IMG/VR virus record: IMGVR_UViG_3300015360_000023
Location: 64,001 to 128,000 of that record
Strand: one strand, 5' to 3'
DNA length: 64,000 nt
DNA from: a virus
Lineage: Duplodnaviria > Caudoviricetes
Part shown: positions 1 through 64,000 of the stretch, one piece after another
Layout: each line of letters opens with the position of its first letter
How positions within the stretch are numbered: the stretch's first letter is position 1
Program-made: the position numbers and the translations under genes
The notes under the pieces: generated by a model
What the model was told of the DNA's origin: nothing
Database searches by the model: none
Seen by the model: the letters and a program-made list of their open reading frames with translations, nothing else

Positions 1-747
1 GCTCACGTAACTGCCGGCGCTTATGATGCTACGGCTACTGCTAATATTAGATATGTTAGCGGTAAGTTTCAAACTGATTCAAGTATTCAATATCTTAGCG
101 GAGGTATTAGTGGAGACCTTACTTGGACTCCTGCTACCACAAATAAAGTATTAACTTTACCAAATGCTACGGATACGCTTGTTGGAAAAGCCACCACTGA
201 TACTCTGACCAATAAAACTTTTAACATTATTGATACTGGTAATTTCTTAACGTCTACATCGCAAGCTACTGGAGATTTGATTAAAAATAATGGAACTCAG
301 TTTCTTCGTTTTGCTAGAGGAACCTCTTTACAAGTTTTGCGCGTTAACGTTAGCGCAACTGATTTGGAATGGGCGACCGTAGCTTTCCCTTCTACTGAAG
401 TTACTATTAATCAGGTAGGAGCTGGACAGCTTAATAACGTAGTAACAGATAATGGTGCTGGTAGCAATGCTGCAATGATAAGATTTACTGGAGACGGAGC
501 TGCTACTGATATTACCCTTAGCGGTCTTGCTAGCGGCTCAGGAGTTAGAAGAGTGGTGCTTGCAGCTACAAGTACTTCTAAGCTAATTGTTTCACATCAG
601 GATACAAACAGTACATCCACTAATAGGATTATTTGTCCAGGTAATGTACCTTGGATTGTTGGAACAGATGGCTATACTACTGAGGTTATGTGGGATAGCA
701 CTACTTCAAGATGGAGATTAATTGGCAGTTTGGCCCAAATGACTTAA
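1..747 (+). CDS. tail-fibre-like structural protein, C-terminal part (5' truncated by window edge)
   Basis: Frame 1 is open from base 1 to TAA at 745-747, so the track's TTG start at 277 is internal. It contains LTLPNATDTLVGKATTDTLTNKT, a motif typical of phage fibre shafts. Confidence 0.65.
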   Translation, partial: AHVTAGAYDATATANIRYVSGKFQTDSSIQYLSGGISGDLTWTPATTNKVLTLPNATDTLVGKATTDTLTNKTFNIIDTGNFLTSTSQATGDLIKNNGTQFLRFARGTSLQVLRVNVSATDLEWATVAFPSTEVTINQVGAGQLNNVVTDNGAGSNAAMIRFTGDGAATDITLSGLASGSGVRRVVLAATSTSKLIVSHQDTNSTSTNRIICPGNVPWIVGTDGYTTEVMWDSTTSRWRLIGSLAQMT

Positions 748-804
748 TCCTATAAGTTTGCGTAATATAATACCAATTCTTTTGCATATATCCGAGGAGT
801 TTTT

Positions 805-1317
805 ATGGATACGATTTTACAAGCCTTCTTAAGTTGGCAATTTTTAGCTTTTTCCTTGTCAATTGGTGCAATTATTTACGTAATTAGACAAGTTGTTGAA
901 TATGCAATGATTCATTGGTGGCCGCTTAAGCAATGGAAGGCTGCAAACAAGCAATCTAAAGTATGGAGAGCCTTAATTCTTCCAATTCTTCCAATTTTGC
1001 TTGGCGGCGCAAGCTTCTTTATTACTACATATCCATATCCTGAAGGATTTAATACTTCCGCAGGTCGTTTGGCTTTTGGATTAGTCGCCGGGTTTACATC
1101 TGGCATGTTTGTTAGATTGTATAACTCTTTCTTAGCATCTAGCATTGCTGATTTTGCTCAAAAAATTAGAACTGCCTCAGAGCCTCCTAAGCCTAGGCGC
1201 CGTTCTCGTGACCGTGACCGTGACCGTGACCATGACCATGACCATGATGACTGTGACCACGATCATGACAGCGATTTAGAACAATCAGTAAGAGATTCAA
1301 TTAAAAAAGATCAATAA
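805..1317 (+). CDS. holin-like membrane protein (about 3 TM helices) with an Arg/Asp/His-rich C-terminal tail
   Basis: GAGGAG SD. Three hydrophobic stretches (FLAFSLSIGAIIYVI, LILPILPILLGGASFFI, LAFGLVAGFTSGMFV) and a highly charged C-terminus. Confidence 0.5.
   Translation: MDTILQAFLSWQFLAFSLSIGAIIYVIRQVVEYAMIHWWPLKQWKAANKQSKVWRALILPILPILLGGASFFITTYPYPEGFNTSAGRLAFGLVAGFTSGMFVRLYNSFLASSIADFAQKIRTASEPPKPRRRSRDRDRDRDHDHDHDDCDHDHDSDLEQSVRDSIKKDQ
1207..1269 (+). repeat. in-frame hexanucleotide microsatellite encoding (RD)4(HD)n
   Basis: CGTGAC x4 (1207-1230), then CATGAC x2, then degenerate copies. Confidence 0.9.
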
Positions 1318-1357
1318 CAATAATTTCAGTTATATATTGAAATAAATATGGTAATAG

Positions 1358-4300
1358 ATGAGTAACTTTCCAAACAATTTTGATGATGACACAACGTTGC
1401 CGTTTGTAAACGACAACATTACTGAAATAGGCGGAGATGCAATCAACGCCCTTCGTGATGCTGTGTTTCAAATTCAGCAATATCTTGGGTTAGGCGGAGC
1501 TGGCACCACTAGCTCTATTTCCGCACGTTTTGGTATTTCCATTTTTCCAGATGGAACAATCAAGCCTTCCGCCATCACTGGTTTAGGGTTAGTCACTCTT
1601 CCAATTACTGAAAATCAAATCGCTAACAACGCGAACATCCCTGAATCTAAATTACGTTTAGATCACAGGACGCAAGATTTATTTAACTATACTAAAGATC
1701 TAGCAAGAGATGTTAACTTAGTAGCTGGATGGATTTCTACTACTGGTATTAAGTTAGAGCCACACTTGATTGGCGCAATCTATAGACATACTATGGATCA
1801 AATTGATGTCTCTTATGATGATACTAAATTCTTGTATAATAACAAACGTATTCTTAGGGACAACCTAAATTCTTACACGCTTGTTAATGATATGAATGAT
1901 GAGCTATTGGCTCATCAGTGGGCAGATGGATCTCCTTTTGGTACTCCATACACCATTACTTCAAATAATGGCTCTGTATTTTCTTCTAATTACGGACACA
2001 CCGCAAGCTCTATCTTCATTAATACAAGTAGGTTTAACAATCTTCCTCAAACTGCTGACGACGTTCAGTTGTTTGCTGAATACATTGATAGCTCAAGTAT
2101 TTTCTTGCTAGGTACAAGAATTCAAAACTTGTACAGCAGTGGTATTTCTAGAGCCTCTCGTTCTTCTAATTTGACAACAGATGGATATGGTCAATTCATT
2201 ATCTCATCCACTCCAGCTATTGCTTATCTAAAGAATATTGGTAATATCAGTAATCCATATGATAACATTGACACTGGTGACGACGTCATTGAATTAAAAC
2301 CATCAAACGCAGAGCAGCTTAATCATTCTTTTGATGCAAAATTTGCTCTTGTTAAAGTTGGCGATATTATCAGAGTCAATTATGGTACTATTGAAGTTCC
2401 GTTTGTCATTAAAGAAAAAAAGTATTCAGGAACAATTGGTAGTAAGAAATATATTGTTAGAATTGCAGGAAAGAATCAATTCTATTCGCCTGTAGCACTT
2501 GCCACTATTTCCAAGCCGCTATTTAATTCAAATAAGTATGCAGAGTTATCAATCTCGCCGGTTAATAATAGATTTAATGCTACTCCAAGTTTGATTATCA
2601 ATAATCCTCGTGGCGCTCAAACATTAGGTGTTGGTTTCAATCCAGATCAATTAGATGAAAATCACTATCTATTATACCTTGCCCTTTACCCAACTGGTCA
2701 CGTCTCAGACGGTTATACTATTTTACCAGCAATTGACGTTACTGGAAATCAAGGAACCACTCCTGGCTTATATACATTAAGCTCAGTAGTTCAAGCAACC
2801 AATAATGCATTTAGACAAGCTGGATTCAATTACAGATTTGCTGCCTTTTCTTATAAGGGCGAGTTTGGTGTTTGTTTGGCCGACTCATATAATAACACTG
2901 CTTTTTCAATTGTTAGTGCTGCTTTAAAAGATGATGGAACAATTGATACATTAGCTACTCAGGTTACATTGCCAAAGAACGTTGTTGATTTGCTTCCAGT
3001 GGTCGGTACAATTGGTTATGATCCTCTTGGATTCGGACAAACTGGATCTGGTAGTGCCAGCCCACCATATTATACGACCTACGGATCTGCTGCCGCCTCT
3101 CAAGCTCCAACTAAACTATTTGTTCCTTTAAGAAGAAATAGTTACTACGTTGACGGAACTGAAAAAGAAAAACTAGATAGAGAACCAACACAAGCACTTG
3201 ATGGGTATGGAGATGGTTACTGGGTAGCTACTATTCAAGATGTTACTATCCCTTCTGGACGTGTTCAAACTACTTATCGTGTTCCATTAGATTTATCTAC
3301 CTCTGGACTTAAAGAAGGAAAAACATTAGTTATTCAATCTTTGGGCGGAGCAAGTTTAGTTGACTGTGGAAGATACATAATTCAACAAGTCGTATTCGGA
3401 TGCTCTCCAACAAATTTCACGGATATTACAGTCTATGACTCTGTTCATGGAGTGGGAAGCTCTCCATCCGCAGTTGTACAGCCATTTGAACAGGTAGCGT
3501 TATACTTTGGTCCTGACTCAGTTTCTTTCAACAATGAATCAGTATCAGATATTAGTGTATTTACACCATTCAAAAGACATTTTGAAGTTTACATTGATAG
3601 AGATGGTAGAACATTTACTCATGAAAGAGGCAGAATAACTGTAGGCGGAAGCAACAAAACCGTCAACGGAACTTTGTTGTACGGATTCTCTCAACTTGCT
3701 AAGTTAGATATTATTAAGATCTCTTCCAAGTTACGTGGATTTCAATTCGGATCAGTTAACAAGATTACCTTAAGAGTGTTTAGTTACGTTGCTTCTACTG
3801 GAGTGTTTGACGGGTATCTAAGTTCTTATGATGGTAGTACTTTTACTCACTTTGGTCCTCGCACCACTGGTAAAAAAGGCCAAGTTACAAGATTTTATGA
3901 TGAAACGAATACAGACTACATCGAAGTAATATATGATATTAATGATTCTGTTTCTGATTTTACAGATCAGCTAATTGACTTTCAATTATTCCCAAGCTTG
4001 ACTCTTGATGATGAGCTTATGTTACTTGGCACTTGTCAAGTTGACGATGGGACTAGCGATCCAACCAAGATGGTTAGCAGGATTCTAGACGCAAGACAAT
4101 TTGGAAATACCAGCGAAAAAGATTTAAGTAACTCTGTTTTTGAGTACATGTCAGTCCCAGAGAAACACCTACACAGCAACGGAGTAATTAGAGGCTTTAA
4201 CGTTTATCAGAATTTTAACGGTACTCCTGGTACTGGCGCAATGATTTACCTAAACGGTGGCGTTGCTTTAGTTAACGGCGTATTGCTAAATATTAATAAT

Positions 4301-5872
4301 GATACAGTCACTATTCCGGCTATCAGAGAAACTTATGGAAGCTCTTTCTGGAGTGTAAATTGGATTGTTTGTCTTGATGACAATGGTGATTATAAATTAA
4401 TTCCAATGTTGGATTATGATGCTGTTCTGGGAACCCCAAATGCACCAACAAGATTATTTACCGCTGTAGATGTTATCAGTTCAACTAGTTATATCTTACC
4501 AGCAAGTTCATTTGCTGATTTAGTTAATAATAGAAAAGATCTAACTCCACTATATGTAGTATCTACTACAACAGTCGGCACAATAACTCCAACTGTTTCC
4601 ATTACAATAAAAGATGTAAGAAAGTTTATTTACAAGAGCGATTGGAGTGAAAGACCAACTTTAGCTGTAGGTATTGAGAACGCAGACTTTAGAAGTTTAG
4701 AAGCTCTAACTATGTGGTTTAACTATAATTCTAGTTACAACAACACGGTAAATGTTAGGGGAACCATATCTTCTTTCACGTCTCCAATGACGTTTACTAC
4801 CAGGAGCAGATTTTATGGTGATGGTTTAGCTGCATTTTCTGTCAGTTCAACGCTTAGCATTACAAATATAGAATTTAATAGTATTACGTTCACTGTAAAT
4901 GCAACAATGACTTTAACTTCTGTTGATTTTAATTCCATTACTTTTGGAGGAACAGCCAATTTAACGAGCACTACATCTAACTTTAATAAATGTACGTTTA
5001 ACGTTCCTGCCGGAGCCTCATTGGTATTCAATAGTTCCAATCTTGATAATGTTACTTTCAATTTGAATGGTGGGGCTACTCTTTCGTTTGGTAATTCTCA
5101 TGTAACTAATTGTACAATAAATTGTTCTTCTGGTGCAAGTACGATTAATATTACTGGTGTTAACTCAAATATAATTAATAATACGTTTACTTTCAATAGC
5201 GCTAGTAACACATTGAATTTTACGGGGAGAGCTAGTGGAAACAAATTTAATTGGAATGCTATTTCTAATGTAATAAATGTAAGTGGGGACATTGATTTAA
5301 TTGCTAATCATTTCTTATCTACTACTTCTATACCTATTAGCTATTTCTTAAATATTGCAGATGGAACTAATGGTATTATTTCAGATAATTTATTCTTTAG
5401 ATTAAATAACGTTATTTCGGCTTACATTGTGGGGCCGGCTTCGCTAACTAGCGGCGTTGTAACAATCACGAATAACTTTTTTGATAGCTCTACTATCGAT
5501 GGTACTAATCAAAATTTGATTTCTAACTTACCATTAACTTGGATTTATGCTAACAATCTAAATACTCCGCATAGACTTAATGTTCGTAGAATTACTGCGG
5601 GCGGCACTTATAACGTAGCTATAACTGATCATGTACTTGCATTAGAGCACACCTCAGCAATCACTATTAATTTACCAACTATTAGTGCATCTCCTGCTGG
5701 TAGAACTTTGATTATTAAAGATGTACTTGGAAGAGCAGATAGTTTTCCTATCACACTACATAGGGCTGTATCAACTGAAAATATTGAAAATATTGTCGCA
5801 GATTACGTTACAAAAAATCCTTATGGATCAATCACTATAGTTATCAATTCAACTGGATGGACTATCTTATAA
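1358..5872 (+). CDS. large tail fibre/appendage protein (1504 aa)
   Basis: The N-terminus FPNNFDD...INALRDAVFQIQQYLG resembles fibre attachment segments. There is an Asn/Thr-rich beta-helix-like region at about aa 1150-1400 and a C-terminal ITINLP...GRTLIIKD domain seen in phage fibres. Confidence 0.6.
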   Translation: MSNFPNNFDDDTTLPFVNDNITEIGGDAINALRDAVFQIQQYLGLGGAGTTSSISARFGISIFPDGTIKPSAITGLGLVTLPITENQIANNANIPESKLRLDHRTQDLFNYTKDLARDVNLVAGWISTTGIKLEPHLIGAIYRHTMDQIDVSYDDTKFLYNNKRILRDNLNSYTLVNDMNDELLAHQWADGSPFGTPYTITSNNGSVFSSNYGHTASSIFINTSRFNNLPQTADDVQLFAEYIDSSSIFLLGTRIQNLYSSGISRASRSSNLTTDGYGQFIISSTPAIAYLKNIGNISNPYDNIDTGDDVIELKPSNAEQLNHSFDAKFALVKVGDIIRVNYGTIEVPFVIKEKKYSGTIGSKKYIVRIAGKNQFYSPVALATISKPLFNSNKYAELSISPVNNRFNATPSLIINNPRGAQTLGVGFNPDQLDENHYLLYLALYPTGHVSDGYTILPAIDVTGNQGTTPGLYTLSSVVQATNNAFRQAGFNYRFAAFSYKGEFGVCLADSYNNTAFSIVSAALKDDGTIDTLATQVTLPKNVVDLLPVVGTIGYDPLGFGQTGSGSASPPYYTTYGSAAASQAPTKLFVPLRRNSYYVDGTEKEKLDREPTQALDGYGDGYWVATIQDVTIPSGRVQTTYRVPLDLSTSGLKEGKTLVIQSLGGASLVDCGRYIIQQVVFGCSPTNFTDITVYDSVHGVGSSPSAVVQPFEQVALYFGPDSVSFNNESVSDISVFTPFKRHFEVYIDRDGRTFTHERGRITVGGSNKTVNGTLLYGFSQLAKLDIIKISSKLRGFQFGSVNKITLRVFSYVASTGVFDGYLSSYDGSTFTHFGPRTTGKKGQVTRFYDETNTDYIEVIYDINDSVSDFTDQLIDFQLFPSLTLDDELMLLGTCQVDDGTSDPTKMVSRILDARQFGNTSEKDLSNSVFEYMSVPEKHLHSNGVIRGFNVYQNFNGTPGTGAMIYLNGGVALVNGVLLNINNDTVTIPAIRETYGSSFWSVNWIVCLDDNGDYKLIPMLDYDAVLGTPNAPTRLFTAVDVISSTSYILPASSFADLVNNRKDLTPLYVVSTTTVGTITPTVSITIKDVRKFIYKSDWSERPTLAVGIENADFRSLEALTMWFNYNSSYNNTVNVRGTISSFTSPMTFTTRSRFYGDGLAAFSVSSTLSITNIEFNSITFTVNATMTLTSVDFNSITFGGTANLTSTTSNFNKCTFNVPAGASLVFNSSNLDNVTFNLNGGATLSFGNSHVTNCTINCSSGASTINITGVNSNIINNTFTFNSASNTLNFTGRASGNKFNWNAISNVINVSGDIDLIANHFLSTTSIPISYFLNIADGTNGIISDNLFFRLNNVISAYIVGPASLTSGVVTITNNFFDSSTIDGTNQNLISNLPLTWIYANNLNTPHRLNVRRITAGGTYNVAITDHVLALEHTSAITINLPTISASPAGRTLIIKDVLGRADSFPITLHRAVSTENIENIVADYVTKNPYGSITIVINSTGWTIL

Positions 5873-5881
5873 AGAGGAAAC

Positions 5882-6628
5882 ATGTCAAATCCTAGGTTAT
5901 ATAAACAGATTTTTTTCTCAAATAGTACGTGGTCAACCCCCGCTGGTGTCCGATTTGTTATCGTTACAGGTTGTGGTGGAGGGGGCGGAGGTGGTGGCGG
6001 AGCAGCAACTAGCGGTGCCGCTAATATTCATTATTACGCAACTGGTGGAAGTGGAGGTCAACCTGCGCCTACCTCTACTCAAATTGTTGAAGTTACTCCA
6101 GGTATAACTTATACAATTACTATTGGTTTAGGTGGTGCTGGTGGTGGCTTTACTGCTGTACCTAATTACAATGATGGTGGCGGTAAAGCGCCTGGCAACG
6201 TTGGTTCTGCTGGAGGATCTACTGTTTTTGGCGGTGTTTTTTTTCCAGGAGGTCAAGGCGGCGCTCGTGGAGAAATTGTTTACCCTGCCGGCCCTTCTGA
6301 TCCAAATGATCTTCAAGGTCGTTTGTTAGCTAATAGAGAGCCGGCTACTTTTTGCGCTGCACCCGGAGCTACTCGTTTGAGTAAAGGTGGTGGTGGCGGT
6401 GGTGGTGGTGGCACTTCTAACAACATCTATTCTGCTGGCGGTGGTGGCGGTCAAGGAGCTTTTGGATTTGACGGTTATCCATTTTCAACTGGTGGCGGTG
6501 GTGGTGGTGTTGGTGCGGGCGGCGGAGGTGGCGGTGGTGGTGAAGGTCGCGATTATAACAATACACATGACGGTTCTGCCGGTGGTCCGGGCGGTTCTGG
6601 TTTTGTAGAAATTTCATGGATACAATAA
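5882..6628 (+). CDS. glycine-rich phage tail/fibre-associated protein
   Basis: IFFSNSTWSTPAGVRFVIVTGCGGGGGGG is the phage glycine-rich domain pattern. GAGGA SD. Confidence 0.7.
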   Translation: MSNPRLYKQIFFSNSTWSTPAGVRFVIVTGCGGGGGGGGGAATSGAANIHYYATGGSGGQPAPTSTQIVEVTPGITYTITIGLGGAGGGFTAVPNYNDGGGKAPGNVGSAGGSTVFGGVFFPGGQGGARGEIVYPAGPSDPNDLQGRLLANREPATFCAAPGATRLSKGGGGGGGGGTSNNIYSAGGGGGQGAFGFDGYPFSTGGGGGGVGAGGGGGGGGEGRDYNNTHDGSAGGPGGSGFVEISWIQ

Positions 6629-6629
6629 A

Positions 6630-7136
6630 ATGAAGAATGTAGCTTATAAAACCGCAAAAGATATACCTAGTTTACCTGATGGATTTATTATAGAACACTT
6701 TGAAACAAATAAAGATTCTGAAGAAGGATATTTTGTAGTTTCAAAAGCCTCATTTAATCAATTAATAGCTAATAATGCTGTTCTAGTTAAGCAACAAGAT
6801 GAGGCTAAGGGAGTTGTGGTTGTACCTCAACTTGAACCTGATAATGATTCAGGTAATTCAAGTAGCTCTGGTAATACCAATTCTGGTAATGGTAATTCTG
6901 GTAATGGTAATGGTAGTGGTAGTGGTAGTGGTAGTGGTAGTGGTAGTGGTAGTGGTAGTGGTAATACTGATACCACTGAAAAAATCAGAAGACCTGATAG
7001 GCCTCCAGCTATTGCTAAACCTGTAATTACTAATAAAGTGGCACAGGCTATTGATCCGGATAAAAGGCCTGGAAAAGAGACTGATGATGAGTTGTTTAAG
7101 CAATTTTTAGCATGGAAAAAATCTCAAGGTGTATAA
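6630..7136 (+). CDS. hypothetical protein with (GS)8 linker, possibly a fibre assembly chaperone
   Basis: ORF abuts the Gly-rich gene. Two small domains are joined by a low-complexity G/S/N linker. Function is inferred from position only. Confidence 0.55.
   Translation: MKNVAYKTAKDIPSLPDGFIIEHFETNKDSEEGYFVVSKASFNQLIANNAVLVKQQDEAKGVVVVPQLEPDNDSGNSSSSGNTNSGNGNSGNGNGSGSGSGSGSGSGSGSGNTDTTEKIRRPDRPPAIAKPVITNKVAQAIDPDKRPGKETDDELFKQFLAWKKSQGV
6900..6965 (+). repeat. in-frame hexanucleotide microsatellite GGTAGT x8 flanked by GGTAAT
   Basis: Eight perfect GGTAGT copies at 6912-6959. Confidence 0.95.
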
Positions 7137-7141
7137 ACTAA

Positions 7142-7963
7142 ATGTCAACTAATAATTTCTTCAAATCTAACTTGATGGGTCTGCACAATTTTGTACAGGC
7201 ATCAATGCTGGTATTTCCAAAAGAAATTATCATTTCAACCTTAAGAGATTTTTTCTCCAAGGACGATTATTATCATTTTTCAAAAGATCAATGGGGCTTT
7301 GCTAACACAACAGATCACACTGATCTTCCACCGGGTGCCGATATCCCTACACAACATAATGCTAATGGAGCTAATCAAGAAGGATTATCTACTAGAATTT
7401 ATATAGGTGAGAATTATCGTAAAGATGGAATTTTTTATCCAGCCGTTTTAGTTAAAAGCGGAGGGTCTAAATCAGTTCCTATTTCAATAAATAGAGAACA
7501 AGAGAGTATTCAATACGAAGATATTATTTATGAAGATGGATATGGTAATGAAACAATTGTCCACAGACCTCACTCGTTTATAACGGCTGGAGTTTGGGAA
7601 GGTACGATTATTATTGATGTTATGTCTAGAAGCTTAAGGGCAAGAGATGATATCGCCGAAGCTATTGCAATGTGCTTTACAGAAGTAACATTTGAGACAA
7701 TTGAGGATATCGGAATCATAATTAAACCAATTAGTATTGGTGCTGCCAGCGAGGGAGATGATAGAAACGACAAGCTATTTAGGCAAACTCTCACATTAGA
7801 TATAAGAACCGAGTGGAGAAGAGAAATCCCAGTAGGTAACGTGATTGATGCTATTTTCTTCACTGTAACCTTTGAAGAACTATCAAGCCCTGGAACCCCT
7901 GTACCAGCTAATCTTACAGCTAATACTGATGTTAGCTTGTCAGATATGCTACTAAACATGTAA
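7142..7963 (+). CDS. probable tail completion/terminator (neck) protein
   Basis: Lies directly upstream of the sheath. The segment IIIDVMSRSLRARDDIAEAIAMCF...RQTLTLDIRTEW fits the tail-terminator secondary-structure pattern. Confidence 0.5.
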   Translation: MSTNNFFKSNLMGLHNFVQASMLVFPKEIIISTLRDFFSKDDYYHFSKDQWGFANTTDHTDLPPGADIPTQHNANGANQEGLSTRIYIGENYRKDGIFYPAVLVKSGGSKSVPISINREQESIQYEDIIYEDGYGNETIVHRPHSFITAGVWEGTIIIDVMSRSLRARDDIAEAIAMCFTEVTFETIEDIGIIIKPISIGAASEGDDRNDKLFRQTLTLDIRTEWRREIPVGNVIDAIFFTVTFEELSSPGTPVPANLTANTDVSLSDMLLNM

Positions 7964-8022
7964 AATAGAGAAGATTCGAAGCGGTTCTACAATTCGAAAA
8001 GTTTCAACCCCAGGTAAGACAA

Positions 8023-8070
8023 TAAAATGTGCTAATATATCGCCAAGAATAGGAATATTAATACATTTTA
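8023..8070. promoter_or_regulatory. imperfect inverted repeat upstream of the sheath gene
   Basis: TAAAATGT (8023-8030)/ACATTTTA (8063-8070) plus TAATAT (8033-8038)/ATATTA (8055-8060), in the largest intergenic gap. Confidence 0.5.
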
Positions 8071-8108
8071 ATGATACAATCTACAAAACCGAGTGATAAG
8101 GATTCAAT

Positions 8109-11100
8109 ATGGCTAACATACCAGGCGCAACAAATGTCCTACCAGGAGTTTTTACTGACGTAATAACTCAATCACGTGGAGTATCCGTTCCTGGTGGTTC
8201 ACGTATAGCTGCAATGATCGGTGAAGGCTCTACCGACGAAACTATCGTTTCGCAAGCCCTTGGCGGCGGCCAAGATGGTTTAAATTCAAGTTATACCGGC
8301 ACTACTGGCCGAGACGGAAGACACTTCCAACTTGTTAATTTCCCATTAGTTTCTAACAGAGTTTCTATATTTAAGAATGGAATTCCACTTAATGGTCTTG
8401 AGTCTCTTATTGATTCTAATCCATTTAGCAGTAAATACGATTACAGAATTGATATTACTACAGGTAAACTGGAACTACAACGTGGTCATTTATTTGACCA
8501 AGGCGGTTCTTTCTGGACGGCTCTTTCTACTAACGTAGGTCAAGGCTCTCTTTCTAGCCTAACTTTGGTTGATGCCAATGCTCTTCCAGAGACCTGGACT
8601 GTTAGATGTGTCAAGGTTCAAAGAAACTCTCTTAATCAACCAATTGCAAACACTGCTTCCTTCCTAGCTTTCGGTTCCGTCTCCGGTTCTAAGTTAGATG
8701 CTAATGGCAATCCAATCATTTGGCTTGCTGACGGTACTGTTGTTTCTAACGGTGTTATTAGTTTCTCTATTACCGAGACCACTCCAGTCTTTAGAGAAGG
8801 TGATGCATTCACAGTTGTAATTGCTAGCGGAGTTCTATCAAGAAACGACTCTTTAACTGCAAATTATATTCCAGTCGCTATTTTGAATGACCCTCTTCTT
8901 GTTCAAGGTCTTGGTGACGTTGTCAGAAGGCACGGTCTTCCAAGCCTAAGCAACAATCTTGCTTTGGGCGCTCAATTAGCTTTCGCTAACCAGGCTCCAG
9001 CCTTGTTAACGGTTCAGGCTGCTCCTCCACTGCCAAGAAGAACCTCTTATCTATTAAACAGCGAAGTAAATGCTTTGGCTCTAGATACAGATGAGTTCAC
9101 TTTTCCGTTGCCATTCGGTGTTATTCCGGACCTTAACTCCAACATCCACTTCTTTGTTAGAAACAATGCAACTAACACTGAAACCCAAATTCTTCCTAAC
9201 AAGTTTGATTACTACCAATTAGATGAGTCCGGCCAACCAACTACTCAACAATTTATTTTTGATGACGTACCTGCTCCAGGCGGTCACTCCTACTTCTATA
9301 CTGTAAAAGAAAGCCTTGAGGCCCTTAATTATGGTGAAGATGGTTACATCGGTAGAAACTTAGCTTTCAACAATCAAGGTCTATTTAGCTCTGCTTCTAT
9401 TACTTTTGATTCCACTTACGTAGGAAAAGCTCTAAAGATTACTGAGTCTAATAACTCCGCTAACTTCGGTATCTTCAATGTTACCGCAGTTCAAAATGGT
9501 AAACTTTATGTCGTAGCCGATGATAGCATTTTCTCTCCATCTACTCTACAAGCTAATCCAGTTTACTTATCAGACTTCATTAACGTTGCAACTCCAACGG
9601 CCTCCTTCCGTGTAATTGATCCAGTTACTGGATTACCAGTCGGCGGTGGCGCAGGTACTGACGGTTACATCACCACTGTTGGTGCTACAACTGGTCAAGC
9701 AACTGTTAAGAGCGCTTCTGTTAATACTAACGCTATCGCAGGTATCTTAGGGTACAAGCTAGAGATTACTGGCCCAACTACTAACTTCACGGCAGCACAG
9801 CCAGTTGGTAACCTTGGCCTATATGATATTTCTGCTGCACCTACATTCACTGTAACTGGTGCAACAAATGCATCTCCAATTGAAATTACAACCAGCACTG
9901 CTCACGGTTTATCCTCTCAGGACACCGTAACCATCTCTGGTGTTGTTGGTAACACGGCAGCTAACGGAACTTTCCAGGTTGTCAGCACTGGTGCAAATAC
10001 ATTCACCTTAAATGGTTCAACGGGTAACTCTGCATATGTTTCTGGTGGAACTGTATATCCTCACAAGCTAACTATCACTAAGGCTATCGTTAACGAAAGT
10101 GATCTTGAATTCGAAGTTCTAGACCCAACACTTACGAGCAGCTATGTTGTTGTTAACCACAACGTAGTTCCAAACGGATATGGTCTAAGAGTAACTATCG
10201 TTGACTCTAGAGATGCAAGCTTCTACGATGCAGGCTGGATCAATGCCTTCGATGCTCTTGAAAAGGTCGAATGTGACATTCTGGTTCCGCTTCCAAAGCA
10301 AACTATCTCCATTATTTTCCAGACCGCTTTAGCTCACTGTATAACAATGAGCAATATCCGTAACAAGAAAGAAAGAGTCTTGTTCATGGGAGCAATTAGT
10401 GGTTTGACCCCTGACAACATCACTGGTGTTAAGCCGGCCGCTGTTGAAGACATCGGCGTCCTAGAAGGTATTCAAGGCGAAACCGTAACCGACATTCTTG
10501 CCGGTAACGTTGAAGACTTGGCTAACTACTCTGTTCCAGATGCCTTTGGTAACACCTTCAGAGCTGTATACTTCTATCCAGACCAGATTGTTGTTCAAGC
10601 TGGTTCTGACAATGTCTTGATTGACGGATTCTACCTAGCCGCAGCCGCTGCTGGATATGAGGCTGCCGACGTAAGACTTGAAAACCCACTTACAAAGAAG
10701 ATTCTAACCGGATTCACTATCCTTAGAAATAAGCAATTCTCTCCACAAACTCTTGAAGCCTTGGCTACAGCCGGTGTCACTACCTTGCAGCCAGTTGCAG
10801 GAGGCGGTCAGATCGTTTGGGGACGCACCACTACTCAGAGTGGATTCCCAGAAGAGCAAGAAATCTCAATTGTCTTTATCAGAGACAGGGTAGCCAAAAC
10901 CTTGAGAGCAGGATTCGAAGGTTTCATTGGAAACCCAGAATCAGTTAATACTGGTGCAATTTTGAATACTCGTGGTGTCATCTTGATGAACTCACTAGTA
11001 GCTCAAGGATTGATTACTCAGTATAAGGACTTATCTGTCATCAGAGATGATGTAGATCCAACTCAATGGAACATTACTGTTAGAGTTCAACCAACCTACC

Positions 11101-11144
11101 CAATTAACTTCATTTATATCAAGGTAAGTTTGGGACAACTATAA
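8109..11144 (+). CDS. contractile tail sheath protein (1011 aa, with inserted domains)
   Basis: N-terminal PGVFTDV...IAAMIGEG and C-terminal RDRVAKTLRA...LVAQGLI...NITVRVQPTYPINFIYIKV are sheath hallmarks. Followed by the tube gene. Confidence 0.9.
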   Translation: MANIPGATNVLPGVFTDVITQSRGVSVPGGSRIAAMIGEGSTDETIVSQALGGGQDGLNSSYTGTTGRDGRHFQLVNFPLVSNRVSIFKNGIPLNGLESLIDSNPFSSKYDYRIDITTGKLELQRGHLFDQGGSFWTALSTNVGQGSLSSLTLVDANALPETWTVRCVKVQRNSLNQPIANTASFLAFGSVSGSKLDANGNPIIWLADGTVVSNGVISFSITETTPVFREGDAFTVVIASGVLSRNDSLTANYIPVAILNDPLLVQGLGDVVRRHGLPSLSNNLALGAQLAFANQAPALLTVQAAPPLPRRTSYLLNSEVNALALDTDEFTFPLPFGVIPDLNSNIHFFVRNNATNTETQILPNKFDYYQLDESGQPTTQQFIFDDVPAPGGHSYFYTVKESLEALNYGEDGYIGRNLAFNNQGLFSSASITFDSTYVGKALKITESNNSANFGIFNVTAVQNGKLYVVADDSIFSPSTLQANPVYLSDFINVATPTASFRVIDPVTGLPVGGGAGTDGYITTVGATTGQATVKSASVNTNAIAGILGYKLEITGPTTNFTAAQPVGNLGLYDISAAPTFTVTGATNASPIEITTSTAHGLSSQDTVTISGVVGNTAANGTFQVVSTGANTFTLNGSTGNSAYVSGGTVYPHKLTITKAIVNESDLEFEVLDPTLTSSYVVVNHNVVPNGYGLRVTIVDSRDASFYDAGWINAFDALEKVECDILVPLPKQTISIIFQTALAHCITMSNIRNKKERVLFMGAISGLTPDNITGVKPAAVEDIGVLEGIQGETVTDILAGNVEDLANYSVPDAFGNTFRAVYFYPDQIVVQAGSDNVLIDGFYLAAAAAGYEAADVRLENPLTKKILTGFTILRNKQFSPQTLEALATAGVTTLQPVAGGGQIVWGRTTTQSGFPEEQEISIVFIRDRVAKTLRAGFEGFIGNPESVNTGAILNTRGVILMNSLVAQGLITQYKDLSVIRDDVDPTQWNITVRVQPTYPINFIYIKVSLGQL

Positions 11145-11155
11145 GGACTAACTAA

Positions 11156-11869
11156 ATGACTACTGCACCAAATACAGGTTCTACTACATCAGTTAACGGA
11201 TCAGTTAACAAGACCAGTACGGCCATTTCTACTAACATCATTATCATGGTAAATAACACTGCTGTCGGTGCTATTCAGTCCATGGCTATCTCTGAGAAGA
11301 GAGGCATTAAGATGATTGATGAAGTTGGTACAGACGGTCATATTGATTCTGTTCCAAACGTTTCAACTAACATCTCTGGTACTTGCCAAAGAGTTAGATT
11401 TGACAGACTAAGAATTACCGAAGCTTTCAGCAGAGGATTCATTCACGTTGCATCTCAAGTTTATCCATTTGACATTGTCATCTTGGATAGACAAAAGAGA
11501 GCACAAGCTCTTCAAATTTCTACGGTTATCAAGAACGTATGGATCAACGGTATCGATTACACTTATCAAACCAGCGACTGGGTTATCACTGACTCTATGA
11601 CCTGGGAAGCAGAAAGCATCTTCAGCATTCTTAACGGTGGAACTTCTCCAAACTCTGGTGGTGTCCCTGTTGCAGTTGGTGGTGAAAGAGGCATTAGACA
11701 TATGGGTGGTGGCCTTAACGGTGACCGTACCATTATCAGCGGTAACGATGTTAGTGGCCAAGCTATTCAGAACATTGAACAACTTGTTGACACTGGATCT
11801 AGCGGTAGAAGAGGTTCTCTTGATGCAGCCGGTCTTATTGACATTGGCAGCTCTGGCGATCTATACTAA
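11156..11869 (+). CDS. tail tube protein
   Basis: Follows the sheath. IIIMVNNTAVGAIQSMAISEKR...TCQRVRFD...VIKNVWINGIDYTYQ...ITDSMTWEAE fits the T4 gp19-like tube pattern. Confidence 0.8.
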   Translation: MTTAPNTGSTTSVNGSVNKTSTAISTNIIIMVNNTAVGAIQSMAISEKRGIKMIDEVGTDGHIDSVPNVSTNISGTCQRVRFDRLRITEAFSRGFIHVASQVYPFDIVILDRQKRAQALQISTVIKNVWINGIDYTYQTSDWVITDSMTWEAESIFSILNGGTSPNSGGVPVAVGGERGIRHMGGGLNGDRTIISGNDVSGQAIQNIEQLVDTGSSGRRGSLDAAGLIDIGSSGDLY

Positions 11870-11891
11870 TCTAACTCCCCTATAAACAAAT

Positions 11892-11936
11892 AAACAGCCT
11901 GTTATTGATATATAATCAATAGCAGGTTTTGTTTTT
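11892..11936 (+). terminator. hairpin plus U-tract, a probable intrinsic terminator or regulatory hairpin
   Basis: CCTGTTATTGAT (11898-11909)/ATCAATAGCAGG (11915-11926) forms a 12-bp stem with one G-U pair and an ATATA loop, followed by TTTTGTTTTT. Confidence 0.65.
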
Positions 11937-11946
11937 GGAGTTAAAT

Positions 11947-12618
11947 ATGCCTAAATTTGATAGTCCCATTGGTAGTAAAAGTTTTGCCGGTCAACAATTG
12001 AGGGAATTTGATATTCCAGAAGGTGGAATGCAATTTGGTAGCCCTCCAGCCGGTAATAATCCCGCTGGTCGTCTTGGTGGGTACGCCCCTCAAGTTGATG
12101 CTGCGCTCGAATTTCAAGAAAGAATGGAGCACGAAAGCAATCAAGAAGTAGCTGAAATGGAAAGATCCATTAAGGAGGCTCGTGATGCTCGTAGAAGCGG
12201 TAAAGTGCGTTTAAACGAGGGAGCCAGGCGCCGCATTGAGATGCTCGTGGGTATGAGTAGAAGCACGCGAGAATTTGAAATAGACGGCAACAAATACGCT
12301 ATGCAGACACTTAGTTCCAAGGAGATGAGGGTAGCTATTCTAGAAGCTTCGGCTTTTGATGGCTCTGTTCAATCTCCATTTGAAGTAAGAAGACAATTCC
12401 TTGCATATTCGCTTACCCAAGTAGCTGGACTAGATATTGTTCAGTTTGTAGGGTCTAATGATATGGACGCTAAATTAGAACTAATTGATAGTTTGGATGA
12501 GGCCTTATTAAATAGATTATACGATGAATACTTGATAATGGTAACTGAGGCTAGAGATAAATACTCTATTAAATCAGATGAAGATGTCAAGGAGGTAATG
12601 GAAGACCTAAAAAAATAA
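11947..12618 (+). CDS. tail assembly chaperone (lambda gpG analogue)
   Basis: Sits between tube and tape measure. A GGAG SD favours ATG 11947 over the track start at 11929. The ORF ends CTA AAA AAA TAA. Confidence 0.75.
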   Translation: MPKFDSPIGSKSFAGQQLREFDIPEGGMQFGSPPAGNNPAGRLGGYAPQVDAALEFQERMEHESNQEVAEMERSIKEARDARRSGKVRLNEGARRRIEMLVGMSRSTREFEIDGNKYAMQTLSSKEMRVAILEASAFDGSVQSPFEVRRQFLAYSLTQVAGLDIVQFVGSNDMDAKLELIDSLDEALLNRLYDEYLIMVTEARDKYSIKSDEDVKEVMEDLKK

Positions 12619-12650
12619 TATATGAACCGGAACATCGTTTCACCTGGTTC
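12609..12650 (+). promoter_or_regulatory. -1 programmed ribosomal frameshift signal (A AAA AAA plus downstream hairpin)
   Basis: Seven A at 12609-12615 in X XXY YYZ phase. An 8-nt spacer is followed by a GAACCGG (12624-12630)/CTGGTTC (12644-12650) stem. The -1 frame is open into ORF 12699-12986. Confidence 0.8.
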
Positions 12651-12986
12651 CTTTGTAAGAAGTACCAGAAACTGCCTGATGATCCATTCATAATTGATAT
12701 GGACCCGGTTCAAAGAGTCTGGCTCTTCAATAATTGGATAGCCGATCAAAATGATAATGCGGAACTTGCCAAGAATCACGCATATCTATTAGCATCCTTT
12801 TGGAATCCAGAGGCTGTCAAGCAGATATTGGGCGACAACAATGTTCACGAATCAACGGAAGAAGAATATGAAGAGTCTCTTGATATCGTAAGAAATCAAA
12901 GCCTTTCTCTACTGCCAGTGAAAGAAGCAACCCAGGAAGAACCACAAGTAAGAAGAAGACGCAGACCCCTAGCTACTAAGGCTTAA
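12609..12986 (+). CDS. frameshift extension of the tail assembly chaperone (gpGT analogue)
   Basis: The -1 frame reads KKIIYEPEHRFTWFLCKKYQKLPDDPFIIDMDPVQRVWLF... with no stop until 12986. ATG 12699 has no evident SD. Confidence 0.75.
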   Translation, partial: KKIIYEPEHRFTWFLCKKYQKLPDDPFIIDMDPVQRVWLFNNWIADQNDNAELAKNHAYLLASFWNPEAVKQILGDNNVHESTEEEYEESLDIVRNQSLSLLPVKEATQEEPQVRRRRRPLATKA

Positions 12987-12990
12987 ATCA

Positions 12991-15240
12991 ATGACAGAAC
13001 CTACAACACCAACAGTACCTGTCCCTACAGAAGAAGATATTGCTAAATCAAAATCTTATAATGAAGTTACTGCTAGATCTGTTCAAATTCTTGGCGCCTT
13101 TAATGGGGTAGGGAATGAAGCCAAAAATGTTATATCTGAATTTAATAACAGATTAGCTAAAGCGGCTGGAGCTTTTAAAGATCATCATTCTATGACGCAA
13201 GCGCAAACTGCCGCTTTTGGTATGTTAAGTTCTGCCATTATTGGTGCTAGAAAATCTTTTGATGGACTTGCTAATGTTGATACCACTGGATTAGAAACAT
13301 TTTCGAGCCAATGGAAAGATTTATCTGATATGGTAGATGGCTCGCCTCTTGGTAATGTAGCTTTAGACTCTATGAAGAAAATTGCTATGGGGTTGGGGAA
13401 AACCAAAGAAGAAGTTGGTAAAATGAGCCTCGCCGGTCTTAGTAAATTTGGAGCTTCATTTTTAGAGAGCGCTGATAATGGGCTTAGATTACAAAATGCT
13501 ATGGTTAACCTTGCTGCAAAAACTGGTAACCTAGATAACATTTTCAAAGCTGCCGGACCTAATCTAAACAATATCAATTCGCTTTTGCAGAATCAACAAA
13601 AGTCACTTACTGAAACAGCCGGAGCTACCGGATTAAATGCAAAAGCAGTTGAACAGTATTATTCTCAACTCGGAGCTGTACCCGGCGCCCTAGAAGCTAC
13701 TGTTAAAAGTAGTAATAATGCTAATGATAGTACTAGCATGTTAACTGCTAGTATCCAATTGGCAAAAGGCTCTGGAAGGGCTTATGCGGACGTTGTTGAT
13801 GATTTAAAAACGGCATTCGACAATTACAATTTAAAGGGAGAGGCGGCGCTTAAATTCACTGCCAGAATAAGTGAGCTTTCTAGTAAATTTGGTATCGAAC
13901 TATCTGAAGTTAAAGGTGCTTTGAGGAGCACTGCCGATATGTTTAAAATGTTTGGTAATGAATCTGAAGGTGCCGCTAAGATGATGAACAATTATCTTGG
14001 AGCATTAGAGAAGACTGGTATCAGTGGTAAGACAGCTCTCGATGTTATGAGCGGTATGACTCAAGGTATTAAAGGAATGACTCTAGCTCAAAAATCTTTC
14101 CTATCTGCTCAAACAGGAGGCCCCGGTGGATTAGTGGGCGGCTTCCAAATCGAAAAGATGATGCGTGAAGGTAAGATGGACGAAGTAATGGAAAAAGTCC
14201 GCACGCAGATGAAGAAGCAAATGGGTAACATCGTTACTTTAGACGATGCAGCTAAAAGCCCACAAGCAGCCGCCCAAATGACAAAGCAAATGGCTATTCT
14301 TCAGCAAGGCCCAATGGGTAAATTCGCTAAAGATGATCAATCTGCCATGAGAATTTTGGAAGCCTTTAAAGATAGAGAAAAAGGTGGTTCAGTTCAAGAT
14401 TTATCTAAGAGTATTGTCGAAGACAAAATGAAAGCTGGCGTAGACTTGCAAGAAAAATCGGTTACAGAACTTACCAAAATTAGAGAGTTGCTACAAGGTA
14501 ATCAGGGTTTTGCTAATATGGCTAATCTAACTACTGCTCAGCATGGATTTACGGCCGGAGTAGGTACAGCAATTACTGGTGGAGATTACAATAGAGAACA
14601 TAGACGCAATCTAAAGAAGAGTACGGCTAAGGCTACTCGTATGAGCGGCGATACAACTGGTCGTTTTGGAGATGGCACCAATAATATTGGAACTTGGGGC
14701 ATGGAGCAAGGCAAGAATTTCAAAGAAGTTTTTGATGAGTTAGGCCCAGCTTTAAAAGCACCTATTAATAAAATCAAAGAATTATTGAAATCAAAGAAGC
14801 CCGAAGATGCTCATAAAGAATATGAAAAATTCATGGCAGATATTGAGAAGAGAAAGAAAGAACTAAAGGATCAACCAGCTTTAGTTAGAGCGCAAGGATT
14901 ACAAAACATTGCACGTGATGAAGATGCAATGAAAGGCGCTTATGGAACATTAGCAACTACGGGTGGTGCTGCTGGCGATAAAAAGATGATGGCCCCGGAT
15001 ATGACTGTCTATCCTTCTGCCGTAGGTAGCTCCGCAGATGCTGTAAGCGTTGCCGCTAATAGAGCTGCTGCTTCTAAGAAGAGACAAGATGGTACTCCAC
15101 AGAGTGGGGCCACAGAAAGCAAGGACGCCCCGGCAGGGCAGAACATTACGGTTCATGTAGAAGGTATGTGTATAAATTGTGGCGAGAAGATGAGACATGG
15201 TAGCAACGGATCCTCGGTGGGATCTGGGATTGCCAAATAA
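12991..15240 (+). CDS. tape measure protein
   Basis: Ala/Gly/Lys-rich and helical, located directly after the chaperone pair. Confidence 0.8.
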   Translation: MTEPTTPTVPVPTEEDIAKSKSYNEVTARSVQILGAFNGVGNEAKNVISEFNNRLAKAAGAFKDHHSMTQAQTAAFGMLSSAIIGARKSFDGLANVDTTGLETFSSQWKDLSDMVDGSPLGNVALDSMKKIAMGLGKTKEEVGKMSLAGLSKFGASFLESADNGLRLQNAMVNLAAKTGNLDNIFKAAGPNLNNINSLLQNQQKSLTETAGATGLNAKAVEQYYSQLGAVPGALEATVKSSNNANDSTSMLTASIQLAKGSGRAYADVVDDLKTAFDNYNLKGEAALKFTARISELSSKFGIELSEVKGALRSTADMFKMFGNESEGAAKMMNNYLGALEKTGISGKTALDVMSGMTQGIKGMTLAQKSFLSAQTGGPGGLVGGFQIEKMMREGKMDEVMEKVRTQMKKQMGNIVTLDDAAKSPQAAAQMTKQMAILQQGPMGKFAKDDQSAMRILEAFKDREKGGSVQDLSKSIVEDKMKAGVDLQEKSVTELTKIRELLQGNQGFANMANLTTAQHGFTAGVGTAITGGDYNREHRRNLKKSTAKATRMSGDTTGRFGDGTNNIGTWGMEQGKNFKEVFDELGPALKAPINKIKELLKSKKPEDAHKEYEKFMADIEKRKKELKDQPALVRAQGLQNIARDEDAMKGAYGTLATTGGAAGDKKMMAPDMTVYPSAVGSSADAVSVAANRAAASKKRQDGTPQSGATESKDAPAGQNITVHVEGMCINCGEKMRHGSNGSSVGSGIAK

Positions 15241-15248
15241 GGAGCAAA

Positions 15249-16199
15249 ATGGGCTTTAATGATTTCGTAAAAGGGGTTGAGGGCCTTAATAATGCTCTCG
15301 ATCTAAATAGTAACAACAATCCACTTACTGGAAGCCAACAATCTAACTTTAAGTCGGACGGATTTTTGTTGCCAGCAACCTTTTCAGCGGATGGTAATGG
15401 CTTGCCTTATAATAAGGCTCCTAGCTATAAGTCTGGACAGATTAAACGTAATATCATTACTTGGTTCGTTCCTGAATTTGGTATCGTTAGAATGTTTATT
15501 AATCCTTCTTCTATAAGTTATAGTCATAAAAAATTAATCAGTAAAGATAGAACTAAGGGTGGATATACTCTACAATATTGGGGAGAGGATTTAACTACTC
15601 TTAGCATCTCTGGAACTACAGGAAGCTCTGGTGTTGAAGGCATTAACGTTTTATATGAAATTTATCGTGCGGAACAATATGCATTCGATGGGGTTGGTTT
15701 GACTCTAGCTGCAAACAATGCTTCAGCCGATCTAGCTAATAATTTAGTAACTGGCGCGGGTGGGGCCCTAGGCAAGGCCGTAGGCGGTTTGTTTGGAGCC
15801 AAGGACCAAGGAGCTGCTGCTGCAATGGGGGGCGGATTATTGGGAGGAATCTTGGGCGTTAGCTCACCTAACAATAACCTTTCAGCAAAGAATATCCCTT
15901 CTTTGGCCCAATTGGCCTTTACAGTTGAGATGTTTTACAATGGCTGGGTTTATCGTGGATTCTTTGATAATATGACTGTTAATGAAAGAGCTGACAACTT
16001 TTTGATGGAATACACCCTTTCATTCGTTGCTACTCAAAGAAGAGGTTATAGACTTAATTACTTCCCTTGGACGCACAGCGCTAAGGACGGTCCAAGTCAA
16101 TATACATCACCTAAGTCTTTTAAGCCCGAAGTTAGCAGCGGTCTCGTTCCATTCCCTCCTGGCAAGCCATTAATATCTGGTATAAAGAGTGAGTTTTAA
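15249..16199 (+). CDS. tail tube initiator / baseplate tube-fold protein
   Basis: MFINPSSISYSHKK...RTKGG...QYWGEDLTTLSISGTTG and YRGFFDNMTVNE...EYTLSFVA fit the tube-initiator pattern. Located after the tape measure. Confidence 0.65.
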   Translation: MGFNDFVKGVEGLNNALDLNSNNNPLTGSQQSNFKSDGFLLPATFSADGNGLPYNKAPSYKSGQIKRNIITWFVPEFGIVRMFINPSSISYSHKKLISKDRTKGGYTLQYWGEDLTTLSISGTTGSSGVEGINVLYEIYRAEQYAFDGVGLTLAANNASADLANNLVTGAGGALGKAVGGLFGAKDQGAAAAMGGGLLGGILGVSSPNNNLSAKNIPSLAQLAFTVEMFYNGWVYRGFFDNMTVNERADNFLMEYTLSFVATQRRGYRLNYFPWTHSAKDGPSQYTSPKSFKPEVSSGLVPFPPGKPLISGIKSEF

Positions 16200-16211
16200 G
16201 TAAGGATAATA

Positions 16212-19200
16212 ATGAGTTTTTTAGGCAAATTAGCTAATCAATTAAATAGCCAATTTTCTGTTGGTGAGAATCAGAATCATACACTAGACACTGACGGTCA
16301 AAAGTATGGTGTATTGGGGGATTTTGCCAAAAAATTCGATCATTCTTCTGAAAGAAGATATGTAGAAGAAGGATATCTTAGAAGAGATCCCTTCAATACA
16401 GACCCTAAGCAATTTGAAGTTCTTATGCAAGAACCAAATGCTACAGTTTTGGTTAAGAAGAGAATGTTTTCTTCTGTCAACGAAAACTATAGACCGGATT
16501 TCATGGATGCTGATGAAAAGTTGTATTTCAAAGCAATGAAGATCTTGTTTCAAAACAAGTGTCGCCAAATTTCAGCGTTAGAAAAACTATCTAAAATTCA
16601 GAAAATTACAGAGTCTGTTGGTAGTGTTGCTGACCAGCTTATGCCAATCATCATTAGCTTAAGTGATGAAGCTAATGCTGGGTTCCCTGATTTACTGGGT
16701 GGCGGCAAGAATGATTTATTTGGACAAATTAACAATCCAGGCGATGTTAGTAAATTTGCTAAGGTAATAGATAGAGTTAGAAGAGTCTATGCTTTCAATA
16801 CGACTAATAGTTTAACAACCTGGATCACCGATCCCACCAACATGTTTCAATCTCAGTTCGGACAAGGTACTGGAGTTATTGAGATAACTAATTTCACTAA
16901 TCTAAATACTTCTGCGACCCTTGATATTAAAACTCCAGGTAACTTTAGCTTAAACATAGTGGATCCTTATGAAGCTATGTTAATTACTGAATATGATATT
17001 GAAAGAGCATTGAGTGATGCCACTAATTCTTTTTATAATCATAAGATTTTCCAATTCGGTAAGAATAGCGCAGATCAAATTATTGCCGATACTACTACAA
17101 GATTAAATCAGCTTAGAGCTTTAAGAAAAGTAAGTCCAATTAGTTTTAAGATCAACCCTGATACCTTATTAGGCCGCAGAGTTGTTGCCGTTGTAGATCG
17201 ACAGGGGCTTGAAATTCCGTTTAACTATAATGGTGGCGGAACAGGTGGTGGCGGTGCGAGCGCATCGTCTTTTGCTGGTATTGGCGGACTTGGCGGAGGC
17301 GTAGACGTTTCTGATGCATATCTTATTCATGGAGAGATTCTAGGTCTTGATGGATTAGATACAGAGCGTAAGGGACATCTTGGTCCAGATAGCAATATCA
17401 AGGCGCTATTCCCAGAATCAGAACTATCTGTATTCGGCAGATTGGTTACAGCTATTTTTAGCAAGCTCTCTCTTGAGGCTAATTCACGCGGAGCTTTCGT
17501 AACAAGCAACAAACTTACTAACTATGCTCGTCGTAAGCTTAGATTCAATTTTTCTGGTAAGCTTATTATTCAACCAATGGATACAGTTCATATTTATATG
17601 AACTCCAAAAGTAGATTTGATGGCAAGCTACTTAGCGGATTGAATAATATGTTCACTGGAGCAGGGATTCTTCAAAATCTAAATAAGACTATTACTGATT
17701 TAAAAAATTCTTTTGATACTGTTTTTAATCCGGGAGGCAGCGTTAATCTACAAGTAGAGAAAGCAGCTTTCGTTGGTTCAGATTTTCCTAATTATTTATG
17801 GTCAGTTATTAGAAATCAGTTCGTAAATGAAAAAGAAGGTACTCATGTTTTCGCAGGTATCGTCCAAGGCGCATCAGATAGTTGGAGTGATGGTAAGTTT
17901 ACTGTCTCTGTAAATGGAACCGATAATAGTGGCTATTTTGAAATGGGTAAAATAAATTTTAAACCAAGTTCAGATGTATTCAATGGGTCACTGTTTGATC
18001 CATTAACCCCTTTTAAATCAAAATTTGATTCTATTAGCAGTGTAGGCGGCGGGGACTCTCCAACTTTATTACTTGAAAATCAATATTTGCTTGGGACATC
18101 TCAAGATTCAGACTCGGCTCTTGTGAAATTTAAGCTTGGTCCAAATGCAGGAAAGCCTGCCCGCTCAGATAATGTCGATCAAGATGTTCATATTGATGAA
18201 TCAACTCGCGCCTTGAGTAAAGTTTTTTATGCCCCTGATGGGTTGGTCTATAAATGGAAAGAGGGTATTGGTACATTAGTTCAATTTGGGAGTTCTATTG
18301 AGGCAAATAATCCAAATAGAGTTGGTAATCAATCTATTGGTAAAGAACCATTTGCTGGTCAAGATATAATGAATGTTTTGTCTTTGTTAATTACGGCGCA
18401 GCCCTATAACTTTGCCAATTATTGGAAAGCGGTTTCCAATTTTGATGGGTTCCAAAGAGACCCTCAGAGTCAACAAGATTCTGCCTATTCTTTTTTTGAT
18501 TCTTTAAAACGCGATCTTGCTAAAAGTAATTCTGTTTGGGGCAACTTTATTCCATTTAAAACACTATCTATTAGTGAAGAGTCATTTGCTGGTATGATGA
18601 GTTCTCAATTTTCATACGTAAGAGATAATAAAGATTTAGATGCCAAGCTTAAAAAGCTTGCCGACGCTAAGGCTGCCGCACGTATATTTGCAAATGGAAA
18701 AGCTATTGCAACTGCTGATACAAGCAAATATAATGCAAATCAACTTCAAGCTCAGGCAGAAGCTGATAAACTTGAAGAAGATACGACTGCTCTGATTGCG
18801 CGTCTCCAAGAAGGTGATAAATTCAACAACTCAAGAACGCAATTTGGTAGTGATGTATCATATGATTTTAATGAGTTTCTAAATGCAGGAAATCCTAATA
18901 AGCAATTATCAGATGCAGCCACTCGTAGATTACTTAGACGACAAATAAATTATTTGACTCGTAGAATGTCTTACAACGTAAGGGCTAATGAAGATAAAAA
19001 TCTTTTCATTGTAGATGATTCTTACGATAAAGATTATGATATCGCCGCTTTTGAACAATCATTAAATAGTGAAGGCCTTAAGCTTTTCAATAATGAATTT
19101 AACAGTGTTAAAGAAAAGATTGTACAAACTGCCGACCTTCTTAATATGGAGGTATTTGCTGATACACAGGGGCACATCCGTGTACGCTCGCCTCAGTATA

Positions 19201-21368
19201 ATAGAATGCCAGGCTCTATTTTCTATAGAATGATGTTTCTAAAAAAGTCTACAGGATTACAGGTATTTCCTCAATTTCTAGATGATTTGTTTGGAGATCA
19301 GATAAAGACACTTACACAGAGAGTTGAAATTTTAGAAGACCAAATCAGATTAGATTGCGCAATATTAGGTATTGGTTCGGCTGCCGATGGTACTCCCGAT
19401 CCAGATTTTATTGCAGATGGGAAGGCTGTTGCCTTTCTTACCAATTCAAAAGCAACATCAAATAAAGGTGAGCCATTTAACTTTATCTCTAATACTAATG
19501 GAGTTATTACAGATATAATTACTGCTTTAGATGCTGCCCACCCTTTAACTAGGGAAGAGCTAAAGCATAATGAAACTTTTGCAAATATAACAAATCAAGT
19601 TACAAAAGTAAGTCAGATATTTCCTAATACACAGAGATTTCAAGTAGTGTTAGATGCCATCATAACTACTAAATTAGCACTGGCAGGATATGGTATTCAA
19701 GATATCACTCCATTTAATAATAACAATCGTATTGATAAATTGATTCAAAGAATTCAAAATAAGTCAGGTCAGAAAATTTCTAGAACTGCCTTCATAAATG
19801 CCAATGACATTTTTAATAATGGGCAACCTGCCGCTTCAGCCGGGCCATCCATTGACGTCTTTAAAGTAACTGAGGAGTTGGCTGATAAAATTGCCGATCG
19901 CCAAAGGGCTCTCAAATTATTATTCTCTGCCGTTACAAATGCAGTTGAAGCTCGTTCTTTGGATGATGACAGTAGCACAGCCAGCAGGCTATTAACGCCA
20001 GGCGTATATGGTAATTCTCATACTCCAGAAATCTTTGAACATATGATCGAAGATGAAACCTATGACGATTATGGTCCTGGTTCTGGTAAGCGATACATCA
20101 TTAAACGCGCCCAAATTAGAAGCTTAAATATCAGTGAGACTCCACCAGATTATACCTCAATAACTGTTATTGGACAGATGAATCCACTTAATCCAAATAG
20201 TACTTTACCATCCGATCTGAATGTATTTCCTGGTGGCGGCAATAGCATGGTAAGTGCTTCAGCTATTGATTATGATACATGGAGAAATTATGGGTTCAGA
20301 GAGCAGTCTCCACTTAATCTTCCGTTTCTAAGTGATCCAAATACACAATGTGCTCCTTACGCTAGTATGATGTTAAGCCGCGCTCGCCGTAATATTTTAA
20401 GAGGCTCAGTTACTATTTCTGGTAATGAATTTATGCAGCCAGGAGAAGTTATTTTCTTGGAAGATAGAGGAATGTTATTTTATGTTTCTTCCGTCAAACA
20501 TAATTTTCAATTTGGTAGTTCATTTACTACAACACTTGATTTAACTTATGGTCATACTCCTGGAGAATACATTCCAACTCCACTTGATATTGTTGGAAAA
20601 ATTCTTTATAAGAACAGAGATGTTGCCGGATTTGCTGTTCAAAGACAATCAAGCTCTACTAATGATAAAGATATTGGAATTGTTTTAAGAGATCCAAAAT
20701 CTCTTAAGCCATTTAATAAAGGTGGAGATCCAAAAGAAACTGTAACTGCTTTTAGTGCCGCTAATACCGCCACTATTAACAACATACTTTATACAGCAGC
20801 CTATTTGATTAATGCAAATAATACTAAAGGTAACAACATCAAGGCAACTGCGGAACTTAGAATTTATTTTGATAAAAGCAATACCCTTGATTCGGATCTT
20901 GAAACATTTGCTGGTGAAGTAATGACTTCATTAACTGTTGCGGGTCAAGGACCAAAACAAAGTTATAATAAAAATGACGGAACTTCAAGTAATCCTGTTT
21001 TATCTAAAGATAGCGTAAAGGTAGTGCCGGTTGATTTGGCAGATGAAGCAGTTTTTAATTCACCATCTCAAAAAGCAATTGATGCTTGTAGAAACTATCT
21101 CTCTATGGCCAGTATGGCTGGTGGGGGAGCTTCTTCACCAGGCGCCCCAAGTGCCAGTGGATTTGGCTCAGCTTTAGCTGGCCTAGGCTCCGCACTTACT
21201 TCTAACCCATTTTCATCTAGTGGTGGTGATCCAGTTAAGTCTGGAGATAAAGAAAATTCATTAAAACAAAGAGCGCAGTTAAAAACCGTATTGTACAAAT
21301 ATATAGTAGATATCTGGATCAAGTTTGAAGAAGTTCCAGAAGCCGTAGCTAAGGCTCAAGGCAAATAA
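16212..21368 (+). CDS. baseplate hub protein (gp27/GPD-like, greatly enlarged)
   Basis: VFADTQGHIRVR and C-terminal GSVTISGNEFMQPGEVIFL...FYVSSVKHNF...FTTTLDLTYG are hub motifs. Confidence 0.7.
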   Translation: MSFLGKLANQLNSQFSVGENQNHTLDTDGQKYGVLGDFAKKFDHSSERRYVEEGYLRRDPFNTDPKQFEVLMQEPNATVLVKKRMFSSVNENYRPDFMDADEKLYFKAMKILFQNKCRQISALEKLSKIQKITESVGSVADQLMPIIISLSDEANAGFPDLLGGGKNDLFGQINNPGDVSKFAKVIDRVRRVYAFNTTNSLTTWITDPTNMFQSQFGQGTGVIEITNFTNLNTSATLDIKTPGNFSLNIVDPYEAMLITEYDIERALSDATNSFYNHKIFQFGKNSADQIIADTTTRLNQLRALRKVSPISFKINPDTLLGRRVVAVVDRQGLEIPFNYNGGGTGGGGASASSFAGIGGLGGGVDVSDAYLIHGEILGLDGLDTERKGHLGPDSNIKALFPESELSVFGRLVTAIFSKLSLEANSRGAFVTSNKLTNYARRKLRFNFSGKLIIQPMDTVHIYMNSKSRFDGKLLSGLNNMFTGAGILQNLNKTITDLKNSFDTVFNPGGSVNLQVEKAAFVGSDFPNYLWSVIRNQFVNEKEGTHVFAGIVQGASDSWSDGKFTVSVNGTDNSGYFEMGKINFKPSSDVFNGSLFDPLTPFKSKFDSISSVGGGDSPTLLLENQYLLGTSQDSDSALVKFKLGPNAGKPARSDNVDQDVHIDESTRALSKVFYAPDGLVYKWKEGIGTLVQFGSSIEANNPNRVGNQSIGKEPFAGQDIMNVLSLLITAQPYNFANYWKAVSNFDGFQRDPQSQQDSAYSFFDSLKRDLAKSNSVWGNFIPFKTLSISEESFAGMMSSQFSYVRDNKDLDAKLKKLADAKAAARIFANGKAIATADTSKYNANQLQAQAEADKLEEDTTALIARLQEGDKFNNSRTQFGSDVSYDFNEFLNAGNPNKQLSDAATRRLLRRQINYLTRRMSYNVRANEDKNLFIVDDSYDKDYDIAAFEQSLNSEGLKLFNNEFNSVKEKIVQTADLLNMEVFADTQGHIRVRSPQYNRMPGSIFYRMMFLKKSTGLQVFPQFLDDLFGDQIKTLTQRVEILEDQIRLDCAILGIGSAADGTPDPDFIADGKAVAFLTNSKATSNKGEPFNFISNTNGVITDIITALDAAHPLTREELKHNETFANITNQVTKVSQIFPNTQRFQVVLDAIITTKLALAGYGIQDITPFNNNNRIDKLIQRIQNKSGQKISRTAFINANDIFNNGQPAASAGPSIDVFKVTEELADKIADRQRALKLLFSAVTNAVEARSLDDDSSTASRLLTPGVYGNSHTPEIFEHMIEDETYDDYGPGSGKRYIIKRAQIRSLNISETPPDYTSITVIGQMNPLNPNSTLPSDLNVFPGGGNSMVSASAIDYDTWRNYGFREQSPLNLPFLSDPNTQCAPYASMMLSRARRNILRGSVTISGNEFMQPGEVIFLEDRGMLFYVSSVKHNFQFGSSFTTTLDLTYGHTPGEYIPTPLDIVGKILYKNRDVAGFAVQRQSSSTNDKDIGIVLRDPKSLKPFNKGGDPKETVTAFSAANTATINNILYTAAYLINANNTKGNNIKATAELRIYFDKSNTLDSDLETFAGEVMTSLTVAGQGPKQSYNKNDGTSSNPVLSKDSVKVVPVDLADEAVFNSPSQKAIDACRNYLSMASMAGGGASSPGAPSASGFGSALAGLGSALTSNPFSSSGGDPVKSGDKENSLKQRAQLKTVLYKYIVDIWIKFEEVPEAVAKAQGK

Positions 21369-23389
21369 TGACTAATCCTAATAAATTAAACGAAGAGGTT
21401 GGCCTATTACGAAGAGGCTGGATTCATGCTTTTAATGAAGCAAAGGGAAAGATCTTTGTCAAGCTTCTTAACTCACCTGTCTCTGGTAGTAACCCGCCAG
21501 TAACCGTTGATGCTCCTCATGGTTTATTTTATAATAATGGTATTTATGTTGGCACCGCCCCAGATATAGGCACGCCCGTTGTTGTAGGCTTGGGTAGTGG
21601 TGGTGAATATTACTTCGTATCATTCTTGTCTGAAAATAAAAATAAAGTTCCTACTTTAACGCCAGGCGAATTGCTTATTAGTTCTAATGATAGAACAAGA
21701 ATAACTCTCAACACATCTAACCATATTACTATTGGTTCAGATGGAAATAAAATTCAAATAAACACTACTCAAAATTATATGAGTAGAAATTTCCATAACG
21801 ATTATAAGTTTACTCAAGCCAGTAGAAAAATAGATGGCGTGATTAAGAGAGACTTAATTAGGAATACAAATTTCAGTCAAAATTCCAAGTTGGAAGGAAC
21901 TGGGTACGAACCAGAGTATCACATTATCTCAATGGATCCAACGGTTACCTCTTCTCCAATTATTTCTGGCTCAAGTAAGAATCCTCCTTTCGTAGAAAAT
22001 AGAGAAACCATTTATGAGTTTCAATATAAATCTAATATTGCAGACGATCTAAATGAGTCTACTATTTATTCAGACACTGGAACCAAAAAAAGAAAAGACT
22101 ATAGCTATCCAAGCCGCCGAGTCAGCAGAGCAGATACTCTTAGTTTAAGCTTAGTTTCTCCAAATTATTTGATGGAAAGCATCAAGGGAACTGTTGTAGA
22201 TATCTTTGGTAATATTTTAGATTTAAATAGATTTCCATTACCTATTGGTAAAGATCAAAACACTATTAAGTCTGATAAGAGTACTGACAAAGTTAAATCT
22301 TTTCTAAATATCAAGGCTCTTCAAAGAAAAAGTTTAGCGTATCATTTTGAAATCAATACTAGAAAAGATTTAAGCGGAAAGAGCGGTACCGTTGCTCTAC
22401 CAGATATTACTTCTAGCAAAGACTACGCAAGAGATAGAAGTCGCTTTTTCATTGATATTGATAAAGAAGGGCAGTTTAAAATTAATGTTCCAGCTTCTAG
22501 CGAGGCCGGTAATATTCCATTACTAACTCGTTATGAAAACTATTCTACATATGGACCAGAAGACAATGGTAATCCAGATAAGATAGTTCAATTGGAAAAT
22601 AATCAGGATATTTTCCATGATTGTTTTGGTGCTCAGGCTATTAAGCCAGTTCCAAAAGGATTTCAGCCAATAGATAAAGATAATCGAAGAGGCTCTATCG
22701 CATTAAAAACGGGAGATGGTGCCAACGCCGCTCCTAAGGACAGACTTACTAATCAGCACATTAGTCATGGTATGGTTTACCATGACATTCTTCAGACATG
22801 CTTCGTTCATCAAAACAATGATTATTTGAACTTTCAAGCAGGTGAAGTTATCCCATTAACTGTAGATTTATCTACTATTAAGAAACTTGAAAATATTGTT
22901 TCTCCTACTATAATTACGTCTGGAAACAGCGCTAATGGTGGTGGAAGAAGTGGCTCTATTAATTTCGATGGTTCTATTGAATTAAACATTGGAGCTAACA
23001 CTGTTGATAGGCAATCAGTATGGCTTGATACCGCAGGTGGTATGGTAGCAAATATTGGACGAGATAAAAATGGAAGAAGTATTATTGCAGCTACAGGAGG
23101 AGATGTCTTTCTTCAAATTGGTGGATTTGGAATCGCAGCAGATAGTAGATTCACTGAAGACAATAATATCAAAGAAGGTGTTCTAGATCTAAGAATAATG
23201 GGTTCTGGAGGCTATTGCCATATGCTTCGAATTGATAGTCAGGGTGTAACTGTTTTGACTCCAGGAGCATTAAGAATACATTCTAAAAAAGATATGACGC
23301 TTACTTCAGATAAAAACATTAGAATTGAATGCAACACACTTATTCTACAAGAAAGAATGCATTTGAAAGGCTTCGGAGGATCATCATGA
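21368..23389 (+). CDS. central baseplate spike (gp5/gpV-like)
   Basis: N-terminal OB-fold pattern GIYVGTAPDIGTPVVVGLGSGGEYYFV. C-terminal beta-helix repeats (LRIHSKKDMTLTSDKNIRIEC). Follows the hub. Confidence 0.65.
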   Translation: MTNPNKLNEEVGLLRRGWIHAFNEAKGKIFVKLLNSPVSGSNPPVTVDAPHGLFYNNGIYVGTAPDIGTPVVVGLGSGGEYYFVSFLSENKNKVPTLTPGELLISSNDRTRITLNTSNHITIGSDGNKIQINTTQNYMSRNFHNDYKFTQASRKIDGVIKRDLIRNTNFSQNSKLEGTGYEPEYHIISMDPTVTSSPIISGSSKNPPFVENRETIYEFQYKSNIADDLNESTIYSDTGTKKRKDYSYPSRRVSRADTLSLSLVSPNYLMESIKGTVVDIFGNILDLNRFPLPIGKDQNTIKSDKSTDKVKSFLNIKALQRKSLAYHFEINTRKDLSGKSGTVALPDITSSKDYARDRSRFFIDIDKEGQFKINVPASSEAGNIPLLTRYENYSTYGPEDNGNPDKIVQLENNQDIFHDCFGAQAIKPVPKGFQPIDKDNRRGSIALKTGDGANAAPKDRLTNQHISHGMVYHDILQTCFVHQNNDYLNFQAGEVIPLTVDLSTIKKLENIVSPTIITSGNSANGGGRSGSINFDGSIELNIGANTVDRQSVWLDTAGGMVANIGRDKNGRSIIAATGGDVFLQIGGFGIAADSRFTEDNNIKEGVLDLRIMGSGGYCHMLRIDSQGVTVLTPGALRIHSKKDMTLTSDKNIRIECNTLILQERMHLKGFGGSS

Positions 23390-23742
23390 AAAAATTGAAT
23401 ATCGTTATTTATAACAAACTACTTGCTCAGGCCGAAGAGGCTAAAGCACAAGGCCTTACTAAGTTGGCCTCCGGAATTTTAGAAGCCATTGGATCTCATC
23501 CCAATGAAGAAGAATCTGAATACTCTTATAAGCAACTTCAGGATGATGTTCATCGAGATTTATGGAAAGTAGCTAGTCGTTTATTACATTATTACGACGT
23601 TCAAAGTTTAGATGCAGAAAAGATTGATGCCGAGATTCTTGTTTGGGCATCTAAGTTAGTCGATGGCCTAGAAGAAACTATTGGAGTAGACGAAGTCTTA
23701 GTGGGTGCACTGGAGCCAAAAGTTCCAGGACAAGATAAGTAA
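23386..23742 (+). CDS. hypothetical acidic helical protein
   Basis: ATGA overlap with the spike stop and a GGAGGA SD make 23386 the likely start (track gives 23329). Confidence 0.7.
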   Translation: MKKLNIVIYNKLLAQAEEAKAQGLTKLASGILEAIGSHPNEEESEYSYKQLQDDVHRDLWKVASRLLHYYDVQSLDAEKIDAEILVWASKLVDGLEETIGVDEVLVGALEPKVPGQDK

Positions 23743-23762
23743 GTGATATATAAAGAAGTATA

Positions 23763-25934
23763 ATGAGTCCTTGTGATCCGAATGATGTATCAGTTAATGT
23801 TCCGGATGGCCCGAGTGGTCCAGCCATTCCTGGGTTTGGTACGCCTTTCGCATTAAAACTGCCCAATTTGAATCCTTTTCCAGATGGATTCCCTGAGAAC
23901 TTATTAGAGCTATTAGAGAAGTTACAATTTTTGATTCCACCGGGCGCCCTAAAAGCACCCTTGAATCCAAATTTCGGCAAAGATGTGTTCGATGCTATCA
24001 TGAAGCTATTGGACCAGTTCATGCCATTCTTAATGTTGTATAAATTCTTTCTTCCTATTCTGGAACTTATTATTTGTATTATTGAAGTGCTATGTGCCTT
24101 GATGAATCCATTCAAACTTATTAGAGCTTTGAATAGATTGTTTACTCGTTGTATTCCGGCCTTCTTGAATCTGTTTCCGATTTTTGCTTTAATTATTATG
24201 ATTATTTCTTTGTTGTTGCTTATCCTAGCACTCATCGAATACATTATCTCTCAAATCATTAAGCTCATCCTAATGATTCTAAGAAATATCAATGCGCTTA
24301 TCAAAGCCTTTGATGATGGTGACGAAGACGGTGTCTTAGCGATTGTTCAAAAGCTAGGATCTCTTCTATGTATGTTCCAAAATTTGTTTGTACTATTCTC
24401 TATTTTTAATATCATCATTCAGGTTATTAAAGATATTCTTTCCTTGCTATTCCATATTCCTCCTTGTGAAGATGGTGATCCAAGCGATGAAGATAACTGC
24501 TGTACTCCCGATGTATGTCCAGCCATTGTTAAGCAACAATATCAGAGATCCACTGGTCACTTCAGATATCTACCGCAGGTGTCTGTCGCCACATCCTTGT
24601 CGTTACCTGCCGCCTTTGGTGGTGCATTTAATTTTGATGTTCGTCCAGAGAGTATGCAGTTGTTCGATCTTGAACAAGGGTTAAATGAACAGTTCAGAAA
24701 TATCTTTGATGCTAATGATGTAACTATTTCTCCAAAGCCAGTCTTCTTCCCAACAGATGCGACGTACACCAATACGACTGATCCGCGTCAGGCCCCTTAT
24801 GTCATTGACATGAGAATGTACTACAATCCAGCAAGCTGGGGTCGTCAAGGTTCTGCTCGCTTTATCAAATTCACTAACTGTATATTGACTAAGGTTCCAA
24901 GCACATCATTAACTAACGGTGACTTATCTATTACGGATATTTATAATGCAGTTGGAATTCCAGCAGGCGGCATCGGCTTCGAAGATGACGGTAGCACTCT
25001 ATTTGGATTTGCTGCTGACGGAGTAACTCCAACGCTAATCCCAGCTACCCTTGAGAACTTTTTCCATATGCCGGGATTTGCTTCATCAAATCCACATCTA
25101 AAGATTACTGATGGGTACCAATTCAATAATGTTGAATATATTTTCAAGCCAAATATCGCTCCTCTTCTACAGAAGAACATCGTTACTCTTGGATGTGTTC
25201 CATCTATTGCAACCAATAGATCTTTTATCAATAATATCTTTGCTGGCGATATTGCCCTTAAAACTCAATTACTAGGCAGACTAGTTAATAGCCCTGCATT
25301 CCCAAGTCCCGCAGCCGCTCAAGAGTGTTTAGCTACCGCTATTACAGGCCTAAGAGCCAATATGACTGCCGCAGGAGTTGCGGTATTTCAGGCAACTTGC
25401 GATATCTGTCTTGATAAACTTAGAACAGATACTAATAATGCTTTAGGTCAAATGGTTGGAATTGGATTCGATCCATGTAAGAGCACAATCGTAGCCTCAC
25501 CAAGCCAGCAGTTCACCACATTGCCAATCGTAGTGACGGTCAACCTAAATGAAAGAAATGGTCTACCACTAAGTACCGGAGTTTCTACTATAGTTGGTAA
25601 TGACTTAGCGGCCCGTATTAAGGGTCACGTTACTTTTGGAAATGTTGGTAACTTTACTTATGATGGATACCAAGCATTCACTGCAAATATTACTAGCGCT
25701 ACGCCAGGTAATGGAACCCTAATGGTTTCTTTTGATAATCAAACTTTCTGTACTAACACTATTCCAGATGATGTTGATGTATCTCCTACTCACGACTTGC
25801 AAGAAATTCCATACAGATTCATTTACGCTCCATTCACTTTGGGCGGCGGAGTTGGTACGGGCGAAGGCGATACCGATGGCCAGCCAAGAAGAGATGCGGG
25901 TGACCAGGCCAAAGAGAGTGGCGGGGATAACTAA
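23763..25934 (+). CDS. multi-TM hydrophobic protein with a Cys cluster and a C-terminal Big_1/invasin-like Ig domain
   Basis: Long hydrophobic helices at about aa 80-230, then PPCED...DNCCTPDVCP, then KSTIVASPS...VTVNLNERNGLPL...FTANITSATPGNGTLMVSFD. Confidence 0.6.
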   Translation: MSPCDPNDVSVNVPDGPSGPAIPGFGTPFALKLPNLNPFPDGFPENLLELLEKLQFLIPPGALKAPLNPNFGKDVFDAIMKLLDQFMPFLMLYKFFLPILELIICIIEVLCALMNPFKLIRALNRLFTRCIPAFLNLFPIFALIIMIISLLLLILALIEYIISQIIKLILMILRNINALIKAFDDGDEDGVLAIVQKLGSLLCMFQNLFVLFSIFNIIIQVIKDILSLLFHIPPCEDGDPSDEDNCCTPDVCPAIVKQQYQRSTGHFRYLPQVSVATSLSLPAAFGGAFNFDVRPESMQLFDLEQGLNEQFRNIFDANDVTISPKPVFFPTDATYTNTTDPRQAPYVIDMRMYYNPASWGRQGSARFIKFTNCILTKVPSTSLTNGDLSITDIYNAVGIPAGGIGFEDDGSTLFGFAADGVTPTLIPATLENFFHMPGFASSNPHLKITDGYQFNNVEYIFKPNIAPLLQKNIVTLGCVPSIATNRSFINNIFAGDIALKTQLLGRLVNSPAFPSPAAAQECLATAITGLRANMTAAGVAVFQATCDICLDKLRTDTNNALGQMVGIGFDPCKSTIVASPSQQFTTLPIVVTVNLNERNGLPLSTGVSTIVGNDLAARIKGHVTFGNVGNFTYDGYQAFTANITSATPGNGTLMVSFDNQTFCTNTIPDDVDVSPTHDLQEIPYRFIYAPFTLGGGVGTGEGDTDGQPRRDAGDQAKESGGDN

Positions 25935-27628
25935 TGGTTACTCCTAATCCCTCTCTTAATGAGACATCTCAGAATTTAAAGTTTGATATTGATCAGATTT
26001 ATACTGACTTCATTAAGGAAATAGACGCTAATAGAAGTTTATCAAATGTTAATATTCAGGTTGATAAAAATACTTTGAATTCTTTCGACATAGATACTAT
26101 TGCTGGCATTAATAAATCACTAAAGATAGAAGATACTCCGCAAGAAAGTAGATTGCATTGCTTTCTTCGACTTATTGGATTTCCAGTTGTAGGTAATGGC
26201 GATAGGTTTTATAATCCGGGTCATGATGTAATGGATGGTGTTAAGAGCATGCCATTAACAGAAAAGATTAATATTGCAAATAGTCCGTTACAAGGTTTTA
26301 AAGAGTTTTCCGCGAAACGTGAAAACTATGTTAATGACATAAAGGCAATTTGGGAAGTACGCCCCGTTACTATTACAGCTAGTGCATTGGCCGTCTCTTC
26401 AAGTTTGAATATCCGTCTATTTTCAGTTCCAGTTGATAAGAGCGTCGATGCATTTGATTTTGAGATTAAAAATCAAAGCTATGTCTGCGAACTTAAAAGT
26501 GTTGTTGGGGAACATAAAGTTAACTTATCAGAGTATGTAGATTCTTTAGGAAATAGCCCTGATAAGTCTAAGTTATTCCCTACTCGTTATCATTATATTA
26601 AGCCACTTATTGTTGATCCTAGAATTGACTTTAGCTGTAATCCTGCCTCTAGAAAAGTAGCCGTTCCATTTGTATTTGATAAGACAAAACTTTTAGTTAG
26701 CGAAAATACTTTTGTTAAGAGACCGTTGATTGAGAAGATTATTAGAGAGCGTTTTGATTCTAGAAATCAAAAAGATATAACAAGCAGTCAATCTAATCTT
26801 AAAAATGAAATTCTAAGTATCCCTACAATTACTGACAAAAAACTTATTGAACAAGTAAGCAATGACCTTTATGGATTAGATGATAAGATTCAATTTCAAA
26901 AATATCTTTTCATTATTGCTGCTATGTGCAAGGAATTGGTTCAAGCTCAAGTTGATATTCAAGCTACTCAGGCGCTTTATTATTGGGTGCCCGCCGTATC
27001 TACCTCTGGCCCAGAGGGCGGTAGTCAAGTAACTCCAATCATCATTACTAGCAAGCTTCCAACTGGAGATAACAATAACTTTGTTACGGCCGCTGATAAG
27101 GAAACTATCAATGCTACTTTAGCTCAAGCCGCCAATCAATTTAATGCTCAAACTATGAAGACAAAAGAACCGGACTTAGGTGGGACGGCTTTTGATAAAT
27201 TTTCTACGACTTGGGGCGATGATACCAGCAAAGGCATGGGTGATTTAACAAAAGAATCATTAGATAGCTCAAATAAACAAAGAGACCACGATCTCTCTAT
27301 CGCTAATTCGGCACTTCGAACCATTGAAATTATAATGGGGGAATTTAGTGGCTTGGGGCTGTGCGATATTATTGCAATTATCGGCGCCCTTTATGTTATG
27401 CCAAGAAAAGATTTGGTGGGGTTTTTAGATGATGATGCCTATAGCAGAATGATAGTCTCATTAAATTTGGACCTTGCTGCGTTGTCAGGATCAGATCCAG
27501 ATCTTCCTTCCACGAGAGTCAGTATTTCAAACGCTCATGCTTCTTTAATGAAGAATATGAAGAATTTTTATAACCTTATGGATGATATCTATAAGCAATT
27601 GAGTAAAAATAACGGTTTAAGCACCTAA
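25934..27628 (+). CDS. hypothetical protein in the baseplate operon
   Basis: 564-aa ORF translationally coupled (TAATG) to the upstream gene. No family recognised. Confidence 0.7.
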   Translation: MVTPNPSLNETSQNLKFDIDQIYTDFIKEIDANRSLSNVNIQVDKNTLNSFDIDTIAGINKSLKIEDTPQESRLHCFLRLIGFPVVGNGDRFYNPGHDVMDGVKSMPLTEKINIANSPLQGFKEFSAKRENYVNDIKAIWEVRPVTITASALAVSSSLNIRLFSVPVDKSVDAFDFEIKNQSYVCELKSVVGEHKVNLSEYVDSLGNSPDKSKLFPTRYHYIKPLIVDPRIDFSCNPASRKVAVPFVFDKTKLLVSENTFVKRPLIEKIIRERFDSRNQKDITSSQSNLKNEILSIPTITDKKLIEQVSNDLYGLDDKIQFQKYLFIIAAMCKELVQAQVDIQATQALYYWVPAVSTSGPEGGSQVTPIIITSKLPTGDNNNFVTAADKETINATLAQAANQFNAQTMKTKEPDLGGTAFDKFSTTWGDDTSKGMGDLTKESLDSSNKQRDHDLSIANSALRTIEIIMGEFSGLGLCDIIAIIGALYVMPRKDLVGFLDDDAYSRMIVSLNLDLAALSGSDPDLPSTRVSISNAHASLMKNMKNFYNLMDDIYKQLSKNNGLST

Positions 27629-27678
27629 CCTCTAGATTTACCTAATAATTTAGCATAAGTAAACGGGAGCGTTAGAAG

Positions 27679-28110
27679 ATGTCGTTTGACCTGAAATTAC
27701 GTGCTGGTGACTTAGTTCTCACAAATGGAGCCTTAGTAACAGCCATAGATAGTGAAAAACTAATTCAAGATATTTTGAAGATTTGCCTGACAACGGCCGG
27801 ATCTAATCCAATTCATCCATGGTATGGTTCTTTTATTTCAAGAACTATTGTGGGTAATCCAAATTACAGCTCTATTTTAGTTCAAATTGGTAAGTCTCAG
27901 TTAACTACTGCGCTTCAAAATTTGAAGGATTTACAAGACTTACAGATTAAATCCTTTCAAAGAGTTAGTGCTGATGAACAAATAAGTGCTATTTCGGATA
28001 TATCTATAAATACAGATAGAGTCGATCCAAGGCTATTTAATGTTGTAGTAAGCGTACTTTCTAAAGGGTTGAAACCAGTAACAACCGCTTTCAGAATATC
28101 AACCATTTGA
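27679..28110 (+). CDS. gp25/GPW-like baseplate wedge protein (sheath initiator)
   Basis: DSEKLIQDILKICLTTAGSNPIHPWYGS pattern, 143 aa, preceding baseplate J. Confidence 0.8.
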   Translation: MSFDLKLRAGDLVLTNGALVTAIDSEKLIQDILKICLTTAGSNPIHPWYGSFISRTIVGNPNYSSILVQIGKSQLTTALQNLKDLQDLQIKSFQRVSADEQISAISDISINTDRVDPRLFNVVVSVLSKGLKPVTTAFRISTI

Positions 28111-28128
28111 GTCTATCTAAAGGTAAAT

Positions 28129-31100
28129 ATGGTCACAATACGCTCAGTAAACGAAATCATCTTAAGCTTGATAGACTACTACAGGTTAGCCCAACCTGAT
28201 TTAGATACCAAACCGGGCACCGTGGCTCGCGATTTGATGATCGACGGCCCTTCGAGCCAGCTTGCTTTGCTATATGACCAACTATCAAGCGTCTCTAGTC
28301 AGCAATCTATGAGACTTGTTATTGGTGCCGACCTGGACAAGCTAGCCAAAAACTTCGGAGTTATTAGAAAGCAATCTACTTCTGCTACAGGAGTCGCTCT
28401 ATTAACCTTTGCATCCATTAATGCACCTATTCCTATTAACACCGGAAGCTTAGTTATTTCTAATAATGGTTTTTCTTACTCTATTACTTCAGGAGTCTCA
28501 GTTACTCCTGGCTCTTCTAACTTCTATCGTTCAGTAGCTAGTAAATTTCAAGACCAACTAGATGCTGCCGGAATTAAAGATCAATATGCGGTTGAAGTTA
28601 CTGTCATAGCAACCACCGCAGGCTCTTCTGGTAACATTGGAACACTATCTCTAAATAGAACTAACGTCTCTGGCGTCTCCAACGTAACCAATATAAATTC
28701 ATTTACTGGCGGGACTGATCAAGAAGATGACTCTAACTTCCGTAATCGCGTCCTCGCGGCCTTTAGCGGGTCGAGCATAGGAACTGCCTTGGGCTACCTA
28801 AACACCGCCCTAGGTACCACTGGCGTGTCGGACGCGGCCGTTATTGAACCAGGCGATGCTCTAATGACCAGAGACGGCACCGTTGTCAGCATAGCTAGCG
28901 ACGGAACTCGTACTATTGTCTCAGAGGGCTCTGGAGGAAAAGTAGATGTTATTGTTCTAGGTTCTAGCTTAGTTCAAAATACAGATACTTTCATTTACAA
29001 AGATAAAAGCAACAACACAGATCCTACTAGTGTTAAAAATGATGTGGTCATTGGTCAAATTGCGGCTGATGTTAATAAAACTATTAACAGAAAAAGAATT
29101 GATGATCTTAAAGCTGGTCAAGTTCCAGCTCAACCAGTTAATGATATACTAACTGTTACTGGATCTATAAGCGGCTCCAATTTTATTGCCAAAACAACAG
29201 ATACTTATGGCAGAGTCTCTGGAAATTTTGAATTACTTAAAGATACTGGTGTTTACGGCGGCAGCCCTTTTGGATTTGATACGTTTCATTGGGTCTCCAA
29301 TAAAATTTCATTATTCAGTGAAGATAGAATTAAGAGCCAGTTCAACGGACAAGACCCTACAACATTTACTGATGTATTAGAGATTCCTCAAGTTCAACAA
29401 AGCCTTTCTATTACTAACGAAAACAGCATCGTTACTAGTGATAAATCTATTATTCAATTACTTCATACACCAGCTACTAGTATTACTAGAGTTTTCAATG
29501 TTAACACTGGTGAAAGATATATTATCACAGATCAAGATCTTGATGAGACCGGCGTATACAATACTACTGGACGTATTCAAATCTCTGGTAACACGCTACC
29601 ATCCACTAGTGACCTACTACAGGTAGACTATAGCTGGATCGTTAATTTTGATCAGCATTCCGATTATGATGGGTTAACCCAAACAAGTAATCCAAGAAAC
29701 GTTACAGATAGCATTGACTGGGGTTACTCTTCCGCCATTCATAATGAGCGAGTCAACTTTGTACTAACGGTTGGAGACAACTTCTTTACCGGAACAACCA
29801 GCCACCCAGTTGATACTGTGGTTTCTACCAATGTATTTACTGAGGTTGATGCTGCGGTTACCTTGGTTACTTCCGGAACTTATGTTAATAGGCTCTCTGT
29901 CGTTATTGATCATTTACCAGTAACTGTAGATAGCGTTGATCAGATAACTCTTAAGAATTCTAATATTGAAATTTACAATAGCGCTCAAGCAAACGGTAGT
30001 TTCACTGTAACTACCGAAGTAGTTGGTATTGAAATTCTATATGTATTAACGGTTATCTTACCAAATGATACGGTAGCTAAGGCTGGCGATACTGTTAGCG
30101 TTATTCTAAATAGCACTAATGTCTTTCACTCTGAAGAAACGGCCGGTAGTAGCAGCGGTACACAGATTACCATTCCAAGTTCTTTAATTAATACTACAGC
30201 TACTAACATCACCTTACTAGTAACTTACATTGCGAATATCACTGATTTGTTTGCGGCCTCTGTTACTGCCCTTCCATCGAGCAAGGTCGGCAATGGATTC
30301 AACCTATCTAACAACAACGGGTTCCCAAATTTTAGCTCGGCCAATACATCTGTTAGAGAGAATCAAATTGTTCAGCAAAACCTTAGCAATCAATATTATA
30401 TTGAAGTAACTGCGCCTAGTGCTGATTTCACCATTGCAGCTTCGCAAGTTGTTTCCATTATCAGACTATCTGACGGATATGAATTATGGTCGGCCAATCA
30501 TCCCGGAACCATCGATATTGGAATTTCGGGTAATTACCAATTTATTTTACCAGGTTTAAACACGCCAGCTACTGGGGACAGAGTTTTGGCCGTTTATTAT
30601 TCTACAGATATCAGAAGGTTTCAACCATTTAGTTTTAGCAACTCTTTGATTAAGACAAGGGTACATAACTTAGCTTATGTAGCTCCTGCCAATACAAAGT
30701 TTAGCGTTCCATTAAATAGTTTCACTAATGCCACAGGGTTATCTTTTTATGTTATTGAGCCTAATACAGATATTGTCTTGTTATCTGGTTCAGATGGCGT
30801 GTTAACTACCAGCATAAGCGGTAGTGCTAATTTCACCAGCTCTACTGTTGACTTTTCTGATCAAGTAGATATTACACATAAAAAGATAAAAATAGTAACG
30901 CCAGTTAGCGGACTTACTCGTTTGAATAACGATGGCGTTTATGATATTACTAGTTATACTTTGAGCGGTAATAGTTTGGTTATTACTGAGGTGTTAAGTA
31001 ATATAAATAAAGATAACATCTCTGTTATTAGAGTAGTTGATGGCAAGGAAGTTTGGGGTTATTCTGGAACTATAGATCTAGCTAACAATAGAATAACTTT

Positions 31101-32241
31101 CCCAGTTACTGCCGCCGCCTCTGTTAATGACGTGGTGTTTGTTATGTACTATAATTTTAGTAACCTAAGAAGGTCTCCTACTAGACTTGTTGGTGCAACT
31201 GTTGACCAAATCGTTAACACCGGAATTATTACGGTAGCAGGCAGCACGCTTTCTAAAGCAGAGGGAATCATCTTTACCTCCACAAATACTGGTTTGAAGT
31301 TAAATCTTGCAGAAGCTTTGAGAAAATCACTTTCCTTAAGTTCCGTTGCTTCAATCCCAAGTAACGTTAGAATTGCTAAAATAATCAAGGCAGAAAAGGT
31401 AGTTACGGCTAGCAGCGCGGATGACACGGTTCTAGAAACCCTCACCACTTACGATATATCTGGCACTACTATTCAGAACAATTTACTTTATAGTTCTGAT
31501 ATGTTAGCCGATCCAACATTACAGGCATTAGATTTTATTCTGCCTTCAACTGCAAACAACACACTTAACACCACGCCAGTTAACTTACCAACTATTGGTG
31601 ATAAAATTAGAGTTACATTTTATTATGTAACTGATAATGATAGTGAGAATCTTTCATATACTCGAAATGGAACGTTATATACAAATAAGAAGTTTGCTAT
31701 AATTAATAAGATCTTTACGGCTTCTGGATTTAAAGCATCTCAGTCAACCAGATTTACGGCGACCTCTTTCACTCAACCTGGCCTTGGAAGCAGATACAAA
31801 GCATTGTATGACTATATTGCTCCCAAGCAAAATGAAAGAATTGTAGTTACTTACAATTACAATAAACTAATTGGCGACGTTACCTTTAGTGTTGAAGCAG
31901 CAAGACCAATTAATGCTGACGTCTTAGTAAGACAGGCCAATCAAATAGATCTAGATTTAACTATCAATGTAGTTATTGACTCAGCATTTACAAGTTCAGC
32001 TACTAATGTAGTACAAAATTTACGTAATCAGCTTATTACGGCCATGACTACGAGCACGCTAGCACAAATTGTAGACTCTCCTACATTAATCAACGTAGCT
32101 CAGGCAGTTAGTGGTATAGCTAGGGCAAGAATCTTGTACTTCAATAAAAATGGTCAACCAGGAACAGTTTTGAAAGTTCAAGCTCAAGGTGATGAGTACT
32201 TCGCACCAAATAATATAATCATTAACACCGAAACAAGATAA
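28129..32241 (+). CDS. baseplate J-like (gp6-like) wedge protein with large insertions
   Basis: DLDTKPGTVARDL...GADLDKLAKNFGVIRK...ATGVALLT and FTGGTDQEDDSNFRNRVL are baseplate-J motifs. Confidence 0.85.
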   Translation: MVTIRSVNEIILSLIDYYRLAQPDLDTKPGTVARDLMIDGPSSQLALLYDQLSSVSSQQSMRLVIGADLDKLAKNFGVIRKQSTSATGVALLTFASINAPIPINTGSLVISNNGFSYSITSGVSVTPGSSNFYRSVASKFQDQLDAAGIKDQYAVEVTVIATTAGSSGNIGTLSLNRTNVSGVSNVTNINSFTGGTDQEDDSNFRNRVLAAFSGSSIGTALGYLNTALGTTGVSDAAVIEPGDALMTRDGTVVSIASDGTRTIVSEGSGGKVDVIVLGSSLVQNTDTFIYKDKSNNTDPTSVKNDVVIGQIAADVNKTINRKRIDDLKAGQVPAQPVNDILTVTGSISGSNFIAKTTDTYGRVSGNFELLKDTGVYGGSPFGFDTFHWVSNKISLFSEDRIKSQFNGQDPTTFTDVLEIPQVQQSLSITNENSIVTSDKSIIQLLHTPATSITRVFNVNTGERYIITDQDLDETGVYNTTGRIQISGNTLPSTSDLLQVDYSWIVNFDQHSDYDGLTQTSNPRNVTDSIDWGYSSAIHNERVNFVLTVGDNFFTGTTSHPVDTVVSTNVFTEVDAAVTLVTSGTYVNRLSVVIDHLPVTVDSVDQITLKNSNIEIYNSAQANGSFTVTTEVVGIEILYVLTVILPNDTVAKAGDTVSVILNSTNVFHSEETAGSSSGTQITIPSSLINTTATNITLLVTYIANITDLFAASVTALPSSKVGNGFNLSNNNGFPNFSSANTSVRENQIVQQNLSNQYYIEVTAPSADFTIAASQVVSIIRLSDGYELWSANHPGTIDIGISGNYQFILPGLNTPATGDRVLAVYYSTDIRRFQPFSFSNSLIKTRVHNLAYVAPANTKFSVPLNSFTNATGLSFYVIEPNTDIVLLSGSDGVLTTSISGSANFTSSTVDFSDQVDITHKKIKIVTPVSGLTRLNNDGVYDITSYTLSGNSLVITEVLSNINKDNISVIRVVDGKEVWGYSGTIDLANNRITFPVTAAASVNDVVFVMYYNFSNLRRSPTRLVGATVDQIVNTGIITVAGSTLSKAEGIIFTSTNTGLKLNLAEALRKSLSLSSVASIPSNVRIAKIIKAEKVVTASSADDTVLETLTTYDISGTTIQNNLLYSSDMLADPTLQALDFILPSTANNTLNTTPVNLPTIGDKIRVTFYYVTDNDSENLSYTRNGTLYTNKKFAIINKIFTASGFKASQSTRFTATSFTQPGLGSRYKALYDYIAPKQNERIVVTYNYNKLIGDVTFSVEAARPINADVLVRQANQIDLDLTINVVIDSAFTSSATNVVQNLRNQLITAMTTSTLAQIVDSPTLINVAQAVSGIARARILYFNKNGQPGTVLKVQAQGDEYFAPNNIIINTETR

Positions 32242-32243
32242 AC

Positions 32244-35200
32244 ATGGTTGGCAAACTAAGTATCATCAATGTCAAAGTCGTAGATAATTCAAATATAGAT
32301 GTCACTTTTTCTTCGACTTTAACAGCTAATTTGATTACGTCTAACGTTACTATCGTTAGCGATACTATCGGTGCGCCTGATTCTGAGATATTAAATGTTA
32401 AAGTTTCTGGAGCTTTACTATCAATCACTTGCCAGCCGCTCACTCCATTAGCTTCTTATTTCATAATTTTTAAGTCATCTCCGTTGCACCCATTTCAATC
32501 ATTGAATGGTGATTTTTACTTACCAGAAGATGGTGTTAATAACAAGTATGGCATTACTGCTCAGTTAGATGCCGATAATCCTATTAAGAATTATCTTGGC
32601 GCTTTCTTTAGAGATAACGTCTATAAACTAGATGATGATAATACGCTTGTAGCTAAATACATTCAATCTCTTGCTGTTGTTTTATCAAGAGCGCTTTATG
32701 ATATTGGTCAAGTTAAAAATGAAAACTACTTATCTTTCACTATAGCAGATGAAAGAAGAATTAGGGGAGCGGGAGCTTTTGATAGACTAGATGAAGAGGG
32801 CGCGTATTCCGTCTCAAGAGTAGGTAGAACTCCTACTGGATTCGCCGCTAATCAAACTTTTGTATTCTCTTCTTTCCCTACATTCCCGGTCACTTTGCAA
32901 AAGCAAAGCAGCGTCGAAACATTAACGCCAAACACTATTGATGATGCAGGCTTCTTTGATATTAATAACCTAACTCTTAATTTAAACAAGTCTCCAGTTA
33001 CTAGAGTTACTAGTGTTGTATTTACTCTTAACACAATCACCCCTGTATATACATATGATATTGAGCGACACGGATATCAGATTAAAGATTCTAGATACTC
33101 TCAGGATTATGGGTTTACGTACCTACAATTAGCTGATAACCAAATTAGACTTAGCGATCAAATCATATCTGATCCATTATTTGATTTAACTAAAATTATT
33201 CAAGTAGAAGTTCAGTACGAATACAAGAATTTAGGAATCATAGTTAACCCAGCAAGCGTGGTAGTTTATTCATCCGAGATTTCTCCTAGAGAAGTTCTTC
33301 CACCAATCATAAACGTTTTTAATCTGGCACACGCTCCAATCATTGATAGCTCTAATAGAATTTCTACTTTAGCTGGTGCCACTTTTGATGACCCTAATTC
33401 CAATACTGGTTCGACCCACCCAGCTTTTAAATTTGAAATTCCGTTTAGATTTGATGCTTTGCCATCAGCTCCAGGACAGTATGCTGTCGACTATAATACG
33501 GGCACAGTCTACGTCTATGGCGCCGACTTAACCAATGATGGTACTGGCCCATTTCCCCCATTAGCTACTTATAGATATAGGCTGGTATATCAATCTGAAA
33601 TTGATTACACGTATGATGATGACTTTCGTGATATTGTTGCTTTGCCTACGGGTAGCTTAGTTGAAGCGCCAGGTAACGTAGCCTTTTCTTACGAAGAAGT
33701 ATTGGTTGCAGGAATCGATTACGAGGCCAAATTACACTCAGAAGAACTTACTGAAAGAATTGATAACAACTTAGTAGCTTTCAACGTTTTAAGAACTAAG
33801 CACACGCCCATCACTAATGTCTTTAGAGTTTACAATGAAACTTCTGGAGAAATTTATACCATCAATAGATGGAGTGATGAGAAAATCTATTTTAGATACA
33901 ACACTCCTCCTCGACTTGTAGCCAGGATCGCTGAGCGCGCCACCTTCAATACAATTCCTAATGAGAAGCTATTTATACATACTACATTAGTAAATAGCTC
34001 TTCACTTAAAATTTTCCAAATATTTCTTAACAAGAATAGAGTTGTATCTTCTACTGAAGACGGTCTAGGGGCTTTCTTGAATAACAGCCTTTCATTAACT
34101 GATGCGAATGTATTTGTTAGTGAAAGATGGTATGATTCAGAATTTAGTCAAACAGTTAACATTGATAAGTTAACTATTATTGGCGAATACATGGTAGATT
34201 ATCTAAATGGAGTAATCTATTGTGCAGTTTCTAATACTCAAGGATTAGAGATTGGAACGGCCACCTATAAGAGTAGTGATATCGTTCCTGAGTTTCCACA
34301 TTTGATTGCGGTTGATGATATTTATTATCAAATTAGTCCACTTAATGAGAAGAACAAGAAATTTTCTTTTACTTCATTTGATGATGGGATCATTTCTCCA
34401 GAACTGTTAGAAATTGTTGATGAAAAATTCCTTAATGGATTTGTCGGAGCGCCTTACCAGCTCTTCAGTAAGTCTGTTGGAACTTTCTCTGGAACCTCCT
34501 TTATTTCTGGAGTAACCAATTCAGTTAAACTTGTTCGTGGACTTTATGAACACGAAGATCTAGTCTACAGCACTCGACCATTTAATTTTGCTCAATCAAG
34601 TTCATCCAACGGATTCAATGTAACAGTTAATTCTTATAGTAAACAAATTTTTGAAACAGTTCAATATGATGGAATGGATTATTACGTCAACATCAATGAG
34701 AGCGTTCCTTACTTATCAAGTAACATTACTTACGACTTCAGCGTAATAAGGGTCTCTGATGGATATCAACTATGGGATAACTCAGGAACAGTTGTTCCGG
34801 GCAGTTCAATTAAATTGATTTTTTCTGGAGTCAATTCTCCGGCCCTAGGAGACCAAGTTAATGTTATTTACTCCTTTACTATTAATGATTTATCTAGAGT
34901 TATCGTAGATTATAATAAAGGTGATTACTTTATAGACTATACTTATTTAGCAGATGAAATTATCGTTAGCTATGAATATGGTGATAACGTTCTTGATTTT
35001 CGCCGTAACACTAATTTACCTACCGACACCAATTACTTCGTTACTTATAAGGCGGGAGCCCTTAGAGATGCCTTATTAAAGAATTTCGGCACTCTAGTTA
35101 ATATTCCCGAACTATCCAATTTCGATATTGATTTTGATCGTGAGCGTTATCGTGAAGCCTTGATTGCTGCGCTAAGCTCTTTCATTCAGGGTCCAACAGT

Positions 35201-38200
35201 TGCTGCTATTAAAAATATTGGAAAAACGATTTCCCATATTGAGCCTCAGGTTATCGAAGATGCATTTATTGATTGGTCTTTGGGCAGTAGCACGTTGTAC
35301 CCAGAAAACCTAGCTACAACAGGATCATTTGATACTGAATCGGTTAAATACGGTACTGGAATTATTGTTAACGATCCAGGTCAAACTATTCAATTTCCAG
35401 TCAATTCAAACATTAGATTTGAAGAGGGAACTTTTGAAACTTGGACGAAGCCTAAGTGGAATGGCTTAGATAATGATGCTCACTTAATTTTCACCATTCT
35501 AAAAGCTGGTCTTGCTATTCCATCTAATGAGGTCTTCGTTGGTTCATCCGAGTACCACCCAGAATTAGTATCTGGATCATTTACTTTGGGTAAACTGGAC
35601 AATGCTCTAGGTACGCCCAACATCAATAAAGATGGCGTATATATTTACTACGACAAGGATGCATCAGGAAATTTCTATCGTTGGTATGTTAGAGTCATCG
35701 ACGGCTATGTTGTTCCTAATTCTGATACTTATAAAATCACCATTAAGTCTGATGGTAAATTCTATGATAATAAAAGTCTGACTCTACCAAAACCAAGTAA
35801 CTTATCTATCATGAGCGGTAATACCTCTCAAAGCTTTACCTTAACTGGCGGCAGCTTTGGCGTGGATGCCGGTATCACCTTCTTATCTGATTTGGAGCAT
35901 TACCTATTAGATTTTGGAAAAGATAAAGATCATAGTAGACTTTCTATTTATAAAGACGTTAGTGGATATATGAATTTCCGCGTCTTTGACAAAGATGGAC
36001 ATAACTTTACTGTTAGTGCCGACATCTCTGCATGGAGATACAATGAGATCCATCATATTGCGGCTTCCTGGAAACTAAATACAATTAATGGAAGAGATGA
36101 AATGCATTTATTCCTTGATGGATTTGAAGTTCCAAATATCATTAAGTATGGACAAAAATTACAACCATATCTTCATGAAAAATTCCGTACAGTAAATCCG
36201 GAAGAAATCATTGGATTAGTTGATAAGGATATCGTCGGCTCAGTGGATTTGGTAACCAACTTAGGCAGCAACGTAGTTACTTCTACTTTGAATTTTGGAA
36301 CTTACGACATTGATATTGGTGATAATATTATCATTGACGAAGTTGGATTCTCTCCTACTGGTTATACGATCACCAATGTTAGCGGCCAAGCTTTAACTCT
36401 AAGCTCATCAATGCCCACAACTTTGACCAATGGTCGTTTCTCTATCAACCGCACTCAGTTCACTGTTACTTCGGATATTGACACCGCACCAAATATCGCC
36501 GTTACAACTATCCCAACCTTCCTAACTGGAGCAGACGCTACGGGTACCAGCGGGTCTAATGTAATTACTTCTACTCTGATAAATTTTGCTACAAGCGATG
36601 TTGAGCCAGGATTCTTAATTAGAATCGATGCTCTTGGATTTGATATTTATAGTATAGTTCAGGTATCAGGTAATACGGTAACAATCGACGGTCCCTTGCC
36701 CGCCAACTTACCAGCAACAGCTTTCGCAGTTTACAGTAATACTGAAACAGAGATCCCAGGCGTAAGAGCTATTAGACCATCCTACAGCATTACTAAAGAT
36801 GGATACTTTGATAATATACTTACTATTTCAAATAATGTTTATGCTGGCGATTTAATTTTGGTTAGAACTCTAGGACTAAATCACAAAAGTATTAGAAGAT
36901 CTTATTATGTTTGGAGTGATGGTCAAGAGAATGTTTTGATGACTCAGCTTCCACCTCCAATTTCTTTGGATGAAGCTAAGATCACTAAGGTTATCTTGCC
37001 TCGTACTTTCGTAGGGCCAAGTAACTCCACATTAACTCTAGGTGTCTTTGTATCGAATAATTTCCCAGGGTTGCCAACTACTACTTCTCAAAACGGTAGA
37101 ACGCTAACGGTCACACTTTCTGGTAATAATACTGATTTTACTACGCCAGTATCTGTAGTTGTTAATGGTCTTGTTGGGGTTAGTGTTATTAGCGAAACTG
37201 TTAGTTTCACGGATTACGGCAAGCTTGATACGGTTAATAAATTCCTTACGGTTAACTATGTTCAATCATCAGCAATGCCTATTGATGTTCTTAAGAATGC
37301 TGTTACAATTGAAGTAAAAGAAAAATACCCTATTACTTACTCAGAGTCTAGCTCACTGGCCCCAGTAGTTAGATACAGCTACCACATGGGCGGGGGTAGT
37401 AGTCTATACAATGACAGCGCAACCTCTGTTAGAGATGAAAACTTCTTGTTCAGCGGGCTTGATATCGGTAACTATCTAGTTATTCATTCGCCTATGTCTG
37501 TTGCTGGATTCTACATAATTACAGGTTTCTCTGAAGATAGAAAGTCTCTTTTCATTGAGTCCACACTTCAAGCTCCAGCCCAACCACTACCTAATTTCAC
37601 TGATGGAGTTTATCAAGTTCTTAGTGTAAATGATTATAGAAGCGGATTACAGAATGGTTATTTTACCCTAGAGGATGGGGTGTTACCGTCACAGCCCTAC
37701 TTCTTGTTACATGGTTTCTATGAATTAGAATATGATACTTATACGAGTATTCGTTTAGACGCCTCTCCACATAGCGCCTTCTTAGGAACTGATTTCCTTG
37801 GACATCATCAATTTAATGGAACAATCGATCAACTTAAGATTTATTCTGTAATGTTAACCGACACCAGAATTGGGGAAACAATCCCAAGTAATCAAAGATC
37901 AATTACAAAAGATTTTAACTCTCTTAAGGCTTTAAGAACTGATATTAATACTCTTATGTTAGTTAATTTTGATTCATTGCCATTAATAAATGAATCTAAG
38001 TACTATACTAATACAAATAACTACAAGGGCCAATTTCAATCTTCTATTGTTATTAATGAAAATTTTGGAAACAGTCTAGGTATTACTAATAATCCAATCA
38101 TCATAGAAAACACGGGCATTCTAAATACTAAGAAGGAAGGAACTATTGAGTTCTGGGTTAACCCACTATTTGATAGCGCTAACGATCCCTTCGATAGATT

Positions 38201-39398
38201 CTATTTTGATGCGTATGGGGCTAAAATTGAAGAGGCGGTTAGTGTTAATAATGTTGCCGTTAAATTGTCTTCTCCAGCTAGCAGAATTTTAAGTGTTCAT
38301 CTTAAGTCTGGTGATCCTCGTATTGATTATTTCATGGGCGGCAAGATTGAGATTGATACTCAGCATGCCATCCAGGAAGCAGTTACTAGTACGACTAATA
38401 GTTACGTAACTGTTAGCAAGCCAATCCTGCAAATTATCACCGTTAAAATTGTTGGTGACAAAACTGGTACAGATTATTTTCAGACCGGAACCGTTAGTAG
38501 CGATCAGATGACCATTTACTTGGGAAGAAATCTTCCAGCTAGCAACATGCCATTGATAATTACTTATCAAAGCACCGAAAACAAGAATGTGGATTTAAAT
38601 ACTCAGGTTATTAGATTAAATAGGAAGTTACCTTATCAAAACGCTCACGTTGTGGTTAAGTACATCCCTCAAGGTCTACAGGGTGACCGTATCGCTGTCT
38701 TCAAAGACAAGGCAGGCTACGTCAACTTTGGTATCTCTGCCTCTGGTAAAGACTTCGTAGTGCGCGCACCCACTCGCTGGGCCCGTAACACCTGGCATCG
38801 TGTCAAAGCTTCTTATAAAATTAATGGGGAGCTTGGTTCTGATGAAATGAGACTGTTCCTTGATGGGTATCAGTATACGAACATTGCTTTCGGCTCTAGC
38901 ATCCTATTTGGCAAGTCTCCAATTGTATATGGTTCTGCTCAACCTGGTGCCTTCCAAGGAGCGGATGGGTATACCTTTGTTCAGAGTATCAAATTCAAAG
39001 ACTCAATAAATGATCTATATATTGGAACACAATACACTGGTGAGAACCCGGTCTTTGCCTTATTAGATAATTTTAGAATCAGCACTATTTCTAGGCCAGT
39101 CTATGCGCCGTATGGTGAACCGTTAGACGTCAATTATAGCACTAACTTAAATACAGTCTTCCCAGTTACTGAGGACTTGTTCACTACTTACTTAATGAAT
39201 TTTGACAAAAAGATGGTTCTGAATGATAATTTCGCTATTCTCAAAAACAGAAAGACCGGACTATTTGATTTTTCAGTAAATATTATAGATTCTTTTGGTA
39301 TAGTAAACAGTAGCATTAAGGTACAGGAAGTTTTGGAGAAGTTGATAAAAGTGCTAAAGCCGGCTAACTCCAGGGTATTTATCCAGTATATTAGGTGA
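32244..39398 (+). CDS. giant baseplate wedge protein (gpI/gp7-like) with two LamG/ConA-like domains
   Basis: ERYREALIAAL...GPTVAAIK and terminal LIKVLKPANSRVFIQY are wedge motifs. EGTFETWTKP...HHIAASW...LFLDG...FNGTIDQLKIY and EGTIEFWVNP...WHRVKASY...LFLDG...LDNFRIS are LamG motifs. Confidence 0.65.
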   Translation: MVGKLSIINVKVVDNSNIDVTFSSTLTANLITSNVTIVSDTIGAPDSEILNVKVSGALLSITCQPLTPLASYFIIFKSSPLHPFQSLNGDFYLPEDGVNNKYGITAQLDADNPIKNYLGAFFRDNVYKLDDDNTLVAKYIQSLAVVLSRALYDIGQVKNENYLSFTIADERRIRGAGAFDRLDEEGAYSVSRVGRTPTGFAANQTFVFSSFPTFPVTLQKQSSVETLTPNTIDDAGFFDINNLTLNLNKSPVTRVTSVVFTLNTITPVYTYDIERHGYQIKDSRYSQDYGFTYLQLADNQIRLSDQIISDPLFDLTKIIQVEVQYEYKNLGIIVNPASVVVYSSEISPREVLPPIINVFNLAHAPIIDSSNRISTLAGATFDDPNSNTGSTHPAFKFEIPFRFDALPSAPGQYAVDYNTGTVYVYGADLTNDGTGPFPPLATYRYRLVYQSEIDYTYDDDFRDIVALPTGSLVEAPGNVAFSYEEVLVAGIDYEAKLHSEELTERIDNNLVAFNVLRTKHTPITNVFRVYNETSGEIYTINRWSDEKIYFRYNTPPRLVARIAERATFNTIPNEKLFIHTTLVNSSSLKIFQIFLNKNRVVSSTEDGLGAFLNNSLSLTDANVFVSERWYDSEFSQTVNIDKLTIIGEYMVDYLNGVIYCAVSNTQGLEIGTATYKSSDIVPEFPHLIAVDDIYYQISPLNEKNKKFSFTSFDDGIISPELLEIVDEKFLNGFVGAPYQLFSKSVGTFSGTSFISGVTNSVKLVRGLYEHEDLVYSTRPFNFAQSSSSNGFNVTVNSYSKQIFETVQYDGMDYYVNINESVPYLSSNITYDFSVIRVSDGYQLWDNSGTVVPGSSIKLIFSGVNSPALGDQVNVIYSFTINDLSRVIVDYNKGDYFIDYTYLADEIIVSYEYGDNVLDFRRNTNLPTDTNYFVTYKAGALRDALLKNFGTLVNIPELSNFDIDFDRERYREALIAALSSFIQGPTVAAIKNIGKTISHIEPQVIEDAFIDWSLGSSTLYPENLATTGSFDTESVKYGTGIIVNDPGQTIQFPVNSNIRFEEGTFETWTKPKWNGLDNDAHLIFTILKAGLAIPSNEVFVGSSEYHPELVSGSFTLGKLDNALGTPNINKDGVYIYYDKDASGNFYRWYVRVIDGYVVPNSDTYKITIKSDGKFYDNKSLTLPKPSNLSIMSGNTSQSFTLTGGSFGVDAGITFLSDLEHYLLDFGKDKDHSRLSIYKDVSGYMNFRVFDKDGHNFTVSADISAWRYNEIHHIAASWKLNTINGRDEMHLFLDGFEVPNIIKYGQKLQPYLHEKFRTVNPEEIIGLVDKDIVGSVDLVTNLGSNVVTSTLNFGTYDIDIGDNIIIDEVGFSPTGYTITNVSGQALTLSSSMPTTLTNGRFSINRTQFTVTSDIDTAPNIAVTTIPTFLTGADATGTSGSNVITSTLINFATSDVEPGFLIRIDALGFDIYSIVQVSGNTVTIDGPLPANLPATAFAVYSNTETEIPGVRAIRPSYSITKDGYFDNILTISNNVYAGDLILVRTLGLNHKSIRRSYYVWSDGQENVLMTQLPPPISLDEAKITKVILPRTFVGPSNSTLTLGVFVSNNFPGLPTTTSQNGRTLTVTLSGNNTDFTTPVSVVVNGLVGVSVISETVSFTDYGKLDTVNKFLTVNYVQSSAMPIDVLKNAVTIEVKEKYPITYSESSSLAPVVRYSYHMGGGSSLYNDSATSVRDENFLFSGLDIGNYLVIHSPMSVAGFYIITGFSEDRKSLFIESTLQAPAQPLPNFTDGVYQVLSVNDYRSGLQNGYFTLEDGVLPSQPYFLLHGFYELEYDTYTSIRLDASPHSAFLGTDFLGHHQFNGTIDQLKIYSVMLTDTRIGETIPSNQRSITKDFNSLKALRTDINTLMLVNFDSLPLINESKYYTNTNNYKGQFQSSIVINENFGNSLGITNNPIIIENTGILNTKKEGTIEFWVNPLFDSANDPFDRFYFDAYGAKIEEAVSVNNVAVKLSSPASRILSVHLKSGDPRIDYFMGGKIEIDTQHAIQEAVTSTTNSYVTVSKPILQIITVKIVGDKTGTDYFQTGTVSSDQMTIYLGRNLPASNMPLIITYQSTENKNVDLNTQVIRLNRKLPYQNAHVVVKYIPQGLQGDRIAVFKDKAGYVNFGISASGKDFVVRAPTRWARNTWHRVKASYKINGELGSDEMRLFLDGYQYTNIAFGSSILFGKSPIVYGSAQPGAFQGADGYTFVQSIKFKDSINDLYIGTQYTGENPVFALLDNFRISTISRPVYAPYGEPLDVNYSTNLNTVFPVTEDLFTTYLMNFDKKMVLNDNFAILKNRKTGLFDFSVNIIDSFGIVNSSIKVQEVLEKLIKVLKPANSRVFIQYIR

Positions 39399-39406
39399 GA
39401 TAGATT

Positions 39407-42400
39407 ATGACTAAACGCACACCCGTATCCGCACAACAAAACATATGGTCTGATGGTCAACAAGTAGATAATGATGATCTTACTTTAGAACAGCAGTATA
39501 ATGATACTATTGAGTCTTCTACGATCAATAATCATGTTGGCACGGGCGTTCTCCCAGAAGTTTTAGTTCAAAATATCATTTTTGACTCGTCTTTGGCCGC
39601 TGGCGTTCTAGATGGTAAGGCTATTTTTGCTCAAAACCAACCAACTGATAAAAATCTAGGTAATCAACTAGAAGTAAGTCTAGCTCAATCCAAGGCAGCC
39701 AGCCGTAAAGCTGTTAAAGTTGCTATAATTGGGTTAGATTTTCAAAGCAATTTAGAGTTTGAAACCTTTACTTTCAAGGCTAATGAAGCTCAGGTGAGCA
39801 AGAAGCATTTTGCTCAAGTAGTTCTAATTCTATTTAATGATTTTATTGGAGATGATGAACTATCTCTTAATCTAGGTGGGCGAATCCTTATTAAGGAAGC
39901 CCGCCCAATGACACTGTCCAGGTCTCCAATTATGGTGGCTCAGGACGTTCAACCTAATCTATTCTTCCGTGACTTCTTCTTAGATGGGCCGCTATCTTTG
40001 AATGCTCTGCTTCAAGCAGCTCTTCCATTATACAATACTGATACGCTAGATATCTTTACTGGAGATCTTGAAAAGAAACTATTATTGAGTGGTGATGTTA
40101 CTACTCAAATTGGCGAGAAGTTTTTGGCTACTACCAATAACGTTCAGAAGGTTACCCTTTTACTTGCTGTTCGTAACCAAGTAATCGGCAGTGAAACCGA
40201 CTTATCCTGGAACGGCGATTTAGTTGTTAGTATTTATCCACTACAATCTGATGTAGATTGTCCGTCTGATATCGCCCCCACTTTACCTATTGATTTCTCT
40301 CCATCCAATATTCCGGTTGCTCAAATCAGTACAAACTTCGCTTCCTTACAAGCTGCGGGTATCGTTCTTGATTCTGTTCCCCAGCCAGTTGACTTCATTT
40401 TTAGCAACAGCCCTATTGCTAGTGGTAACGTTCTTATCCCTGGGCAATACTACGCGCTAGCTATCAAGAGAAGCGGCTCCGCCAACAAGTGTGACATTAT
40501 GATTGATGTTGGTGATGCTCAAATCGCTAACTCTAGAATCACTACTTTCACAGGATCTCTTTGGGTTGACATTCCTGAACAACAACTTTGGTTTAGGGTA
40601 TGGCACGATGCAGCAAAAATCTCAGACGGCCAAGCTTATGAAGCAGGTCACGGTATTGCTATTGAGAAAACTGCTCAAGATTCTAATACACTTACTACAG
40701 TAGATTATTCTAAAGAACCACTTCAGTTTACTGGAAACGATGTTTTTAGAGCTATCGTAGCTGCCACCACCGAAGAAAGTGTCCCGGTCCCAGATCAAAG
40801 AACTGGTAATCCAGTTCTTACCCGCCAGCAGTTTATTCCAAACGTTACACTATTAAATACAATTGACGTGGCTAATTTGGAGGCTGCTTCCGAGCCATTA
40901 ATCATTGGGGTTATCTCTGATAAAAATAGAAAGTTTTTCGACTCTATTTCCTCTTTGATAAATTCAAAAATTTACAGCGCGACCTTTGTTAAAGATGAAC
41001 TATTAATTAGAATCGTTGATGATGTAACTGACGGCTACAGATATGATACGGGCGTTATTGGTCTTCAAACTAATTTGCTTAATGGAGATTTCATTGGCGC
41101 TAAGTTATTCCCTAACTCTAATAATCCTAACACCTTTTATAGAATCGCTGATGCTAGACTTTGTTCTTACATCTTGGGTGACGTAGACGGTAACGGTATC
41201 ATCGACGAGCACGACTTAGATTTACTAACTTCTTATGTTGGCACTAATCTAACTCTTGGCTTGCCACTTAATACTGTTCTTACTACAGATAACGTAACTA
41301 CTACTTTCACTAACGGTTACATTACGGTTACACAACCATTTACTAATTTATTTAGTGTTACATTCCAATTGATTGAAACTTCTACTGGTACGGTTGTAGC
41401 AAGCGGTTCAGATGGTGTTCTTGTTGCCAATCCAGCCGATCCTCGTTTGGCTCAGTTTACTAGCGCTACGGTTAACTTCAATGTTATCGTCGGTCTAACG
41501 GATTACAAACTAGTTATTATTGCTCCATTGAGTGAACCAAACTACGGCGCATTTGAAATTACTTCAATTGATTCACTCACAGATGTTCTTACTCTTAGAA
41601 AAACCTATCTAACTGGAGATGCTATTGGTGAGATGCTAAGAGCCGATATTGATGGCGACTTCCATATTACTATTAATGATGGGTATTTACTAAGTAGTTA
41701 TATTGACAGGGTTCCGCTAACCATGTCTCCAACCAGCACTTTCCCTGGACCATCAACTAACGCCTACACTAAGATTGGTGTTACTTTCAATGTTCTTAGA
41801 TTTAGACTTGAGACATACATCGATAGAGCTGACGATTATACTAATTTGACTGTTGGAAGATCTGCTAGCATTCATACTACACCAGATATCTTTACCGCCG
41901 ATGGTTATTTCTCATTGCATGACTTTTTAGCCTCTCCGGTTCCAATTACTATCCAAAAGCAACTTACATGGGACGAGTCCTTAATTGTTACTAATAGTAA
42001 TCCAAAGATGGTTCCAAGTGTCTTCACTAATCAATCGGGGTTCATTCAAAATGAATGCCTTGTTGAAGGAATCAATTGTACTATCTATGGTTCTAGACCA
42101 GATTTTGATCCTGGTACTGTAGACTTCTTTGCTCCAAATAATCTAATCATTGGTCAGGGAGAAATTCACAGACCAGATGGAGAGTTTTATAAGGTAGACT
42201 TTGAAGTTGGTACCATTGTTCTAGAAATTCCAGATGGTTTATTCGGTTCTGAAAGAACTGTTAATATCTTGGATGATTTTATTGCAGACTATACTGGTGC
42301 CGGTGCAACTCGTTTAGGATTCCCATCAATGAAGTTTGCTGATTGTTCATTCGTAACAGCAGATGCTTTAGCTAATGATCAATTAAGATTCTCTGTTGCA

Positions 42401-43417
42401 GTTCAGTCTTTCTCTCCAAATACAAATGGAATGAGTGACGACGGCTACTTCGGCGCCATCGTGGACGGCAAGATTGGCGTCTCTATTGATTATGGTACTG
42501 GTTTACTAACTCTAAATTTCACAAACTTATTTGAAGACTCTGTTCTTTCATCACTAAGTACTAAAATTCAAATTCATGTCTTCTTAAAGAAGGGTGGATT
42601 TAACAACCGTCCATTATTCGTAGACTCTGTGAAAGTTCAGAATATGCTAAAGCTTATTTCTGTCTTCTCTGGAGCCAATGATGGCGGACCTTCCGCTTTG
42701 GTTGATTTGAATTCAGACGTAAGTGGTATCCTGCCAATTCTTCACGGTGGTACTGGGCTTAATGCAACTGGATTATTTGGAACTGTCTTAACTAGTACGG
42801 GCAGCGGTCTTAATTATCAATTCGTTAATACTCTAACTAATGTTATTGCGTTTTCTACTGGTATTCCAGATGCTGATAGAGTGCCAAAGACAGATGGTTA
42901 CGGATTACTAGACCCAAGCTTCTATTACAAGCAACCAATGTATATCTGGGGTGTCGCGGGAACTTTCTCAAGCGACGGCTACGCATCCCCATCTGTTATC
43001 GGCGCTTTAACTTTTAGATTCGACAAGTTCATTCTAGAAGGATTATCAGATATTAAAATTGAAGCAATCTTAGAAACAACTAATGCAACTAATGCTGCAC
43101 AGTTACAATTGTATAATGTTAATACTCACAGCTATGTAAATTTGGGCGGAACAGGTAATGCAATTACTACAACTAGTACTTTTCCAACTTTAGTTACATC
43201 TCAAGACATTAAAGCCTTGTTATCATCGGGCGCCACCAATTTCATTTATGAAATTCATTTGAATATGAATCCATCTCCTGGTAACCCTGTCTCCGAGCAA
43301 GCTATCTGCAAGATGTGTCGTTTAGTTATGACTTACAATAATCCAACTACTCCAACTCCTCCAACGGCTCATAGCTGGAACTTCGTACCATATTTGCCTT
43401 CTCCAACCCCAATATAA
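39407..43417 (+). CDS. baseplate/fibre-anchoring protein with dockerin-like EF-hand pair
   Basis: N-terminal WSDGQQVDNDDLTLEQQY anchor-like motif. Contains GDVDGNGIIDEHDLDLLTSYV and ADIDGDFHITINDGYLLSSYI. Confidence 0.6.
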   Translation: MTKRTPVSAQQNIWSDGQQVDNDDLTLEQQYNDTIESSTINNHVGTGVLPEVLVQNIIFDSSLAAGVLDGKAIFAQNQPTDKNLGNQLEVSLAQSKAASRKAVKVAIIGLDFQSNLEFETFTFKANEAQVSKKHFAQVVLILFNDFIGDDELSLNLGGRILIKEARPMTLSRSPIMVAQDVQPNLFFRDFFLDGPLSLNALLQAALPLYNTDTLDIFTGDLEKKLLLSGDVTTQIGEKFLATTNNVQKVTLLLAVRNQVIGSETDLSWNGDLVVSIYPLQSDVDCPSDIAPTLPIDFSPSNIPVAQISTNFASLQAAGIVLDSVPQPVDFIFSNSPIASGNVLIPGQYYALAIKRSGSANKCDIMIDVGDAQIANSRITTFTGSLWVDIPEQQLWFRVWHDAAKISDGQAYEAGHGIAIEKTAQDSNTLTTVDYSKEPLQFTGNDVFRAIVAATTEESVPVPDQRTGNPVLTRQQFIPNVTLLNTIDVANLEAASEPLIIGVISDKNRKFFDSISSLINSKIYSATFVKDELLIRIVDDVTDGYRYDTGVIGLQTNLLNGDFIGAKLFPNSNNPNTFYRIADARLCSYILGDVDGNGIIDEHDLDLLTSYVGTNLTLGLPLNTVLTTDNVTTTFTNGYITVTQPFTNLFSVTFQLIETSTGTVVASGSDGVLVANPADPRLAQFTSATVNFNVIVGLTDYKLVIIAPLSEPNYGAFEITSIDSLTDVLTLRKTYLTGDAIGEMLRADIDGDFHITINDGYLLSSYIDRVPLTMSPTSTFPGPSTNAYTKIGVTFNVLRFRLETYIDRADDYTNLTVGRSASIHTTPDIFTADGYFSLHDFLASPVPITIQKQLTWDESLIVTNSNPKMVPSVFTNQSGFIQNECLVEGINCTIYGSRPDFDPGTVDFFAPNNLIIGQGEIHRPDGEFYKVDFEVGTIVLEIPDGLFGSERTVNILDDFIADYTGAGATRLGFPSMKFADCSFVTADALANDQLRFSVAVQSFSPNTNGMSDDGYFGAIVDGKIGVSIDYGTGLLTLNFTNLFEDSVLSSLSTKIQIHVFLKKGGFNNRPLFVDSVKVQNMLKLISVFSGANDGGPSALVDLNSDVSGILPILHGGTGLNATGLFGTVLTSTGSGLNYQFVNTLTNVIAFSTGIPDADRVPKTDGYGLLDPSFYYKQPMYIWGVAGTFSSDGYASPSVIGALTFRFDKFILEGLSDIKIEAILETTNATNAAQLQLYNVNTHSYVNLGGTGNAITTTSTFPTLVTSQDIKALLSSGATNFIYEIHLNMNPSPGNPVSEQAICKMCRLVMTYNNPTTPTPPTAHSWNFVPYLPSPTPI

Positions 43418-43424
43418 TGCGGAC

Positions 43425-43453
43425 TTGACATGCTCCATTGGCCGCCCTATCTT
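43425..43453 (+). promoter_or_regulatory. sigma70-type promoter
   Basis: TTGACA (43425-43430), a 17-nt spacer, then TATCTT (43448-43453). ATG at 43462 with no SD. Confidence 0.7.
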
Positions 43454-43461
43454 GTGCGACT

Positions 43462-44217
43462 ATGAGTAAATTATCAGCAAAAATTACAGGTCGCCTGGAT
43501 TCGATGTACGGTAAAGAGTCTGTTTTTCGAAAATTTTGTCGCAAGTATTTTGGCCTTCCTTCTGTTATTGAATTAGGGTGGAATGATTGTAATGCGCTTG
43601 AAATGGCTGAGTTCAGTGATGAACCTAAGGGTAAAACCTGGGAAGATTATGATGCCTACATGAAGAAGACATATCCTACTCGTTTCTTCTTTAACAAGAC
43701 GCTCCCTAAGTTTTTACGATACAAGATTTGGTTTAAATTATCGATTCCTGCCGAAAAGATTCGCTATTTCTTGGTTTCTCATTTAATTCCAAGTCGCCGT
43801 TATCATATGCTTGATTTGCGTCAAGAAGGTGGATATCAATATGGCTGGAATGATGTTCCTGAAAAGATGCTCTATGCTATATTCAATCTTCTTGGAGAAT
43901 ATGTTACCAAGGAAGAGCCGCATGATCTGACTCAGTGGTATACTCAGGAACAAATTGATGCTGATGAGGGGCTTACTGCTCAGCAAAATTCAATTCTGGA
44001 AGCCCGAGCCATTCACCACTGGTGGACGGTTGAGCGTAAGGAGAATGAGAAGGAGAGGGCTCGTCTACTGACTCTTTGGGCGGATGCGCGTAAAACCAAA
44101 GATCCTAAAAAAGAAGAATATTGGATTCAGATGCATAAAATGGATGAGGATGCTGAAACAAAAACTGATGAAATGATTGCTCGTCTAATGAAGATTAGAC
44201 GAACTCTTTGGACTTGA
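43462..44217 (+). CDS. hypothetical protein (aromatic-rich)
   Basis: The track's TTG start at 43438 lies inside the promoter spacer, so ATG 43462 is preferred. No family recognised. Confidence 0.75.
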   Translation: MSKLSAKITGRLDSMYGKESVFRKFCRKYFGLPSVIELGWNDCNALEMAEFSDEPKGKTWEDYDAYMKKTYPTRFFFNKTLPKFLRYKIWFKLSIPAEKIRYFLVSHLIPSRRYHMLDLRQEGGYQYGWNDVPEKMLYAIFNLLGEYVTKEEPHDLTQWYTQEQIDADEGLTAQQNSILEARAIHHWWTVERKENEKERARLLTLWADARKTKDPKKEEYWIQMHKMDEDAETKTDEMIARLMKIRRTLWT

Positions 44218-44230
44218 TATAGAATGGTTT

Positions 44231-45367
44231 ATGAAAGTATGTTGGTATGGCTTCTTAGGCAAGAATCATAGTTGGTCTATCGTTGGGCAAAATATCTCGC
44301 GAGAATTGATAAAGATGGGTCACGAGGTAGATTTATTTTCTACCAATGGTGATTTGTATTTTCCTGATGATCTTCGCCCCTTTCTTAAAGGTACATTGGA
44401 AGAGGGGAAGTCGCTAACCTATGATGAGTATTTAGAGTTTGTAGCCAAGCGTCTTGATGCTACCTATGACATGCAGCTATCTTATACTGCTTTATTGAAT
44501 TTTAGCCGATACTTTGTTCGCGGTAATACAAATAGATTTGGTATCTGGAACTATGAGACTACTGTTCTTCCTAAAGCATTCGCTAAACATGCTCTAGCTG
44601 TAGATAAGATTGTTCCCTCTTCTAATTTTTCTAAAGAAATCTTTACTAAGAATGGAATGCCTGAAGATCAACAGGTTATGATTCCTCATGGAATTCATTT
44701 AGATCGTTTTGAGAATTTGGGCAAGCACCCTTTAAAGACTACGAAGAAGTATAAAGTATTAGCTAATATTGCTCAACCTCATCTACGCAAGAACATCCCT
44801 GGCTTATTAGAGACCTGGGGTAAAGCTTTTACTAAAGCTGATGATGTTTGTTTAGTGATGAAGATCTCTAAGAAGGGTGCCAATGGCATGATGGATGTCT
44901 CGTTTAACGAAATTTTTAATAATTTTCGTACTAAGTATAAAAATCATGCAGAAATCGAAATCATTGACACGTTTCTTGTAGATATTGAACCACTTTACAA
45001 TGCGTGTGACGTGGTTATTACTATGAGCCACGCGGAATGTTTCTGGATGCCTGGCCTGGAGGCCTTCGCTGCTAATAAGGTGGTCATAGCTCCGCGCTAT
45101 GGTGGTCAACTTGACTACATGAATGATGATAACTCAATCTTGATTGATGGTAAACTCATTCGTGCTGACAACCGCATGCAGTATTGGGAGCCTTCTCCTT
45201 ATGCCGCTGTCTTCGATGCAGATACGACTCAAGCCGCAACCAAACTAAAAGATGTAGTTAAGAACTATGGTGATTATCTAAATAAATTTTCTCCAAAGAT
45301 GAAGGAGATTCTTCCAGAATATTCTTGGAAGAGAGTGGCAGAAAGGTTCGTAGAACTATGCCATTGA
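44231..45367 (+). CDS. glycosyltransferase family 4 (GT-B)
   Basis: LIKMGHEVDL, IVPSSNF, IPHGI, RKNIPGLL, and the E-x7-E motif ECFWMPGLE. Confidence 0.9.
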   Translation: MKVCWYGFLGKNHSWSIVGQNISRELIKMGHEVDLFSTNGDLYFPDDLRPFLKGTLEEGKSLTYDEYLEFVAKRLDATYDMQLSYTALLNFSRYFVRGNTNRFGIWNYETTVLPKAFAKHALAVDKIVPSSNFSKEIFTKNGMPEDQQVMIPHGIHLDRFENLGKHPLKTTKKYKVLANIAQPHLRKNIPGLLETWGKAFTKADDVCLVMKISKKGANGMMDVSFNEIFNNFRTKYKNHAEIEIIDTFLVDIEPLYNACDVVITMSHAECFWMPGLEAFAANKVVIAPRYGGQLDYMNDDNSILIDGKLIRADNRMQYWEPSPYAAVFDADTTQAATKLKDVVKNYGDYLNKFSPKMKEILPEYSWKRVAERFVELCH

Positions 45368-45603
45368 ACTATTGGGGTTCAGAGATTGATGAGCAAATCA
45401 TCATTTCTTCAAGGAACACTATAGGTCAATATGAAGAATCATTCGTTGGGGTAATGCCTGTTCGACAAGACATTCAAGTGTTGCCGGCTGATGGGCCAAG
45501 ACAATTAAAACTTGGGTGGAAAGTAAGAGAAGTTGTAGGCGTAAGCGTCATCAACCCTAATGGTGTATTAGCTGGCAGCAAATCAACAATGGTGGGAAAA
45601 TAA
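45358..45603 (+). CDS. hypothetical protein (81 aa)
   Basis: ATG 45358 overlaps the GT4 end, with AAAGG upstream. It fills the gap between genes. Confidence 0.5.
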   Translation: MPLNYWGSEIDEQIIISSRNTIGQYEESFVGVMPVRQDIQVLPADGPRQLKLGWKVREVVGVSVINPNGVLAGSKSTMVGK

Positions 45604-45604
45604 T

Positions 45605-45739
45605 ATGGCTTGTTATCCAGGGATGTATCATGGGTGGTCTGATTTAACTGATGAGTTACATGATTATATCACCATTACATCTAATAATAGAGTAGTAAAA
45701 AATATGGTATGGCGGGGAGTGCTCCCAGGCATTTATTAA
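45605..45739 (+). CDS. small hypothetical protein (44 aa, MACYPGMYHGW...)
   Basis: Read manually. It starts 1 nt after the previous stop and ends 7 nt before the next ATG; below the track's length cutoff. Confidence 0.4.
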   Translation: MACYPGMYHGWSDLTDELHDYITITSNNRVVKNMVWRGVLPGIY

Positions 45740-45746
45740 GGTCATT

Positions 45747-46457
45747 ATGAGTAAGATATTAAGTATTGTTATTCCAGTTTTCAATAAGTGGAACTTCACC
45801 AAGTCTTGTTTGACTGATTTAGTTCAATTACCTGAAGATCATGAAATCATTGTTATCGACAATGCTAGTGCAGATGATACTCCAACCAAGATTCAAGGGC
45901 TAATTGACGAGCTATTCCTCAAATACCCATTGAGCTGCGAAATCCGTTACGTGAGAAACGAAGAGAATACTTTTCATTCTAAAGCCTGTAATCAGGGCTT
46001 TCGTTTAGCTCAGGGCGATAACGTTCTATTTCTCAATAATGACATTCGAGTTAAAGCCAGCCATACAACGTGGACCAAGCCAATCATCGATGGTTGCGCT
46101 AATGGAATCGTAGGTCCAACGATGGGTCAGCTTGACAGCAATCTAAACTTCGTCAAAGAAGCCAGCCAGCAATTGACCGGCAACTCTTATTTGGGCGGTT
46201 GGTGTATTGCGGCCAGCAAGACCACTTGGAAAGAGCTTGACGTAGATGGTACGGGCCAGATTTGGAACGAAGAGTTTCCATTTTACTTCAATGATACAGA
46301 CTTGAGCTTTCGCGCTCGTCTTAATAGGGTTCCATTAACTGTAGTTAACGTTCCTGACGTAACTCATTTTGGTAAAGTTTCCGCAGCACAAATTAACATT
46401 CACAAATTGTATACTGAGGGAAGATCAATCTTCCTTAAAAACTGGAGTAAGCGATAA
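45747..46457 (+). CDS. glycosyltransferase family 2
   Basis: LSIVIPVFN, IIVIDNASAD, ACNQG, VLFLNND, YFNDTDLSFR. Confidence 0.9.
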   Translation: MSKILSIVIPVFNKWNFTKSCLTDLVQLPEDHEIIVIDNASADDTPTKIQGLIDELFLKYPLSCEIRYVRNEENTFHSKACNQGFRLAQGDNVLFLNNDIRVKASHTTWTKPIIDGCANGIVGPTMGQLDSNLNFVKEASQQLTGNSYLGGWCIAASKTTWKELDVDGTGQIWNEEFPFYFNDTDLSFRARLNRVPLTVVNVPDVTHFGKVSAAQINIHKLYTEGRSIFLKNWSKR

Positions 46458-47281
46458 TGCCTGAAGGCGTAGAAGTAAGAATCAGTGCAGAGTTAATTAA
46501 ACCACTAGTAATAGGTAAGCAAGTTTCAATTTCATTACCACATGGAGCTGGAAGGTACAAATCATCTCCCCCTGAAGGATACGTTGCTTTTGAAAAATCA
46601 GTAATTACTGAATATGTAAAAGTAGTTGATGTTCAAACTAAAGGTAAATTCATGTATTGGTCATTTGATAATGGCTGGTATATGTTTTGTACTTTTGGAA
46701 TGACAGGGCAGTGGTCACCTATTATGGCCAAGCACCCTTGCTTCGTTTTTACTTTTGAAGATAACACTCAGGCCTTCTTTAATGATCCAAGACATTTTGG
46801 CACAATCAAATTTATTAACAATCGAGATGAGTTACTGCTTAAGCTAAATGAATTAGGCTGGGATCCTTTGAATCAAGAGCTAACTCCCGTATGGCAGAAT
46901 TTCGTTATCAATACGCTGGCGCGCACGACCAAACCAATTGGTCAGGTACTGATGGACCAAGGCGTTTTTGCTGGCGTAGGTAACTACATTCGTGCGGAAG
47001 CGTTATATCTAGCAAAGATGTCTCCTTGGTGTAATAGTAATAAGTTAAAGAAAGACGAAATTGCTATTTTATGTCAGGCGCTTGTTGATGTAATGAAAGA
47101 TTCGTATAATCATCAAGGAGCTACTATCCTTACCTATAAAGATGCCTATGGGGCAGAAGGTAAGTACTCAAGCTGTTTTAAGGTTTATGGCCAAAAGACA
47201 GACCCTTTGGGTAATCCAATTATCAAAGAAGAGACGCCCGATAAGCGCACTATTCATTGGTGCCCCGCAGTACAAGTATAA
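46457..47281 (+). CDS. Fpg/Nei family DNA glycosylase/AP lyase, zincless-finger type
   Basis: N-terminal (M)PEG-EV, KGKF, H2TH motif LMDQ..FAGVGNYIRAEALY. The C-terminus RTIHWCPAVQ lacks the four-Cys zinc finger. Confidence 0.92.
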   Translation: MPEGVEVRISAELIKPLVIGKQVSISLPHGAGRYKSSPPEGYVAFEKSVITEYVKVVDVQTKGKFMYWSFDNGWYMFCTFGMTGQWSPIMAKHPCFVFTFEDNTQAFFNDPRHFGTIKFINNRDELLLKLNELGWDPLNQELTPVWQNFVINTLARTTKPIGQVLMDQGVFAGVGNYIRAEALYLAKMSPWCNSNKLKKDEIAILCQALVDVMKDSYNHQGATILTYKDAYGAEGKYSSCFKVYGQKTDPLGNPIIKEETPDKRTIHWCPAVQV

Positions 47282-47289
47282 AGGTCATT

Positions 47290-48264
47290 ATGTCATTATC
47301 TACAAAAATTCTAATTTGGTTAGGCGGTATTCTTCTGGTTGGTGCTTTAGGTTTCATTATCTATACACAGATTCAAATATCTAAACGACAAGAAGCTATT
47401 GAGCAAAATGTAGTGGCTCAAAAACTATTGGTGGATGGCATTGTTCGAAGTCAGTCTACCTGGGCCACAAGAGATGATGTAGAGAAGTTTATCAAAGACA
47501 ATGGACTAAACCTCAAAGCAATCCAAGAAGACCTAGATAAGCTTCACGCTGAGGTCTCCTCAATCAATGTAGCGATTGCTAGTAGCAAAGGGCAAATCGG
47601 CACGCACATTCCAACGACTCCTGGTCCAGTAATTAATCCTGGGCCTATTGATCCAAAGAATCCAGATCCATATGGATACATGAAGCGTCAACAAACGTTT
47701 GTCCTAAATGAAGATTTTGGTTCCATTAAGATTCCAATTGGGTCAGTCGGATTTAGTGCGTGGCAGAAGGAACCTTGGAATTATGATATCAAGGCTAGAG
47801 ATTATAAACTAGCTACTGTAGTAGGAACTGACGAAAATCAAAGACAATATTTCTATAATAAGTTTACTGTTCAAACAGATGGTAAAGAATATGTAGTTCC
47901 GATCAAAACTGCAACTACAGAACAGGTATTCCCTGAGGCTAAGTTTAGCTGGTGGAACCCAAGACTATTCCTTGGCGTAGATGGTGCAGTTGGGCTCGCC
48001 CCTGTCAAAGGGGAGTTCACACCAAATCTAGGTGTTCAAATTATGTCTTATGGTCGATATAAGACTCAGCCAGATCTTTCTGTTTTGCAAGTGGGTGCAG
48101 GCTATGGTACTATTAGTAAAACGCCGCAACTTGTTATAACGCCCATATCATATAATATTGGTAAACATTTACCACTCATGAATAACACATATATTGGACC
48201 CTCTCTCGGCGTAGGTACTGACGGTAACGTCTTTATTGGCGCCGGCTTGAGAGTTGGATTATAA
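47290..48264 (+). CDS. N-terminally membrane-anchored protein with coiled coil and beta-rich C-terminus (spanin candidate)
   Basis: TM segment ILIWLGGILLVGALGFIIY, a coiled coil, and alternating Gly/hydrophobic strands to the C-terminus. Start at 47290 follows AAGG. Confidence 0.55.
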   Translation: MSLSTKILIWLGGILLVGALGFIIYTQIQISKRQEAIEQNVVAQKLLVDGIVRSQSTWATRDDVEKFIKDNGLNLKAIQEDLDKLHAEVSSINVAIASSKGQIGTHIPTTPGPVINPGPIDPKNPDPYGYMKRQQTFVLNEDFGSIKIPIGSVGFSAWQKEPWNYDIKARDYKLATVVGTDENQRQYFYNKFTVQTDGKEYVVPIKTATTEQVFPEAKFSWWNPRLFLGVDGAVGLAPVKGEFTPNLGVQIMSYGRYKTQPDLSVLQVGAGYGTISKTPQLVITPISYNIGKHLPLMNNTYIGPSLGVGTDGNVFIGAGLRVGL

Positions 48265-48274
48265 AGGAAGAATA

Positions 48275-49102
48275 ATGCTATATCTTTTGACACTTACCTG
48301 GAATGCGTGCGACAAGTTAACCAAACTCAAGGAATCAATTCTTCCTGCCCTTAATGGTATTGATTACACTTGGCTCATCAAGGATAATGCATCCAAAGAT
48401 GATACTGTTGCCGTTGCTTCAAGTTGGGGCGGTAACATAAAGGTTATCCCTTATAAGAACAACATGCAAAACTTTTCAGCGGGTATGAACTACCTCTTTA
48501 ATGAGGCGCAACCTAAAGATAATGATCGTGTTCTTTTATTGAACAATGATGTTATTTTTAATGATAAAAAGTCAATTCATAATATGATGGGTATTATGGA
48601 TAAAGATAAAAAGGTAGGCGCAGTAGGCTGTAGGTTGCTATATACTGGCACTGATAAACTCCAACACGCAGGTGTCGTTTTTGATCCGAGAACTAGGACT
48701 CCAACCCATTTTAGGGTCGGCCAAAAGACTGATGCAATGGCAGAAAGAAACAGAGAGTTTCAGGTTGTAACTGGAGCTGTTCTTTTAACTGATGGTGAGA
48801 GTTTCAAGAATTCTTTTACCAAGAACAAATCGGGCGCTAATGGCATGGACGAAAATTATCACTGGGCCTTTGATGATGTTGATTTGTGTTTAGCCATTAA
48901 GTATAATCAGAACAAGAGAATTATATATTGTGGTGAGACTAATATCTTCCATGAAGAAAGTGCCTCTCTAAAGAAGAATCCAGCTAACAAGCTATTTATG
49001 AATCATAATATGTCCTATCTAATGGACAAGTGGGCTGGACGTTATCAAATTGATCTGGTCGATTACACTAAAGATCCAAAACTTAATTTGTACCAAGGAT
49101 AA
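48275..49102 (+). CDS. glycosyltransferase family 2 (WbbL/rhamnosyltransferase-like)
   Basis: DNASKD, NFSAGMN, LLLNND, VGAVGCRL, QHAG, VTGAVLL, DDVDLCL, HEESAS. An AAGGA SD favours ATG 48275. Confidence 0.9.
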   Translation: MLYLLTLTWNACDKLTKLKESILPALNGIDYTWLIKDNASKDDTVAVASSWGGNIKVIPYKNNMQNFSAGMNYLFNEAQPKDNDRVLLLNNDVIFNDKKSIHNMMGIMDKDKKVGAVGCRLLYTGTDKLQHAGVVFDPRTRTPTHFRVGQKTDAMAERNREFQVVTGAVLLTDGESFKNSFTKNKSGANGMDENYHWAFDDVDLCLAIKYNQNKRIIYCGETNIFHEESASLKKNPANKLFMNHNMSYLMDKWAGRYQIDLVDYTKDPKLNLYQG

Positions 49103-49104
49103 AC

Positions 49105-50055
49105 GTGAAAAAAGTTCTTATTACTGGCACATGTGGTTTCATTTTCAGCAACTTCATTCGTCGAGCTATCTACGAAAGACAAGCATATTCCTTTGTGAGT
49201 ATAGATAGGGTTGGTGGTAATGCCAATGCCCTTTATTCTCATAAGAATCATGTCTTCCATCTGGCCGACTTAAGGGACAACCATATCATTGATAAGATCT
49301 TTCAATTTGAAAGACCGGATATCGTTATCCATGCGGCGGCTGAAAGCTTCGTAGATGCTTCTCTGACCGATCCTAACGCCTTTGTGACCTCTAATGTCCT
49401 AGGCACCCAGGTAGTCATCAATGCCTGTTTAAAACACGGTGTGGAGCGACTAATTTATGTTTCCACAGATGAGGTGTATGGCCAGCTTACTAGCGAGTCA
49501 GATAAGGCCTGGACTGAGGAATCACCCCTTGACCCCAGAAACCCTTATTCGGCTTCTAAAGCGGCTGGAGAGTTGATGGTCAAAGCAGCTCATGCTAGCC
49601 ATGGTTTAATTTATAACATTACTCGTAGCTCCAACAACTATGGCCCCCGCCAGACTGCCGAAAAGCTCATTCCGAAGGCAATAAAATGCATTATGAATGA
49701 CCAGAAGATTCCCCTATATGGTCAGGGTCTTCAGATTCGAGACTGGACGCATGTTTTCGATAATTGCGCAGCCTTGCTAGCCATTCTAAATGATGGTAAA
49801 CCTAATGAGACCTATAATATTTCAGCTAATCAAGAGCTACCTAACATTGAAGTAATTCAAAAGATTTGTAATGCTATGGGTAAAGGTCACAATCTTATTT
49901 CCTTCATTGAAGACCCTCGTAAGGGTCATGATTTTAGATATTCAGTTGATTCATCTAAAATCAAAGAACTGGGTTGGAAACCGACCTTCAAATTCAGAGA
50001 AGGTATCACTGAAACTGTTGAATGGTATAAGATAAATCAATGGCTTTTGAAGTGA
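49105..50055 (+). CDS. rmlB: dTDP-glucose 4,6-dehydratase (RmlB-like extended SDR)
   Basis: AAES.VD, VSTDEVYG, PYSASKA (YxxxK), SNNYGP.Q..EKLIP, RDW, GHDFRY. Confidence 0.9.
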   Translation: MKKVLITGTCGFIFSNFIRRAIYERQAYSFVSIDRVGGNANALYSHKNHVFHLADLRDNHIIDKIFQFERPDIVIHAAAESFVDASLTDPNAFVTSNVLGTQVVINACLKHGVERLIYVSTDEVYGQLTSESDKAWTEESPLDPRNPYSASKAAGELMVKAAHASHGLIYNITRSSNNYGPRQTAEKLIPKAIKCIMNDQKIPLYGQGLQIRDWTHVFDNCAALLAILNDGKPNETYNISANQELPNIEVIQKICNAMGKGHNLISFIEDPRKGHDFRYSVDSSKIKELGWKPTFKFREGITETVEWYKINQWLLK

Positions 50056-50078
50056 TATAATACATCTAAGGAGACATA

Positions 50079-51440
50079 ATGTCAGCAACATCCAAAACAG
50101 AAGAAACGACCGCCGAGACCGTGGTAGATGACGTTTCAAATACAGAAGTTAAAAAAGAAGACGGATTAGATCCGAATGTCTTGGCCGCATTGAAGGCTAA
50201 GAGCCAAGCTAAACAGCAGGAGAGCAAGATGGCGGCTAAGATTGTAGCGAAGAAAGAGAGAAGCCTTGCCTTAGGTATCCTGGGTTCAGGTCAAGCAGGT
50301 TCTAGATTAGCTGAAGCTTTTTACAAGCACGGTTATGACGTAGCAGTAGTTAATACAGCTATGCAGGACTTGAAGTTTATTGATGTCCCAGATTCTAACA
50401 AGCTACTCTTAGAGTATGGTCTTGGTGGAGCTGCTAAAGAAATTGAAATTGGTAAGGCAGCAGCCGAAGCTCATCGTGGTGAAATTAGCCAATTGATTGC
50501 CGACAAACTGGCTCACTCTCAAGTGAATGTCCTTTGCCTTAGTTTAGGTGGTGGTTCAGGCGCTGGTTCTTGTGAGACCCTTGTAGATATTCTATCCAGT
50601 ACCGGCAAACCCTTAGTCGTTATGACCGTTCTTCCGATGGCCACTGAAGATGCTCAGACTAAATCCAATGCTCTTGAAACTTTATCCAAACTTTCTAAGT
50701 TAGCTCAAACTAAGAAGATCAACAATCTTATCGTTGTTGATAATGCTAAGATAGAATCTATCTATTCTGAAGTGGGTCAAATGGAATTCTATAAAACGGC
50801 TAACAAAGCCATTGTAGAGCCAATTGATATTTTCAATACACTTTCTTCTATGCCATCTGAAACCAAGCCATTGGATCCAATGGAATTTTCTAAGCTGTTT
50901 TTAGACGGTGATGGCCTTACTGTTTACGGTGAATTCTCTGTCGCAGATTACGCTGGCGAAATGAGTATTGCTGAAGCAGTTGTAAACAACCTATCTCACA
51001 ACCTATTGGCTGAAGGTTTTGATCTTAAGCAATCCAAGTATGTTGGTTACATTGTAACTGCAAGCAAAGAAGTCTGGTCTAAGATTAAGGCAGTTAGCAT
51101 TGATTACGCCAACCATATGGTCAATGACCTTTGTGGTAATCCAGTAGGTGTCTTCAAGGGTATGTATGTCGTTGAATCTAACGAAGACGTTGTCAAGGTT
51201 TATTCAATGTTTTCTGGTCTTGGTTTGCCGGCTTCTCGTGTTGAGCAACTTAAGAATGATACTCAAGAACTAAAGTCTAAAGTCAAGGGCAAAGATGATG
51301 CTCGTAATCTAACTCTACAACTTGACACCGGCACCAATGAAACGGTTTCTGCCGCCCAAAAGGTCAAGGACAAGATTGCCGCTAAATCATCTTCCTTCGG
51401 TAAGTTCGTGACGGGCGTTGTCGATAGACGTAAGCCATAA
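50079..51440 (+). CDS. tubulin/FtsZ-superfamily GTPase (PhuZ/TubZ-like)
   Basis: T1 loop GSGQAGSRLAE, signature LGGGSGAG, VVDN, T7 loop LDPMEF, C-terminal SGLGLPASRV. Confidence 0.88.
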   Translation: MSATSKTEETTAETVVDDVSNTEVKKEDGLDPNVLAALKAKSQAKQQESKMAAKIVAKKERSLALGILGSGQAGSRLAEAFYKHGYDVAVVNTAMQDLKFIDVPDSNKLLLEYGLGGAAKEIEIGKAAAEAHRGEISQLIADKLAHSQVNVLCLSLGGGSGAGSCETLVDILSSTGKPLVVMTVLPMATEDAQTKSNALETLSKLSKLAQTKKINNLIVVDNAKIESIYSEVGQMEFYKTANKAIVEPIDIFNTLSSMPSETKPLDPMEFSKLFLDGDGLTVYGEFSVADYAGEMSIAEAVVNNLSHNLLAEGFDLKQSKYVGYIVTASKEVWSKIKAVSIDYANHMVNDLCGNPVGVFKGMYVVESNEDVVKVYSMFSGLGLPASRVEQLKNDTQELKSKVKGKDDARNLTLQLDTGTNETVSAAQKVKDKIAAKSSSFGKFVTGVVDRRKP

Positions 51441-51463
51441 TCTACTAGAACTGATAATATAAA

Positions 51464-51520
51464 TTGTCGAGAAAAAGGTACTAGATATATATGATCTAGT
51501 ACCTTTAACCTTTTCGACAA
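51464..51520. promoter_or_regulatory. long inverted repeat between the tubulin and helicase genes
   Basis: Perfect 13-bp AAAGGTACTAGAT (51474-51486)/ATCTAGTACCTTT (51494-51506) with an ATATATG loop. Outer arms TTGTCGA (51464-51470)/TCGACAA (51514-51520). Confidence 0.8.
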
Positions 51521-51521
51521 C

Positions 51522-53036
51522 ATGACCAAAATTCTTATCAAGGGTAACACCTCTCAGATCACGGAAGAGTCCGATGCTAATCATGTTTTAGCTCTGGATA
51601 AGCATCTCTCTTTTTACGTACAGGGCGCCGAACATACGGCTGCCTTTAGGGGATACATCAATCGAGATGGAGACTTTGTCAAGTGGGATGGGATGAAAAA
51701 ACTTCTGACCCCCACTCTTCAGTTCCCTACCGGATTAGTAGATAGGGTCAAAGACTTCTACATTGAACATGGTAAAACATTTGATATTGTCGATAAGCGC
51801 CCAGCTAAATCGGTGGGCACTCCACGAGATATTCTTTCTAATTTAAAGAAAATGAATAAGGATCCCTATCCTTATCAAATGGAAATTCTTGATGTCATTG
51901 ACAAAAATGATCGAGGAATTATAAAGGTAGCTACAGGTGGAGGAAAAAGTTTGATCGCGGCATTGATTGCTGCCAAATTAGGTAAGAAGACCATCATCTA
52001 TGTTATTGGTAAGGATCTACTTTACCAGTTCCACGATTTCTTCTCGTTGGTTTTTGATGAGAAGATCGGAATCATTGGTGATGGTAAATGTGAAATTCAT
52101 GACATCAACATTGCCAGTATCTGGACCATTGGTCAAGCTATTGGTATGGACAAAAAAACCATTTTACTTGAAGGTGATGATGACGAAGAAGCGGTAAGTA
52201 AAGACAAGTACGTTAATATCCTTAAGATGATTAAGGATACAAAAACTCATATGATTGATGAGTGCCATATGTCAGCTTGCGAAACCATTCAACAGGTTTT
52301 CAAAACAGCTAAGGCCGAGCATCTGTATGGTTTGAGCGGATCTCCTTGGAGAGACGACGGAGCCGATTTACTCATCGAAGCTGTTCTTGGCAAGTACATT
52401 GTCAACATCTCTGCTTCTTATTTGATTGAGCGTGACTTCTTGGCTCAAGCACTCATAAGATTTAGAGTAGTCCCTCCATATCCAACTCAGATAGAGAAGG
52501 TCTATCAATCAATTTACAAAAAATATGTTGTAGAGAATGATGCCCGAAATGGTTTAGTTTTAGATGGTGCTAAAACTCTGGTTGCAAAGGGATACCAAAC
52601 GCTGGTGCTCTTTAACAGTTTGAAACATGGTAAGATTCTTTACGAGCTATTCAAGCAGCACATGAAGTGTGCCATCTTAGACGGATCTAATAGCAAGGAA
52701 GAGCGAGAGCAAGTCAAAAAAGATTTAATGGAGCACAAAATTGATTGTGTTTTGGCTTCCAAAATCTTTGATATAGGCGTTGACATCCCCAGTTTAGCTG
52801 GTCTGGTAATCGCATGCGGTGGAAAATCAACTGTCAAGGCATTACAAAGAGTTGGAAGAGTCATTCGTAAGTATCCGGGCAAGAAGTTTGCCGTTGTTAT
52901 TGACTTCATTGATCAAGCTCCATTTCTTGATAACCACTCTAAAACTAGATACAAGATTTATAAGTCAGAAGAAGGGTTCGACGTATCATGGCCACTCCAA
53001 AAAAAGAAAAAATCGAAGAAACCGGAGGAGAACTAA
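51522..53036 (+). CDS. superfamily 2 helicase (UvsW/ResIII-like)
   Basis: Walker A VATGGGKS, DECH, GLSGSP, IGVDIP, QRVGRVIR. Confidence 0.92.
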   Translation: MTKILIKGNTSQITEESDANHVLALDKHLSFYVQGAEHTAAFRGYINRDGDFVKWDGMKKLLTPTLQFPTGLVDRVKDFYIEHGKTFDIVDKRPAKSVGTPRDILSNLKKMNKDPYPYQMEILDVIDKNDRGIIKVATGGGKSLIAALIAAKLGKKTIIYVIGKDLLYQFHDFFSLVFDEKIGIIGDGKCEIHDINIASIWTIGQAIGMDKKTILLEGDDDEEAVSKDKYVNILKMIKDTKTHMIDECHMSACETIQQVFKTAKAEHLYGLSGSPWRDDGADLLIEAVLGKYIVNISASYLIERDFLAQALIRFRVVPPYPTQIEKVYQSIYKKYVVENDARNGLVLDGAKTLVAKGYQTLVLFNSLKHGKILYELFKQHMKCAILDGSNSKEEREQVKKDLMEHKIDCVLASKIFDIGVDIPSLAGLVIACGGKSTVKALQRVGRVIRKYPGKKFAVVIDFIDQAPFLDNHSKTRYKIYKSEEGFDVSWPLQKKKKSKKPEEN

Positions 53037-53599
53037 CCTCTGTTCCTAATGATAAGTACAGGAAGTTCTTCGATAAGTTTGCAGAGATTGAAACACTAAA
53101 GGTGGACGACTGGAAAGCCGCGCACCTTCTTGGCTATTTCTGCAAGAAATATAAAGATACTTACAATGAGGATTATCCCTGGAAGTTCAATAACGAGAAT
53201 CCTGCTAAATGCTTTGAGGTCTGGCAACTTAATACATTGGTTGCCCGTATCTCCAAGAACCCTCAGATTCTCAAGGACTACATCGACTGGGCTTATATTA
53301 ATTTGGTTCCTAAGGCTAAACGCAGGCTCACCTCAATTTCCTTTATGACTAAGGAAGACATCGTTCTCAATTACAAGATGAACGTGCTCTTAGCCGGTAA
53401 GAAGAATCTAAGCGTGGATCGTTCTAGTCCTCTTCCAGATAAGTTCAAATCACCATTTCAAGAGATTGGTGTTACTGTTTCCAATTACGGTGACTTAGCT
53501 TTCCTATCTCAAATGGAGAAGACTGCCGAGATGATTTCCGCTTTTGAGAAGCTTAATGAACTAGGATTCGATAATGACATCCTGGGGAGAATTGTATGA
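52988..53599 (+). CDS. hypothetical protein in the replication cluster
   Basis: 203-aa ORF overlapping the helicase end. Function not recognised; a replisome-organiser role is only a positional guess. Confidence 0.6.
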   Translation: MATPKKEKIEETGGELTSVPNDKYRKFFDKFAEIETLKVDDWKAAHLLGYFCKKYKDTYNEDYPWKFNNENPAKCFEVWQLNTLVARISKNPQILKDYIDWAYINLVPKAKRRLTSISFMTKEDIVLNYKMNVLLAGKKNLSVDRSSPLPDKFKSPFQEIGVTVSNYGDLAFLSQMEKTAEMISAFEKLNELGFDNDILGRIV

Positions 53600-54000
53600 T
53601 ATTGTTTACTTTTGAAAATCTAAGATCAATGGTTGATCTTACTAAGATTGATAGTGATTTCTTAGCCCAGGGATTTAAGTTAGCGGCCGTAGATTCTGGA
53701 CGAAATCACCTGTGGACTACTATGGATGACTTAGAAAAAGATGCTGAGAAGCATGCCATTGATAATGGTTGGGATCCAGCAACTATGTTGGTGCTGTATG
53801 ACCCGCCTAGAACAGAAGAAGAACGAGCGGCAGCGGCAGAAGAAATTAAACGACAAATAGAAGAAGACCCTGATTGGGATGATATCCAAATTGGAGAAGT
53901 TGACCCTAAACGGGTAATAGCTTCAGTCTATAAAAACATGACTCCTGAGAAGCTTGTTAAAGAGTTACTTAGACCTTGGGAAATGAGGGTCTTCTCATGA
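53596..54000 (+). CDS. hypothetical acidic protein
   Basis: ATGA overlaps at both ends. Confidence 0.65.
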   Translation: MILFTFENLRSMVDLTKIDSDFLAQGFKLAAVDSGRNHLWTTMDDLEKDAEKHAIDNGWDPATMLVLYDPPRTEEERAAAAEEIKRQIEEDPDWDDIQIGEVDPKRVIASVYKNMTPEKLVKELLRPWEMRVFS

Positions 54001-54503
54001 CTCCGCAAACCGGACAACATGTAAAGGTTATTCTTCGTAATGGCGCTATTGCCGAAGGCATCGTTGAAGAGTGGTTTGCTAATACAGTTCAATTACGATC
54101 TTTAGATAATGAAAGTATTCTAATTATCAGTCATCCGGCTGAAGATATAATGCTAATCAAAGTAATGTTAGATAAACCGGAAGAAGAGGCTGAGCCTGAG
54201 TCCGGCCCTACCATTGAAGAAGTAAATGATTTTGAGGCACAGTTCCAGGAAGCTGCCGACTCAACTGATCCACATGATGTGGATGATATCAAAAGTTTAG
54301 CACAATTGCGTATTGAATTGAATAAACAAGAGCGCCGCATCATTGCAGAAAAACTAAAGGATCATCGACCGGGTCGTGCTTATCAACCTAGTACAACTCC
54401 ATACCACTATCCTTCTGTGGTAACAGGCAAACCAACTCCCTATACACCATCAAGGATCCCGAATGGACACACACGACATAGCAAGAAGCCGAGCACTAAA
54501 TAA
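53997..54503 (+). CDS. hypothetical protein with Sm/Hfq-like N-terminal pattern
   Basis: ATGA overlap supports the 53997 start. Contains VKVILRNGAIAEGIV. Confidence 0.55.
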   Translation: MTPQTGQHVKVILRNGAIAEGIVEEWFANTVQLRSLDNESILIISHPAEDIMLIKVMLDKPEEEAEPESGPTIEEVNDFEAQFQEAADSTDPHDVDDIKSLAQLRIELNKQERRIIAEKLKDHRPGRAYQPSTTPYHYPSVVTGKPTPYTPSRIPNGHTRHSKKPSTK

Positions 54504-55170
54504 CATCCCTCCTCGTAAAGTTCAAGATGCTCTTGCGGCCGTTGAAGCCAGTCAAGATGAATTGAAAGTGAAGCATGTTAAACAGATTGCTATTAATCGA
54601 TATGCTGAAAGCAATATCCCTATTGATTATTGGACTCTTAAAATGGATAGGGATTTCAAGGGAGATCCAAGATTGCTTGCCAAGTTCAATGAATATACGG
54701 AAGATCTAAAAGCTTCATATGTAAGCGGTAGTTCGCTATGCCTTGCTGGTGGTCATGGGCTCGGAAAAACAATGACAATAACTTGCGTTCTTAAAAAAGC
54801 AAGTCAAAAAGGATTTAATTGTCTGTACACTACGCTCAGTGATATAGTCAACGTCCTTACCATTGGCGGTGGGGAGGACAAGTTCCTGGCACGCCGAGAA
54901 CTTGCTTTGGTTGATTTCTTGGCGATTGATGAATTTGATCCTCGATTTATGCCATCTGAGAATGCGGCCGATTTATATGCTCGCAGCTTGGAAAGTGTTT
55001 TTCGAAATCGCAGCCAGAATAAGCTTCCTACATTGATGGCTTCTAATAGTCCCAATCCGGTTGAAGCTTTCAAGGGTCCTTTGAAGGACAGCATTGATAG
55101 CTTGATGAAGGGATACCTAAAAGTCTTCCCGGTCGCACCAGGCAAGGATTTTAGAAAGGAAAAAGCATGA
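54463..55170 (+). CDS. DnaC/IstB-like AAA+ helicase loader
   Basis: Walker A GGHGLGKT, Walker B FLAIDEF, R...KLPTLMASN. Directly upstream of DnaB. Confidence 0.85.
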   Translation: MDTHDIARSRALNNIPPRKVQDALAAVEASQDELKVKHVKQIAINRYAESNIPIDYWTLKMDRDFKGDPRLLAKFNEYTEDLKASYVSGSSLCLAGGHGLGKTMTITCVLKKASQKGFNCLYTTLSDIVNVLTIGGGEDKFLARRELALVDFLAIDEFDPRFMPSENAADLYARSLESVFRNRSQNKLPTLMASNSPNPVEAFKGPLKDSIDSLMKGYLKVFPVAPGKDFRKEKA

Positions 55171-56573
55171 GCAACGATTTAGATTTAGTTATTCTTAAAA
55201 CGCTAGTAACTAATAAGAAGCATGCTTTAGACTTTGTCAATGAATGTGACATTAAACTATTTGGGCCAGATGTCTTTCATTTTGCTAACCTAGCCATTGG
55301 ATACATTCGTACCTATAAAGATCTTCCAACTCAAAGGGTTATGGTTGAGAGACTTACTAAGGGTAAGAATGAAAAACAAATTGAGCACGTTAATAAAGTA
55401 TGGGCTCAACTAGATGCTCTATCATATAATGATCGCGAATATAAGCACGATCTAGAGTCCATAAAGAAACGCTTTGCTGAGAAACAGCTTTCTGGAATGA
55501 AGGACCAGCTAGGTAAACTAGAGCCTGGTGCCATGGATATCGAAAAGACTATCAGTGATATGAATAAGACTATTCAGTCTATTAAGTCATTGCATCAAGT
55601 TAAAGCTTACGAACGTAAAACTTTAAAACAAGCTATACCTATCTTTAGAGAAGAGTATAATGCTAAGATGGAGGATCCTGATTTTGATAAAGGCATCAAG
55701 ACTGGTTACTCTTATCTAGACAACGCTACAGATGGGTTGAGACCGGGCGAGCTTATTCTCATCGGTGGTGAGTCGGGTGCTGGTAAATCCATGTTGTTAA
55801 TGAACATGGCTATTCAGATTTGGTTGCAAGAGAATACCATTGATATGGTGGACAACTTCAAGCCAGGTAACAGCGTCCTTTACTTCTCTTTGGAAATGCC
55901 ATTCAAACCATGTTTGAATCGTGTTCTATCTAGACTGTCTGGCAATCCATCCAAGAAAATTCGTAATGCTACATTGAATACCGATGAGGCTCTCAAGCTC
56001 AAGAAGGCGCTCAAGTTCATTAATAATTATAATTGTGAATTTGAGATTGTTGATATTCCTCGTGGAGCTACCATGGAAAGCATGGAGCTTATCTTTGAGG
56101 AAGCTAAAGCTTATTACAATCCAAAGATTATCGTAATCGACTATCTTGGTCTAATGGACTACGATGGCGCCGATATGGAAGACTGGCTCAAGCTCGGCAA
56201 GATTGCTGAAAAGATTCACGAGTTTGCTCGTGTCCATGGTTTGATTGTTCTAAGTGCCATCCAGTTAAACCGTGGTAAGGGCGGCAAGGATACCGAGGAA
56301 AAGATTGGTTTACATCGTATTGGTCGTTCGGCTCTAATCATGCAAAACGCTAACATTGGTGTTCAGATTGAAACTCGTCCCAATGAGAAGTCTTTCCCGG
56401 ATATGAATTACCATCTTATTAAGAATCGTGACGGTGAATTGGGCAAAGGAAAGCTTATCAAAAACCTGGCGGCAGGCACCCTTATTGACGAGAAATCTGA
56501 AGAAGATCCAACTACTTTTGAGATGAGAGATCCAGACGATATTTCTGATCGTCCTGGCCTCGATCTTGACTAA
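55167..56573 (+). CDS. dnaB: DnaB-like replicative helicase
   Basis: GLRPGELILIGGESGAGKS, YFSLEM, IVIDYL, SAIQLNR, IKNRDG. Confidence 0.92.
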   Translation: MSNDLDLVILKTLVTNKKHALDFVNECDIKLFGPDVFHFANLAIGYIRTYKDLPTQRVMVERLTKGKNEKQIEHVNKVWAQLDALSYNDREYKHDLESIKKRFAEKQLSGMKDQLGKLEPGAMDIEKTISDMNKTIQSIKSLHQVKAYERKTLKQAIPIFREEYNAKMEDPDFDKGIKTGYSYLDNATDGLRPGELILIGGESGAGKSMLLMNMAIQIWLQENTIDMVDNFKPGNSVLYFSLEMPFKPCLNRVLSRLSGNPSKKIRNATLNTDEALKLKKALKFINNYNCEFEIVDIPRGATMESMELIFEEAKAYYNPKIIVIDYLGLMDYDGADMEDWLKLGKIAEKIHEFARVHGLIVLSAIQLNRGKGGKDTEEKIGLHRIGRSALIMQNANIGVQIETRPNEKSFPDMNYHLIKNRDGELGKGKLIKNLAAGTLIDEKSEEDPTTFEMRDPDDISDRPGLDLD

Positions 56574-56599
56574 TTATTAGACATATAATAGAGGTCTAG

Positions 56600-56773
56600 A
56601 TGCAGAATAAAGTAGTGGCAGAAGCCGTTAGAGTTGAGTACGAAGAGAAGACTGGAAAGATGTATATTGTCTTTGAAGTAAAAGACGAAAAGTACAAGCA
56701 AGATCTTAAAAAGAACTGGACTAAAGATATAGAATTCCGTCTGGTTGATAAGCTATTAGTTGAAGGCGAATAA
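56600..56773 (+). CDS. small hypothetical protein (57 aa, MQNKVVAEAV...)
   Basis: Read manually. GAGG SD and TAATG coupling to the next ORF. The track shows only its antisense shadow. Confidence 0.65.
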   Translation: MQNKVVAEAVRVEYEEKTGKMYIVFEVKDEKYKQDLKKNWTKDIEFRLVDKLLVEGE

Positions 56774-56940
56774 TGAATCACGATTTTATTATTATTAATT
56801 CAGGAAATCAAATCTTCTATGACAAAATAGTGGGCACAATCGCGCTCGTAAGTGGTACTGGAATCACATCTAATGGTCCTGGTTATATTTTGAAATCAAG
56901 AATGCAGGACGCCTTCTTTGGAAAACTTGGAAAGAAATAA
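56773..56940 (+). CDS. small hypothetical protein (55 aa, MNHDFIII...)
   Basis: Read manually. Coupled to the upstream stop; its stop overlaps the AAGGA SD of the next gene. Confidence 0.55.
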   Translation: MNHDFIIINSGNQIFYDKIVGTIALVSGTGITSNGPGYILKSRMQDAFFGKLGKK

Positions 56941-56949
56941 AGGAATACT

Positions 56950-57252
56950 ATGCCTACGTACGAACACCGCTGTGATACTTGCAAACATGAATGGGAAGCT
57001 GATTATTCAATCAAGTTAGATCCACCTAAAGTTTGTGTCTCTTGCTCTGCTGAAACTGTAACCCGCCTTATTTCTTTAGGTGGTAAAGGCGTTGTAGAGC
57101 TTACTGGCCAAGAGCTAGTTGCGAAGGTCAAGGCTGATGGGCAAGCCCTCAAGAAGGATGCTCACGCTAAAGAGAAGGTCTATGCCAATTTGCTTGGTGA
57201 AGACAAGTACCAAGCCTTGCAAGTCAGGCTAGACAAGCAGAAGCGCCGATGA
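56950..57252 (+). CDS. FmdB-family zinc-ribbon protein
   Basis: MPTYEHRCDTC...CVSC...VTRLIS. Confidence 0.85.
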   Translation: MPTYEHRCDTCKHEWEADYSIKLDPPKVCVSCSAETVTRLISLGGKGVVELTGQELVAKVKADGQALKKDAHAKEKVYANLLGEDKYQALQVRLDKQKRR

Positions 57253-57491
57253 ACTCCTGGAGCACCGGCTTTGGCCGCAGAGGTACTCTAGAAACTCGTT
57301 TAGTAGTGGCCAAGGAGACCGTGCGTTCACTACTGTTCAGAATCCATGAAATTGAAATGAGTGCCCAACTAAGCGATAATGAAAAGCTTTCTAAAATAAA
57401 AATAATTAAGGATGAAATGATTAAAGTTGGCACGGAAATTGACAACATCAAAAAAGAGATTAACTTTCTAAACAGCTATTCGGTAAATTAA
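57249..57491 (+). CDS. hypothetical coiled-coil protein
   Basis: ATGA overlap with the upstream gene; heptad-like C-terminus. Confidence 0.6.
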   Translation: MNSWSTGFGRRGTLETRLVVAKETVRSLLFRIHEIEMSAQLSDNEKLSKIKIIKDEMIKVGTEIDNIKKEINFLNSYSVN

Positions 57492-57499
57492 GAGTTAAC

Positions 57500-58099
57500 A
57501 TGACCCAGAATTCTAAAGAATATAAAAAGGAATATTATCAGAAGAATAAGGCACGTTTACTTGCACGTCAAATTGAATACTATGTTCAAAACAAAGTAGA
57601 ACGTCTTGAATACGCCAACAATTATTACCAAAATAATCAACAGTCACTAATAGAAATTCAAAAAGAACGACAAAAGAATAATAGGGTTGAAGCGACAAAT
57701 TATCATAATCGATATGTAAAAAATCGTTCAGAAAAAGACCCTATTTTTAAGTTAAGAAAGAATATTTCTGCTGTTGTTTATCTGGCGCTCAAGAGCGTGG
57801 GCTCTTCTAAAAGGGGACAATCTGTTATGGAGCATCTACCATACTCTCTTCAAGAATTAAAGGAACATCTTGAAAAGAATTTTGAACCATGGATGAATTG
57901 GAAAAATCAAGGAATGTATAGCTGTCAAGTTTTCGATGAGAATGCTCCATCTACTTGGACATGGAACATAGACCATATTACTCCGCAATCAAAATTACCA
58001 TATCTTTCTATGATAGAAGAGAATTTTAAAAAATGTTGGGCATTGGATAACCTACGACCCTTACTATCAAAAACAAATCTTGAAAAAGGAAATAGATAA
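57500..58099 (+). CDS. HNH-type (homing-like) endonuclease
   Basis: Basic Tyr-rich N-terminal helix, then LKEHLEKNFEPWMNW, WNIDHITP, NLRPL...NLEKG. Appears AT-richer than its neighbours. Confidence 0.8.
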   Translation: MTQNSKEYKKEYYQKNKARLLARQIEYYVQNKVERLEYANNYYQNNQQSLIEIQKERQKNNRVEATNYHNRYVKNRSEKDPIFKLRKNISAVVYLALKSVGSSKRGQSVMEHLPYSLQELKEHLEKNFEPWMNWKNQGMYSCQVFDENAPSTWTWNIDHITPQSKLPYLSMIEENFKKCWALDNLRPLLSKTNLEKGNR

Positions 58100-58290
58100 T
58101 GCCCACATACACTTACAAATGTGAGGTGCACGGAGAATTTGAAGAAGTGCACTCGATAACGACTCAATTAGAAGAATGCCCCAAATGCAAAGAAGAAGGG
58201 AAGCCGATACAAAAGGTAACTCGACTCATCTCTGGAGGCGGAGGATTTATTCTAAGCGGTTCTGGTTGGGCACGCGACAATTATAGTTGA
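58099..58290 (+). CDS. FmdB-family zinc-ribbon protein
   Basis: MPTYTYKCEVH...CPKC...VTRLISGGGGFILSGSGWARDNY. Confidence 0.85.
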   Translation: MPTYTYKCEVHGEFEEVHSITTQLEECPKCKEEGKPIQKVTRLISGGGGFILSGSGWARDNYS

Positions 58291-58294
58291 AGCC

Positions 58295-58453
58295 ATGCCA
58301 AAAAAACCTAACAGCAACAATGATGAGAAGAATCAGAAACTTAAACAAGTGACTGAGATACTAAGATTCGTTCTCACTGTGGATGATGAAGAATTAGTCA
58401 AGTCAACCATAGAGTCAGTCATTGAACTTTTAGAAGATGAAATCAGTAAATGA
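58295..58453 (+). CDS. small hypothetical protein (52 aa, MPKKPNSN...)
   Basis: Read manually. Open frame filling the gap after the second FmdB gene. Confidence 0.55.
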   Translation: MPKKPNSNNDEKNQKLKQVTEILRFVLTVDDEELVKSTIESVIELLEDEISK

Positions 58454-58546
58454 ATTCAGTGTTTGCAGAGTCCTCTATTCATATTTCAATACGAGTATGA
58501 ATAATTCAGTATGTAGTTTACTTTAGACCCAAGAGAGAAGAACAGA

Positions 58547-59176
58547 ATGTTGACAGAACAAGAAGCTCAAGACCTCATGGCTAAATTGTGTGACCTTAGA
58601 GTGCAAGTAAAAGACTCTAATGAGCCCAAGTTAGTTAGTGAATTGAAGAAGCATGAAAAAGTTTGTATGGATAACTTCCGTTATCTAGTAACTATGAAAA
58701 CGGGTCGTTATAAGGCCTTCAGCAATTATGAAGACCTAAATCAAGAAGGGTTCGAGGCCTTAATTAAGGCAATGAATAACTACAACCCAAAGAAGGGTTC
58801 TTTCTTTTGGTGGGCACATAAGTATATTGACACTCGTATTTCGAGAAGCGCAAACTTACATACCACTATTAGATACCCATTGAAGGTCGCTAAGGCACAT
58901 ACTCCTCACAAGGAATCTGTTATGCCTTTGCAGATCGAAGAGCGCTATTGTCCTGATAAGGAGCTTGAAGAGTCTCAGGCTACTCAAGCAATTCATGGTG
59001 CTGTGTCTTTGCTTTCGCCAGAGCAAAAGGAAGTCATCAATCTAGCCTATGGATTTGATGGGGACAAACCAATGTCCATTAACAAGATATGCAAAAAGTT
59101 AAGCATATCACGATTGAGCTGTATCAAAACGATTAACAGCGCTCTTTCTATGATGAAAGACAATATCAAAGTCTAA
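58547..59176 (+). CDS. sigma70-family RNA polymerase sigma factor (regions 2 and 4)
   Basis: EDLNQEGFEALIKAMNNYNPKKGSFFWWA (region 2) and LSPEQKEVINLAYGFDGDKPMSINKICKKLSIS (region 4 HTH). Confidence 0.9.
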   Translation: MLTEQEAQDLMAKLCDLRVQVKDSNEPKLVSELKKHEKVCMDNFRYLVTMKTGRYKAFSNYEDLNQEGFEALIKAMNNYNPKKGSFFWWAHKYIDTRISRSANLHTTIRYPLKVAKAHTPHKESVMPLQIEERYCPDKELEESQATQAIHGAVSLLSPEQKEVINLAYGFDGDKPMSINKICKKLSISRLSCIKTINSALSMMKDNIKV

Positions 59177-59228
59177 TCAGTGGCCCTGATTATTAACAGT
59201 TTTATTAACTTAATTCTAAGGACGAATT

Positions 59229-61733
59229 ATGCAGGGATACACTTATTCTCAGGTTTTGGAAGCATCAGTAAAGTACTTTGAAGGCGATGAATTTGCAGCG
59301 AAGGTTTTCGTTGATAAGTATGCTTTACAAGACTCGAAAGGTGTATTCCTCGAATTAACTCCAACTGACATGCATCGTCGTTTGGCTAAGGAGTTTGCTC
59401 GCATTGAAGCAAAGTATCCTAATCCATTAGATGAGGAAACGATCTTTTCTTTGATCGATCGTTTCCAATTTATTGTTCCTCAAGGCAGCCCTATGTCTGC
59501 TATTGGCAATAAGTATCAAATGCAAAGTCTCTCCAATTGCTTTGTCATTCAAGGCGTGCATTCTGATAAGCTAGATTCCTATGGTGGAATCATGTTAGCC
59601 GATCAAGAGTTAGCCCAAATCATGAAGCGTCGTGGTGGCTGTGGCCTCGATATTTCCGGAATCCGACCTAAAGATGTACTTACAAATAATGCCGCCAGAA
59701 CTACTGACGGCATTGCTGTTTTCATGGAACGATTTAGTAATACCTGTCGTGAAGTAGCTCAGAATGGCCGCAGAGGTGCTGAGATGCAAACACTTGATGC
59801 TAATCATCCAGAGGTAGAAACCTTCATTAATATCAAACGTGACCTAAAGAAAGTTACTGGTGCCAATATCTCTCTTAAACTTAGTGATGAGTTTATGAGG
59901 GCAGTAAAGAAAGGCGAGGATTATGATCTTCGCTGGCCAGTTGATAAGTCTCCCGCCGAGGCCAAAGTTACTAAGAAGGTAAATGCTAAGAAGATTTGGG
60001 ATCAAATCATTGATTCTGCCCACTCTTCGGCTGAACCAGGACTTCTCTTTTGGGATACTGTTCAACGACATACTCCTTCTGATCTTTATGCTGCCTTTGG
60101 TCATAAATCAATTTCTACCAATCCATGCGGAGAGATTGTTCTCCCCGCATATGACGCTTGCCGTCTATTGGTTTTGAATCTCTCTTCTTATGTCAAAGAA
60201 CCATTCACTAAGAAGGCCTCATTTGATTTTAAGAAATTCTCCGAGCATGCCGTGATAGCTCAGAGGCTAATGGACGACATCATTGATTTAGAATTAGAAT
60301 GCATTGATAAAATCATGGCTAAGATTGAGTCTGATCCGGAGCCGCTTGAGGCTAAGCGGGTGGAGATCAATCTATGGACTAAGATCCGTGAAATGAACAT
60401 TAGCGGGCGTAGAACCGGCTTAGGCATTACTGCTTTGGGGGACACCCTAGCTATGCTTGGAATCAAATATGGTTCTAAAGAATCCATTACTAAGACCTAT
60501 AAAATCTATCGTGCGTTGGCTGTTGCTTCGCATACTTCTTCCTGCATCATGGCTAAAGAACGTGGCGCATTTCCTATTTTTGATTATAAGCTAGAGAAGG
60601 ATCACGAATACCTCAATAGTATTTTTGATGATTGTGAGCCTGAAGTAAAGCGGATGTGGAAGAAGCATGGTAGAAGAAACATTGCTAATACTACTACAGC
60701 TCCAGCAGGATCGGTGTCGGCTTTGACTCAAACTACATCTGGTATTGAACCAGTCTTCATGCTTTCTTACATACGTCGTAAGAAGCATAATCCATCTGAT
60801 AAGAGTGCTCGCGTAGACTTCGTTGACGCAATGGGCGATTCATGGCAAGAGTTTACTGTTTACCATCATGGCGTTAAGCGCTGGATGGACGTTACAGGCA
60901 ATTCAGATTTAAAGGACTCTCCTTATTGGGGAGCTACGTCTAGTGAGATCGATTGGGTAGCTTCAGTTGAAATTCAGGCTGTTGCCCAAAAATCTATTGA
61001 TCATAGCATTAGTAAAACTTGTAATTTGCCAGAGGATGCCACTAAAGAAATGGTTTCTCAAGTTTACATGAGGGCCTGGGAATCGGGCTGTAAAGGATTT
61101 ACCGTCTATCGTGACAAGTGCCGTGATGGTGTTTTGATTAGCTCCAGCGAAAAAAAGAAGGTGCCTGAAAATGGCCGCCCAATTGAGATTGGTTCGGTCA
61201 TGGCCCCTAAGCGCCCCATTGAATTACCTTGTGAAATTAAGAAGGCAAAAATCAAAGGTGAAGCTTGGACAATATTTGTTGGCATGTTTAATGATAAGCC
61301 ATACGAAGTATTCGGTGGGTTAGCCAAGTATGTTGAAATACCTAAAAAGTATGAAAAAGGTAGAATTGTTAAGAATGGTAAAGTAGATGGAATTACTACT
61401 TATAACTTAATTATAGGTGAGGGTGATGATGAAATGATGCTAAAAGATATTGCAAATGTTTTTGAGAATGCTAACTTTGGTGCATTTACTAGAACTATTT
61501 CTTTAGCTTTGCGTCATGGCACTCCAATTCAATATGTAGTGGAACAATTACAAAAAGATAAACATTCTGATGTCACTTCTTTCGCACAAGTAGTCTCTAG
61601 AGTATTAAAAAAATACATTAAAGATGGAACTAAATCTCCTTCAGAAAAGTGTAAATCTTGCCAAAGTGAAGGCTCATTAGCATATCAAGAGGGTTGTTTG
61701 CTGTGCAAGAATTGTGGTTGGAGCAAATGTTAA
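59229..61733 (+). CDS. nrdJ: class II (adenosylcobalamin-dependent) ribonucleotide reductase with C-terminal TSCPD/zinc-ribbon domain
   Basis: SNCFV, RRGGGCG, GRRGAEM, TNPCGEI, RRTGLG, TAPAGSVS, GCKGFTVYR, and terminal C..C...EGCLLCKNCGWSKC. Confidence 0.92.
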   Translation: MQGYTYSQVLEASVKYFEGDEFAAKVFVDKYALQDSKGVFLELTPTDMHRRLAKEFARIEAKYPNPLDEETIFSLIDRFQFIVPQGSPMSAIGNKYQMQSLSNCFVIQGVHSDKLDSYGGIMLADQELAQIMKRRGGCGLDISGIRPKDVLTNNAARTTDGIAVFMERFSNTCREVAQNGRRGAEMQTLDANHPEVETFINIKRDLKKVTGANISLKLSDEFMRAVKKGEDYDLRWPVDKSPAEAKVTKKVNAKKIWDQIIDSAHSSAEPGLLFWDTVQRHTPSDLYAAFGHKSISTNPCGEIVLPAYDACRLLVLNLSSYVKEPFTKKASFDFKKFSEHAVIAQRLMDDIIDLELECIDKIMAKIESDPEPLEAKRVEINLWTKIREMNISGRRTGLGITALGDTLAMLGIKYGSKESITKTYKIYRALAVASHTSSCIMAKERGAFPIFDYKLEKDHEYLNSIFDDCEPEVKRMWKKHGRRNIANTTTAPAGSVSALTQTTSGIEPVFMLSYIRRKKHNPSDKSARVDFVDAMGDSWQEFTVYHHGVKRWMDVTGNSDLKDSPYWGATSSEIDWVASVEIQAVAQKSIDHSISKTCNLPEDATKEMVSQVYMRAWESGCKGFTVYRDKCRDGVLISSSEKKKVPENGRPIEIGSVMAPKRPIELPCEIKKAKIKGEAWTIFVGMFNDKPYEVFGGLAKYVEIPKKYEKGRIVKNGKVDGITTYNLIIGEGDDEMMLKDIANVFENANFGAFTRTISLALRHGTPIQYVVEQLQKDKHSDVTSFAQVVSRVLKKYIKDGTKSPSEKCKSCQSEGSLAYQEGCLLCKNCGWSKC

Positions 61734-61761
61734 TTACTAATTAACCAGCATTGAATATGAG

Positions 61762-62136
61762 ATGAAAGGTACAATACTTCTCAATCATAACGAGAACACC
61801 AAAAAAGTAGAAGACGAGGAAAAAACTCGTTATCTACGTGGTCTTCTTGAGCAGATGGGTGTTCCTGTCCAGGAATTCTGGACATCGGACGGCCCTTTAT
61901 CTGTGGATCAAAAAATCAAATTGAGAGGTATCCTCGCTACTTACAACATCCAGGTTATAGACGACTTGGATGGTCACATGCAGGTGTATGTGGAAGGTGA
62001 AAAAGTAGCAGAGTGGTTTAAGTGTACTTACAAGTTGAAAAGAGATCTGCGAGAGATAGATCCAAGAAAACAACTCTACTTGGAGATGGAAGTGAACTGC
62101 TGGTCACTTTTTGAAGAATCGGAACAAGAACAATAA
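61762..62136 (+). CDS. hypothetical protein coupled to PIN-PhoH
   Basis: TAATG overlap with the next gene. Confidence 0.7.
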   Translation: MKGTILLNHNENTKKVEDEEKTRYLRGLLEQMGVPVQEFWTSDGPLSVDQKIKLRGILATYNIQVIDDLDGHMQVYVEGEKVAEWFKCTYKLKRDLREIDPRKQLYLEMEVNCWSLFEESEQEQ

Positions 62137-63470
62137 TGAGAAAAACATACGTTTTAGACACCTCTAGTTTGATTTATGATCCTAGCACGTGGAAGCATTT
62201 CCCAAATAGTGATGTTGTCATCCCTATTGCTGTATTAAATGAATTAGATAAGCTAAAGAAACAGGCAGGCGAAGCTGGTAGAAATGCCAGAGTTTGTATT
62301 AGATTACTAGATGCATTAAGTGATACATTAGATATTACTACGGGTATTACTGTAGAGCAAGATACTCTTGTAAAAATTGATGCAACATATCGTGATATGA
62401 ATGAGCTAGGCTATGCTGGCTTTGGTGATCCAGAATATGGTGACACCCAAATTCTAGCTTGCGCCTTTGCTACTTGGCAAGAACACCCAGAGCATGATGT
62501 TACTTTAGTAAGCAATGACATTAACTTGAGAGTCAAAGCCAAGTCTCGCGGTATTGATGCTGTATCTCACGATAGTACAGATCTATCTCTAAGCGATATG
62601 TATTCAGGAACTCAAGTTGTTGTTGATGAGGCCGCAGGTGAAGACCTGCTACAGTTTAATGAGATTAACCCTCAACTGTTTGGACTTAAACTAAACATGA
62701 ATGAATGCGTTCTATTTGAGAATGAATTCGGAGATGGTATTGCTATGGGCCGTAAGGTTGGCAACAATACCGTTAAACTAATTCGTAAGGTTTATCCATG
62801 GAACATTTCTAGTCGTAATAAGGAGCAAGCATTTGCTATGGATCTTATTATGGATAAGTCGGTTGACCTTGTTACCCTTATTGGTAAAGCTGGTACTGGT
62901 AAAAGCCTAATCGTATTAGCCTCTGCTCTTGAACTGGTAATCAGTAAAAAAGAATATGATAAGTTCATTATCTATCGTCCAATTCAACCAGTTGGTAATG
63001 ATATTGGTTTCCTTCCGGGAACAATGGAAGAGAAGCTAGCACCTTGGTTCCAGGCTATTATGGATAATTTTGAAATGCTTTTTGCATCCAAGATGACTCG
63101 TGGTAACCACAAGGACAGTGCTTATAACTGGAAGAAAGACCTTCAAATGTTAGTTGATAGAGGTCGTATTGAGATGGAAGCAATCACTTATATTCGTGGT
63201 AGAAGTATTCCAAATGCAATCATCCTTGTTGACGAGTGCCAGAACCTTACGAAAGAAGACGTAAAAACTATCCTAACTCGTGCCGGAGAAGGTACTAAAA
63301 TCATTTTAACAGGTGATATAGAGCAAATTGATAATTCATTACTTGACGCCACCGACAACGGATTGACGTATGTAATTGAAAAGTTTAAGGACTCAGAATT
63401 AGCAGGTCATATTACCTTTACCCAAGGTGAGCGTAGTAAACTTGCTTCTTTGGCAGCCGAAATTTTGTAA
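62136..63470 (+). CDS. PIN-domain/PhoH ATPase fusion (PhoH2/YlaK type)
   Basis: YVLDTS...ELDKLK...DTQIL...SNDINLRVKA (PIN), plus GKAGTGKS, YIRGRS, DECQN, GDIEQID (PhoH). Confidence 0.92.
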   Translation: MRKTYVLDTSSLIYDPSTWKHFPNSDVVIPIAVLNELDKLKKQAGEAGRNARVCIRLLDALSDTLDITTGITVEQDTLVKIDATYRDMNELGYAGFGDPEYGDTQILACAFATWQEHPEHDVTLVSNDINLRVKAKSRGIDAVSHDSTDLSLSDMYSGTQVVVDEAAGEDLLQFNEINPQLFGLKLNMNECVLFENEFGDGIAMGRKVGNNTVKLIRKVYPWNISSRNKEQAFAMDLIMDKSVDLVTLIGKAGTGKSLIVLASALELVISKKEYDKFIIYRPIQPVGNDIGFLPGTMEEKLAPWFQAIMDNFEMLFASKMTRGNHKDSAYNWKKDLQMLVDRGRIEMEAITYIRGRSIPNAIILVDECQNLTKEDVKTILTRAGEGTKIILTGDIEQIDNSLLDATDNGLTYVIEKFKDSELAGHITFTQGERSKLASLAAEIL

Positions 63471-63479
63471 GGAGTTTCT

Positions 63480-63782
63480 ATGAGTAAAGAGAAAGTTACC
63501 AAGTCAGCCTCAGATAACGTTGTTGAGGTAGCCCCTCCAGCAGCCGAAAATCCAAGGCTACATGAGGTTGATCGTTTAGCGCTTGAACTAGCTAAATCCA
63601 AAAGACAAACCGCATTAGCAGAAGCTAAGACGGCGCTAGCTAACAATGAAAATGCTGAGCTTGCATATAAGTATGTAGTTCTTCAACTATACATGAAGTA
63701 TGGTTTGAGTGAGCGTGATGCTATTAGCGAAGCAGGTGAAATCCTTAAGGATGGCGCTGTTCAGCAAGCCCCACAAGGGTAA
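63480..63782 (+). CDS. hypothetical coiled-coil protein
   Basis: AAGGAG SD; Ala/Glu-rich helix. Confidence 0.7.
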   Translation: MSKEKVTKSASDNVVEVAPPAAENPRLHEVDRLALELAKSKRQTALAEAKTALANNENAELAYKYVVLQLYMKYGLSERDAISEAGEILKDGAVQQAPQG

Positions 63783-63784
63783 GT

Positions 63785-64000
63785 ATGTCTGAGCCTAAAC
63801 AATACGTTTCTAAAGCAGATGGTGAAGCAGAAGTAGAGAAGGTATTTGAAGTATCTGATCGTCAAGAATTAGCTGACCTAATCTCCATTAGACAATACGT
63901 AGTTAATGCGGCGGCTAATCCTGCTATTGATAGAGCTACAGTGAACTACCTTAATGGTTCACTTATTATGCTTGATAGAAAGATTCTTGGTCTTCTACAA
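63785..64000 (+). CDS. hypothetical protein, 3' truncated
   Basis: ATG 63785 begins MSEPKQYVSK..., open to the window end. Confidence 0.6.
   Translation, partial: MSEPKQYVSKADGEAEVEKVFEVSDRQELADLISIRQYVVNAAANPAIDRATVNYLNGSLIMLDRKILGLLQ

Follow-up and report, generated by a model that had tools for sequence, protein, structure and literature searches.

Phage structural proteins are known to be decorated by Ig-like accessory domains such as Big_2, I-set and fn3 (Fraser et al. 2006, J Mol Biol, as quoted in PMC9230969). The module that we describe here resembles these domains in being a small all-β domain carried by unrelated classes of virion protein (sheath or tail, baseplate and fibre), dispensable for the core fold and exchanged between proteins; the Ig-like domains are thought to bind cell-surface carbohydrate weakly. 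It differs from them in being modeled as a six-stranded barrel rather than an Ig sandwich, in lying internally, even inside another domain, instead of being joined on at an end, and in belonging to an unnamed family that is almost limited to one phage clade. The Pfam Ig-like families (Big_2, I-set, fn3 and others) gave no match to the module at E up to 10. Type 3 multi-domain tail sheaths offer a second comparison, as they bear additional non-core domains that point away from the tube and for which a role in adhesion or stabilization has been proposed (Evseev et al. 2022, PMC9230969). As in those proteins, the modules here lie between the N- and C-terminal core-forming parts of a many-domain sheath from a large phage, as in jumbo phages. 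The additional domains in that study are mostly Ig-like sandwiches or helical, however, and no phage is reported there whose baseplate and fibre proteins repeat the domain of its sheath. Our case adds one more instance to a familiar practice of phages, the decoration of virion proteins with accessory domains, and reveals no new kind of system.

The window analyzed here comprises 64,000 nucleotides of a tailed-phage genome (IMG/VR record IMGVR_UViG_3300015360_000023, positions 64,001 to 128,000). Its four module copies lie in a tail sheath (tandem copies A and B), a baseplate J-like protein and a fibre-like tail protein that bears a dockerin, ORF 39407 (Table 1).

Table 1. Module copies, their host genes and related features, numbered from the first nucleotide of the window.
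Feature	Nucleotides	Residues	Strand	Evidence
Tail sheath gene, two tandem module copies	8109..11144	1011 aa	+	PHROG, Pfam, tblastn
Module copy A, sheath	9282..9554	aa 392-482	+	3-seed HMM, hhalign
Module copy B, strands 1-5, sheath	9597..9845	aa 497-579	+	shuffles, HMM, hhalign, orthologue alignment
E1_FCCH-type domain between copy B strands 5 and 6	9846..10064	aa ~580-652	+	Pfam
Module copy B, last strand (KLTITKAIV...)	10065..10115	aa 653-669	+	orthologue alignment
Module insertion site in a relative's orthologue of ORF 23763-25934; none in window gene	24846..24854	aa ~363	+	BLASTP
Baseplate J-like gene	28129..32241	1370 aa	+	Pfam, PHROG
Module copy, baseplate J-like	30724..31014	aa 866-962	+	shuffles, HMM, hhalign, BFVD fold match
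Two mutually similar repeats, ORF 32244	36261..36713	aa ~1340-1490	+	hhalign
Dockerin-bearing fibre-like tail protein, ORF 39407	39407..43417	1336 aa	+	orthologues, Pfam
Type I dockerin, first calcium-binding repeat + helix	41168..41242	aa 588-612	+	PDB profile search, structure match
Module + extension, ORF 39407	41261..41611	aa 619-735	+	AlphaFold2
Dockerin middle helix + second calcium-binding repeat + helix	41615..41716	aa 737-770	+	PDB profile search, AlphaFold2, structure match
Predicted strands, ORF 39407 model		model residues 69-78, 83-95, 102-107, 121-126, 135-143, 148-152		AlphaFold2

The original prediction, made from four short segments, was that a single module is shared by the sheath (twice), the baseplate J-like protein and the dockerin-bearing protein. 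The translations of all four segments are reproduced as quoted, and every profile–profile comparison between the copies is significant (95–99.5%). In Smith–Waterman alignments scored against 500 shuffles, sheath B reaches z = 11.1 with both the baseplate J-like and the ORF 39407 copies, and the latter two reach z = 18.1 with each other; pairs that include sheath A are weaker (z = 1.6–5.7, the lowest being with baseplate J). For five of the six pairs, none of the 500 shuffles reaches the real score. When only the three strong copies are used to train it, an HMM finds sheath A among the 266 window ORFs with an i-E of 0.0037, and otherwise gives no score better than 0.2. With orthologue alignments built separately for each copy as input, hhalign matches sheath B to baseplate J (99.5%, E 2.6e-22, 85 columns) and to the dockerin protein (99.5%, E 1.1e-22, 93 columns), and these two to each other (99.2%, E 6.9e-20, 86 columns); sheath A matches sheath B (95.6%, E 1.2e-8), baseplate J (97.3%, E 2.4e-11) and the dockerin protein (95.0%, E 3.9e-8). 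Identity among the copies is 27–41%. We are highly confident that a single homologous domain has been inserted into these tail proteins. Chance or compositional likeness between Ser/Thr/Gly-rich β-strand regions of separate origin, which the richness of these proteins in S, T, N and G and the weak sheath A scores might suggest, is refuted by the shuffles, by profile–profile E-values of 1e-8 to 1e-22, by matches in register across six strands and by independent models of the same fold, and has next to no chance of being right.

The module is an undescribed domain family, a six-stranded β-barrel of ~90 residues. Its true length is ~90–95 aa rather than the ~70–80 aa first proposed, so the ends of the original segments omit the last strand. 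Nearly invariant residues are few: D-G, S, F, G and I. AlphaFold2 models the ORF 39407 copy as a self-contained six-stranded barrel with adjacent ends (pLDDT 90.1, pTM 0.81). It is matched in turn by BFVD models made independently for a relative, those of the tail sheath (E 1.2e-6) and of the baseplate J-like protein A0A6J5RQF7 (E 1.6e-6, rmsd 2.6, 99 columns); the deep-alignment fold is that of the ORF 39407 copy only, with the other copies backed by these models of relatives. A Foldseek search of the PDB with the module model returned no match at E < 1e-3. The best among the PDB matches listed are barrels (Z 5–7.5): phage neck or tube-like barrels, PilZ and trypsin half-barrels. The fold is that of a generic small barrel, so the model tells us nothing about function. 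No Pfam family was hit by the four module segments in hmmscan at E up to 10, and a named match to the module is absent from Pfam, NCBIfam and the PDB.

Judged from profile comparisons, the module appears to belong, as a branch specific to one clade, to a broader, unnamed VGK...NxG repeat whose core motif is F-[ST]-S-A-x-x-F ... V-G-K-x-[IL]-x-[IV] ... N-x-G-x-[FY]-x-I. Once P0026 had been taken out of both alignments, hhalign still matched the module to VGK/NNG repeats from unrelated proteins (95.6%, E 1.3e-8, 45 columns), and a profile search of the whole library with the module recovers P0044, P0046 and P0052 at E 9e-6 to 9e-4. Of the four copies, A has diverged furthest and lies nearest to this repeat; a repeat HMM with no sheath sequence in its build matches sheath aa 426–466 with an i-E of 3.5e-8. 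Frequently as tandem copies, the wider repeat is present in structural proteins of virions and in β-helix (tailspike or depolymerase-like) proteins. Its carriers often contain Beta_helix, Pectate_lyase_3 or CBM_5_12 and show weak PHROG matches to virion proteins. This co-occurrence with β-helix enzymes is guilt by association only.

E1_FCCH (PF16190) is likewise a small β domain, of ~70 aa, that is plugged into the virion proteins of this phage, with five copies in 202 kb of its genome, and it has in common with the module a local G-x-x-V-x-I...N-G-x-F-x-V hairpin motif. Nevertheless, hhalign gives only 7% over 29 columns between the module and those five copies, and 2.6% between the wider repeat and FCCH. 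The Pfam model has no match to the module (hmmscan to E 10 was empty), and the FCCH of the sheath is a separate domain inside module B. By sequence, we thus rejected membership of the module in E1_FCCH. No E1 chain is among the fold matches listed for the module model, though the two may still have a barrel fold in common.

The identity of the sheath is given by PHROG (phrog_2839, tail sheath, E 3.7e-9), by tblastn against an annotated Eggerthella phage tail sheath (E 1e-10) and by matches to Phage_sheath_1 (PF04984) and Phage_sheath_1C (PF17482) that score 28.4 and 19.2 bits, under the curated cut-offs of 31.4 and 26.9; PF04984 is also the precomputed Pfam entry for P0004. Together these place a conserved C-terminal sheath core in the protein. 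The Pfam matches are confined to aa 817–1007, which favors an outward position for the modules. Both module copies sit in the variable middle of the protein, and the module is present in 50 of the 50 sheath orthologues examined, with two copies in 49 and a single copy in one truncated fragment. In copy B, the nested FCCH domain scores over its cut-off (E 3e-8, 34.1 bits). It is missing, with a clean alignment gap, from all 50 IMG/VR sheath orthologues (919–974 aa; one of 1139 aa) and is found in a sublineage with sheaths of 1009–1014 aa. The strand that follows it aligns with the strand directly after strand 5 in the orthologues that lack FCCH.

The baseplate J-like protein matches Baseplate_J (PF04865; 75.5 bits, E 5.4e-21, cut-off 21.1 bits) and the baseplate wedge subunit family phrog_6 (E 5e-36), and carries its module in a C-terminal extension. 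Its distant orthologue in record G002 has no module: query aa 843–953 are unmatched, with ~19 aa in their place. ORF 39407 has more than 120 orthologues, and its module occupies the same site in 119 of them. The barrel itself spans aa 646–733, preceded by a 27-aa extension (aa 619–645) that forms a β-hairpin and a short helix. A complete dockerin surrounds this unit, which as a whole is inserted between the two calcium-binding repeats. With a 97-sequence profile, PDB dockerins are matched in two stretches at E 1e-6 to 2e-9 (4dh2_B, E 8.8e-8), and the model superposes on dockerin 2ccl_B over model residues 9–191 (Z 9.4, rmsd 2.2, 60 of 62 residues, 38% identity); the Pfam dockerin model (PF00404) scores 14.8 bits on the single sequence, under its 22.9-bit cut-off. 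The module flanks thus supply the two loop–helix calcium-binding repeats of one compact domain that characterize type I dockerins, as known from cellulosomal enzymes. In a canonical dockerin the linker between the repeats is short. In ORF 39407, a phage tail component rather than a cellulosomal one, it holds ~125 residues including the barrel.

A fourth protein carries the module in a relative. P0022, an orthologue of the product of ORF 23763, has a clean 115-aa module insertion that is absent from the window gene (BLASTP aligns P0022 aa 2–368 with window aa 3–363 and P0022 aa 479–850 with window aa 354–721). This insert and the dockerin-protein module of the same genome are 40% identical, extension included. 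Outside the window, at 146–151 kb of the genome, fibre-scaffold proteins of 541 and 531 aa contain module-family copies that form a separate tree branch (support 100/98); the 541-aa protein also has an FCCH domain. Weaker copies had been proposed in ORF 32244 as well, and these have no support: its repeats give hhalign values of 9% and 2–3% against the module, with no HMM match at i-E < 1, and their in-register alignments (p 0.004 and 0.02) are not significant. One HMM match (E 0.005) occurs in the orthologue of this ORF in record G005.

A profile search of 1.84 billion representatives returned 45 matches, nearly all of them orthologues of the same three proteins. The layout of two copies in the sheath and one in each of the other two proteins (2+1+1) is kept in most of the related records searched, which are phages of 430–490 kb: in four of the five complete records and in one fragmentary record that includes the sheath (G009), while another fragmentary record (G007) has four ORFs with one copy each. 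The tree of copies needs 5 label changes, the fewest possible, and contains groups for sheath A (93/97), baseplate J (81/95) and the dockerin protein together with the P0022 insert (95/68). Because the tree groups copies by host protein, they look like old paralogues that, as far as sequence can tell, passed mostly by vertical inheritance. Now and then a module has been newly inserted or lost, or has taken in a further domain; examples are the P0022 insertion, the baseplate J of G002 without a copy, and FCCH within sheath copy B. The split dockerin, the clean gap in the distant baseplate J and the clean insert in the relative's fourth protein bear out the predicted insertion into three unrelated tail proteins. 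The description of the module as mobile is correct on an evolutionary scale and fails otherwise, given copies that are 27–41% identical, a tree sorted by host protein and a mostly conserved 2+1+1 layout.

Our preferred explanation, to which we assign a probability of about 0.6, is that the module is an old inserted barrel domain with an outward accessory role. A clade of uncultured ~430–490 kb phages has plugged it into several virion proteins: the sheath (two tandem copies in the middle), the baseplate J-like protein (in its C-terminal extension), the fibre-like protein (in the dockerin linker) and at least one fibre-scaffold protein. By analogy with other sheaths it would face outward on the assembled tail and act as a multivalent accessory domain. 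The most likely action would be weak adhesion to host-envelope polysaccharide, as proposed for Ig-like domains; we put this role forward tentatively, at somewhat less than even odds.

The outward modules may instead act as a structural brace that touches neighboring subunits within or between sheath discs and at the baseplate rim, stiffening the very long tail of a giant phage instead of attaching to the host. A cementing role in the tail has been suggested for additional sheath domains, and in phage 812 domain II touches a neighboring subunit (PMC9230969). The conserved tandem pair in the sheath orthologues (49 of 50) and the position-specific sequence groups would fit such fixed structural contacts. 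Lattice bracing is hard to picture, however, for the same domain in a dockerin loop, in fibre-scaffold proteins and in tandem β-helix repeats, and we regard a brace as unlikely. A common docking handle, an idea of the original prediction by which one phage-encoded partner (a decoration protein, whisker or fibre) would recognize the module on all carriers and every module-bearing protein would be an attachment point, could account for the display of one domain on several virion proteins and for its pairing in ORF 39407 with the dockerin, a known protein-docking device. Against it, no cohesin (PF00963) was found in the 202 kb searched (~47% of the phage genome), and the low identity and host-protein-specific groups argue against one shared surface, despite the few nearly invariant residues; we consider this explanation very unlikely. 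Still less probable is that the conserved loop (G-x-D-G-[YV] or F-[ST]-S-A) is modified by the downstream glycosyltransferases or another enzyme to give a glycosylated tail. Three glycosyltransferase genes and a sugar-nucleotide dehydratase or epimerase do lie directly after the tail genes (44231–50055), but the substrate of these enzymes might just as well be host polysaccharide or DNA, and the modules hold only 2 of the 14 DGY tripeptides of the four proteins, the other copies having DGV.

An outward accessory domain is thus the reading that we favor. A more far-reaching one, which we consider distinctly unlikely, is that the module is a virion-wide handle whose G-x-D-G, F-x-S-A and N-x-G motifs are recognized on sheath, baseplate, fibre and fibre-scaffold by a single reader, be it a decoration protein, a fibre or a downstream glycosyltransferase. 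If this were true, the whole tail surface would be coated or glycosylated via one shared address, and the module-split dockerin would add calcium-dependent docking. The locus provides a clear case of domain-in-domain nesting, with a barrel in a dockerin and an FCCH in a barrel in a sheath. An unnamed family is here delimited and given a confident model along with a conserved motif, which can improve how tail genes are annotated across a large clade of uncultured 430–490 kb phages. It also lends itself to a tractable test of what tail accessory domains do in giant phages, since one small domain can be produced and assayed from several different proteins.

The peptides behind the original prediction of a shared G-x-D-G module, two in the tail sheath protein (copies A and B) and one each in the baseplate J-like protein and the dockerin-bearing ORF 39407, are all present in the sequence as written. 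In local alignments, five of the six pairs of copies outscore all 500 shuffles, with z values of 11–18 among the three strong copies and of 1.6–5.7 for sheath copy A. An HMM built from the three strong copies alone recovers copy A among the six-frame ORFs of the window with an i-E of 0.0037, and no further match was found there beyond the known copies. When separate ortholog alignments, one per copy, were compared by hhalign, sheath copy B, baseplate J and the dockerin protein matched one another at 99.2–99.5% (E 7e-20 to 1e-22, 85–93 columns), and copy A matched each of the other groups at 95–97% (E 4e-8 to 2e-11, 55–61 columns). Because these profile–profile comparisons are significant, the homology of one module across the three proteins stands. 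The segments first delineated are real, but the length of 70–80 aa assigned to them omitted the last strand, and the true extent is ~90–95 aa. The shared module is therefore confirmed, with its boundaries corrected.

The host proteins belong to a tail module of co-oriented genes that spans 1.3 kb to 43.4 kb of the window. The parent IMG/VR record is 202,609 bp long with a CheckV completeness of 47%, and the GC content of the DNA is 39–40%. A tblastn search with the sheath against deposited phages returned two weak partial matches only. Directly past the tail genes, at 44231-50055, lie one GT4 and two GT2 glycosyltransferases and a GDP-mannose-dehydratase/epimerase-like gene, with a gene for an Fpg/Nei-type DNA glycosylase (46457-47281) lying among them. 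Three related records of 433–447 kb and 97–100% completeness (G001, G002 and G004) are classed as "provirus" by IMG/VR, which is surprising for phages of such size and may be a classification artifact.

Features of the tail region and the genes that follow it (window coordinates)
Feature	Position	Remark
Sheath	8109-11144	
gp25-like baseplate protein	27679-28110	
Baseplate_J protein	28129-32241	
Laminin_G_3 protein, 2384 aa	32244-39398	
1336-aa protein with dockerin motif	39407-43417	
Glycosyltransferase and sugar-nucleotide genes	44.2-50.1 kb	after tail genes

AlphaFold2 run on the single sequence of baseplate J aa 840–1010 was uninformative (pLDDT 42.7). Run on an alignment of ORF 39407 aa 580–785 with 75 orthologs and 21 paralogous module segments (alignment A2), it produced a model with a pLDDT of 90.1 and a pTM of 0.81. 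The core of the module is predicted to comprise six strands (ORF 39407 aa 648–657, 662–674, 681–686, 700–705, 714–722 and 727–731), with the conserved G-x-D-G modeled within the long strand 2. In BFVD, this model matches three independently computed structures of an uncultured relative, namely those of an orthologous dockerin protein (E 5.5e-26), the tail sheath protein A0A6J5RGN8 (E 1.2e-6, 101 columns) and the baseplate J-like protein A0A6J5RQF7 (E 1.6e-6, rmsd 2.6, 99 columns). These matches indicate the same predicted fold in the three host proteins. Against the PDB, Foldseek found nothing at E < 1e-3. A wide VIA search returned generic barrels only, with Z of 5–7.5 (phage neck, terminator and tube-like barrels, PilZ and trypsin half-barrels), as did an ESM Atlas shape search (TM 0.3–0.5), and the best score of an ESM Atlas feature search, 0.84, is in the chance range. 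Since the matches among solved structures are generic, the fold provides no functional lead.

The module is unusual both in being nested within a dockerin and in hosting a nested domain itself. In ORF 39407, the module carries a 27-aa hairpin-plus-helix extension on its N-terminal side, and the two together lie within a type I dockerin, separating its two calcium-binding repeats. A search with the A2 profile matches solved dockerins over two discontinuous stretches (E 1e-6 to 2e-9), and model residues 9–191 superpose on the dockerin 2ccl_B with a Z of 9.4 and an rmsd of 2.2 Å over 60 of 62 residues at 38% identity. The dockerin thus re-forms around the insert, and the two module ends therefore lie side by side, the arrangement expected of a plug-in domain. 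This split dockerin (41168-41716) is the sole dockerin motif in the 202 kb. In sheath copy B, an ortholog alignment places an E1_FCCH domain (9846-10064; Pfam 34.1 bits) between strand 5 (GLYDISA) and strand 6 (KLTITKAIV). The nested domain is absent from all 50 IMG/VR sheath orthologs examined (919–974 aa, one of 1139 aa) and present, within the protein collection, in a sublineage of sheaths of 1009–1014 aa. The 202-kb record holds five E1_FCCH copies, those besides the sheath copy lying at genome positions 139–151 kb.

With a profile of the four copies as query, a search of 1.84 billion representative proteins gave only 45 matches at E ≤ 1e-3, nearly all of them orthologs or fragments of the sheath, baseplate J and dockerin proteins. 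ORF 39407 has more than 120 orthologs, on contigs of up to 480 kb, with 55–81% identity over aa 580–785 and a constant module site. The layout of two sheath copies, one baseplate J copy and one dockerin-protein copy recurs in four of the five complete related records (433–473 kb) and in a fragmentary record that includes the sheath (G009); in another (G007), four ORFs each carry one copy. All 50 sheath orthologs examined contain the module, 49 of them twice, the single-copy exception being a truncated fragment. A maximum-likelihood tree built from 62 module segments requires only five changes of host-protein label, which is the minimum, a value equaled by none of 200 shuffles. Sheath A copies (support 93/97), baseplate J copies (81/95) and dockerin-protein copies together with one insert (95/68) form groups, and sheath B copies form no resolved group; given the few alignment columns, the deep branching order is unreliable. 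The grouping of copies by host protein identifies them as old paralogs.

Turnover of the module does occur, as judged from the sequences of relatives. One relative's ortholog (P0022) of ORF 23763-25934 bears a clean insertion of 115 aa at a site corresponding to residue ~363 of the window protein, with 40% identity, N-terminal extension included, to the dockerin-protein module of the same genome, and P0022 constitutes a fourth host protein. In record G002, the module is missing from the baseplate J ortholog as a clean gap, and the dockerin protein retains a divergent copy. The proposal of a mobile domain is therefore borne out insofar as the split dockerin, the clean gap and the clean insertion mark a real inserted domain, but active mobility is not, the copies being old paralogs. 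The 723-aa product of ORF 23763-25934, also in the tail module, is hydrophobic and membrane-like over a long part of its N-terminal region (aa ~85–235), contains a Cys-rich stretch and matches nothing in Pfam or PHROG.

Weaker copies had also been suggested in the Laminin_G_3 protein (ORF 32244, about 36230-36730), and these we could not substantiate. HMMs gave no match at i-E < 1, and hhalign of aa 1300–1520 aligned with five orthologs gave two in-register, non-significant matches to the module, at 9% (p 0.004) and 2–3% (p 0.01–0.02); an ortholog in record G005 has one HMM match in the same region (E 0.005). The region contains two mutually similar ~55-aa repeats (36261-36428 and 36531-36713), conserved in five orthologs, with the motif G-S-N-V-[VI]-T-S-T...G-[YF]-x-I...V-S-G-x-x-[LV]-T. 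A further segment, with the motif I-R-x-S-D-G-Y-x-L-W, is found in baseplate J (aa ~698–824, ~30220–30600) and ORF 32244 (aa 756–882, ~34510–34890). The two are linked through a baseplate J ortholog (P0032; 36% identity, E 5e-10), and direct comparison of the window proteins did not reach E 1e-6. A different module of ~114 aa is common to sheath aa 127–238 (8487-8822) and a 657-aa ORF (genome 61019-62989) that ends ~1 kb upstream of the window start (53.5% identity, E 5e-30).

Elsewhere in the record, a 541-aa protein (genome 149448-151070, minus strand), which also contains E1_FCCH, has a module copy (i-E 1.4e-5), and a 531-aa protein (genome 146371-147963) has a weaker one. A few of the profile matches are unrelated proteins with several tandem V-G-K-x-I-x-I-x-G-A...N-N-G-x-F-x-I repeats. 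With the protein common to both alignments removed, hhalign matched the module to these repeats at 95.6% (E 1.3e-8), and a mixed-alignment search added ~40 proteins of 450–2000 aa. Several proteins with this wider repeat bear Beta_helix, Pectate_lyase_3, NosD or CBM_5_12 domains, and some have weak PHROG matches to virion proteins. Homology of the module to E1_FCCH was rejected (hhalign 7% for the module, 2.6% for the wider repeat).

As to function, the sheath core match is limited to aa 817–1007, and additional sheath domains are reported in structural surveys to sit on the outer side of the sheath, away from the tube, with adhesion or stabilization proposed as their role (PMC9230969). Other settings of the module are the loop of a dockerin, the 541-aa and 531-aa proteins and, as the wider repeat, tandem arrays adjoining polysaccharide-active beta-helix domains. 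Together these observations lead us to favor, with a probability of roughly 0.4, a module that would face outward on the tail and provide weak, multivalent adhesion. We rank this above bracing of the sheath lattice, an unlikely role that draws on the stabilization proposed for such domains. A docking handle shared by the tail proteins, as originally suggested, is more doubtful still. No cohesin was found in the 202 kb (~47% of the genome). Least probable is the suggested modification target for glycosyltransferases: of the 14 DGY tripeptides that the four proteins contain, only 2 come from the G-x-D-G-[YV] motif. On this count DGY enrichment was also rejected as accounting for the module and is largely separate from it.

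The module segments matched no family in Pfam, NCBIfam or PHROGs, and their profile has no match for the module itself among PDB sequences. Phage virion proteins are already known to carry promiscuous accessory domains, and this unnamed module, for which outward-facing adhesion is the favored role, is one of that class.

What the first reader, a model, noticed from the sequence alone, without database searches (positions are those of the whole stretch)
41177..41704. Split dockerin-like EF-hand pair in a virion protein, with a shared tail module inserted between the repeats
Seen: GDVDGNGIIDEHDLDLLTSYV (41177-41239) and ADIDGDFHITINDGYLLSSYI (41642-41704) both match the dockerin repeat (Ca-binding loop D-x-D/N-x-D/N-x-x-I-x-x-x-D plus helix LL..Y). 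Established: in cellulosomal dockerins the two repeats start roughly 30-35 aa apart and bind cohesins in a Ca-dependent way. Here they start 155 aa apart, and the gap contains the G.DG module. Inference: a Ca-dependent plug-in site on the baseplate, either for a phage-encoded cohesin-like receptor-binding protein (interchangeable fibres) or for a host surface cohesin. This is my best candidate for an undescribed system. No cohesin was recognised in the window.
Basis: partly seen in the sequence, partly recalled or inferred. Interest (0 to 1): 0.75.

Follow-up and report, generated by a model that had tools for sequence, protein, structure and literature searches.

The report
Split dockerin in megaphage baseplate protein
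A tail-baseplate protein of an uncultured giant phage carries a genuine calcium-binding "dockerin" plug cut in two by an extra inserted domain; the halves are predicted to fold back together, but none of the eleven phage records searched (ten of them 78-100% complete) encodes a recognisable "cohesin" socket, so its job is probably structural.

Summary
Two dockerin-type repeats (calcium loop plus helix) start at residues 592 and 747 of the 1336-aa ORF 39407-43417. They are the only two such motifs in the window (0.0035 expected by chance).

- **Conservation:** both repeats, their calcium ligands and the ~155-aa spacing are kept in 119 of the 120 listed homologues.
- **Fold:** in an AlphaFold2 model (pLDDT 88) the two halves pack into one dockerin. 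The best solved match is the C. thermocellum Xyn10B dockerin 2CCL_B (Z 8.2, 59 of 62 residues, 1.9 A).
- **Insert:** the gap holds a ~120-aa beta-barrel module. Paralogues sit in this phage's sheath and baseplate-J proteins.
- **Sister clade:** its orthologues (~1000 aa) have an uninterrupted dockerin that passes Pfam PF00404 over the full model. The insert is therefore a domain insertion into the dockerin linker.
- **Carrier protein:** it has a lectin-like domain resembling a phage 812 baseplate chain, probably the tripod protein, and swappable fibre-type C-terminal tips.
- **Partner:** no cohesin was found in this record or in ten relatives that are 78-100% complete. Each of the six genomes checked has only this one dockerin.

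The "plug-in site" reading is unsupported but not excluded. A calcium-stiffened structural pedestal is more likely. First readers of this scan noted the same split dockerin on at least three other genomes, and a follow-up on a megaphage baseplate dockerin reached a similar verdict.

The parts
39407..43417 (+). P0002, a 1336-aa peripheral baseplate or receptor-binding-type protein that carries the split dockerin
   Evidence: ORF, translation. It follows the sheath, baseplate J and a 2384-aa LamG wedge protein. More than 300 homologues exist, all metagenomic or viral, and none was found in one genome each of 185,579 prokaryote species.
39920..40612 (+). Lectin/CBM-like beta-sandwich domain (aa 172-402)
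   Evidence: AF2 model of aa 1-588, pLDDT 85.8. VIA-align: phage 812 baseplate chain 9euf_0 Z 13.8, Cwp84 lectin-like domain Z 12.1, Bxb1 tail tip Z 11.5, many CBMs. Foldseek: 9eui_Q E 6.7e-6.
41138..41173 (+). Beta strand (aa 578-589) just before the dockerin; with aa 793-803 it brackets the module
   Evidence: DSSP of model m01aced89430b, strand at model residues 29-40. That the two strands pair is inferred.
41177..41239 (+). Dockerin repeat 1: Ca loop D592-D603 and helix 1 (aa 601-609)
   Evidence: Pfam Dockerin_1 aligns aa 591-612 to profile positions 2-23. Profile search of PDB sequences hits dockerin repeats.
41249..41614 (+). Inserted module (aa ~615-736) whose core is a beta barrel at aa 648-735 (the 'G.DG' module)
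   Evidence: BLASTP against orthologue P0167 skips exactly aa 619-741. AF2 strands lie at model residues 99-186. Weak fold matches to phage neck/tail-tube-like and PilZ barrels, Z 5-7.5. Paralogues in baseplate J and sheath.
41615..41704 (+). Dockerin helix 2 (aa 737-746) and repeat 2: Ca loop D747-D758 and helix 3 (aa 756-766)
   Evidence: The profile matches the second repeat of dockerin 4uyp_B and calmodulin EF loops.
41783..41815 (+). Beta strand (aa 793-803) just after the dockerin
   Evidence: DSSP of model, strand at model residues 244-254.
42632..43414 (+). C-terminal fibre-type region: a conserved stretch with a GGTG motif (aa 1076-1141) and an exchangeable tip (aa 1142-1336)
   Evidence: The ~1335-aa class shares the whole region. 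The ~1180-aa class shares only aa 1076-1141 and then ends in a different short tail. Sister-clade orthologues end near the equivalent of aa 1085.
30715..30993 (+). Paralogue of the inserted module in the baseplate-J protein (aa 863-955 of ORF 28129-32241)
   Evidence: hmmsearch with the insert profile: 43.8 bits, E 4.6e-14. phmmer: E 3.3e-10.
9321..9785 (+). Two paralogous copies of the module in the sheath protein (aa 405-463 and 497-559 of ORF 8109-11144)
   Evidence: hmmsearch: 34.1 bits in total, domains of 13.6 and 20.9 bits. The module also occurs in another phage's sheath protein, P0159.
43438..44217 (+). Syntenic 259-aa protein downstream; candidate fibre chaperone, not a cohesin
   Evidence: K/E/W-rich, helix-type sequence. 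It keeps this position in 17 related loci. No Pfam family. The helical fold and the chaperone role are both inferred from sequence composition and position.

Best explanation
Shown here:
- The two motifs are the two loop-helix (F-hand) halves of one type-I-like dockerin.
- The dockerin is built into the middle of a peripheral baseplate or receptor-binding-type protein.
- The phage is an uncultured megaphage. This record is 202,609 bp and about 47% complete, and complete relatives are 430-480 kb.

Inferred from comparison:
- A sister clade of orthologues keeps the ordinary uninterrupted dockerin.
- In the clade of this window, a ~120-aa beta-barrel module was inserted into the linker after helix 1. 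The same module decorates the phage's sheath and baseplate-J proteins.
- This gives a domain within a domain within a domain.

Inferred function:
- The module binds two calcium ions and acts as a calcium-stiffened pedestal or joint.
- It sits on the surface of the baseplate protein and displays the beta-barrel.
- It does not act as a socket for a dedicated cohesin partner.

My confidence is about 0.9 for the anatomy and about 0.5 for the structural (no cohesin) function.
For: - **Motifs:** real and non-random.
- **Ligands and spacing:** conserved in 119 of the 120 listed homologues.
- **Sequence profile:** the profile of the region finds dockerins as the top solved sequences.
- **Model:** AF2 model pLDDT 88, pTM 0.73. 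The top structural match of 48,161 chains is dockerin 2CCL_B, Z 8.2, rmsd 1.9 A, 59 of 62 residues, 39% identity, spanning model residues 39-221. This skips the insert. Eleven further dockerin entries score Z 5.8-7.4.
- **Orthologues:** P0167 and P0164 align on both sides and lack aa 619-741. Their contiguous module scores 37.7 and 37.9 bits on Pfam Dockerin_1 (cut-off 22.9) over profile positions 1-57.
- **Tree:** one branch (SH-aLRT 99) separates 17 rows of the contiguous clade (15 with 46-aa spacing, 2 with only one repeat detected) from 44 rows with an insert or a degenerate second repeat.
- **Insert:** paralogous to modules in baseplate J and sheath.
- **No partner:** no cohesin in 11 records, 9 of them at least 91% complete. 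In the six genomes checked for Dockerin_1, matches fall only in the P0002 orthologue.
- **Loop 2 decay:** some distant insert-clade members have a degenerate second calcium loop but keep the helix. This fits a structural role.
Against: - The only established function of dockerins is cohesin binding.
- Position 10 of both repeats ranks 4th and 3rd most variable of 261 columns, and position 11 of repeat 1 ranks 8th. Positions 10 and 11 are the classic cohesin-recognition positions (from my knowledge of type I complexes), so this is what a specificity surface would look like. It is equally what a free, solvent-exposed helix face would look like.
- A Pfam search cannot exclude a divergent cohesin-like beta-sandwich inside the giant neighbouring proteins, or on the unknown host.
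- Loop 2 has Phe instead of the usual Gly at loop position 6 in 117 of 119 sequences, so calcium binding at site 2 is less certain.
- I could not inspect model coordinates. Which face of the dockerin is free is therefore unknown.
- The model was made without calcium.
Confidence: 0.6

Rival explanations
1. Host-docking plug. The dockerin is exposed on the baseplate periphery. It binds a cohesin-like module on the host surface in a calcium-dependent way and so helps adsorption.
For: - Genuine dockerin fold.
- It sits in a protein with a lectin-like domain and receptor-binding-type tips.
- The canonical recognition positions are among the most variable columns.
- No phage-encoded cohesin exists, so any partner would have to be foreign.
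- Cohesin- and dockerin-like modules occur widely outside cellulosomes. I know this from Peer et al. 2009, seen here only as a reference title.
Against: - The host is unknown. The DNA comes from microbial-mat metagenomes, not from a known cellulosome habitat.
- The module is internal, not at the distal tip.
- Some lineages let loop 2 decay.
- The dockerin is conserved across both deep clades while the true tips are swapped. An invariant receptor plug does not fit well with that.
Confidence: 0.2
2. Intra-virion plug. The dockerin binds a non-canonical, Pfam-invisible beta-sandwich domain of another tail protein, or of a neighbouring subunit. It would act as an assembly joint or an attachment site for accessory fibres.
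For: - Large neighbouring baseplate proteins carry beta-sandwich (LamG) domains.
- P0002 itself has a jelly-roll domain.
- Phage 812 baseplate arms attach receptor-binding trimers through dedicated docking loops (PMC13433997), so plug-type attachment exists in large myovirus baseplates.
Against: - No cohesin signal at E<=1 in six-frame searches of 11 records.
- A conserved in-virion interface would be expected to keep helix positions 10 and 11, yet they are among the most variable columns.
- The adjacent 259-aa gene has a helix-type sequence.
- P0002 carries its tip covalently.
Confidence: 0.12
3. Calcium switch. Binding or loss of calcium at the two loops folds or unfolds the module. This moves the attached beta-barrel and helps trigger baseplate rearrangement on contact with the cell.
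For: - Strict conservation of the ligand columns.
- Dockerins need calcium to fold. A wild-type dockerin undergoes a calcium-induced conformational change in PMC3821032.
- The module sits between two strands of the host domain like a hinge.
Against: - No direct evidence.
- Environmental calcium is usually not limiting outside the cell.
- Loop 2 is degenerate in some lineages.
Confidence: 0.08

Closest known systems
Type I dockerins of cellulosomal enzymes (Pfam PF00404), e.g. C. thermocellum Xyn10B dockerin, PDB 2CCL/1OHZ
   Same: Two 22-residue loop-helix repeats with D/N at loop positions 1, 3, 5, 9 and 12. The predicted three-helix fold superposes over 59 of 62 residues at 1.9 A with 39% identity. 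Orthologues pass the Pfam model end to end.
   Different: The repeats start 155 aa apart because a folded ~120-aa domain sits in the linker. The module is internal to a phage baseplate protein rather than terminal on a secreted enzyme. No cohesin partner is known. Loop 2 has Phe at position 6.
Ruminococcus flavefaciens group 1 dockerins, described as having the longest inter-repeat region (PMC2930009)
   Same: Dockerins that tolerate extra sequence between the two calcium-binding repeats.
   Different: There the linking segment is 37-45 aa and unstructured or helical. Here it is an independent beta-barrel domain of about 120 aa with paralogues in other proteins.
Uninterrupted dockerin in sister-clade megaphage orthologues (P0167, P0164, loci L060-L075); this may be the module that scan note e1-5365515 describes in a megaphage baseplate protein
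   Same: Same protein family: 40% identity over the N-terminal 618 aa and 36% after the dockerin. Same position of the module. No cohesin in those genomes.
   Different: 46 aa from start to start, no insert, Gly at loop position 6, and the protein ends near the equivalent of residue 1085 with no fused fibre tip.
Tripod protein gp119 of Staphylococcus phage 812 (PDB 9EUF/9EUI; PMC13433997)
   Same: A large peripheral baseplate protein with CBM- and lectin-like beta-sandwich domains. P0002 aa 172-402 match chain 9euf_0 at Z 13.8. They also match Cwp84, the same lectin-like protein that the paper names as resembling the tripod leg domain.
   Different: Only one domain is shared and sequence identity is 16%. 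Phage 812 has no dockerin. That chain 9euf_0 is the tripod protein is inferred from the paper's description, not read from the entry.

Membership tests
Type I dockerin (Pfam PF00404 Dockerin_1) | Two duplicated ~22-residue segments, each a 12-residue calcium loop (D/N at positions 1, 3, 5, 9 and 12) followed by a helix | tested here: met
   Both segments are present. Ligand columns are conserved in 119 sequences. Caveats: position 9 of repeat 2 is Thr, and position 6 of repeat 2 is Phe.
Type I dockerin (Pfam PF00404 Dockerin_1) | Score at or above the curated Pfam cut-off (22.9 bits) | tested here: not met
   P0002 scores 14.8 bits, E 0.033, with only repeat 1 aligned, because the domain is split. 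Orthologues with a contiguous module score 37.7 and 37.9 bits over profile positions 1-57. P0008, P0134 and P0156 score 26-30 bits.
Type I dockerin (Pfam PF00404 Dockerin_1) | Repeats joined by a short linker (longest described inter-repeat segment is 37-45 aa, PMC2930009) | tested here: not met
   155 aa from start to start, with a ~120-aa folded insert.
Type I dockerin (Pfam PF00404 Dockerin_1) | Compact three-helix fold in which the two repeats pack together | tested here: met
   Prediction only. 2CCL_B Z 8.2, 1.9 A, 59 of 62 residues, model range 39-221. Eleven further dockerin entries at Z 5.8-7.4. Model pLDDT 88.
Type I dockerin (Pfam PF00404 Dockerin_1) | Calcium-dependent folding and calcium occupancy of both loops | not testable with these tools
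   Needs ITC, CD or DSF on a recombinant aa 578-803 fragment, or a structure.
Cohesin-dockerin system | A cognate cohesin module that the dockerin binds | tested here: inconclusive
   No PF00963 match at E<=1 in this record or in ten related records of 336-481 kb that are 78-100% complete. The host is unknown, and divergent cohesin-like folds were not screened by structure.
Canonical EF-hand pair (calmodulin-like, PF13499) | Helix-loop-helix with an entering helix, and a score above the Pfam cut-offs | tested here: not met
   No EF-hand family was found for P0002 at E<=1. Orthologues score 16-17 bits on EF-hand_7 against a cut-off of 30. Calmodulin matches only at E 0.14 or worse with the profile.
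Peripheral baseplate receptor-binding proteins of large myoviruses (phage 812 tripod-like) | Lectin- or CBM-like beta-sandwich domains on a baseplate-attached protein encoded after the wedge genes | tested here: met
   Gene order. aa 172-402 match 9euf_0 at Z 13.8, 155 residues aligned. Foldseek 9eui_Q E 6.7e-6. Attachment to the baseplate itself is inferred.

The most novel reading that the evidence does not exclude
The split dockerin is a working calcium-dependent plug. Megaphages of non-cellulolytic mat bacteria would use it to latch onto a cohesin-like host surface protein, or to clip on an unrecognised phage partner. The variable helix positions 10 and 11 would set specificity, and the inserted beta-barrel would add a second contact. 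That would extend cohesin-dockerin recognition to virus-host attachment and show that a dockerin still works with a whole domain in its linker.
Probability: 0.2. Interest if true: 0.75.

Novelty: new variant of a known kind. Interest (0 to 1): 0.45.

Why it matters
- **Robustness of the fold:** if the prediction holds, the dockerin fold tolerates a full folded domain in its inter-repeat linker, about three times longer than the longest linker described. This bears on dockerin engineering and on annotation, because Pfam misses the split form (14.8 bits).
- **How giant phage tail proteins grow:** a mobile beta-barrel module was copied into the sheath, baseplate J and a dockerin. That dockerin is itself an insert in a baseplate protein.
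- **Function:** an ancient, strictly conserved calcium-binding module in the adsorption apparatus of 430-480 kb phages is a concrete target for testing calcium dependence of adsorption. Its function is still unproven.

Tried and rejected
- **PHROGs:** no family for P0002.
- **tblastn of P0002 against 50,697 phage records:** no match.
- **Search of one genome per prokaryote species:** no relative, so no prophage or host hint.
- **Foldseek PDB with the split model:** only weak PilZ- or trypsin-like barrel hits and no dockerin, probably because the dockerin is discontinuous.
- **ESM Atlas shape search:** TM below 0.4, a few Dockerin_1 clusters, not decisive.
- **Atlas feature searches of the N- and C-terminal parts:** all scores below 0.85, leads only.
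- **Pfam on the insert-bearing proteins P0150 and P0147:** spurious or no hits, so the module has no Pfam name.
- **Sheath tblastn:** only remote links, e.g. Bacillus phage G at 26% identity over 15% of the query. No cultured relative and no host.
- **Cohesin searches:** nothing found.
- **Literature:** I found no paper describing a dockerin with an inserted domain, or one in a huge phage. Peer et al. 2009 could not be opened.
- **Direction of change:** the tree is midpoint-rooted and was made with the quick search, so insertion versus deletion is not proven. Insertion is preferred only because contiguous repeats are the universal dockerin form.
- **Not done:** I did not run complex prediction, because no specific partner candidate emerged. 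I could not read model coordinates, so contacts between the insert and the dockerin, and the accessibility of the helix 1/helix 3 face, were not measured.
Full report
**1. Observation**

They lie in one frame of ORF 39407-43417 (+), a 1336-aa protein, P0002. The calcium loops start at D592 and D747, 155 residues apart.

A strict pattern for a dockerin repeat (loop ligands plus the hydrophobic helix) matches only these two places in all six frames of the 64-kb window. Residue-shuffled window proteins give 0.0035 matches per proteome.

**2. Setting**

- The window is bases 64001-128000 of a 202,609-bp IMG/VR virus record judged 47% complete.
- Relatives that carry the same protein are 430-481 kb and 97-100% complete. 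This is an uncultured megaphage.
- Near-identical DNA occurs in microbial-mat metagenomes.
- Gene order upstream is sheath (8109-11144), baseplate J (28129-32241) and a 2384-aa LamG-bearing protein (32244-39398). P0002 follows, then a 259-aa ORF and a glycosyltransferase cluster.
- I infer that this order resembles the P2-type J-I-H-G arrangement, with P0002 in the fibre (H) position.
- An AlphaFold2 model of residues 1-588 (pLDDT 85.8) has a jelly-roll beta-sandwich at residues 172-402.
  - Its best match is a chain of the Staphylococcus phage 812 baseplate (9euf_0, Z 13.8, 155 residues).
  - Next come a PBCV-1 capsid chain (8h2i_bG, Z 12.5), the lectin-like domain of Cwp84 (Z 12.1), a Bxb1 tail-tip protein (Z 11.5) and many carbohydrate-binding modules.
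  - Foldseek gives 9eui_Q at E 6.7e-6.
  - The phage 812 paper describes tripod proteins on the baseplate arms with CBM-like domains and a Cwp84-like leg domain (PMC13433997).
- The C-terminus is modular.
  - About 1335-aa homologues share the whole last 260 residues.
  - About 1180-aa homologues share only residues 1076-1141, which hold a GGTG motif, and then end in a different short tail.
  - Sister-clade orthologues stop near the equivalent of residue 1085.

P0002 is therefore best read as a peripheral baseplate, receptor-binding-type protein with its own exchangeable tip.

**3. What the two motifs are**

- Pfam alone is not convincing for P0002. Dockerin_1 scores 14.8 bits, E 0.033, below the 22.9-bit cut-off, and only repeat 1 aligns.
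- A search of 5.8 billion proteins found more than 300 homologues. Of the 120 best, 119 keep both motifs at about 155-aa spacing.
- In an alignment of 119 sequences (A1, residues 550-810) the loop ligands are essentially invariant. D592, D603, D747 and D758 are 119/119. Positions 3 and 5 are always D or N.
- A profile of A1 searched against all PDB sequences returns dockerins as the top hits, best E 7e-6. Calmodulin EF loops appear further down for repeat 2.
- An AlphaFold2 model of residues 550-810 is confident (pLDDT 88.1, pTM 0.73).
- An exhaustive structural comparison with 48,161 chains puts the C. thermocellum Xyn10B type I dockerin first. 2CCL_B gives Z 8.2, rmsd 1.9 A, 59 of its 62 residues aligned and 39% identity, over model residues 39-221. 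The alignment uses both halves and skips the insert.
- Eleven further dockerin entries follow at Z 5.8-7.4.

The two halves are thus predicted to pack into one intact dockerin.

**4. The insert**

- Model residues 99-186 (protein 648-735) form a beta barrel. It has only middling similarity to phage neck/tail-tube-type and PilZ barrels (Z 5-7.5).
- A profile of this segment finds paralogues in the same window. Baseplate J residues 863-955 score 43.8 bits, and two tandem copies in the sheath, residues 405-463 and 497-559, score 34.1 bits together.
- The module also occurs in another phage's sheath protein (P0159).
It has no Pfam name.

**5. Natural controls**

- A search of 1.84 billion cluster representatives found distant family members.
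- P0167 (998 aa, on a 453,626-bp contig) is 40% identical to P0002 over residues 1-618 and 36% over 742-1074. The alignment drops exactly residues 619-741. P0164 behaves the same way.
- In both, the repeats start 46 aa apart. The module scores 37.7 and 37.9 bits on Pfam Dockerin_1 across the whole profile.
- Fifteen IMG/VR loci (L060-L073 and L075), from contigs up to 409 kb, have the same 46-aa form. L074 has only one repeat detected. Other lineages have spacings of 136-178 aa by the motif scan.
- In a tree of the N-terminal 590 residues, one branch (SH-aLRT 99) separates 17 rows of the contiguous clade (15 with 46-aa spacing, 2 with only one repeat detected) from 44 rows that carry an insert or show only one repeat.
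- One insertion, or one deletion, explains the pattern. I prefer insertion because contiguous repeats are the general dockerin form, but the tree is only midpoint-rooted.
- In the literature I could search, the longest described inter-repeat segment is 37-45 aa, in R. flavefaciens group 1 dockerins (PMC2930009).
- The dockerin itself is bracketed by two long strands, residues 578-589 and 793-803. I infer a three-level nesting: barrel inside dockerin inside a baseplate-protein domain.

**6. Is it a cohesin plug?**

- Six-frame searches with Pfam Cohesin found nothing at E<=1 in this record. They also found nothing in ten relatives of 336-481 kb (78-100% complete) drawn from both clades.
- In the six genomes checked for Dockerin_1, matches fall only in the P0002 orthologue.
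- The downstream 259-aa ORF is syntenic but has a helix-type, K/E/W-rich sequence, not that of a beta-sandwich.
- The family is absent from representative genomes of 185,579 prokaryote species. No cultured relative is close. The host and its surface proteins are therefore unknown.
- The helix positions that in cellulosomal dockerins contact cohesin (my knowledge of type I complexes) are among the most variable of 261 columns. Position 10 of repeats 2 and 1 ranks 3rd and 4th, and position 11 of repeat 1 ranks 8th. This fits either a free, exposed face or a specificity surface. It argues against a conserved in-virion interface.
- In some distant insert-clade lineages the second loop has lost ligands while its helix remains.
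- In this clade loop 2 carries Phe rather than Gly at position 6.

**7. Verdict**

The anatomy is well supported, at about 0.9 confidence. It is a genuine dockerin module, split by a mobile beta-barrel domain, inside a megaphage baseplate or receptor-binding-type protein.

The function is inferred. Most likely (about 0.5) it is a calcium-stiffened structural pedestal or joint that displays the barrel. The alternatives are a host-docking plug (about 0.2), an in-virion plug for an unrecognised partner (about 0.12) and a calcium switch (about 0.08).

This is a new variant of a known kind, not a new system. First readers of this scan flagged the same split dockerin on at least three other genomes. 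An earlier follow-up on a megaphage baseplate dockerin also found no cohesin. These are unchecked AI notes and not independent evidence.

Noticed in passing
window 9879-10061 (sheath ORF 8109-11144, aa 591-651): The tail sheath protein carries a domain that passes Pfam E1_FCCH (PF16190, 34.1 bits, cut-off 29.5). The same stretch matches 'phage stabilization protein' genes of small uncultured phages at 42-52% identity.
   Followed up: no
window 39920-40612 (P0002 aa 172-402): Lectin/CBM-like jelly-roll domain whose best match is a phage 812 baseplate chain (Z 13.8), followed by a PBCV-1 capsid chain (Z 12.5) and the Cwp84 lectin-like domain (Z 12.1). This suggests glycan binding by the same protein that carries the dockerin.
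   Followed up: partly
window 42632-43414 and homologues P0003-P0121: The C-terminus comes in two main classes. The ~1335-aa class has a ~195-aa tip. The ~1180-aa class ends about 45 aa after the GGTG motif, in a ...W..SPP.TVQ.A.DRIA-type tail. Sister-clade orthologues lack the region altogether. This looks like tip exchange by recombination.
   Followed up: partly
window 43438-44217: A 259-aa K/E/W-rich ORF with a helix-type sequence keeps its place directly after P0002 in 17 related loci. By position it is a candidate fibre assembly chaperone. It has no family hit.
   Followed up: partly
P0141, P0143, P0153, P0154, L052, L056 (distant orthologues): In several distant insert-bearing lineages the second calcium loop has lost one or more ligands (for example D-I-T-G-D or S-I-G-N-T) while the following helix is kept.
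   Followed up: partly
Related IMG/VR records G001, G004, G005, G008 (433-481 kb and 336 kb): IMG/VR labels these megaphage records 'provirus'. However, the P0002 family has no relative in representative genomes of 185,579 prokaryote species. The label may be a misclassification.
   Followed up: no

Follow-up and report, generated by a model that had tools for sequence, protein, structure and literature searches.

Gene, genomic context and family

The gene under study was confirmed as a real open reading frame at positions 47290-48264 on the + strand of the window, which is the whole stretch of 64,000 nucleotides that was analysed. It starts with ATG at 47290, ends with a stop codon at 48262-48264 and encodes a protein of 324 aa, P0001. 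The gap between the stop codon of the upstream Fpg gene and this ATG is 8 nt. The following features were assigned:

47290..48264, + strand: whole coding sequence (324 aa, P0001), tightly packed between the upstream Fpg/Nei gene and the downstream GT2 gene
47280..47284, + strand: weak Shine-Dalgarno-like AAAGG, 5 nt 5' of the ATG, overlapping the Fpg stop codon TAA at 47279-47281
47308..47364, + strand: N-terminal signal-anchor transmembrane (TM) helix, residues 7-25, with Lys6 before it; unconserved in sequence, without a lipobox or a conserved cleavage site
47365..47586, + strand: juxtamembrane helix (to residue 39) and small alpha/beta module (residues 40-99; R53 and D81 conserved)
47587..47679, + strand: Pro-rich segment, residues 100-130, an ordered extended stretch in the model
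47680..47949, + strand: beta domain, residues 131-220, the best-conserved part; no known fold matched (best Z 5.2)
47950..48261, + strand: Gly-rich beta-barrel of the meander type at the C-terminus, residues 221-324, modelled by AlphaFold2 (AF2) with six strands; in every member it runs to the very last residue (...GAGLRVGL)

In 79 phage loci the gene kept a single position, and its neighbours Fpg and GT2b were variable. At this locus and about 65 related ones it was found as X in the block GT4-GT2-(Fpg)-X-(GT2)-epimerase-TubZ, and the arrangement GT4-GT2-X-GT2-epimerase was kept down to 28-33% identity. In about six other loci the gene lay beside the genes of IF-3, peptide deformylase and thioredoxin (checked with Pfam in one locus), and about ten loci contained it without any neighbour from the glycosyltransferase (GT)/epimerase block. 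The gene shares an operon with genes of early/middle type, and baseplate genes are located about 4 kb upstream of it.

The homologues amounted to 599 matches, or 449 clusters at 50% identity, and the phage contigs that carried them reached 490 kb in length. All full-length aligned members were 313-356 aa long. The family is a very widespread, unnamed huge-phage protein and a core gene of several huge-phage clades. Nothing usable was returned for P0001 by searches of Pfam (E ≤ 0.1), PHROGs (E ≤ 0.01) and, by sequence, the PDB. Among 50,697 phage records, no tblastn match was obtained with either P0001 or a 33%-identical homologue, and megablast likewise gave none. Foldseek against the PDB yielded nothing significant with the whole model or with residues 30-223, the best VIA-wide hit of the latter reached a Z of only 5.2, and a related-loci search that used two distant members produced no result.

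Two further assignments were rejected. DUF6549 and DUF6808, to which the ESM Atlas and BFVD had pointed, gave no six-frame HMM match at E ≤ 1 at this locus in the records G000-G003, and no HMM match of DUF6808 was found in phage phi17:2 either. Several homologues (e.g. P0066 and P0095) carry the JGI label 'PilE', however a type IV pilin was dismissed, as the prepilin leader motif is missing: the N-terminus of P0001 (MSLSTKILIWLGG...) has no Glu at +5, and the prepilin Gly followed by F/M-T-L-x-E is absent from the family consensus.

One distant homologue came from a 383-kb contig that had been binned into a Chitinophagales MAG. A Bacteroidota host was nevertheless disfavoured. Shine-Dalgarno-like sites preceded 39% of the crude starts here against 3% in a Cellulophaga phage, and no T9SS tails were found in the phage records. 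Because of this heavy Shine-Dalgarno use and the missing T9SS tails, the host of the phage is probably not a member of Bacteroidota.

Membrane anchor and modelled architecture

The initial annotation described an uncleaved-looking N-terminal TM helix with no lipobox Cys, and both features were found. The sole hydrophobic segment of P0001 spans residues 7-25 (Kyte-Doolittle mean of a 19-mer up to 2.45); 19-mers above the hydrophobicity threshold occurred only within residues 1-32, and the C-terminus is amphipathic beta. P0001 lacks a lipobox because it contains no Cys at all. Among 135 family members, the hydrophobic stretch was 11-22 residues long (median 19), no conserved AxA, small-x-small or lipobox position was present, and a chance lipobox-like tetrad occurred in only four. 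The cytoplasmic tail of P0001 comprises 6 residues. These data support a bitopic membrane protein, for which we infer a topology that looks N-in/C-out.

A coiled coil had been proposed to follow the anchor, and this part of the description was not sustained. The helices in the AF2 model were confined to residues 3-39, 61-70 and 75-84, the remainder being beta. The TM helix thus continues to residue 39 only, and the two subsequent 10-residue helices pack into the small alpha/beta module. A PDB profile search gave only weak coiled-coil-like matches at the noise level (E 0.04-0.09). The proposed Pro-rich hinge was retained as a Pro-rich stretch (23% Pro over residues 101-135, several of them conserved) but not as a floppy hinge, since it was modelled as ordered (pLDDT 77-93). 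In the beta domain, E141, P149, G151, F155, P162, W163, R170 and Y172 were near-invariant; so was D126, which sits just upstream inside the Pro-rich segment.

The predicted C-terminal barrel

Gly-rich amphipathic strands had been noted from position 47950. They start at residue 221, extend over about 104 residues with 16% Gly and show a strict alternation of hydrophobic and small residues that is conserved in the family. The AlphaFold run suggested for verifying a C-terminal beta-barrel was performed, and AF2 (pLDDT 94.5, pTM 0.80) closed residues 221-324 into a predicted six-strand barrel, in agreement with the expectation.

Residues 221-324 were superposed by VIA-align 2 on small meander barrels. 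The best PDB match was the designed soluble 9xzt_A (Z 9.3, rmsd 2.9 Å, 85 aligned residues, 90-residue chain), while eight-strand outer-membrane proteins reached a Z of about 5 only. This design, BBn6, is a de novo soluble six-strand barrel (PDB 9XZT, PMC12478100) with the geometry closest to that of the P0001 barrel; it is artificial, has no sequence relation to P0001, and the match is silent on which face of the phage barrel is hydrophobic. A volume argument for a hydrophobic face inside was abandoned, as rough side-chain volumes fit either orientation.

The sequence pattern of the barrel resembles that of outer-membrane proteins. All 135 aligned members terminate at the same position with a hydrophobic residue (L in 107, F in 22, M in 4 and I in 2). 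The last residues follow the pattern hydrophobic-x-hydrophobic-x-hydrophobic, here G-L-R-V-G-L, which is beta-signal-like, with a terminal Phe in just 16%. The non-hydrophobic strand positions of the barrel contained 25% Gly and 12% charged residues, in comparison with 5% and 29% in the middle domain of P0001. Foldseek against viral models returned phage proteins named 'outer membrane protein beta-barrel' (probability 0.96-0.97, E 0.03-0.08). No Pfam outer-membrane-barrel model matched P0001 at E ≤ 0.1, and none was among the top families of the 135 members.

Several traits are common to P0001 and the small barrels OmpX, OmpA, OmpW, NspA and PagL (Pfam OMP_b-brl): a Gly-rich alternation of hydrophobic and small residues, strand lengths of 10-15 residues and a chain that closes on a hydrophobic residue. 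The structural match between them is weak (Z of about 5). P0001 differs from them in having six strands rather than at least eight, a terminal residue that is mostly Leu and not Phe, no apparent cleavable signal peptide and no Pfam match.

The claim that the barrel reaches the outer membrane was therefore upheld in part. The terminal residue and the Gly-rich, charge-poor composition agree with it, but the known outer-membrane barrels of at least eight strands were not the best fold match (Z of about 5). Because the barrel has six strands and its best solved match is a soluble design, we infer its putative insertion into the outer membrane from the sequence pattern alone. No natural six-strand membrane barrel is known to us, and we know of no precedent for an outer-membrane barrel and an uncleaved anchor in one protein.

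Remote relatives and possible links to lysis

Foldseek aligned P0001 over the whole chain with UniProt R9ZZB8, a 'structural protein' of Cellulophaga phage phi17:2 (probability 1.0, E 2e-6). R9ZZB8 was taken to be gp059, i.e. the 238-aa 'structural protein' CDS of the phi17:2 record, the gene of which overlaps the 3' end of the Amidase_3 endolysin gene gp060. An hhalign comparison of the two families scored 92.8% (E 4e-7) over only the N-terminal 76 columns (about 78 residues), whereas other TM-plus-coil phage proteins did not match and remained below 1%. The C-terminal (beta) halves of the P0001 and gp059 families scored about 1%, with no profile similarity, and phrog_38578, the family of gp57 and gp059, did not match P0001. 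The N-terminal 78 or so residues of gp059 are consequently remote kin of P0001, and the overall folds of the two proteins are alike.

Phi4:1 gp57 and phi17:2 gp059 (phrog_38578) share with P0001 the N-terminal TM, a polar helix, a conserved 'sK.dLe..iK..gI.L' helix and a beta-rich region, and gp059 also has terminal Gly-rich amphipathic strands with a hydrophobic last residue at the exact C-terminus (...GGFKIEF). However, gp059 is 238 aa long against 324; the Pro-rich stretch is missing from it, as is most of the conserved middle domain, and it has about four terminal strands with Phe at the end. Its phage infects a Bacteroidota species, when the phage of P0001 is a heavy Shine-Dalgarno user, and its gene overlaps an endolysin gene, when that of P0001 adjoins Fpg and GT2 instead. 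In GenBank, gp059 is labelled 'structural protein ... similarity to phi4:1_gp57'. A match of a crAss-like phage, also obtained by Foldseek, was named 'lysis regulatory protein-like'.

The part of P0001 that matched gp059, i.e. the TM helix with the juxtamembrane and alpha/beta region, is also the one that weakly matched Rz-like PHROGs. Weak matches to phrog_739, 'Rz-like spanin', were recorded in 20 of the 135 members (best E 3e-5, residues 1-85 only, the matched N-terminal part being 70-85 residues long), and other Rz-like PHROGs (phrog_214, 7584, 5151 and 13) were matched by fewer members. When phrog_739 was compared in six frames with the 359-kb relative G002, the homologue of this gene came out best. 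P0001 itself matched no Rz-like PHROG at E ≤ 0.01. In Maribacter phage Colly_1, no CDS of the size of its Foldseek match (230 aa) was located within 3 kb of the endolysin. Phi38:1 gp084 was not accepted as a relative; its position and architecture are similar, but homology was not detectable.

No recognised endolysin gene was located near the studied gene in the loci examined. A partner o-spanin was not found either: there was no + strand ORF of at least 40 aa inside the gene and no lipobox ORF nearby, and the neighbours are Fpg and GT2. In four related records, no Amidase_2 or Phage_lysozyme domain was found, and the sole peptidoglycan-hydrolase-type domain found in the record belongs to an SLT protein of the head region, about 94 kb from the gene. 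Two candidates were discarded. Pro-rich lipoprotein candidates in record G001 lay inside a GC-rich block of doubtful ownership, and a glucosaminidase-like ORF two genes upstream in loci L115 and L120 scored below the cut-off (Pfam E 2.6e-4), with no confirmation by a PDB sequence search.

Discussion

The initial annotation proposed P0001 to be a single-component spanin of inverted topology. The single anchor, the predicted barrel and the location of gp059 in the classical spanin slot speak for this proposal, when the soluble-design match and the lack of an adjoining endolysin gene speak against it. We tentatively put forward, as possible though short of probable, a spanin-like action of P0001 on the cell envelope at lysis, with an anchor and a barrel that would engage the outer membrane.

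P0001 is best explained as a type II (N-in, C-out) envelope protein held in the inner membrane by its single N-terminal anchor, and its exported ectodomain, which was modelled with confidence, comprises the alpha/beta module, the Pro-rich stretch, the conserved beta domain and the terminal six-strand mini-barrel. The tether to the inner membrane would be kept during lysis. Once the wall has been cut, the Gly-rich, charge-poor barrel may bind or enter the outer membrane, and this engagement may contribute to the rupture or fusion of the last barrier. Judged from the compact model, the ectodomain looks too short for a typical periplasm of about 20 nm. The position of the gene amid glycosyltransferase genes, the label 'structural protein' of gp059 and the weakness of the Rz-like PHROG matches also count against the spanin reading.

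Like the lambda Rz-type i-spanins (PMC6139136), P0001 has an N-in/C-out N-terminal TM and a polar juxtamembrane helix, and some members of its family weakly match the Rz-like PHROG HMMs. Unlike them, it lacks long coiled coils and a lipoprotein partner gene (embedded, overlapping or adjacent), is two to three times longer and has a beta-rich ectodomain. Of the catalogued i-spanins, more than 120 are without a predicted coil (PMC6139136). With the T1 gp11-type u-spanins P0001 shares the single chain, the beta-rich periplasmic part and the proposed contact with both membranes, and the 58 known u-spanins have no periplasmic Cys (PMC6139136), as is the case for P0001. In contrast to T1 gp11, its topology is reversed, and there is no lipobox, no C-terminal TM and no sequence similarity. 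A more specific version of the proposal combines an inner-membrane helix and a BAM-type, perhaps oligomeric, outer-membrane mini-barrel in one chain, as a third, 'inverted' spanin class in huge phages with shorter kin in the lysis cassettes of Bacteroidota phages; we consider this version unlikely.

The best surviving alternative, although itself rather doubtful, is a non-lytic periplasmic protein anchored in the inner membrane and carrying a soluble barrel. Such a protein could act in superinfection exclusion, as T4 Sp does, e.g. by keeping a second phage from penetrating the wall or delivering its DNA, or it could bind a wall or glycan ligand through the E141/W163/R170/Y172 patch. It would accord with a barrel whose best solved match is soluble, with a conservation that peaks in the middle domain, where invariant acidic, Arg and aromatic residues are typical of a binding or catalytic site, and with a gene that lies outside any lysis cassette in an operon of early/middle-type genes. 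However, a solvent-exposed surface would not usually be as rich in Gly and as poor in charge as the non-hydrophobic face of the barrel, and the remote relative gp059 occupies an endolysin-adjacent slot. Exclusion genes, moreover, are usually accessory and fast-changing, when the P0001 gene is core, of fixed length and present throughout 449 clusters at 50% identity.

It is improbable that P0001 is a lysis-timing protein, i.e. a holin or antiholin that, like T4 T or RI, has a single TM, and whose large periplasmic domain would act as a sensor. One N-terminal TM with a large periplasmic globular part would suit this role, the crAss-like Foldseek relative bears the name 'lysis regulatory protein-like', and one family member weakly matched a holin PHROG (E 0.014). 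Nevertheless, the TM sequence is unconserved, homology to the T or RI families was not found, and the cytoplasmic tail has just 6 residues, whereas the cytoplasmic N-terminal domain that T4 T requires has about 30.

There is equally little probability that P0001 is a virion-associated protein for envelope penetration at infection. This role would be in line with the GenBank label of the phi4:1/phi17:2 relative and with the location of the gene about 4 kb past the baseplate genes; purified virions, though, are often contaminated by membrane debris. A 19-residue signal-anchor should route the protein co-translationally to the membrane and thus away from the cytoplasmic assembly of virions, and the gene of the second clade is located among translation-factor genes.

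A membrane partner of the adjoining glycosyltransferase/sugar-dehydratase cluster, e.g. for glycan export or attachment, is very unlikely despite the deep conservation of the GT4-GT2-X-GT2-epimerase block, since about ten loci have the gene without the GT neighbours, a cytoplasmic part of 6 residues makes contact with cytoplasmic GTs impossible, and no similarity to Wzx/Wzy/Wzz/GtrA-type proteins was seen.

This large and strongly conserved family is entirely without annotation and has a confident model. A recognisable spanin is missing from about 13% of the phages that infect Gram-negative hosts (Kongari et al. 2018, PMC6139136). The lysis question is testable, because a cultured and genetically approachable relative lies beside an endolysin gene in the Cellulophaga phages phi4:1 and phi17:2. 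If the inverted-spanin reading is true, P0001 would staple together both membranes of a diderm host. If the barrel truly enters the outer membrane, both the topology of the membrane protein and the mechanism of lysis would be new, and, should the barrel also act as a monomer, it would be a natural six-strand membrane barrel, a fold unprecedented in membranes. Even without membrane insertion, a natural six-strand meander barrel would be a shape that protein designers believed nature barely used, and a P0001 whose barrel stays out of the outer membrane would still be a core envelope protein of huge phages.

Gene location and surroundings

P0001 is encoded by the only ORF at its coordinates (ATG at 47290, stop at 48264). 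A gap of 8 nt separates its start from the stop codon of the preceding Fpg/Nei DNA-glycosylase gene, and a weak AAAGG ribosome-binding site is located 5 nt upstream of the ATG. No terminator-like site was found between this gene and its + strand neighbours. Upstream lie the genes of the tail sheath, the tape measure and giant baseplate/fibre proteins, and the gene is flanked by those of the glycosyltransferases GT4 and GT2, Fpg, a second GT2, an NAD-dependent sugar dehydratase/epimerase, a TubZ-like tubulin and a UvsW-like helicase:

46457-47281, Fpg
47290-48264, + strand, P0001 (324 aa)
48275-49102, second GT2

The analyzed bases 64001-128000 belong to a 202,609-bp IMG/VR virus record (CheckV completeness 47%), and the relatives of P0001 were carried by contigs of 200-490 kb.

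Elsewhere in the window, a 170-aa ORF with two predicted TM helices (805-1317, + strand), immediately 5' of a 1504-aa structural gene, may be holin-like and is among the very few membrane-protein candidates of this half-genome. Outside the window, both the record (G000 C1:190000-202609) and its 481-kb relative IMGVR_UViG_3300028558_000791 (G001, 420000-480838) switch from a GC content of ~40% to 50-59% at the same syntenic point. Up to there the flanking sequences are collinear, and the GC-rich blocks show nearly no mutual similarity. Several lipoproteins are encoded in the blocks, one of them (G001, 434840-435172) Pro-rich and o-spanin-like. A chimeric assembly, an inserted element or a variable island could account for these blocks.

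N-terminal anchor and protein family

The initial annotation described P0001 as a candidate single-component inverted spanin with an N-terminal TM segment lacking a lipobox Cys, a coiled coil, a Pro-rich hinge and Gly-rich amphipathic strands from about 47950. These observations proved essentially right, the coiled coil excepted. The protein contains no Cys and only one hydrophobic segment (residues 7-25), which lies between Lys6 and a polar Gln-rich helix. In 135 aligned relatives the hydrophobic stretch comprised 11-22 residues (median 19) of non-conserved sequence, with neither a conserved small-x-small cleavage site nor a lipobox; judged by sequence, such a stretch fits an uncleaved signal-anchor. 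The Pro-rich stretch (residues 100-130) and the strands, which begin at residue 221 (nt 47950), were both conserved in the family, and conservation peaked mid-protein (D126, E141, P149, G151, F155, P162, W163, R170 and Y172). Instead of a coiled coil, the AlphaFold2 model showed a TM helix ending at residue 39, then two ten-residue helices in an alpha/beta module, and a PDB-sequence profile search gave only marginal coiled-coil-type matches.

P0001 had no sequence match in Pfam, PHROG or PDB, nor was any found by tblastn against 50,697 deposited phage genomes. A word-indexed search returned 599 relatives, and an exhaustive HMMER search defined a family of 449 clusters at 50% identity. In the ESM Atlas, the clusters of P0001 were 83-100% assigned to viruses. 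Full-length members of 313-356 aa could be aligned end to end.

Predicted structure and the terminal barrel

The monomer was modelled by AlphaFold2 with the 135-sequence alignment (pLDDT 94.5, pTM 0.80). The model consisted, in order, of the TM and juxtamembrane helix, the alpha/beta module, the ordered Pro-rich stretch, a beta domain and six long strands.

Terminal strands of P0001 in the AlphaFold2 model (residues)
Strand 1: 225-235
Strand 2: 241-255
Strand 3: 263-273
Strand 4: 278-289
Strand 5: 300-309
Strand 6: 314-323

Residues 30-223, modelled separately (pLDDT 93.8), matched no solved fold convincingly (best Z 5.2), and Foldseek found nothing with them. The C-terminal 104 residues resembled small meander barrels. 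The best match was 9xzt_A (Z 9.3, rmsd 2.9 Å, 85 aligned residues of a 90-residue chain), which is BBn6, a designed soluble six-strand barrel with a fold rarely if ever sampled by nature according to its authors (PMC12478100). In contrast, the eight-strand outer-membrane proteins OmpW, OmpA, NspA and PagL, and likewise a designed transmembrane barrel, reached Z values of only 5.1-5.7. The C-terminus is thus modelled as a six-strand barrel rather than a classical outer-membrane one.

Charged residues accounted for 0.1% at the 30 strongly hydrophobic strand positions of the barrel. The remaining 40 strand positions were 25% Gly and 12% charged, as against 5% and 29% at comparable positions of the middle domain. 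The C-terminal residue occupied the same place in all 135 members (L in 107, F in 22, M in 4 and I in 2), and the terminal pattern G-L-R-V-G-L resembled the C-terminal signal of outer-membrane proteins. Among Foldseek viral models and Atlas models, phage and bacterial outer-membrane barrels ranked right behind the family, with weak scores. The sequence statistics lean towards a barrel surface other than an ordinary soluble one. Rough volume estimates were compatible with either barrel orientation, and an oligomeric barrel may be formed.

A probable Cellulophaga phage relative

A Foldseek search of predicted viral structures returned a family member first, followed by a series of probability-1.0 matches 195-263 aa in length, which belonged to Bacteroidota phages wherever a host was named.

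Foldseek matches of P0001
Cellulophaga phage phi17:2 'structural protein' R9ZZB8: E 2e-6, probability 1.0
Maribacter phage Colly_1: probability 1.0
Protein of a crAss-like phage, annotated 'lysis regulatory protein-like': probability 0.97

R9ZZB8 was equated with gp059 (238 aa) of phi17:2 through its length and 'structural protein' label. The gp059 gene shares 11 nt with the 3' end of gp060, an Amidase_3 endolysin gene, and two genes further upstream lies gp062 (110 aa), which has a weak Rz-like match. An N-terminal TM segment, a charged helix, a beta-rich region and Gly-rich terminal strands ending in ...GGFKIEF make up gp059, and the terminal Phe is near-invariant in its family. Profile-profile comparison aligned the P0001 and gp059 families with 92.8% probability (E 4e-7) over 76 N-terminal columns covering the TM, the helix and a common 'sK.dLe..iK..gI.L' helix; the beta halves showed no profile similarity. 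Two other TM-plus-coil phage proteins of lysis regions were not matched (<1%), and the likeness to gp059 is therefore not generic. The 'Rz-like spanin' phrog_739 was matched weakly by 20 of 135 family members (best E 3e-5) and other Rz-like PHROGs by fewer, all matches checked being confined to the first 50-85 residues. In G002, a 359-kb relative, the best six-frame match of phrog_739 was the P0001 homologue.

In the unrelated Cellulophaga podovirus phi38:1, the gene of gp084 (L136:3102-3701) overlaps the endolysin 3' end; the protein is N-terminally anchored and beta-rich and ends in ...AWIGKTWKL. The TM-plus-coiled-coil protein gp082 (L136:2084-2479) is encoded 5' of the endolysin. Neither had detectable homology to the P0001 family, so the likeness is limited to architecture and position.

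Genomic context across relatives

For context, 79 phage loci related at 28-73% identity were surveyed. About 65 of them had the order GT4, GT2, (Fpg), P0001 homologue, (GT2), epimerase, TubZ, which was also observed in a 383-kb contig (33% identity). The homologue was never missing, Fpg and the second GT2 often; GT4 and the dehydratase/epimerase were retained with it in the sugar-gene block, as was TubZ in the main clade. About 10 loci carried the homologue without any sugar-block neighbour. It is thus a core gene whose association with sugar genes is not obligatory. In six of these loci, ORF inspection placed it beside IF-3, peptide deformylase-SEC-C and thioredoxin genes, located ~1-4 kb downstream in a second huge-phage clade (L117, L121, L125, L126, L127 and L133). 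IF-3 and deformylase were Pfam-confirmed in L117 only, the remaining assignments being by ORF inspection; the deformylase has a SecA-type SEC-C tail and the thioredoxin gene is thioredoxin-like. In these related huge phages, inteins bearing LAGLIDADG homing endonucleases were noticed as interruptions of the deformylase fusion gene (L117:5040-6638) and of the UvsW-like helicase gene (L018:9639-12416).

The homologue of a third clade is preceded, at a distance of two genes, by an ORF of 262-285 aa (L115:2455-3243 and L120:3230-4087) that might encode a wall hydrolase. The L115 ORF had a sub-threshold Pfam Glucosaminidase match (E 2.6e-4; 22 bits, cut-off 30), and that of L120 weakly resembled tail tubular protein A among PDB sequences (E 5e-4); searching PDB sequences gave no confirmation of a glucosaminidase.

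Proposed function and host

The best reading, held tentatively, is that P0001 is an inner-membrane-anchored envelope protein with a spanin-like action at lysis. It is opposed by the gene context, namely the sugar- and translation-gene neighbours and the lack of a recognised endolysin gene near the homologue in the loci examined; the only peptidoglycan-hydrolase-type domain found in the record belongs to an SLT protein of the head region, ~94 kb away. Lysis genes are scattered in large phages such as T4, and this absence therefore makes the lysis reading weaker but still tenable. The main rival, a non-lytic periplasmic role, would suit these neighbours and would sit less easily with the likeness to gp059, encoded next to an endolysin; we consider it less probable than the lysis reading. 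Membership of the T1 u-spanin family was rejected for want of a lipobox Cys and a C-terminal TM helix, and membership of the Rz family because neither a coiled-coil-dominated periplasmic domain nor a partner o-spanin gene, embedded or adjacent, was found.

An outer-membrane barrel, an envelope-spanning function and a diderm host are put forward for P0001 as proposals only, the last being based mainly on P0001 itself. One distant homologue was located on the 383-kb contig, which had been binned with a Chitinophagales genome, in a 12.9-kb locus with a Shine-Dalgarno-like motif at 1 of 9 starts. Shine-Dalgarno-like 4-mers preceded 39% and 34% of crude gene starts in G000 and G001, respectively (background 7-8%), as against 3% in the control Cellulophaga phage phi17:2 (L054+L055); by this measure the host of the G000 phage is probably not a member of the Bacteroidota. 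The P0001 family seems to span phages whose hosts differ in their translation-initiation habits.
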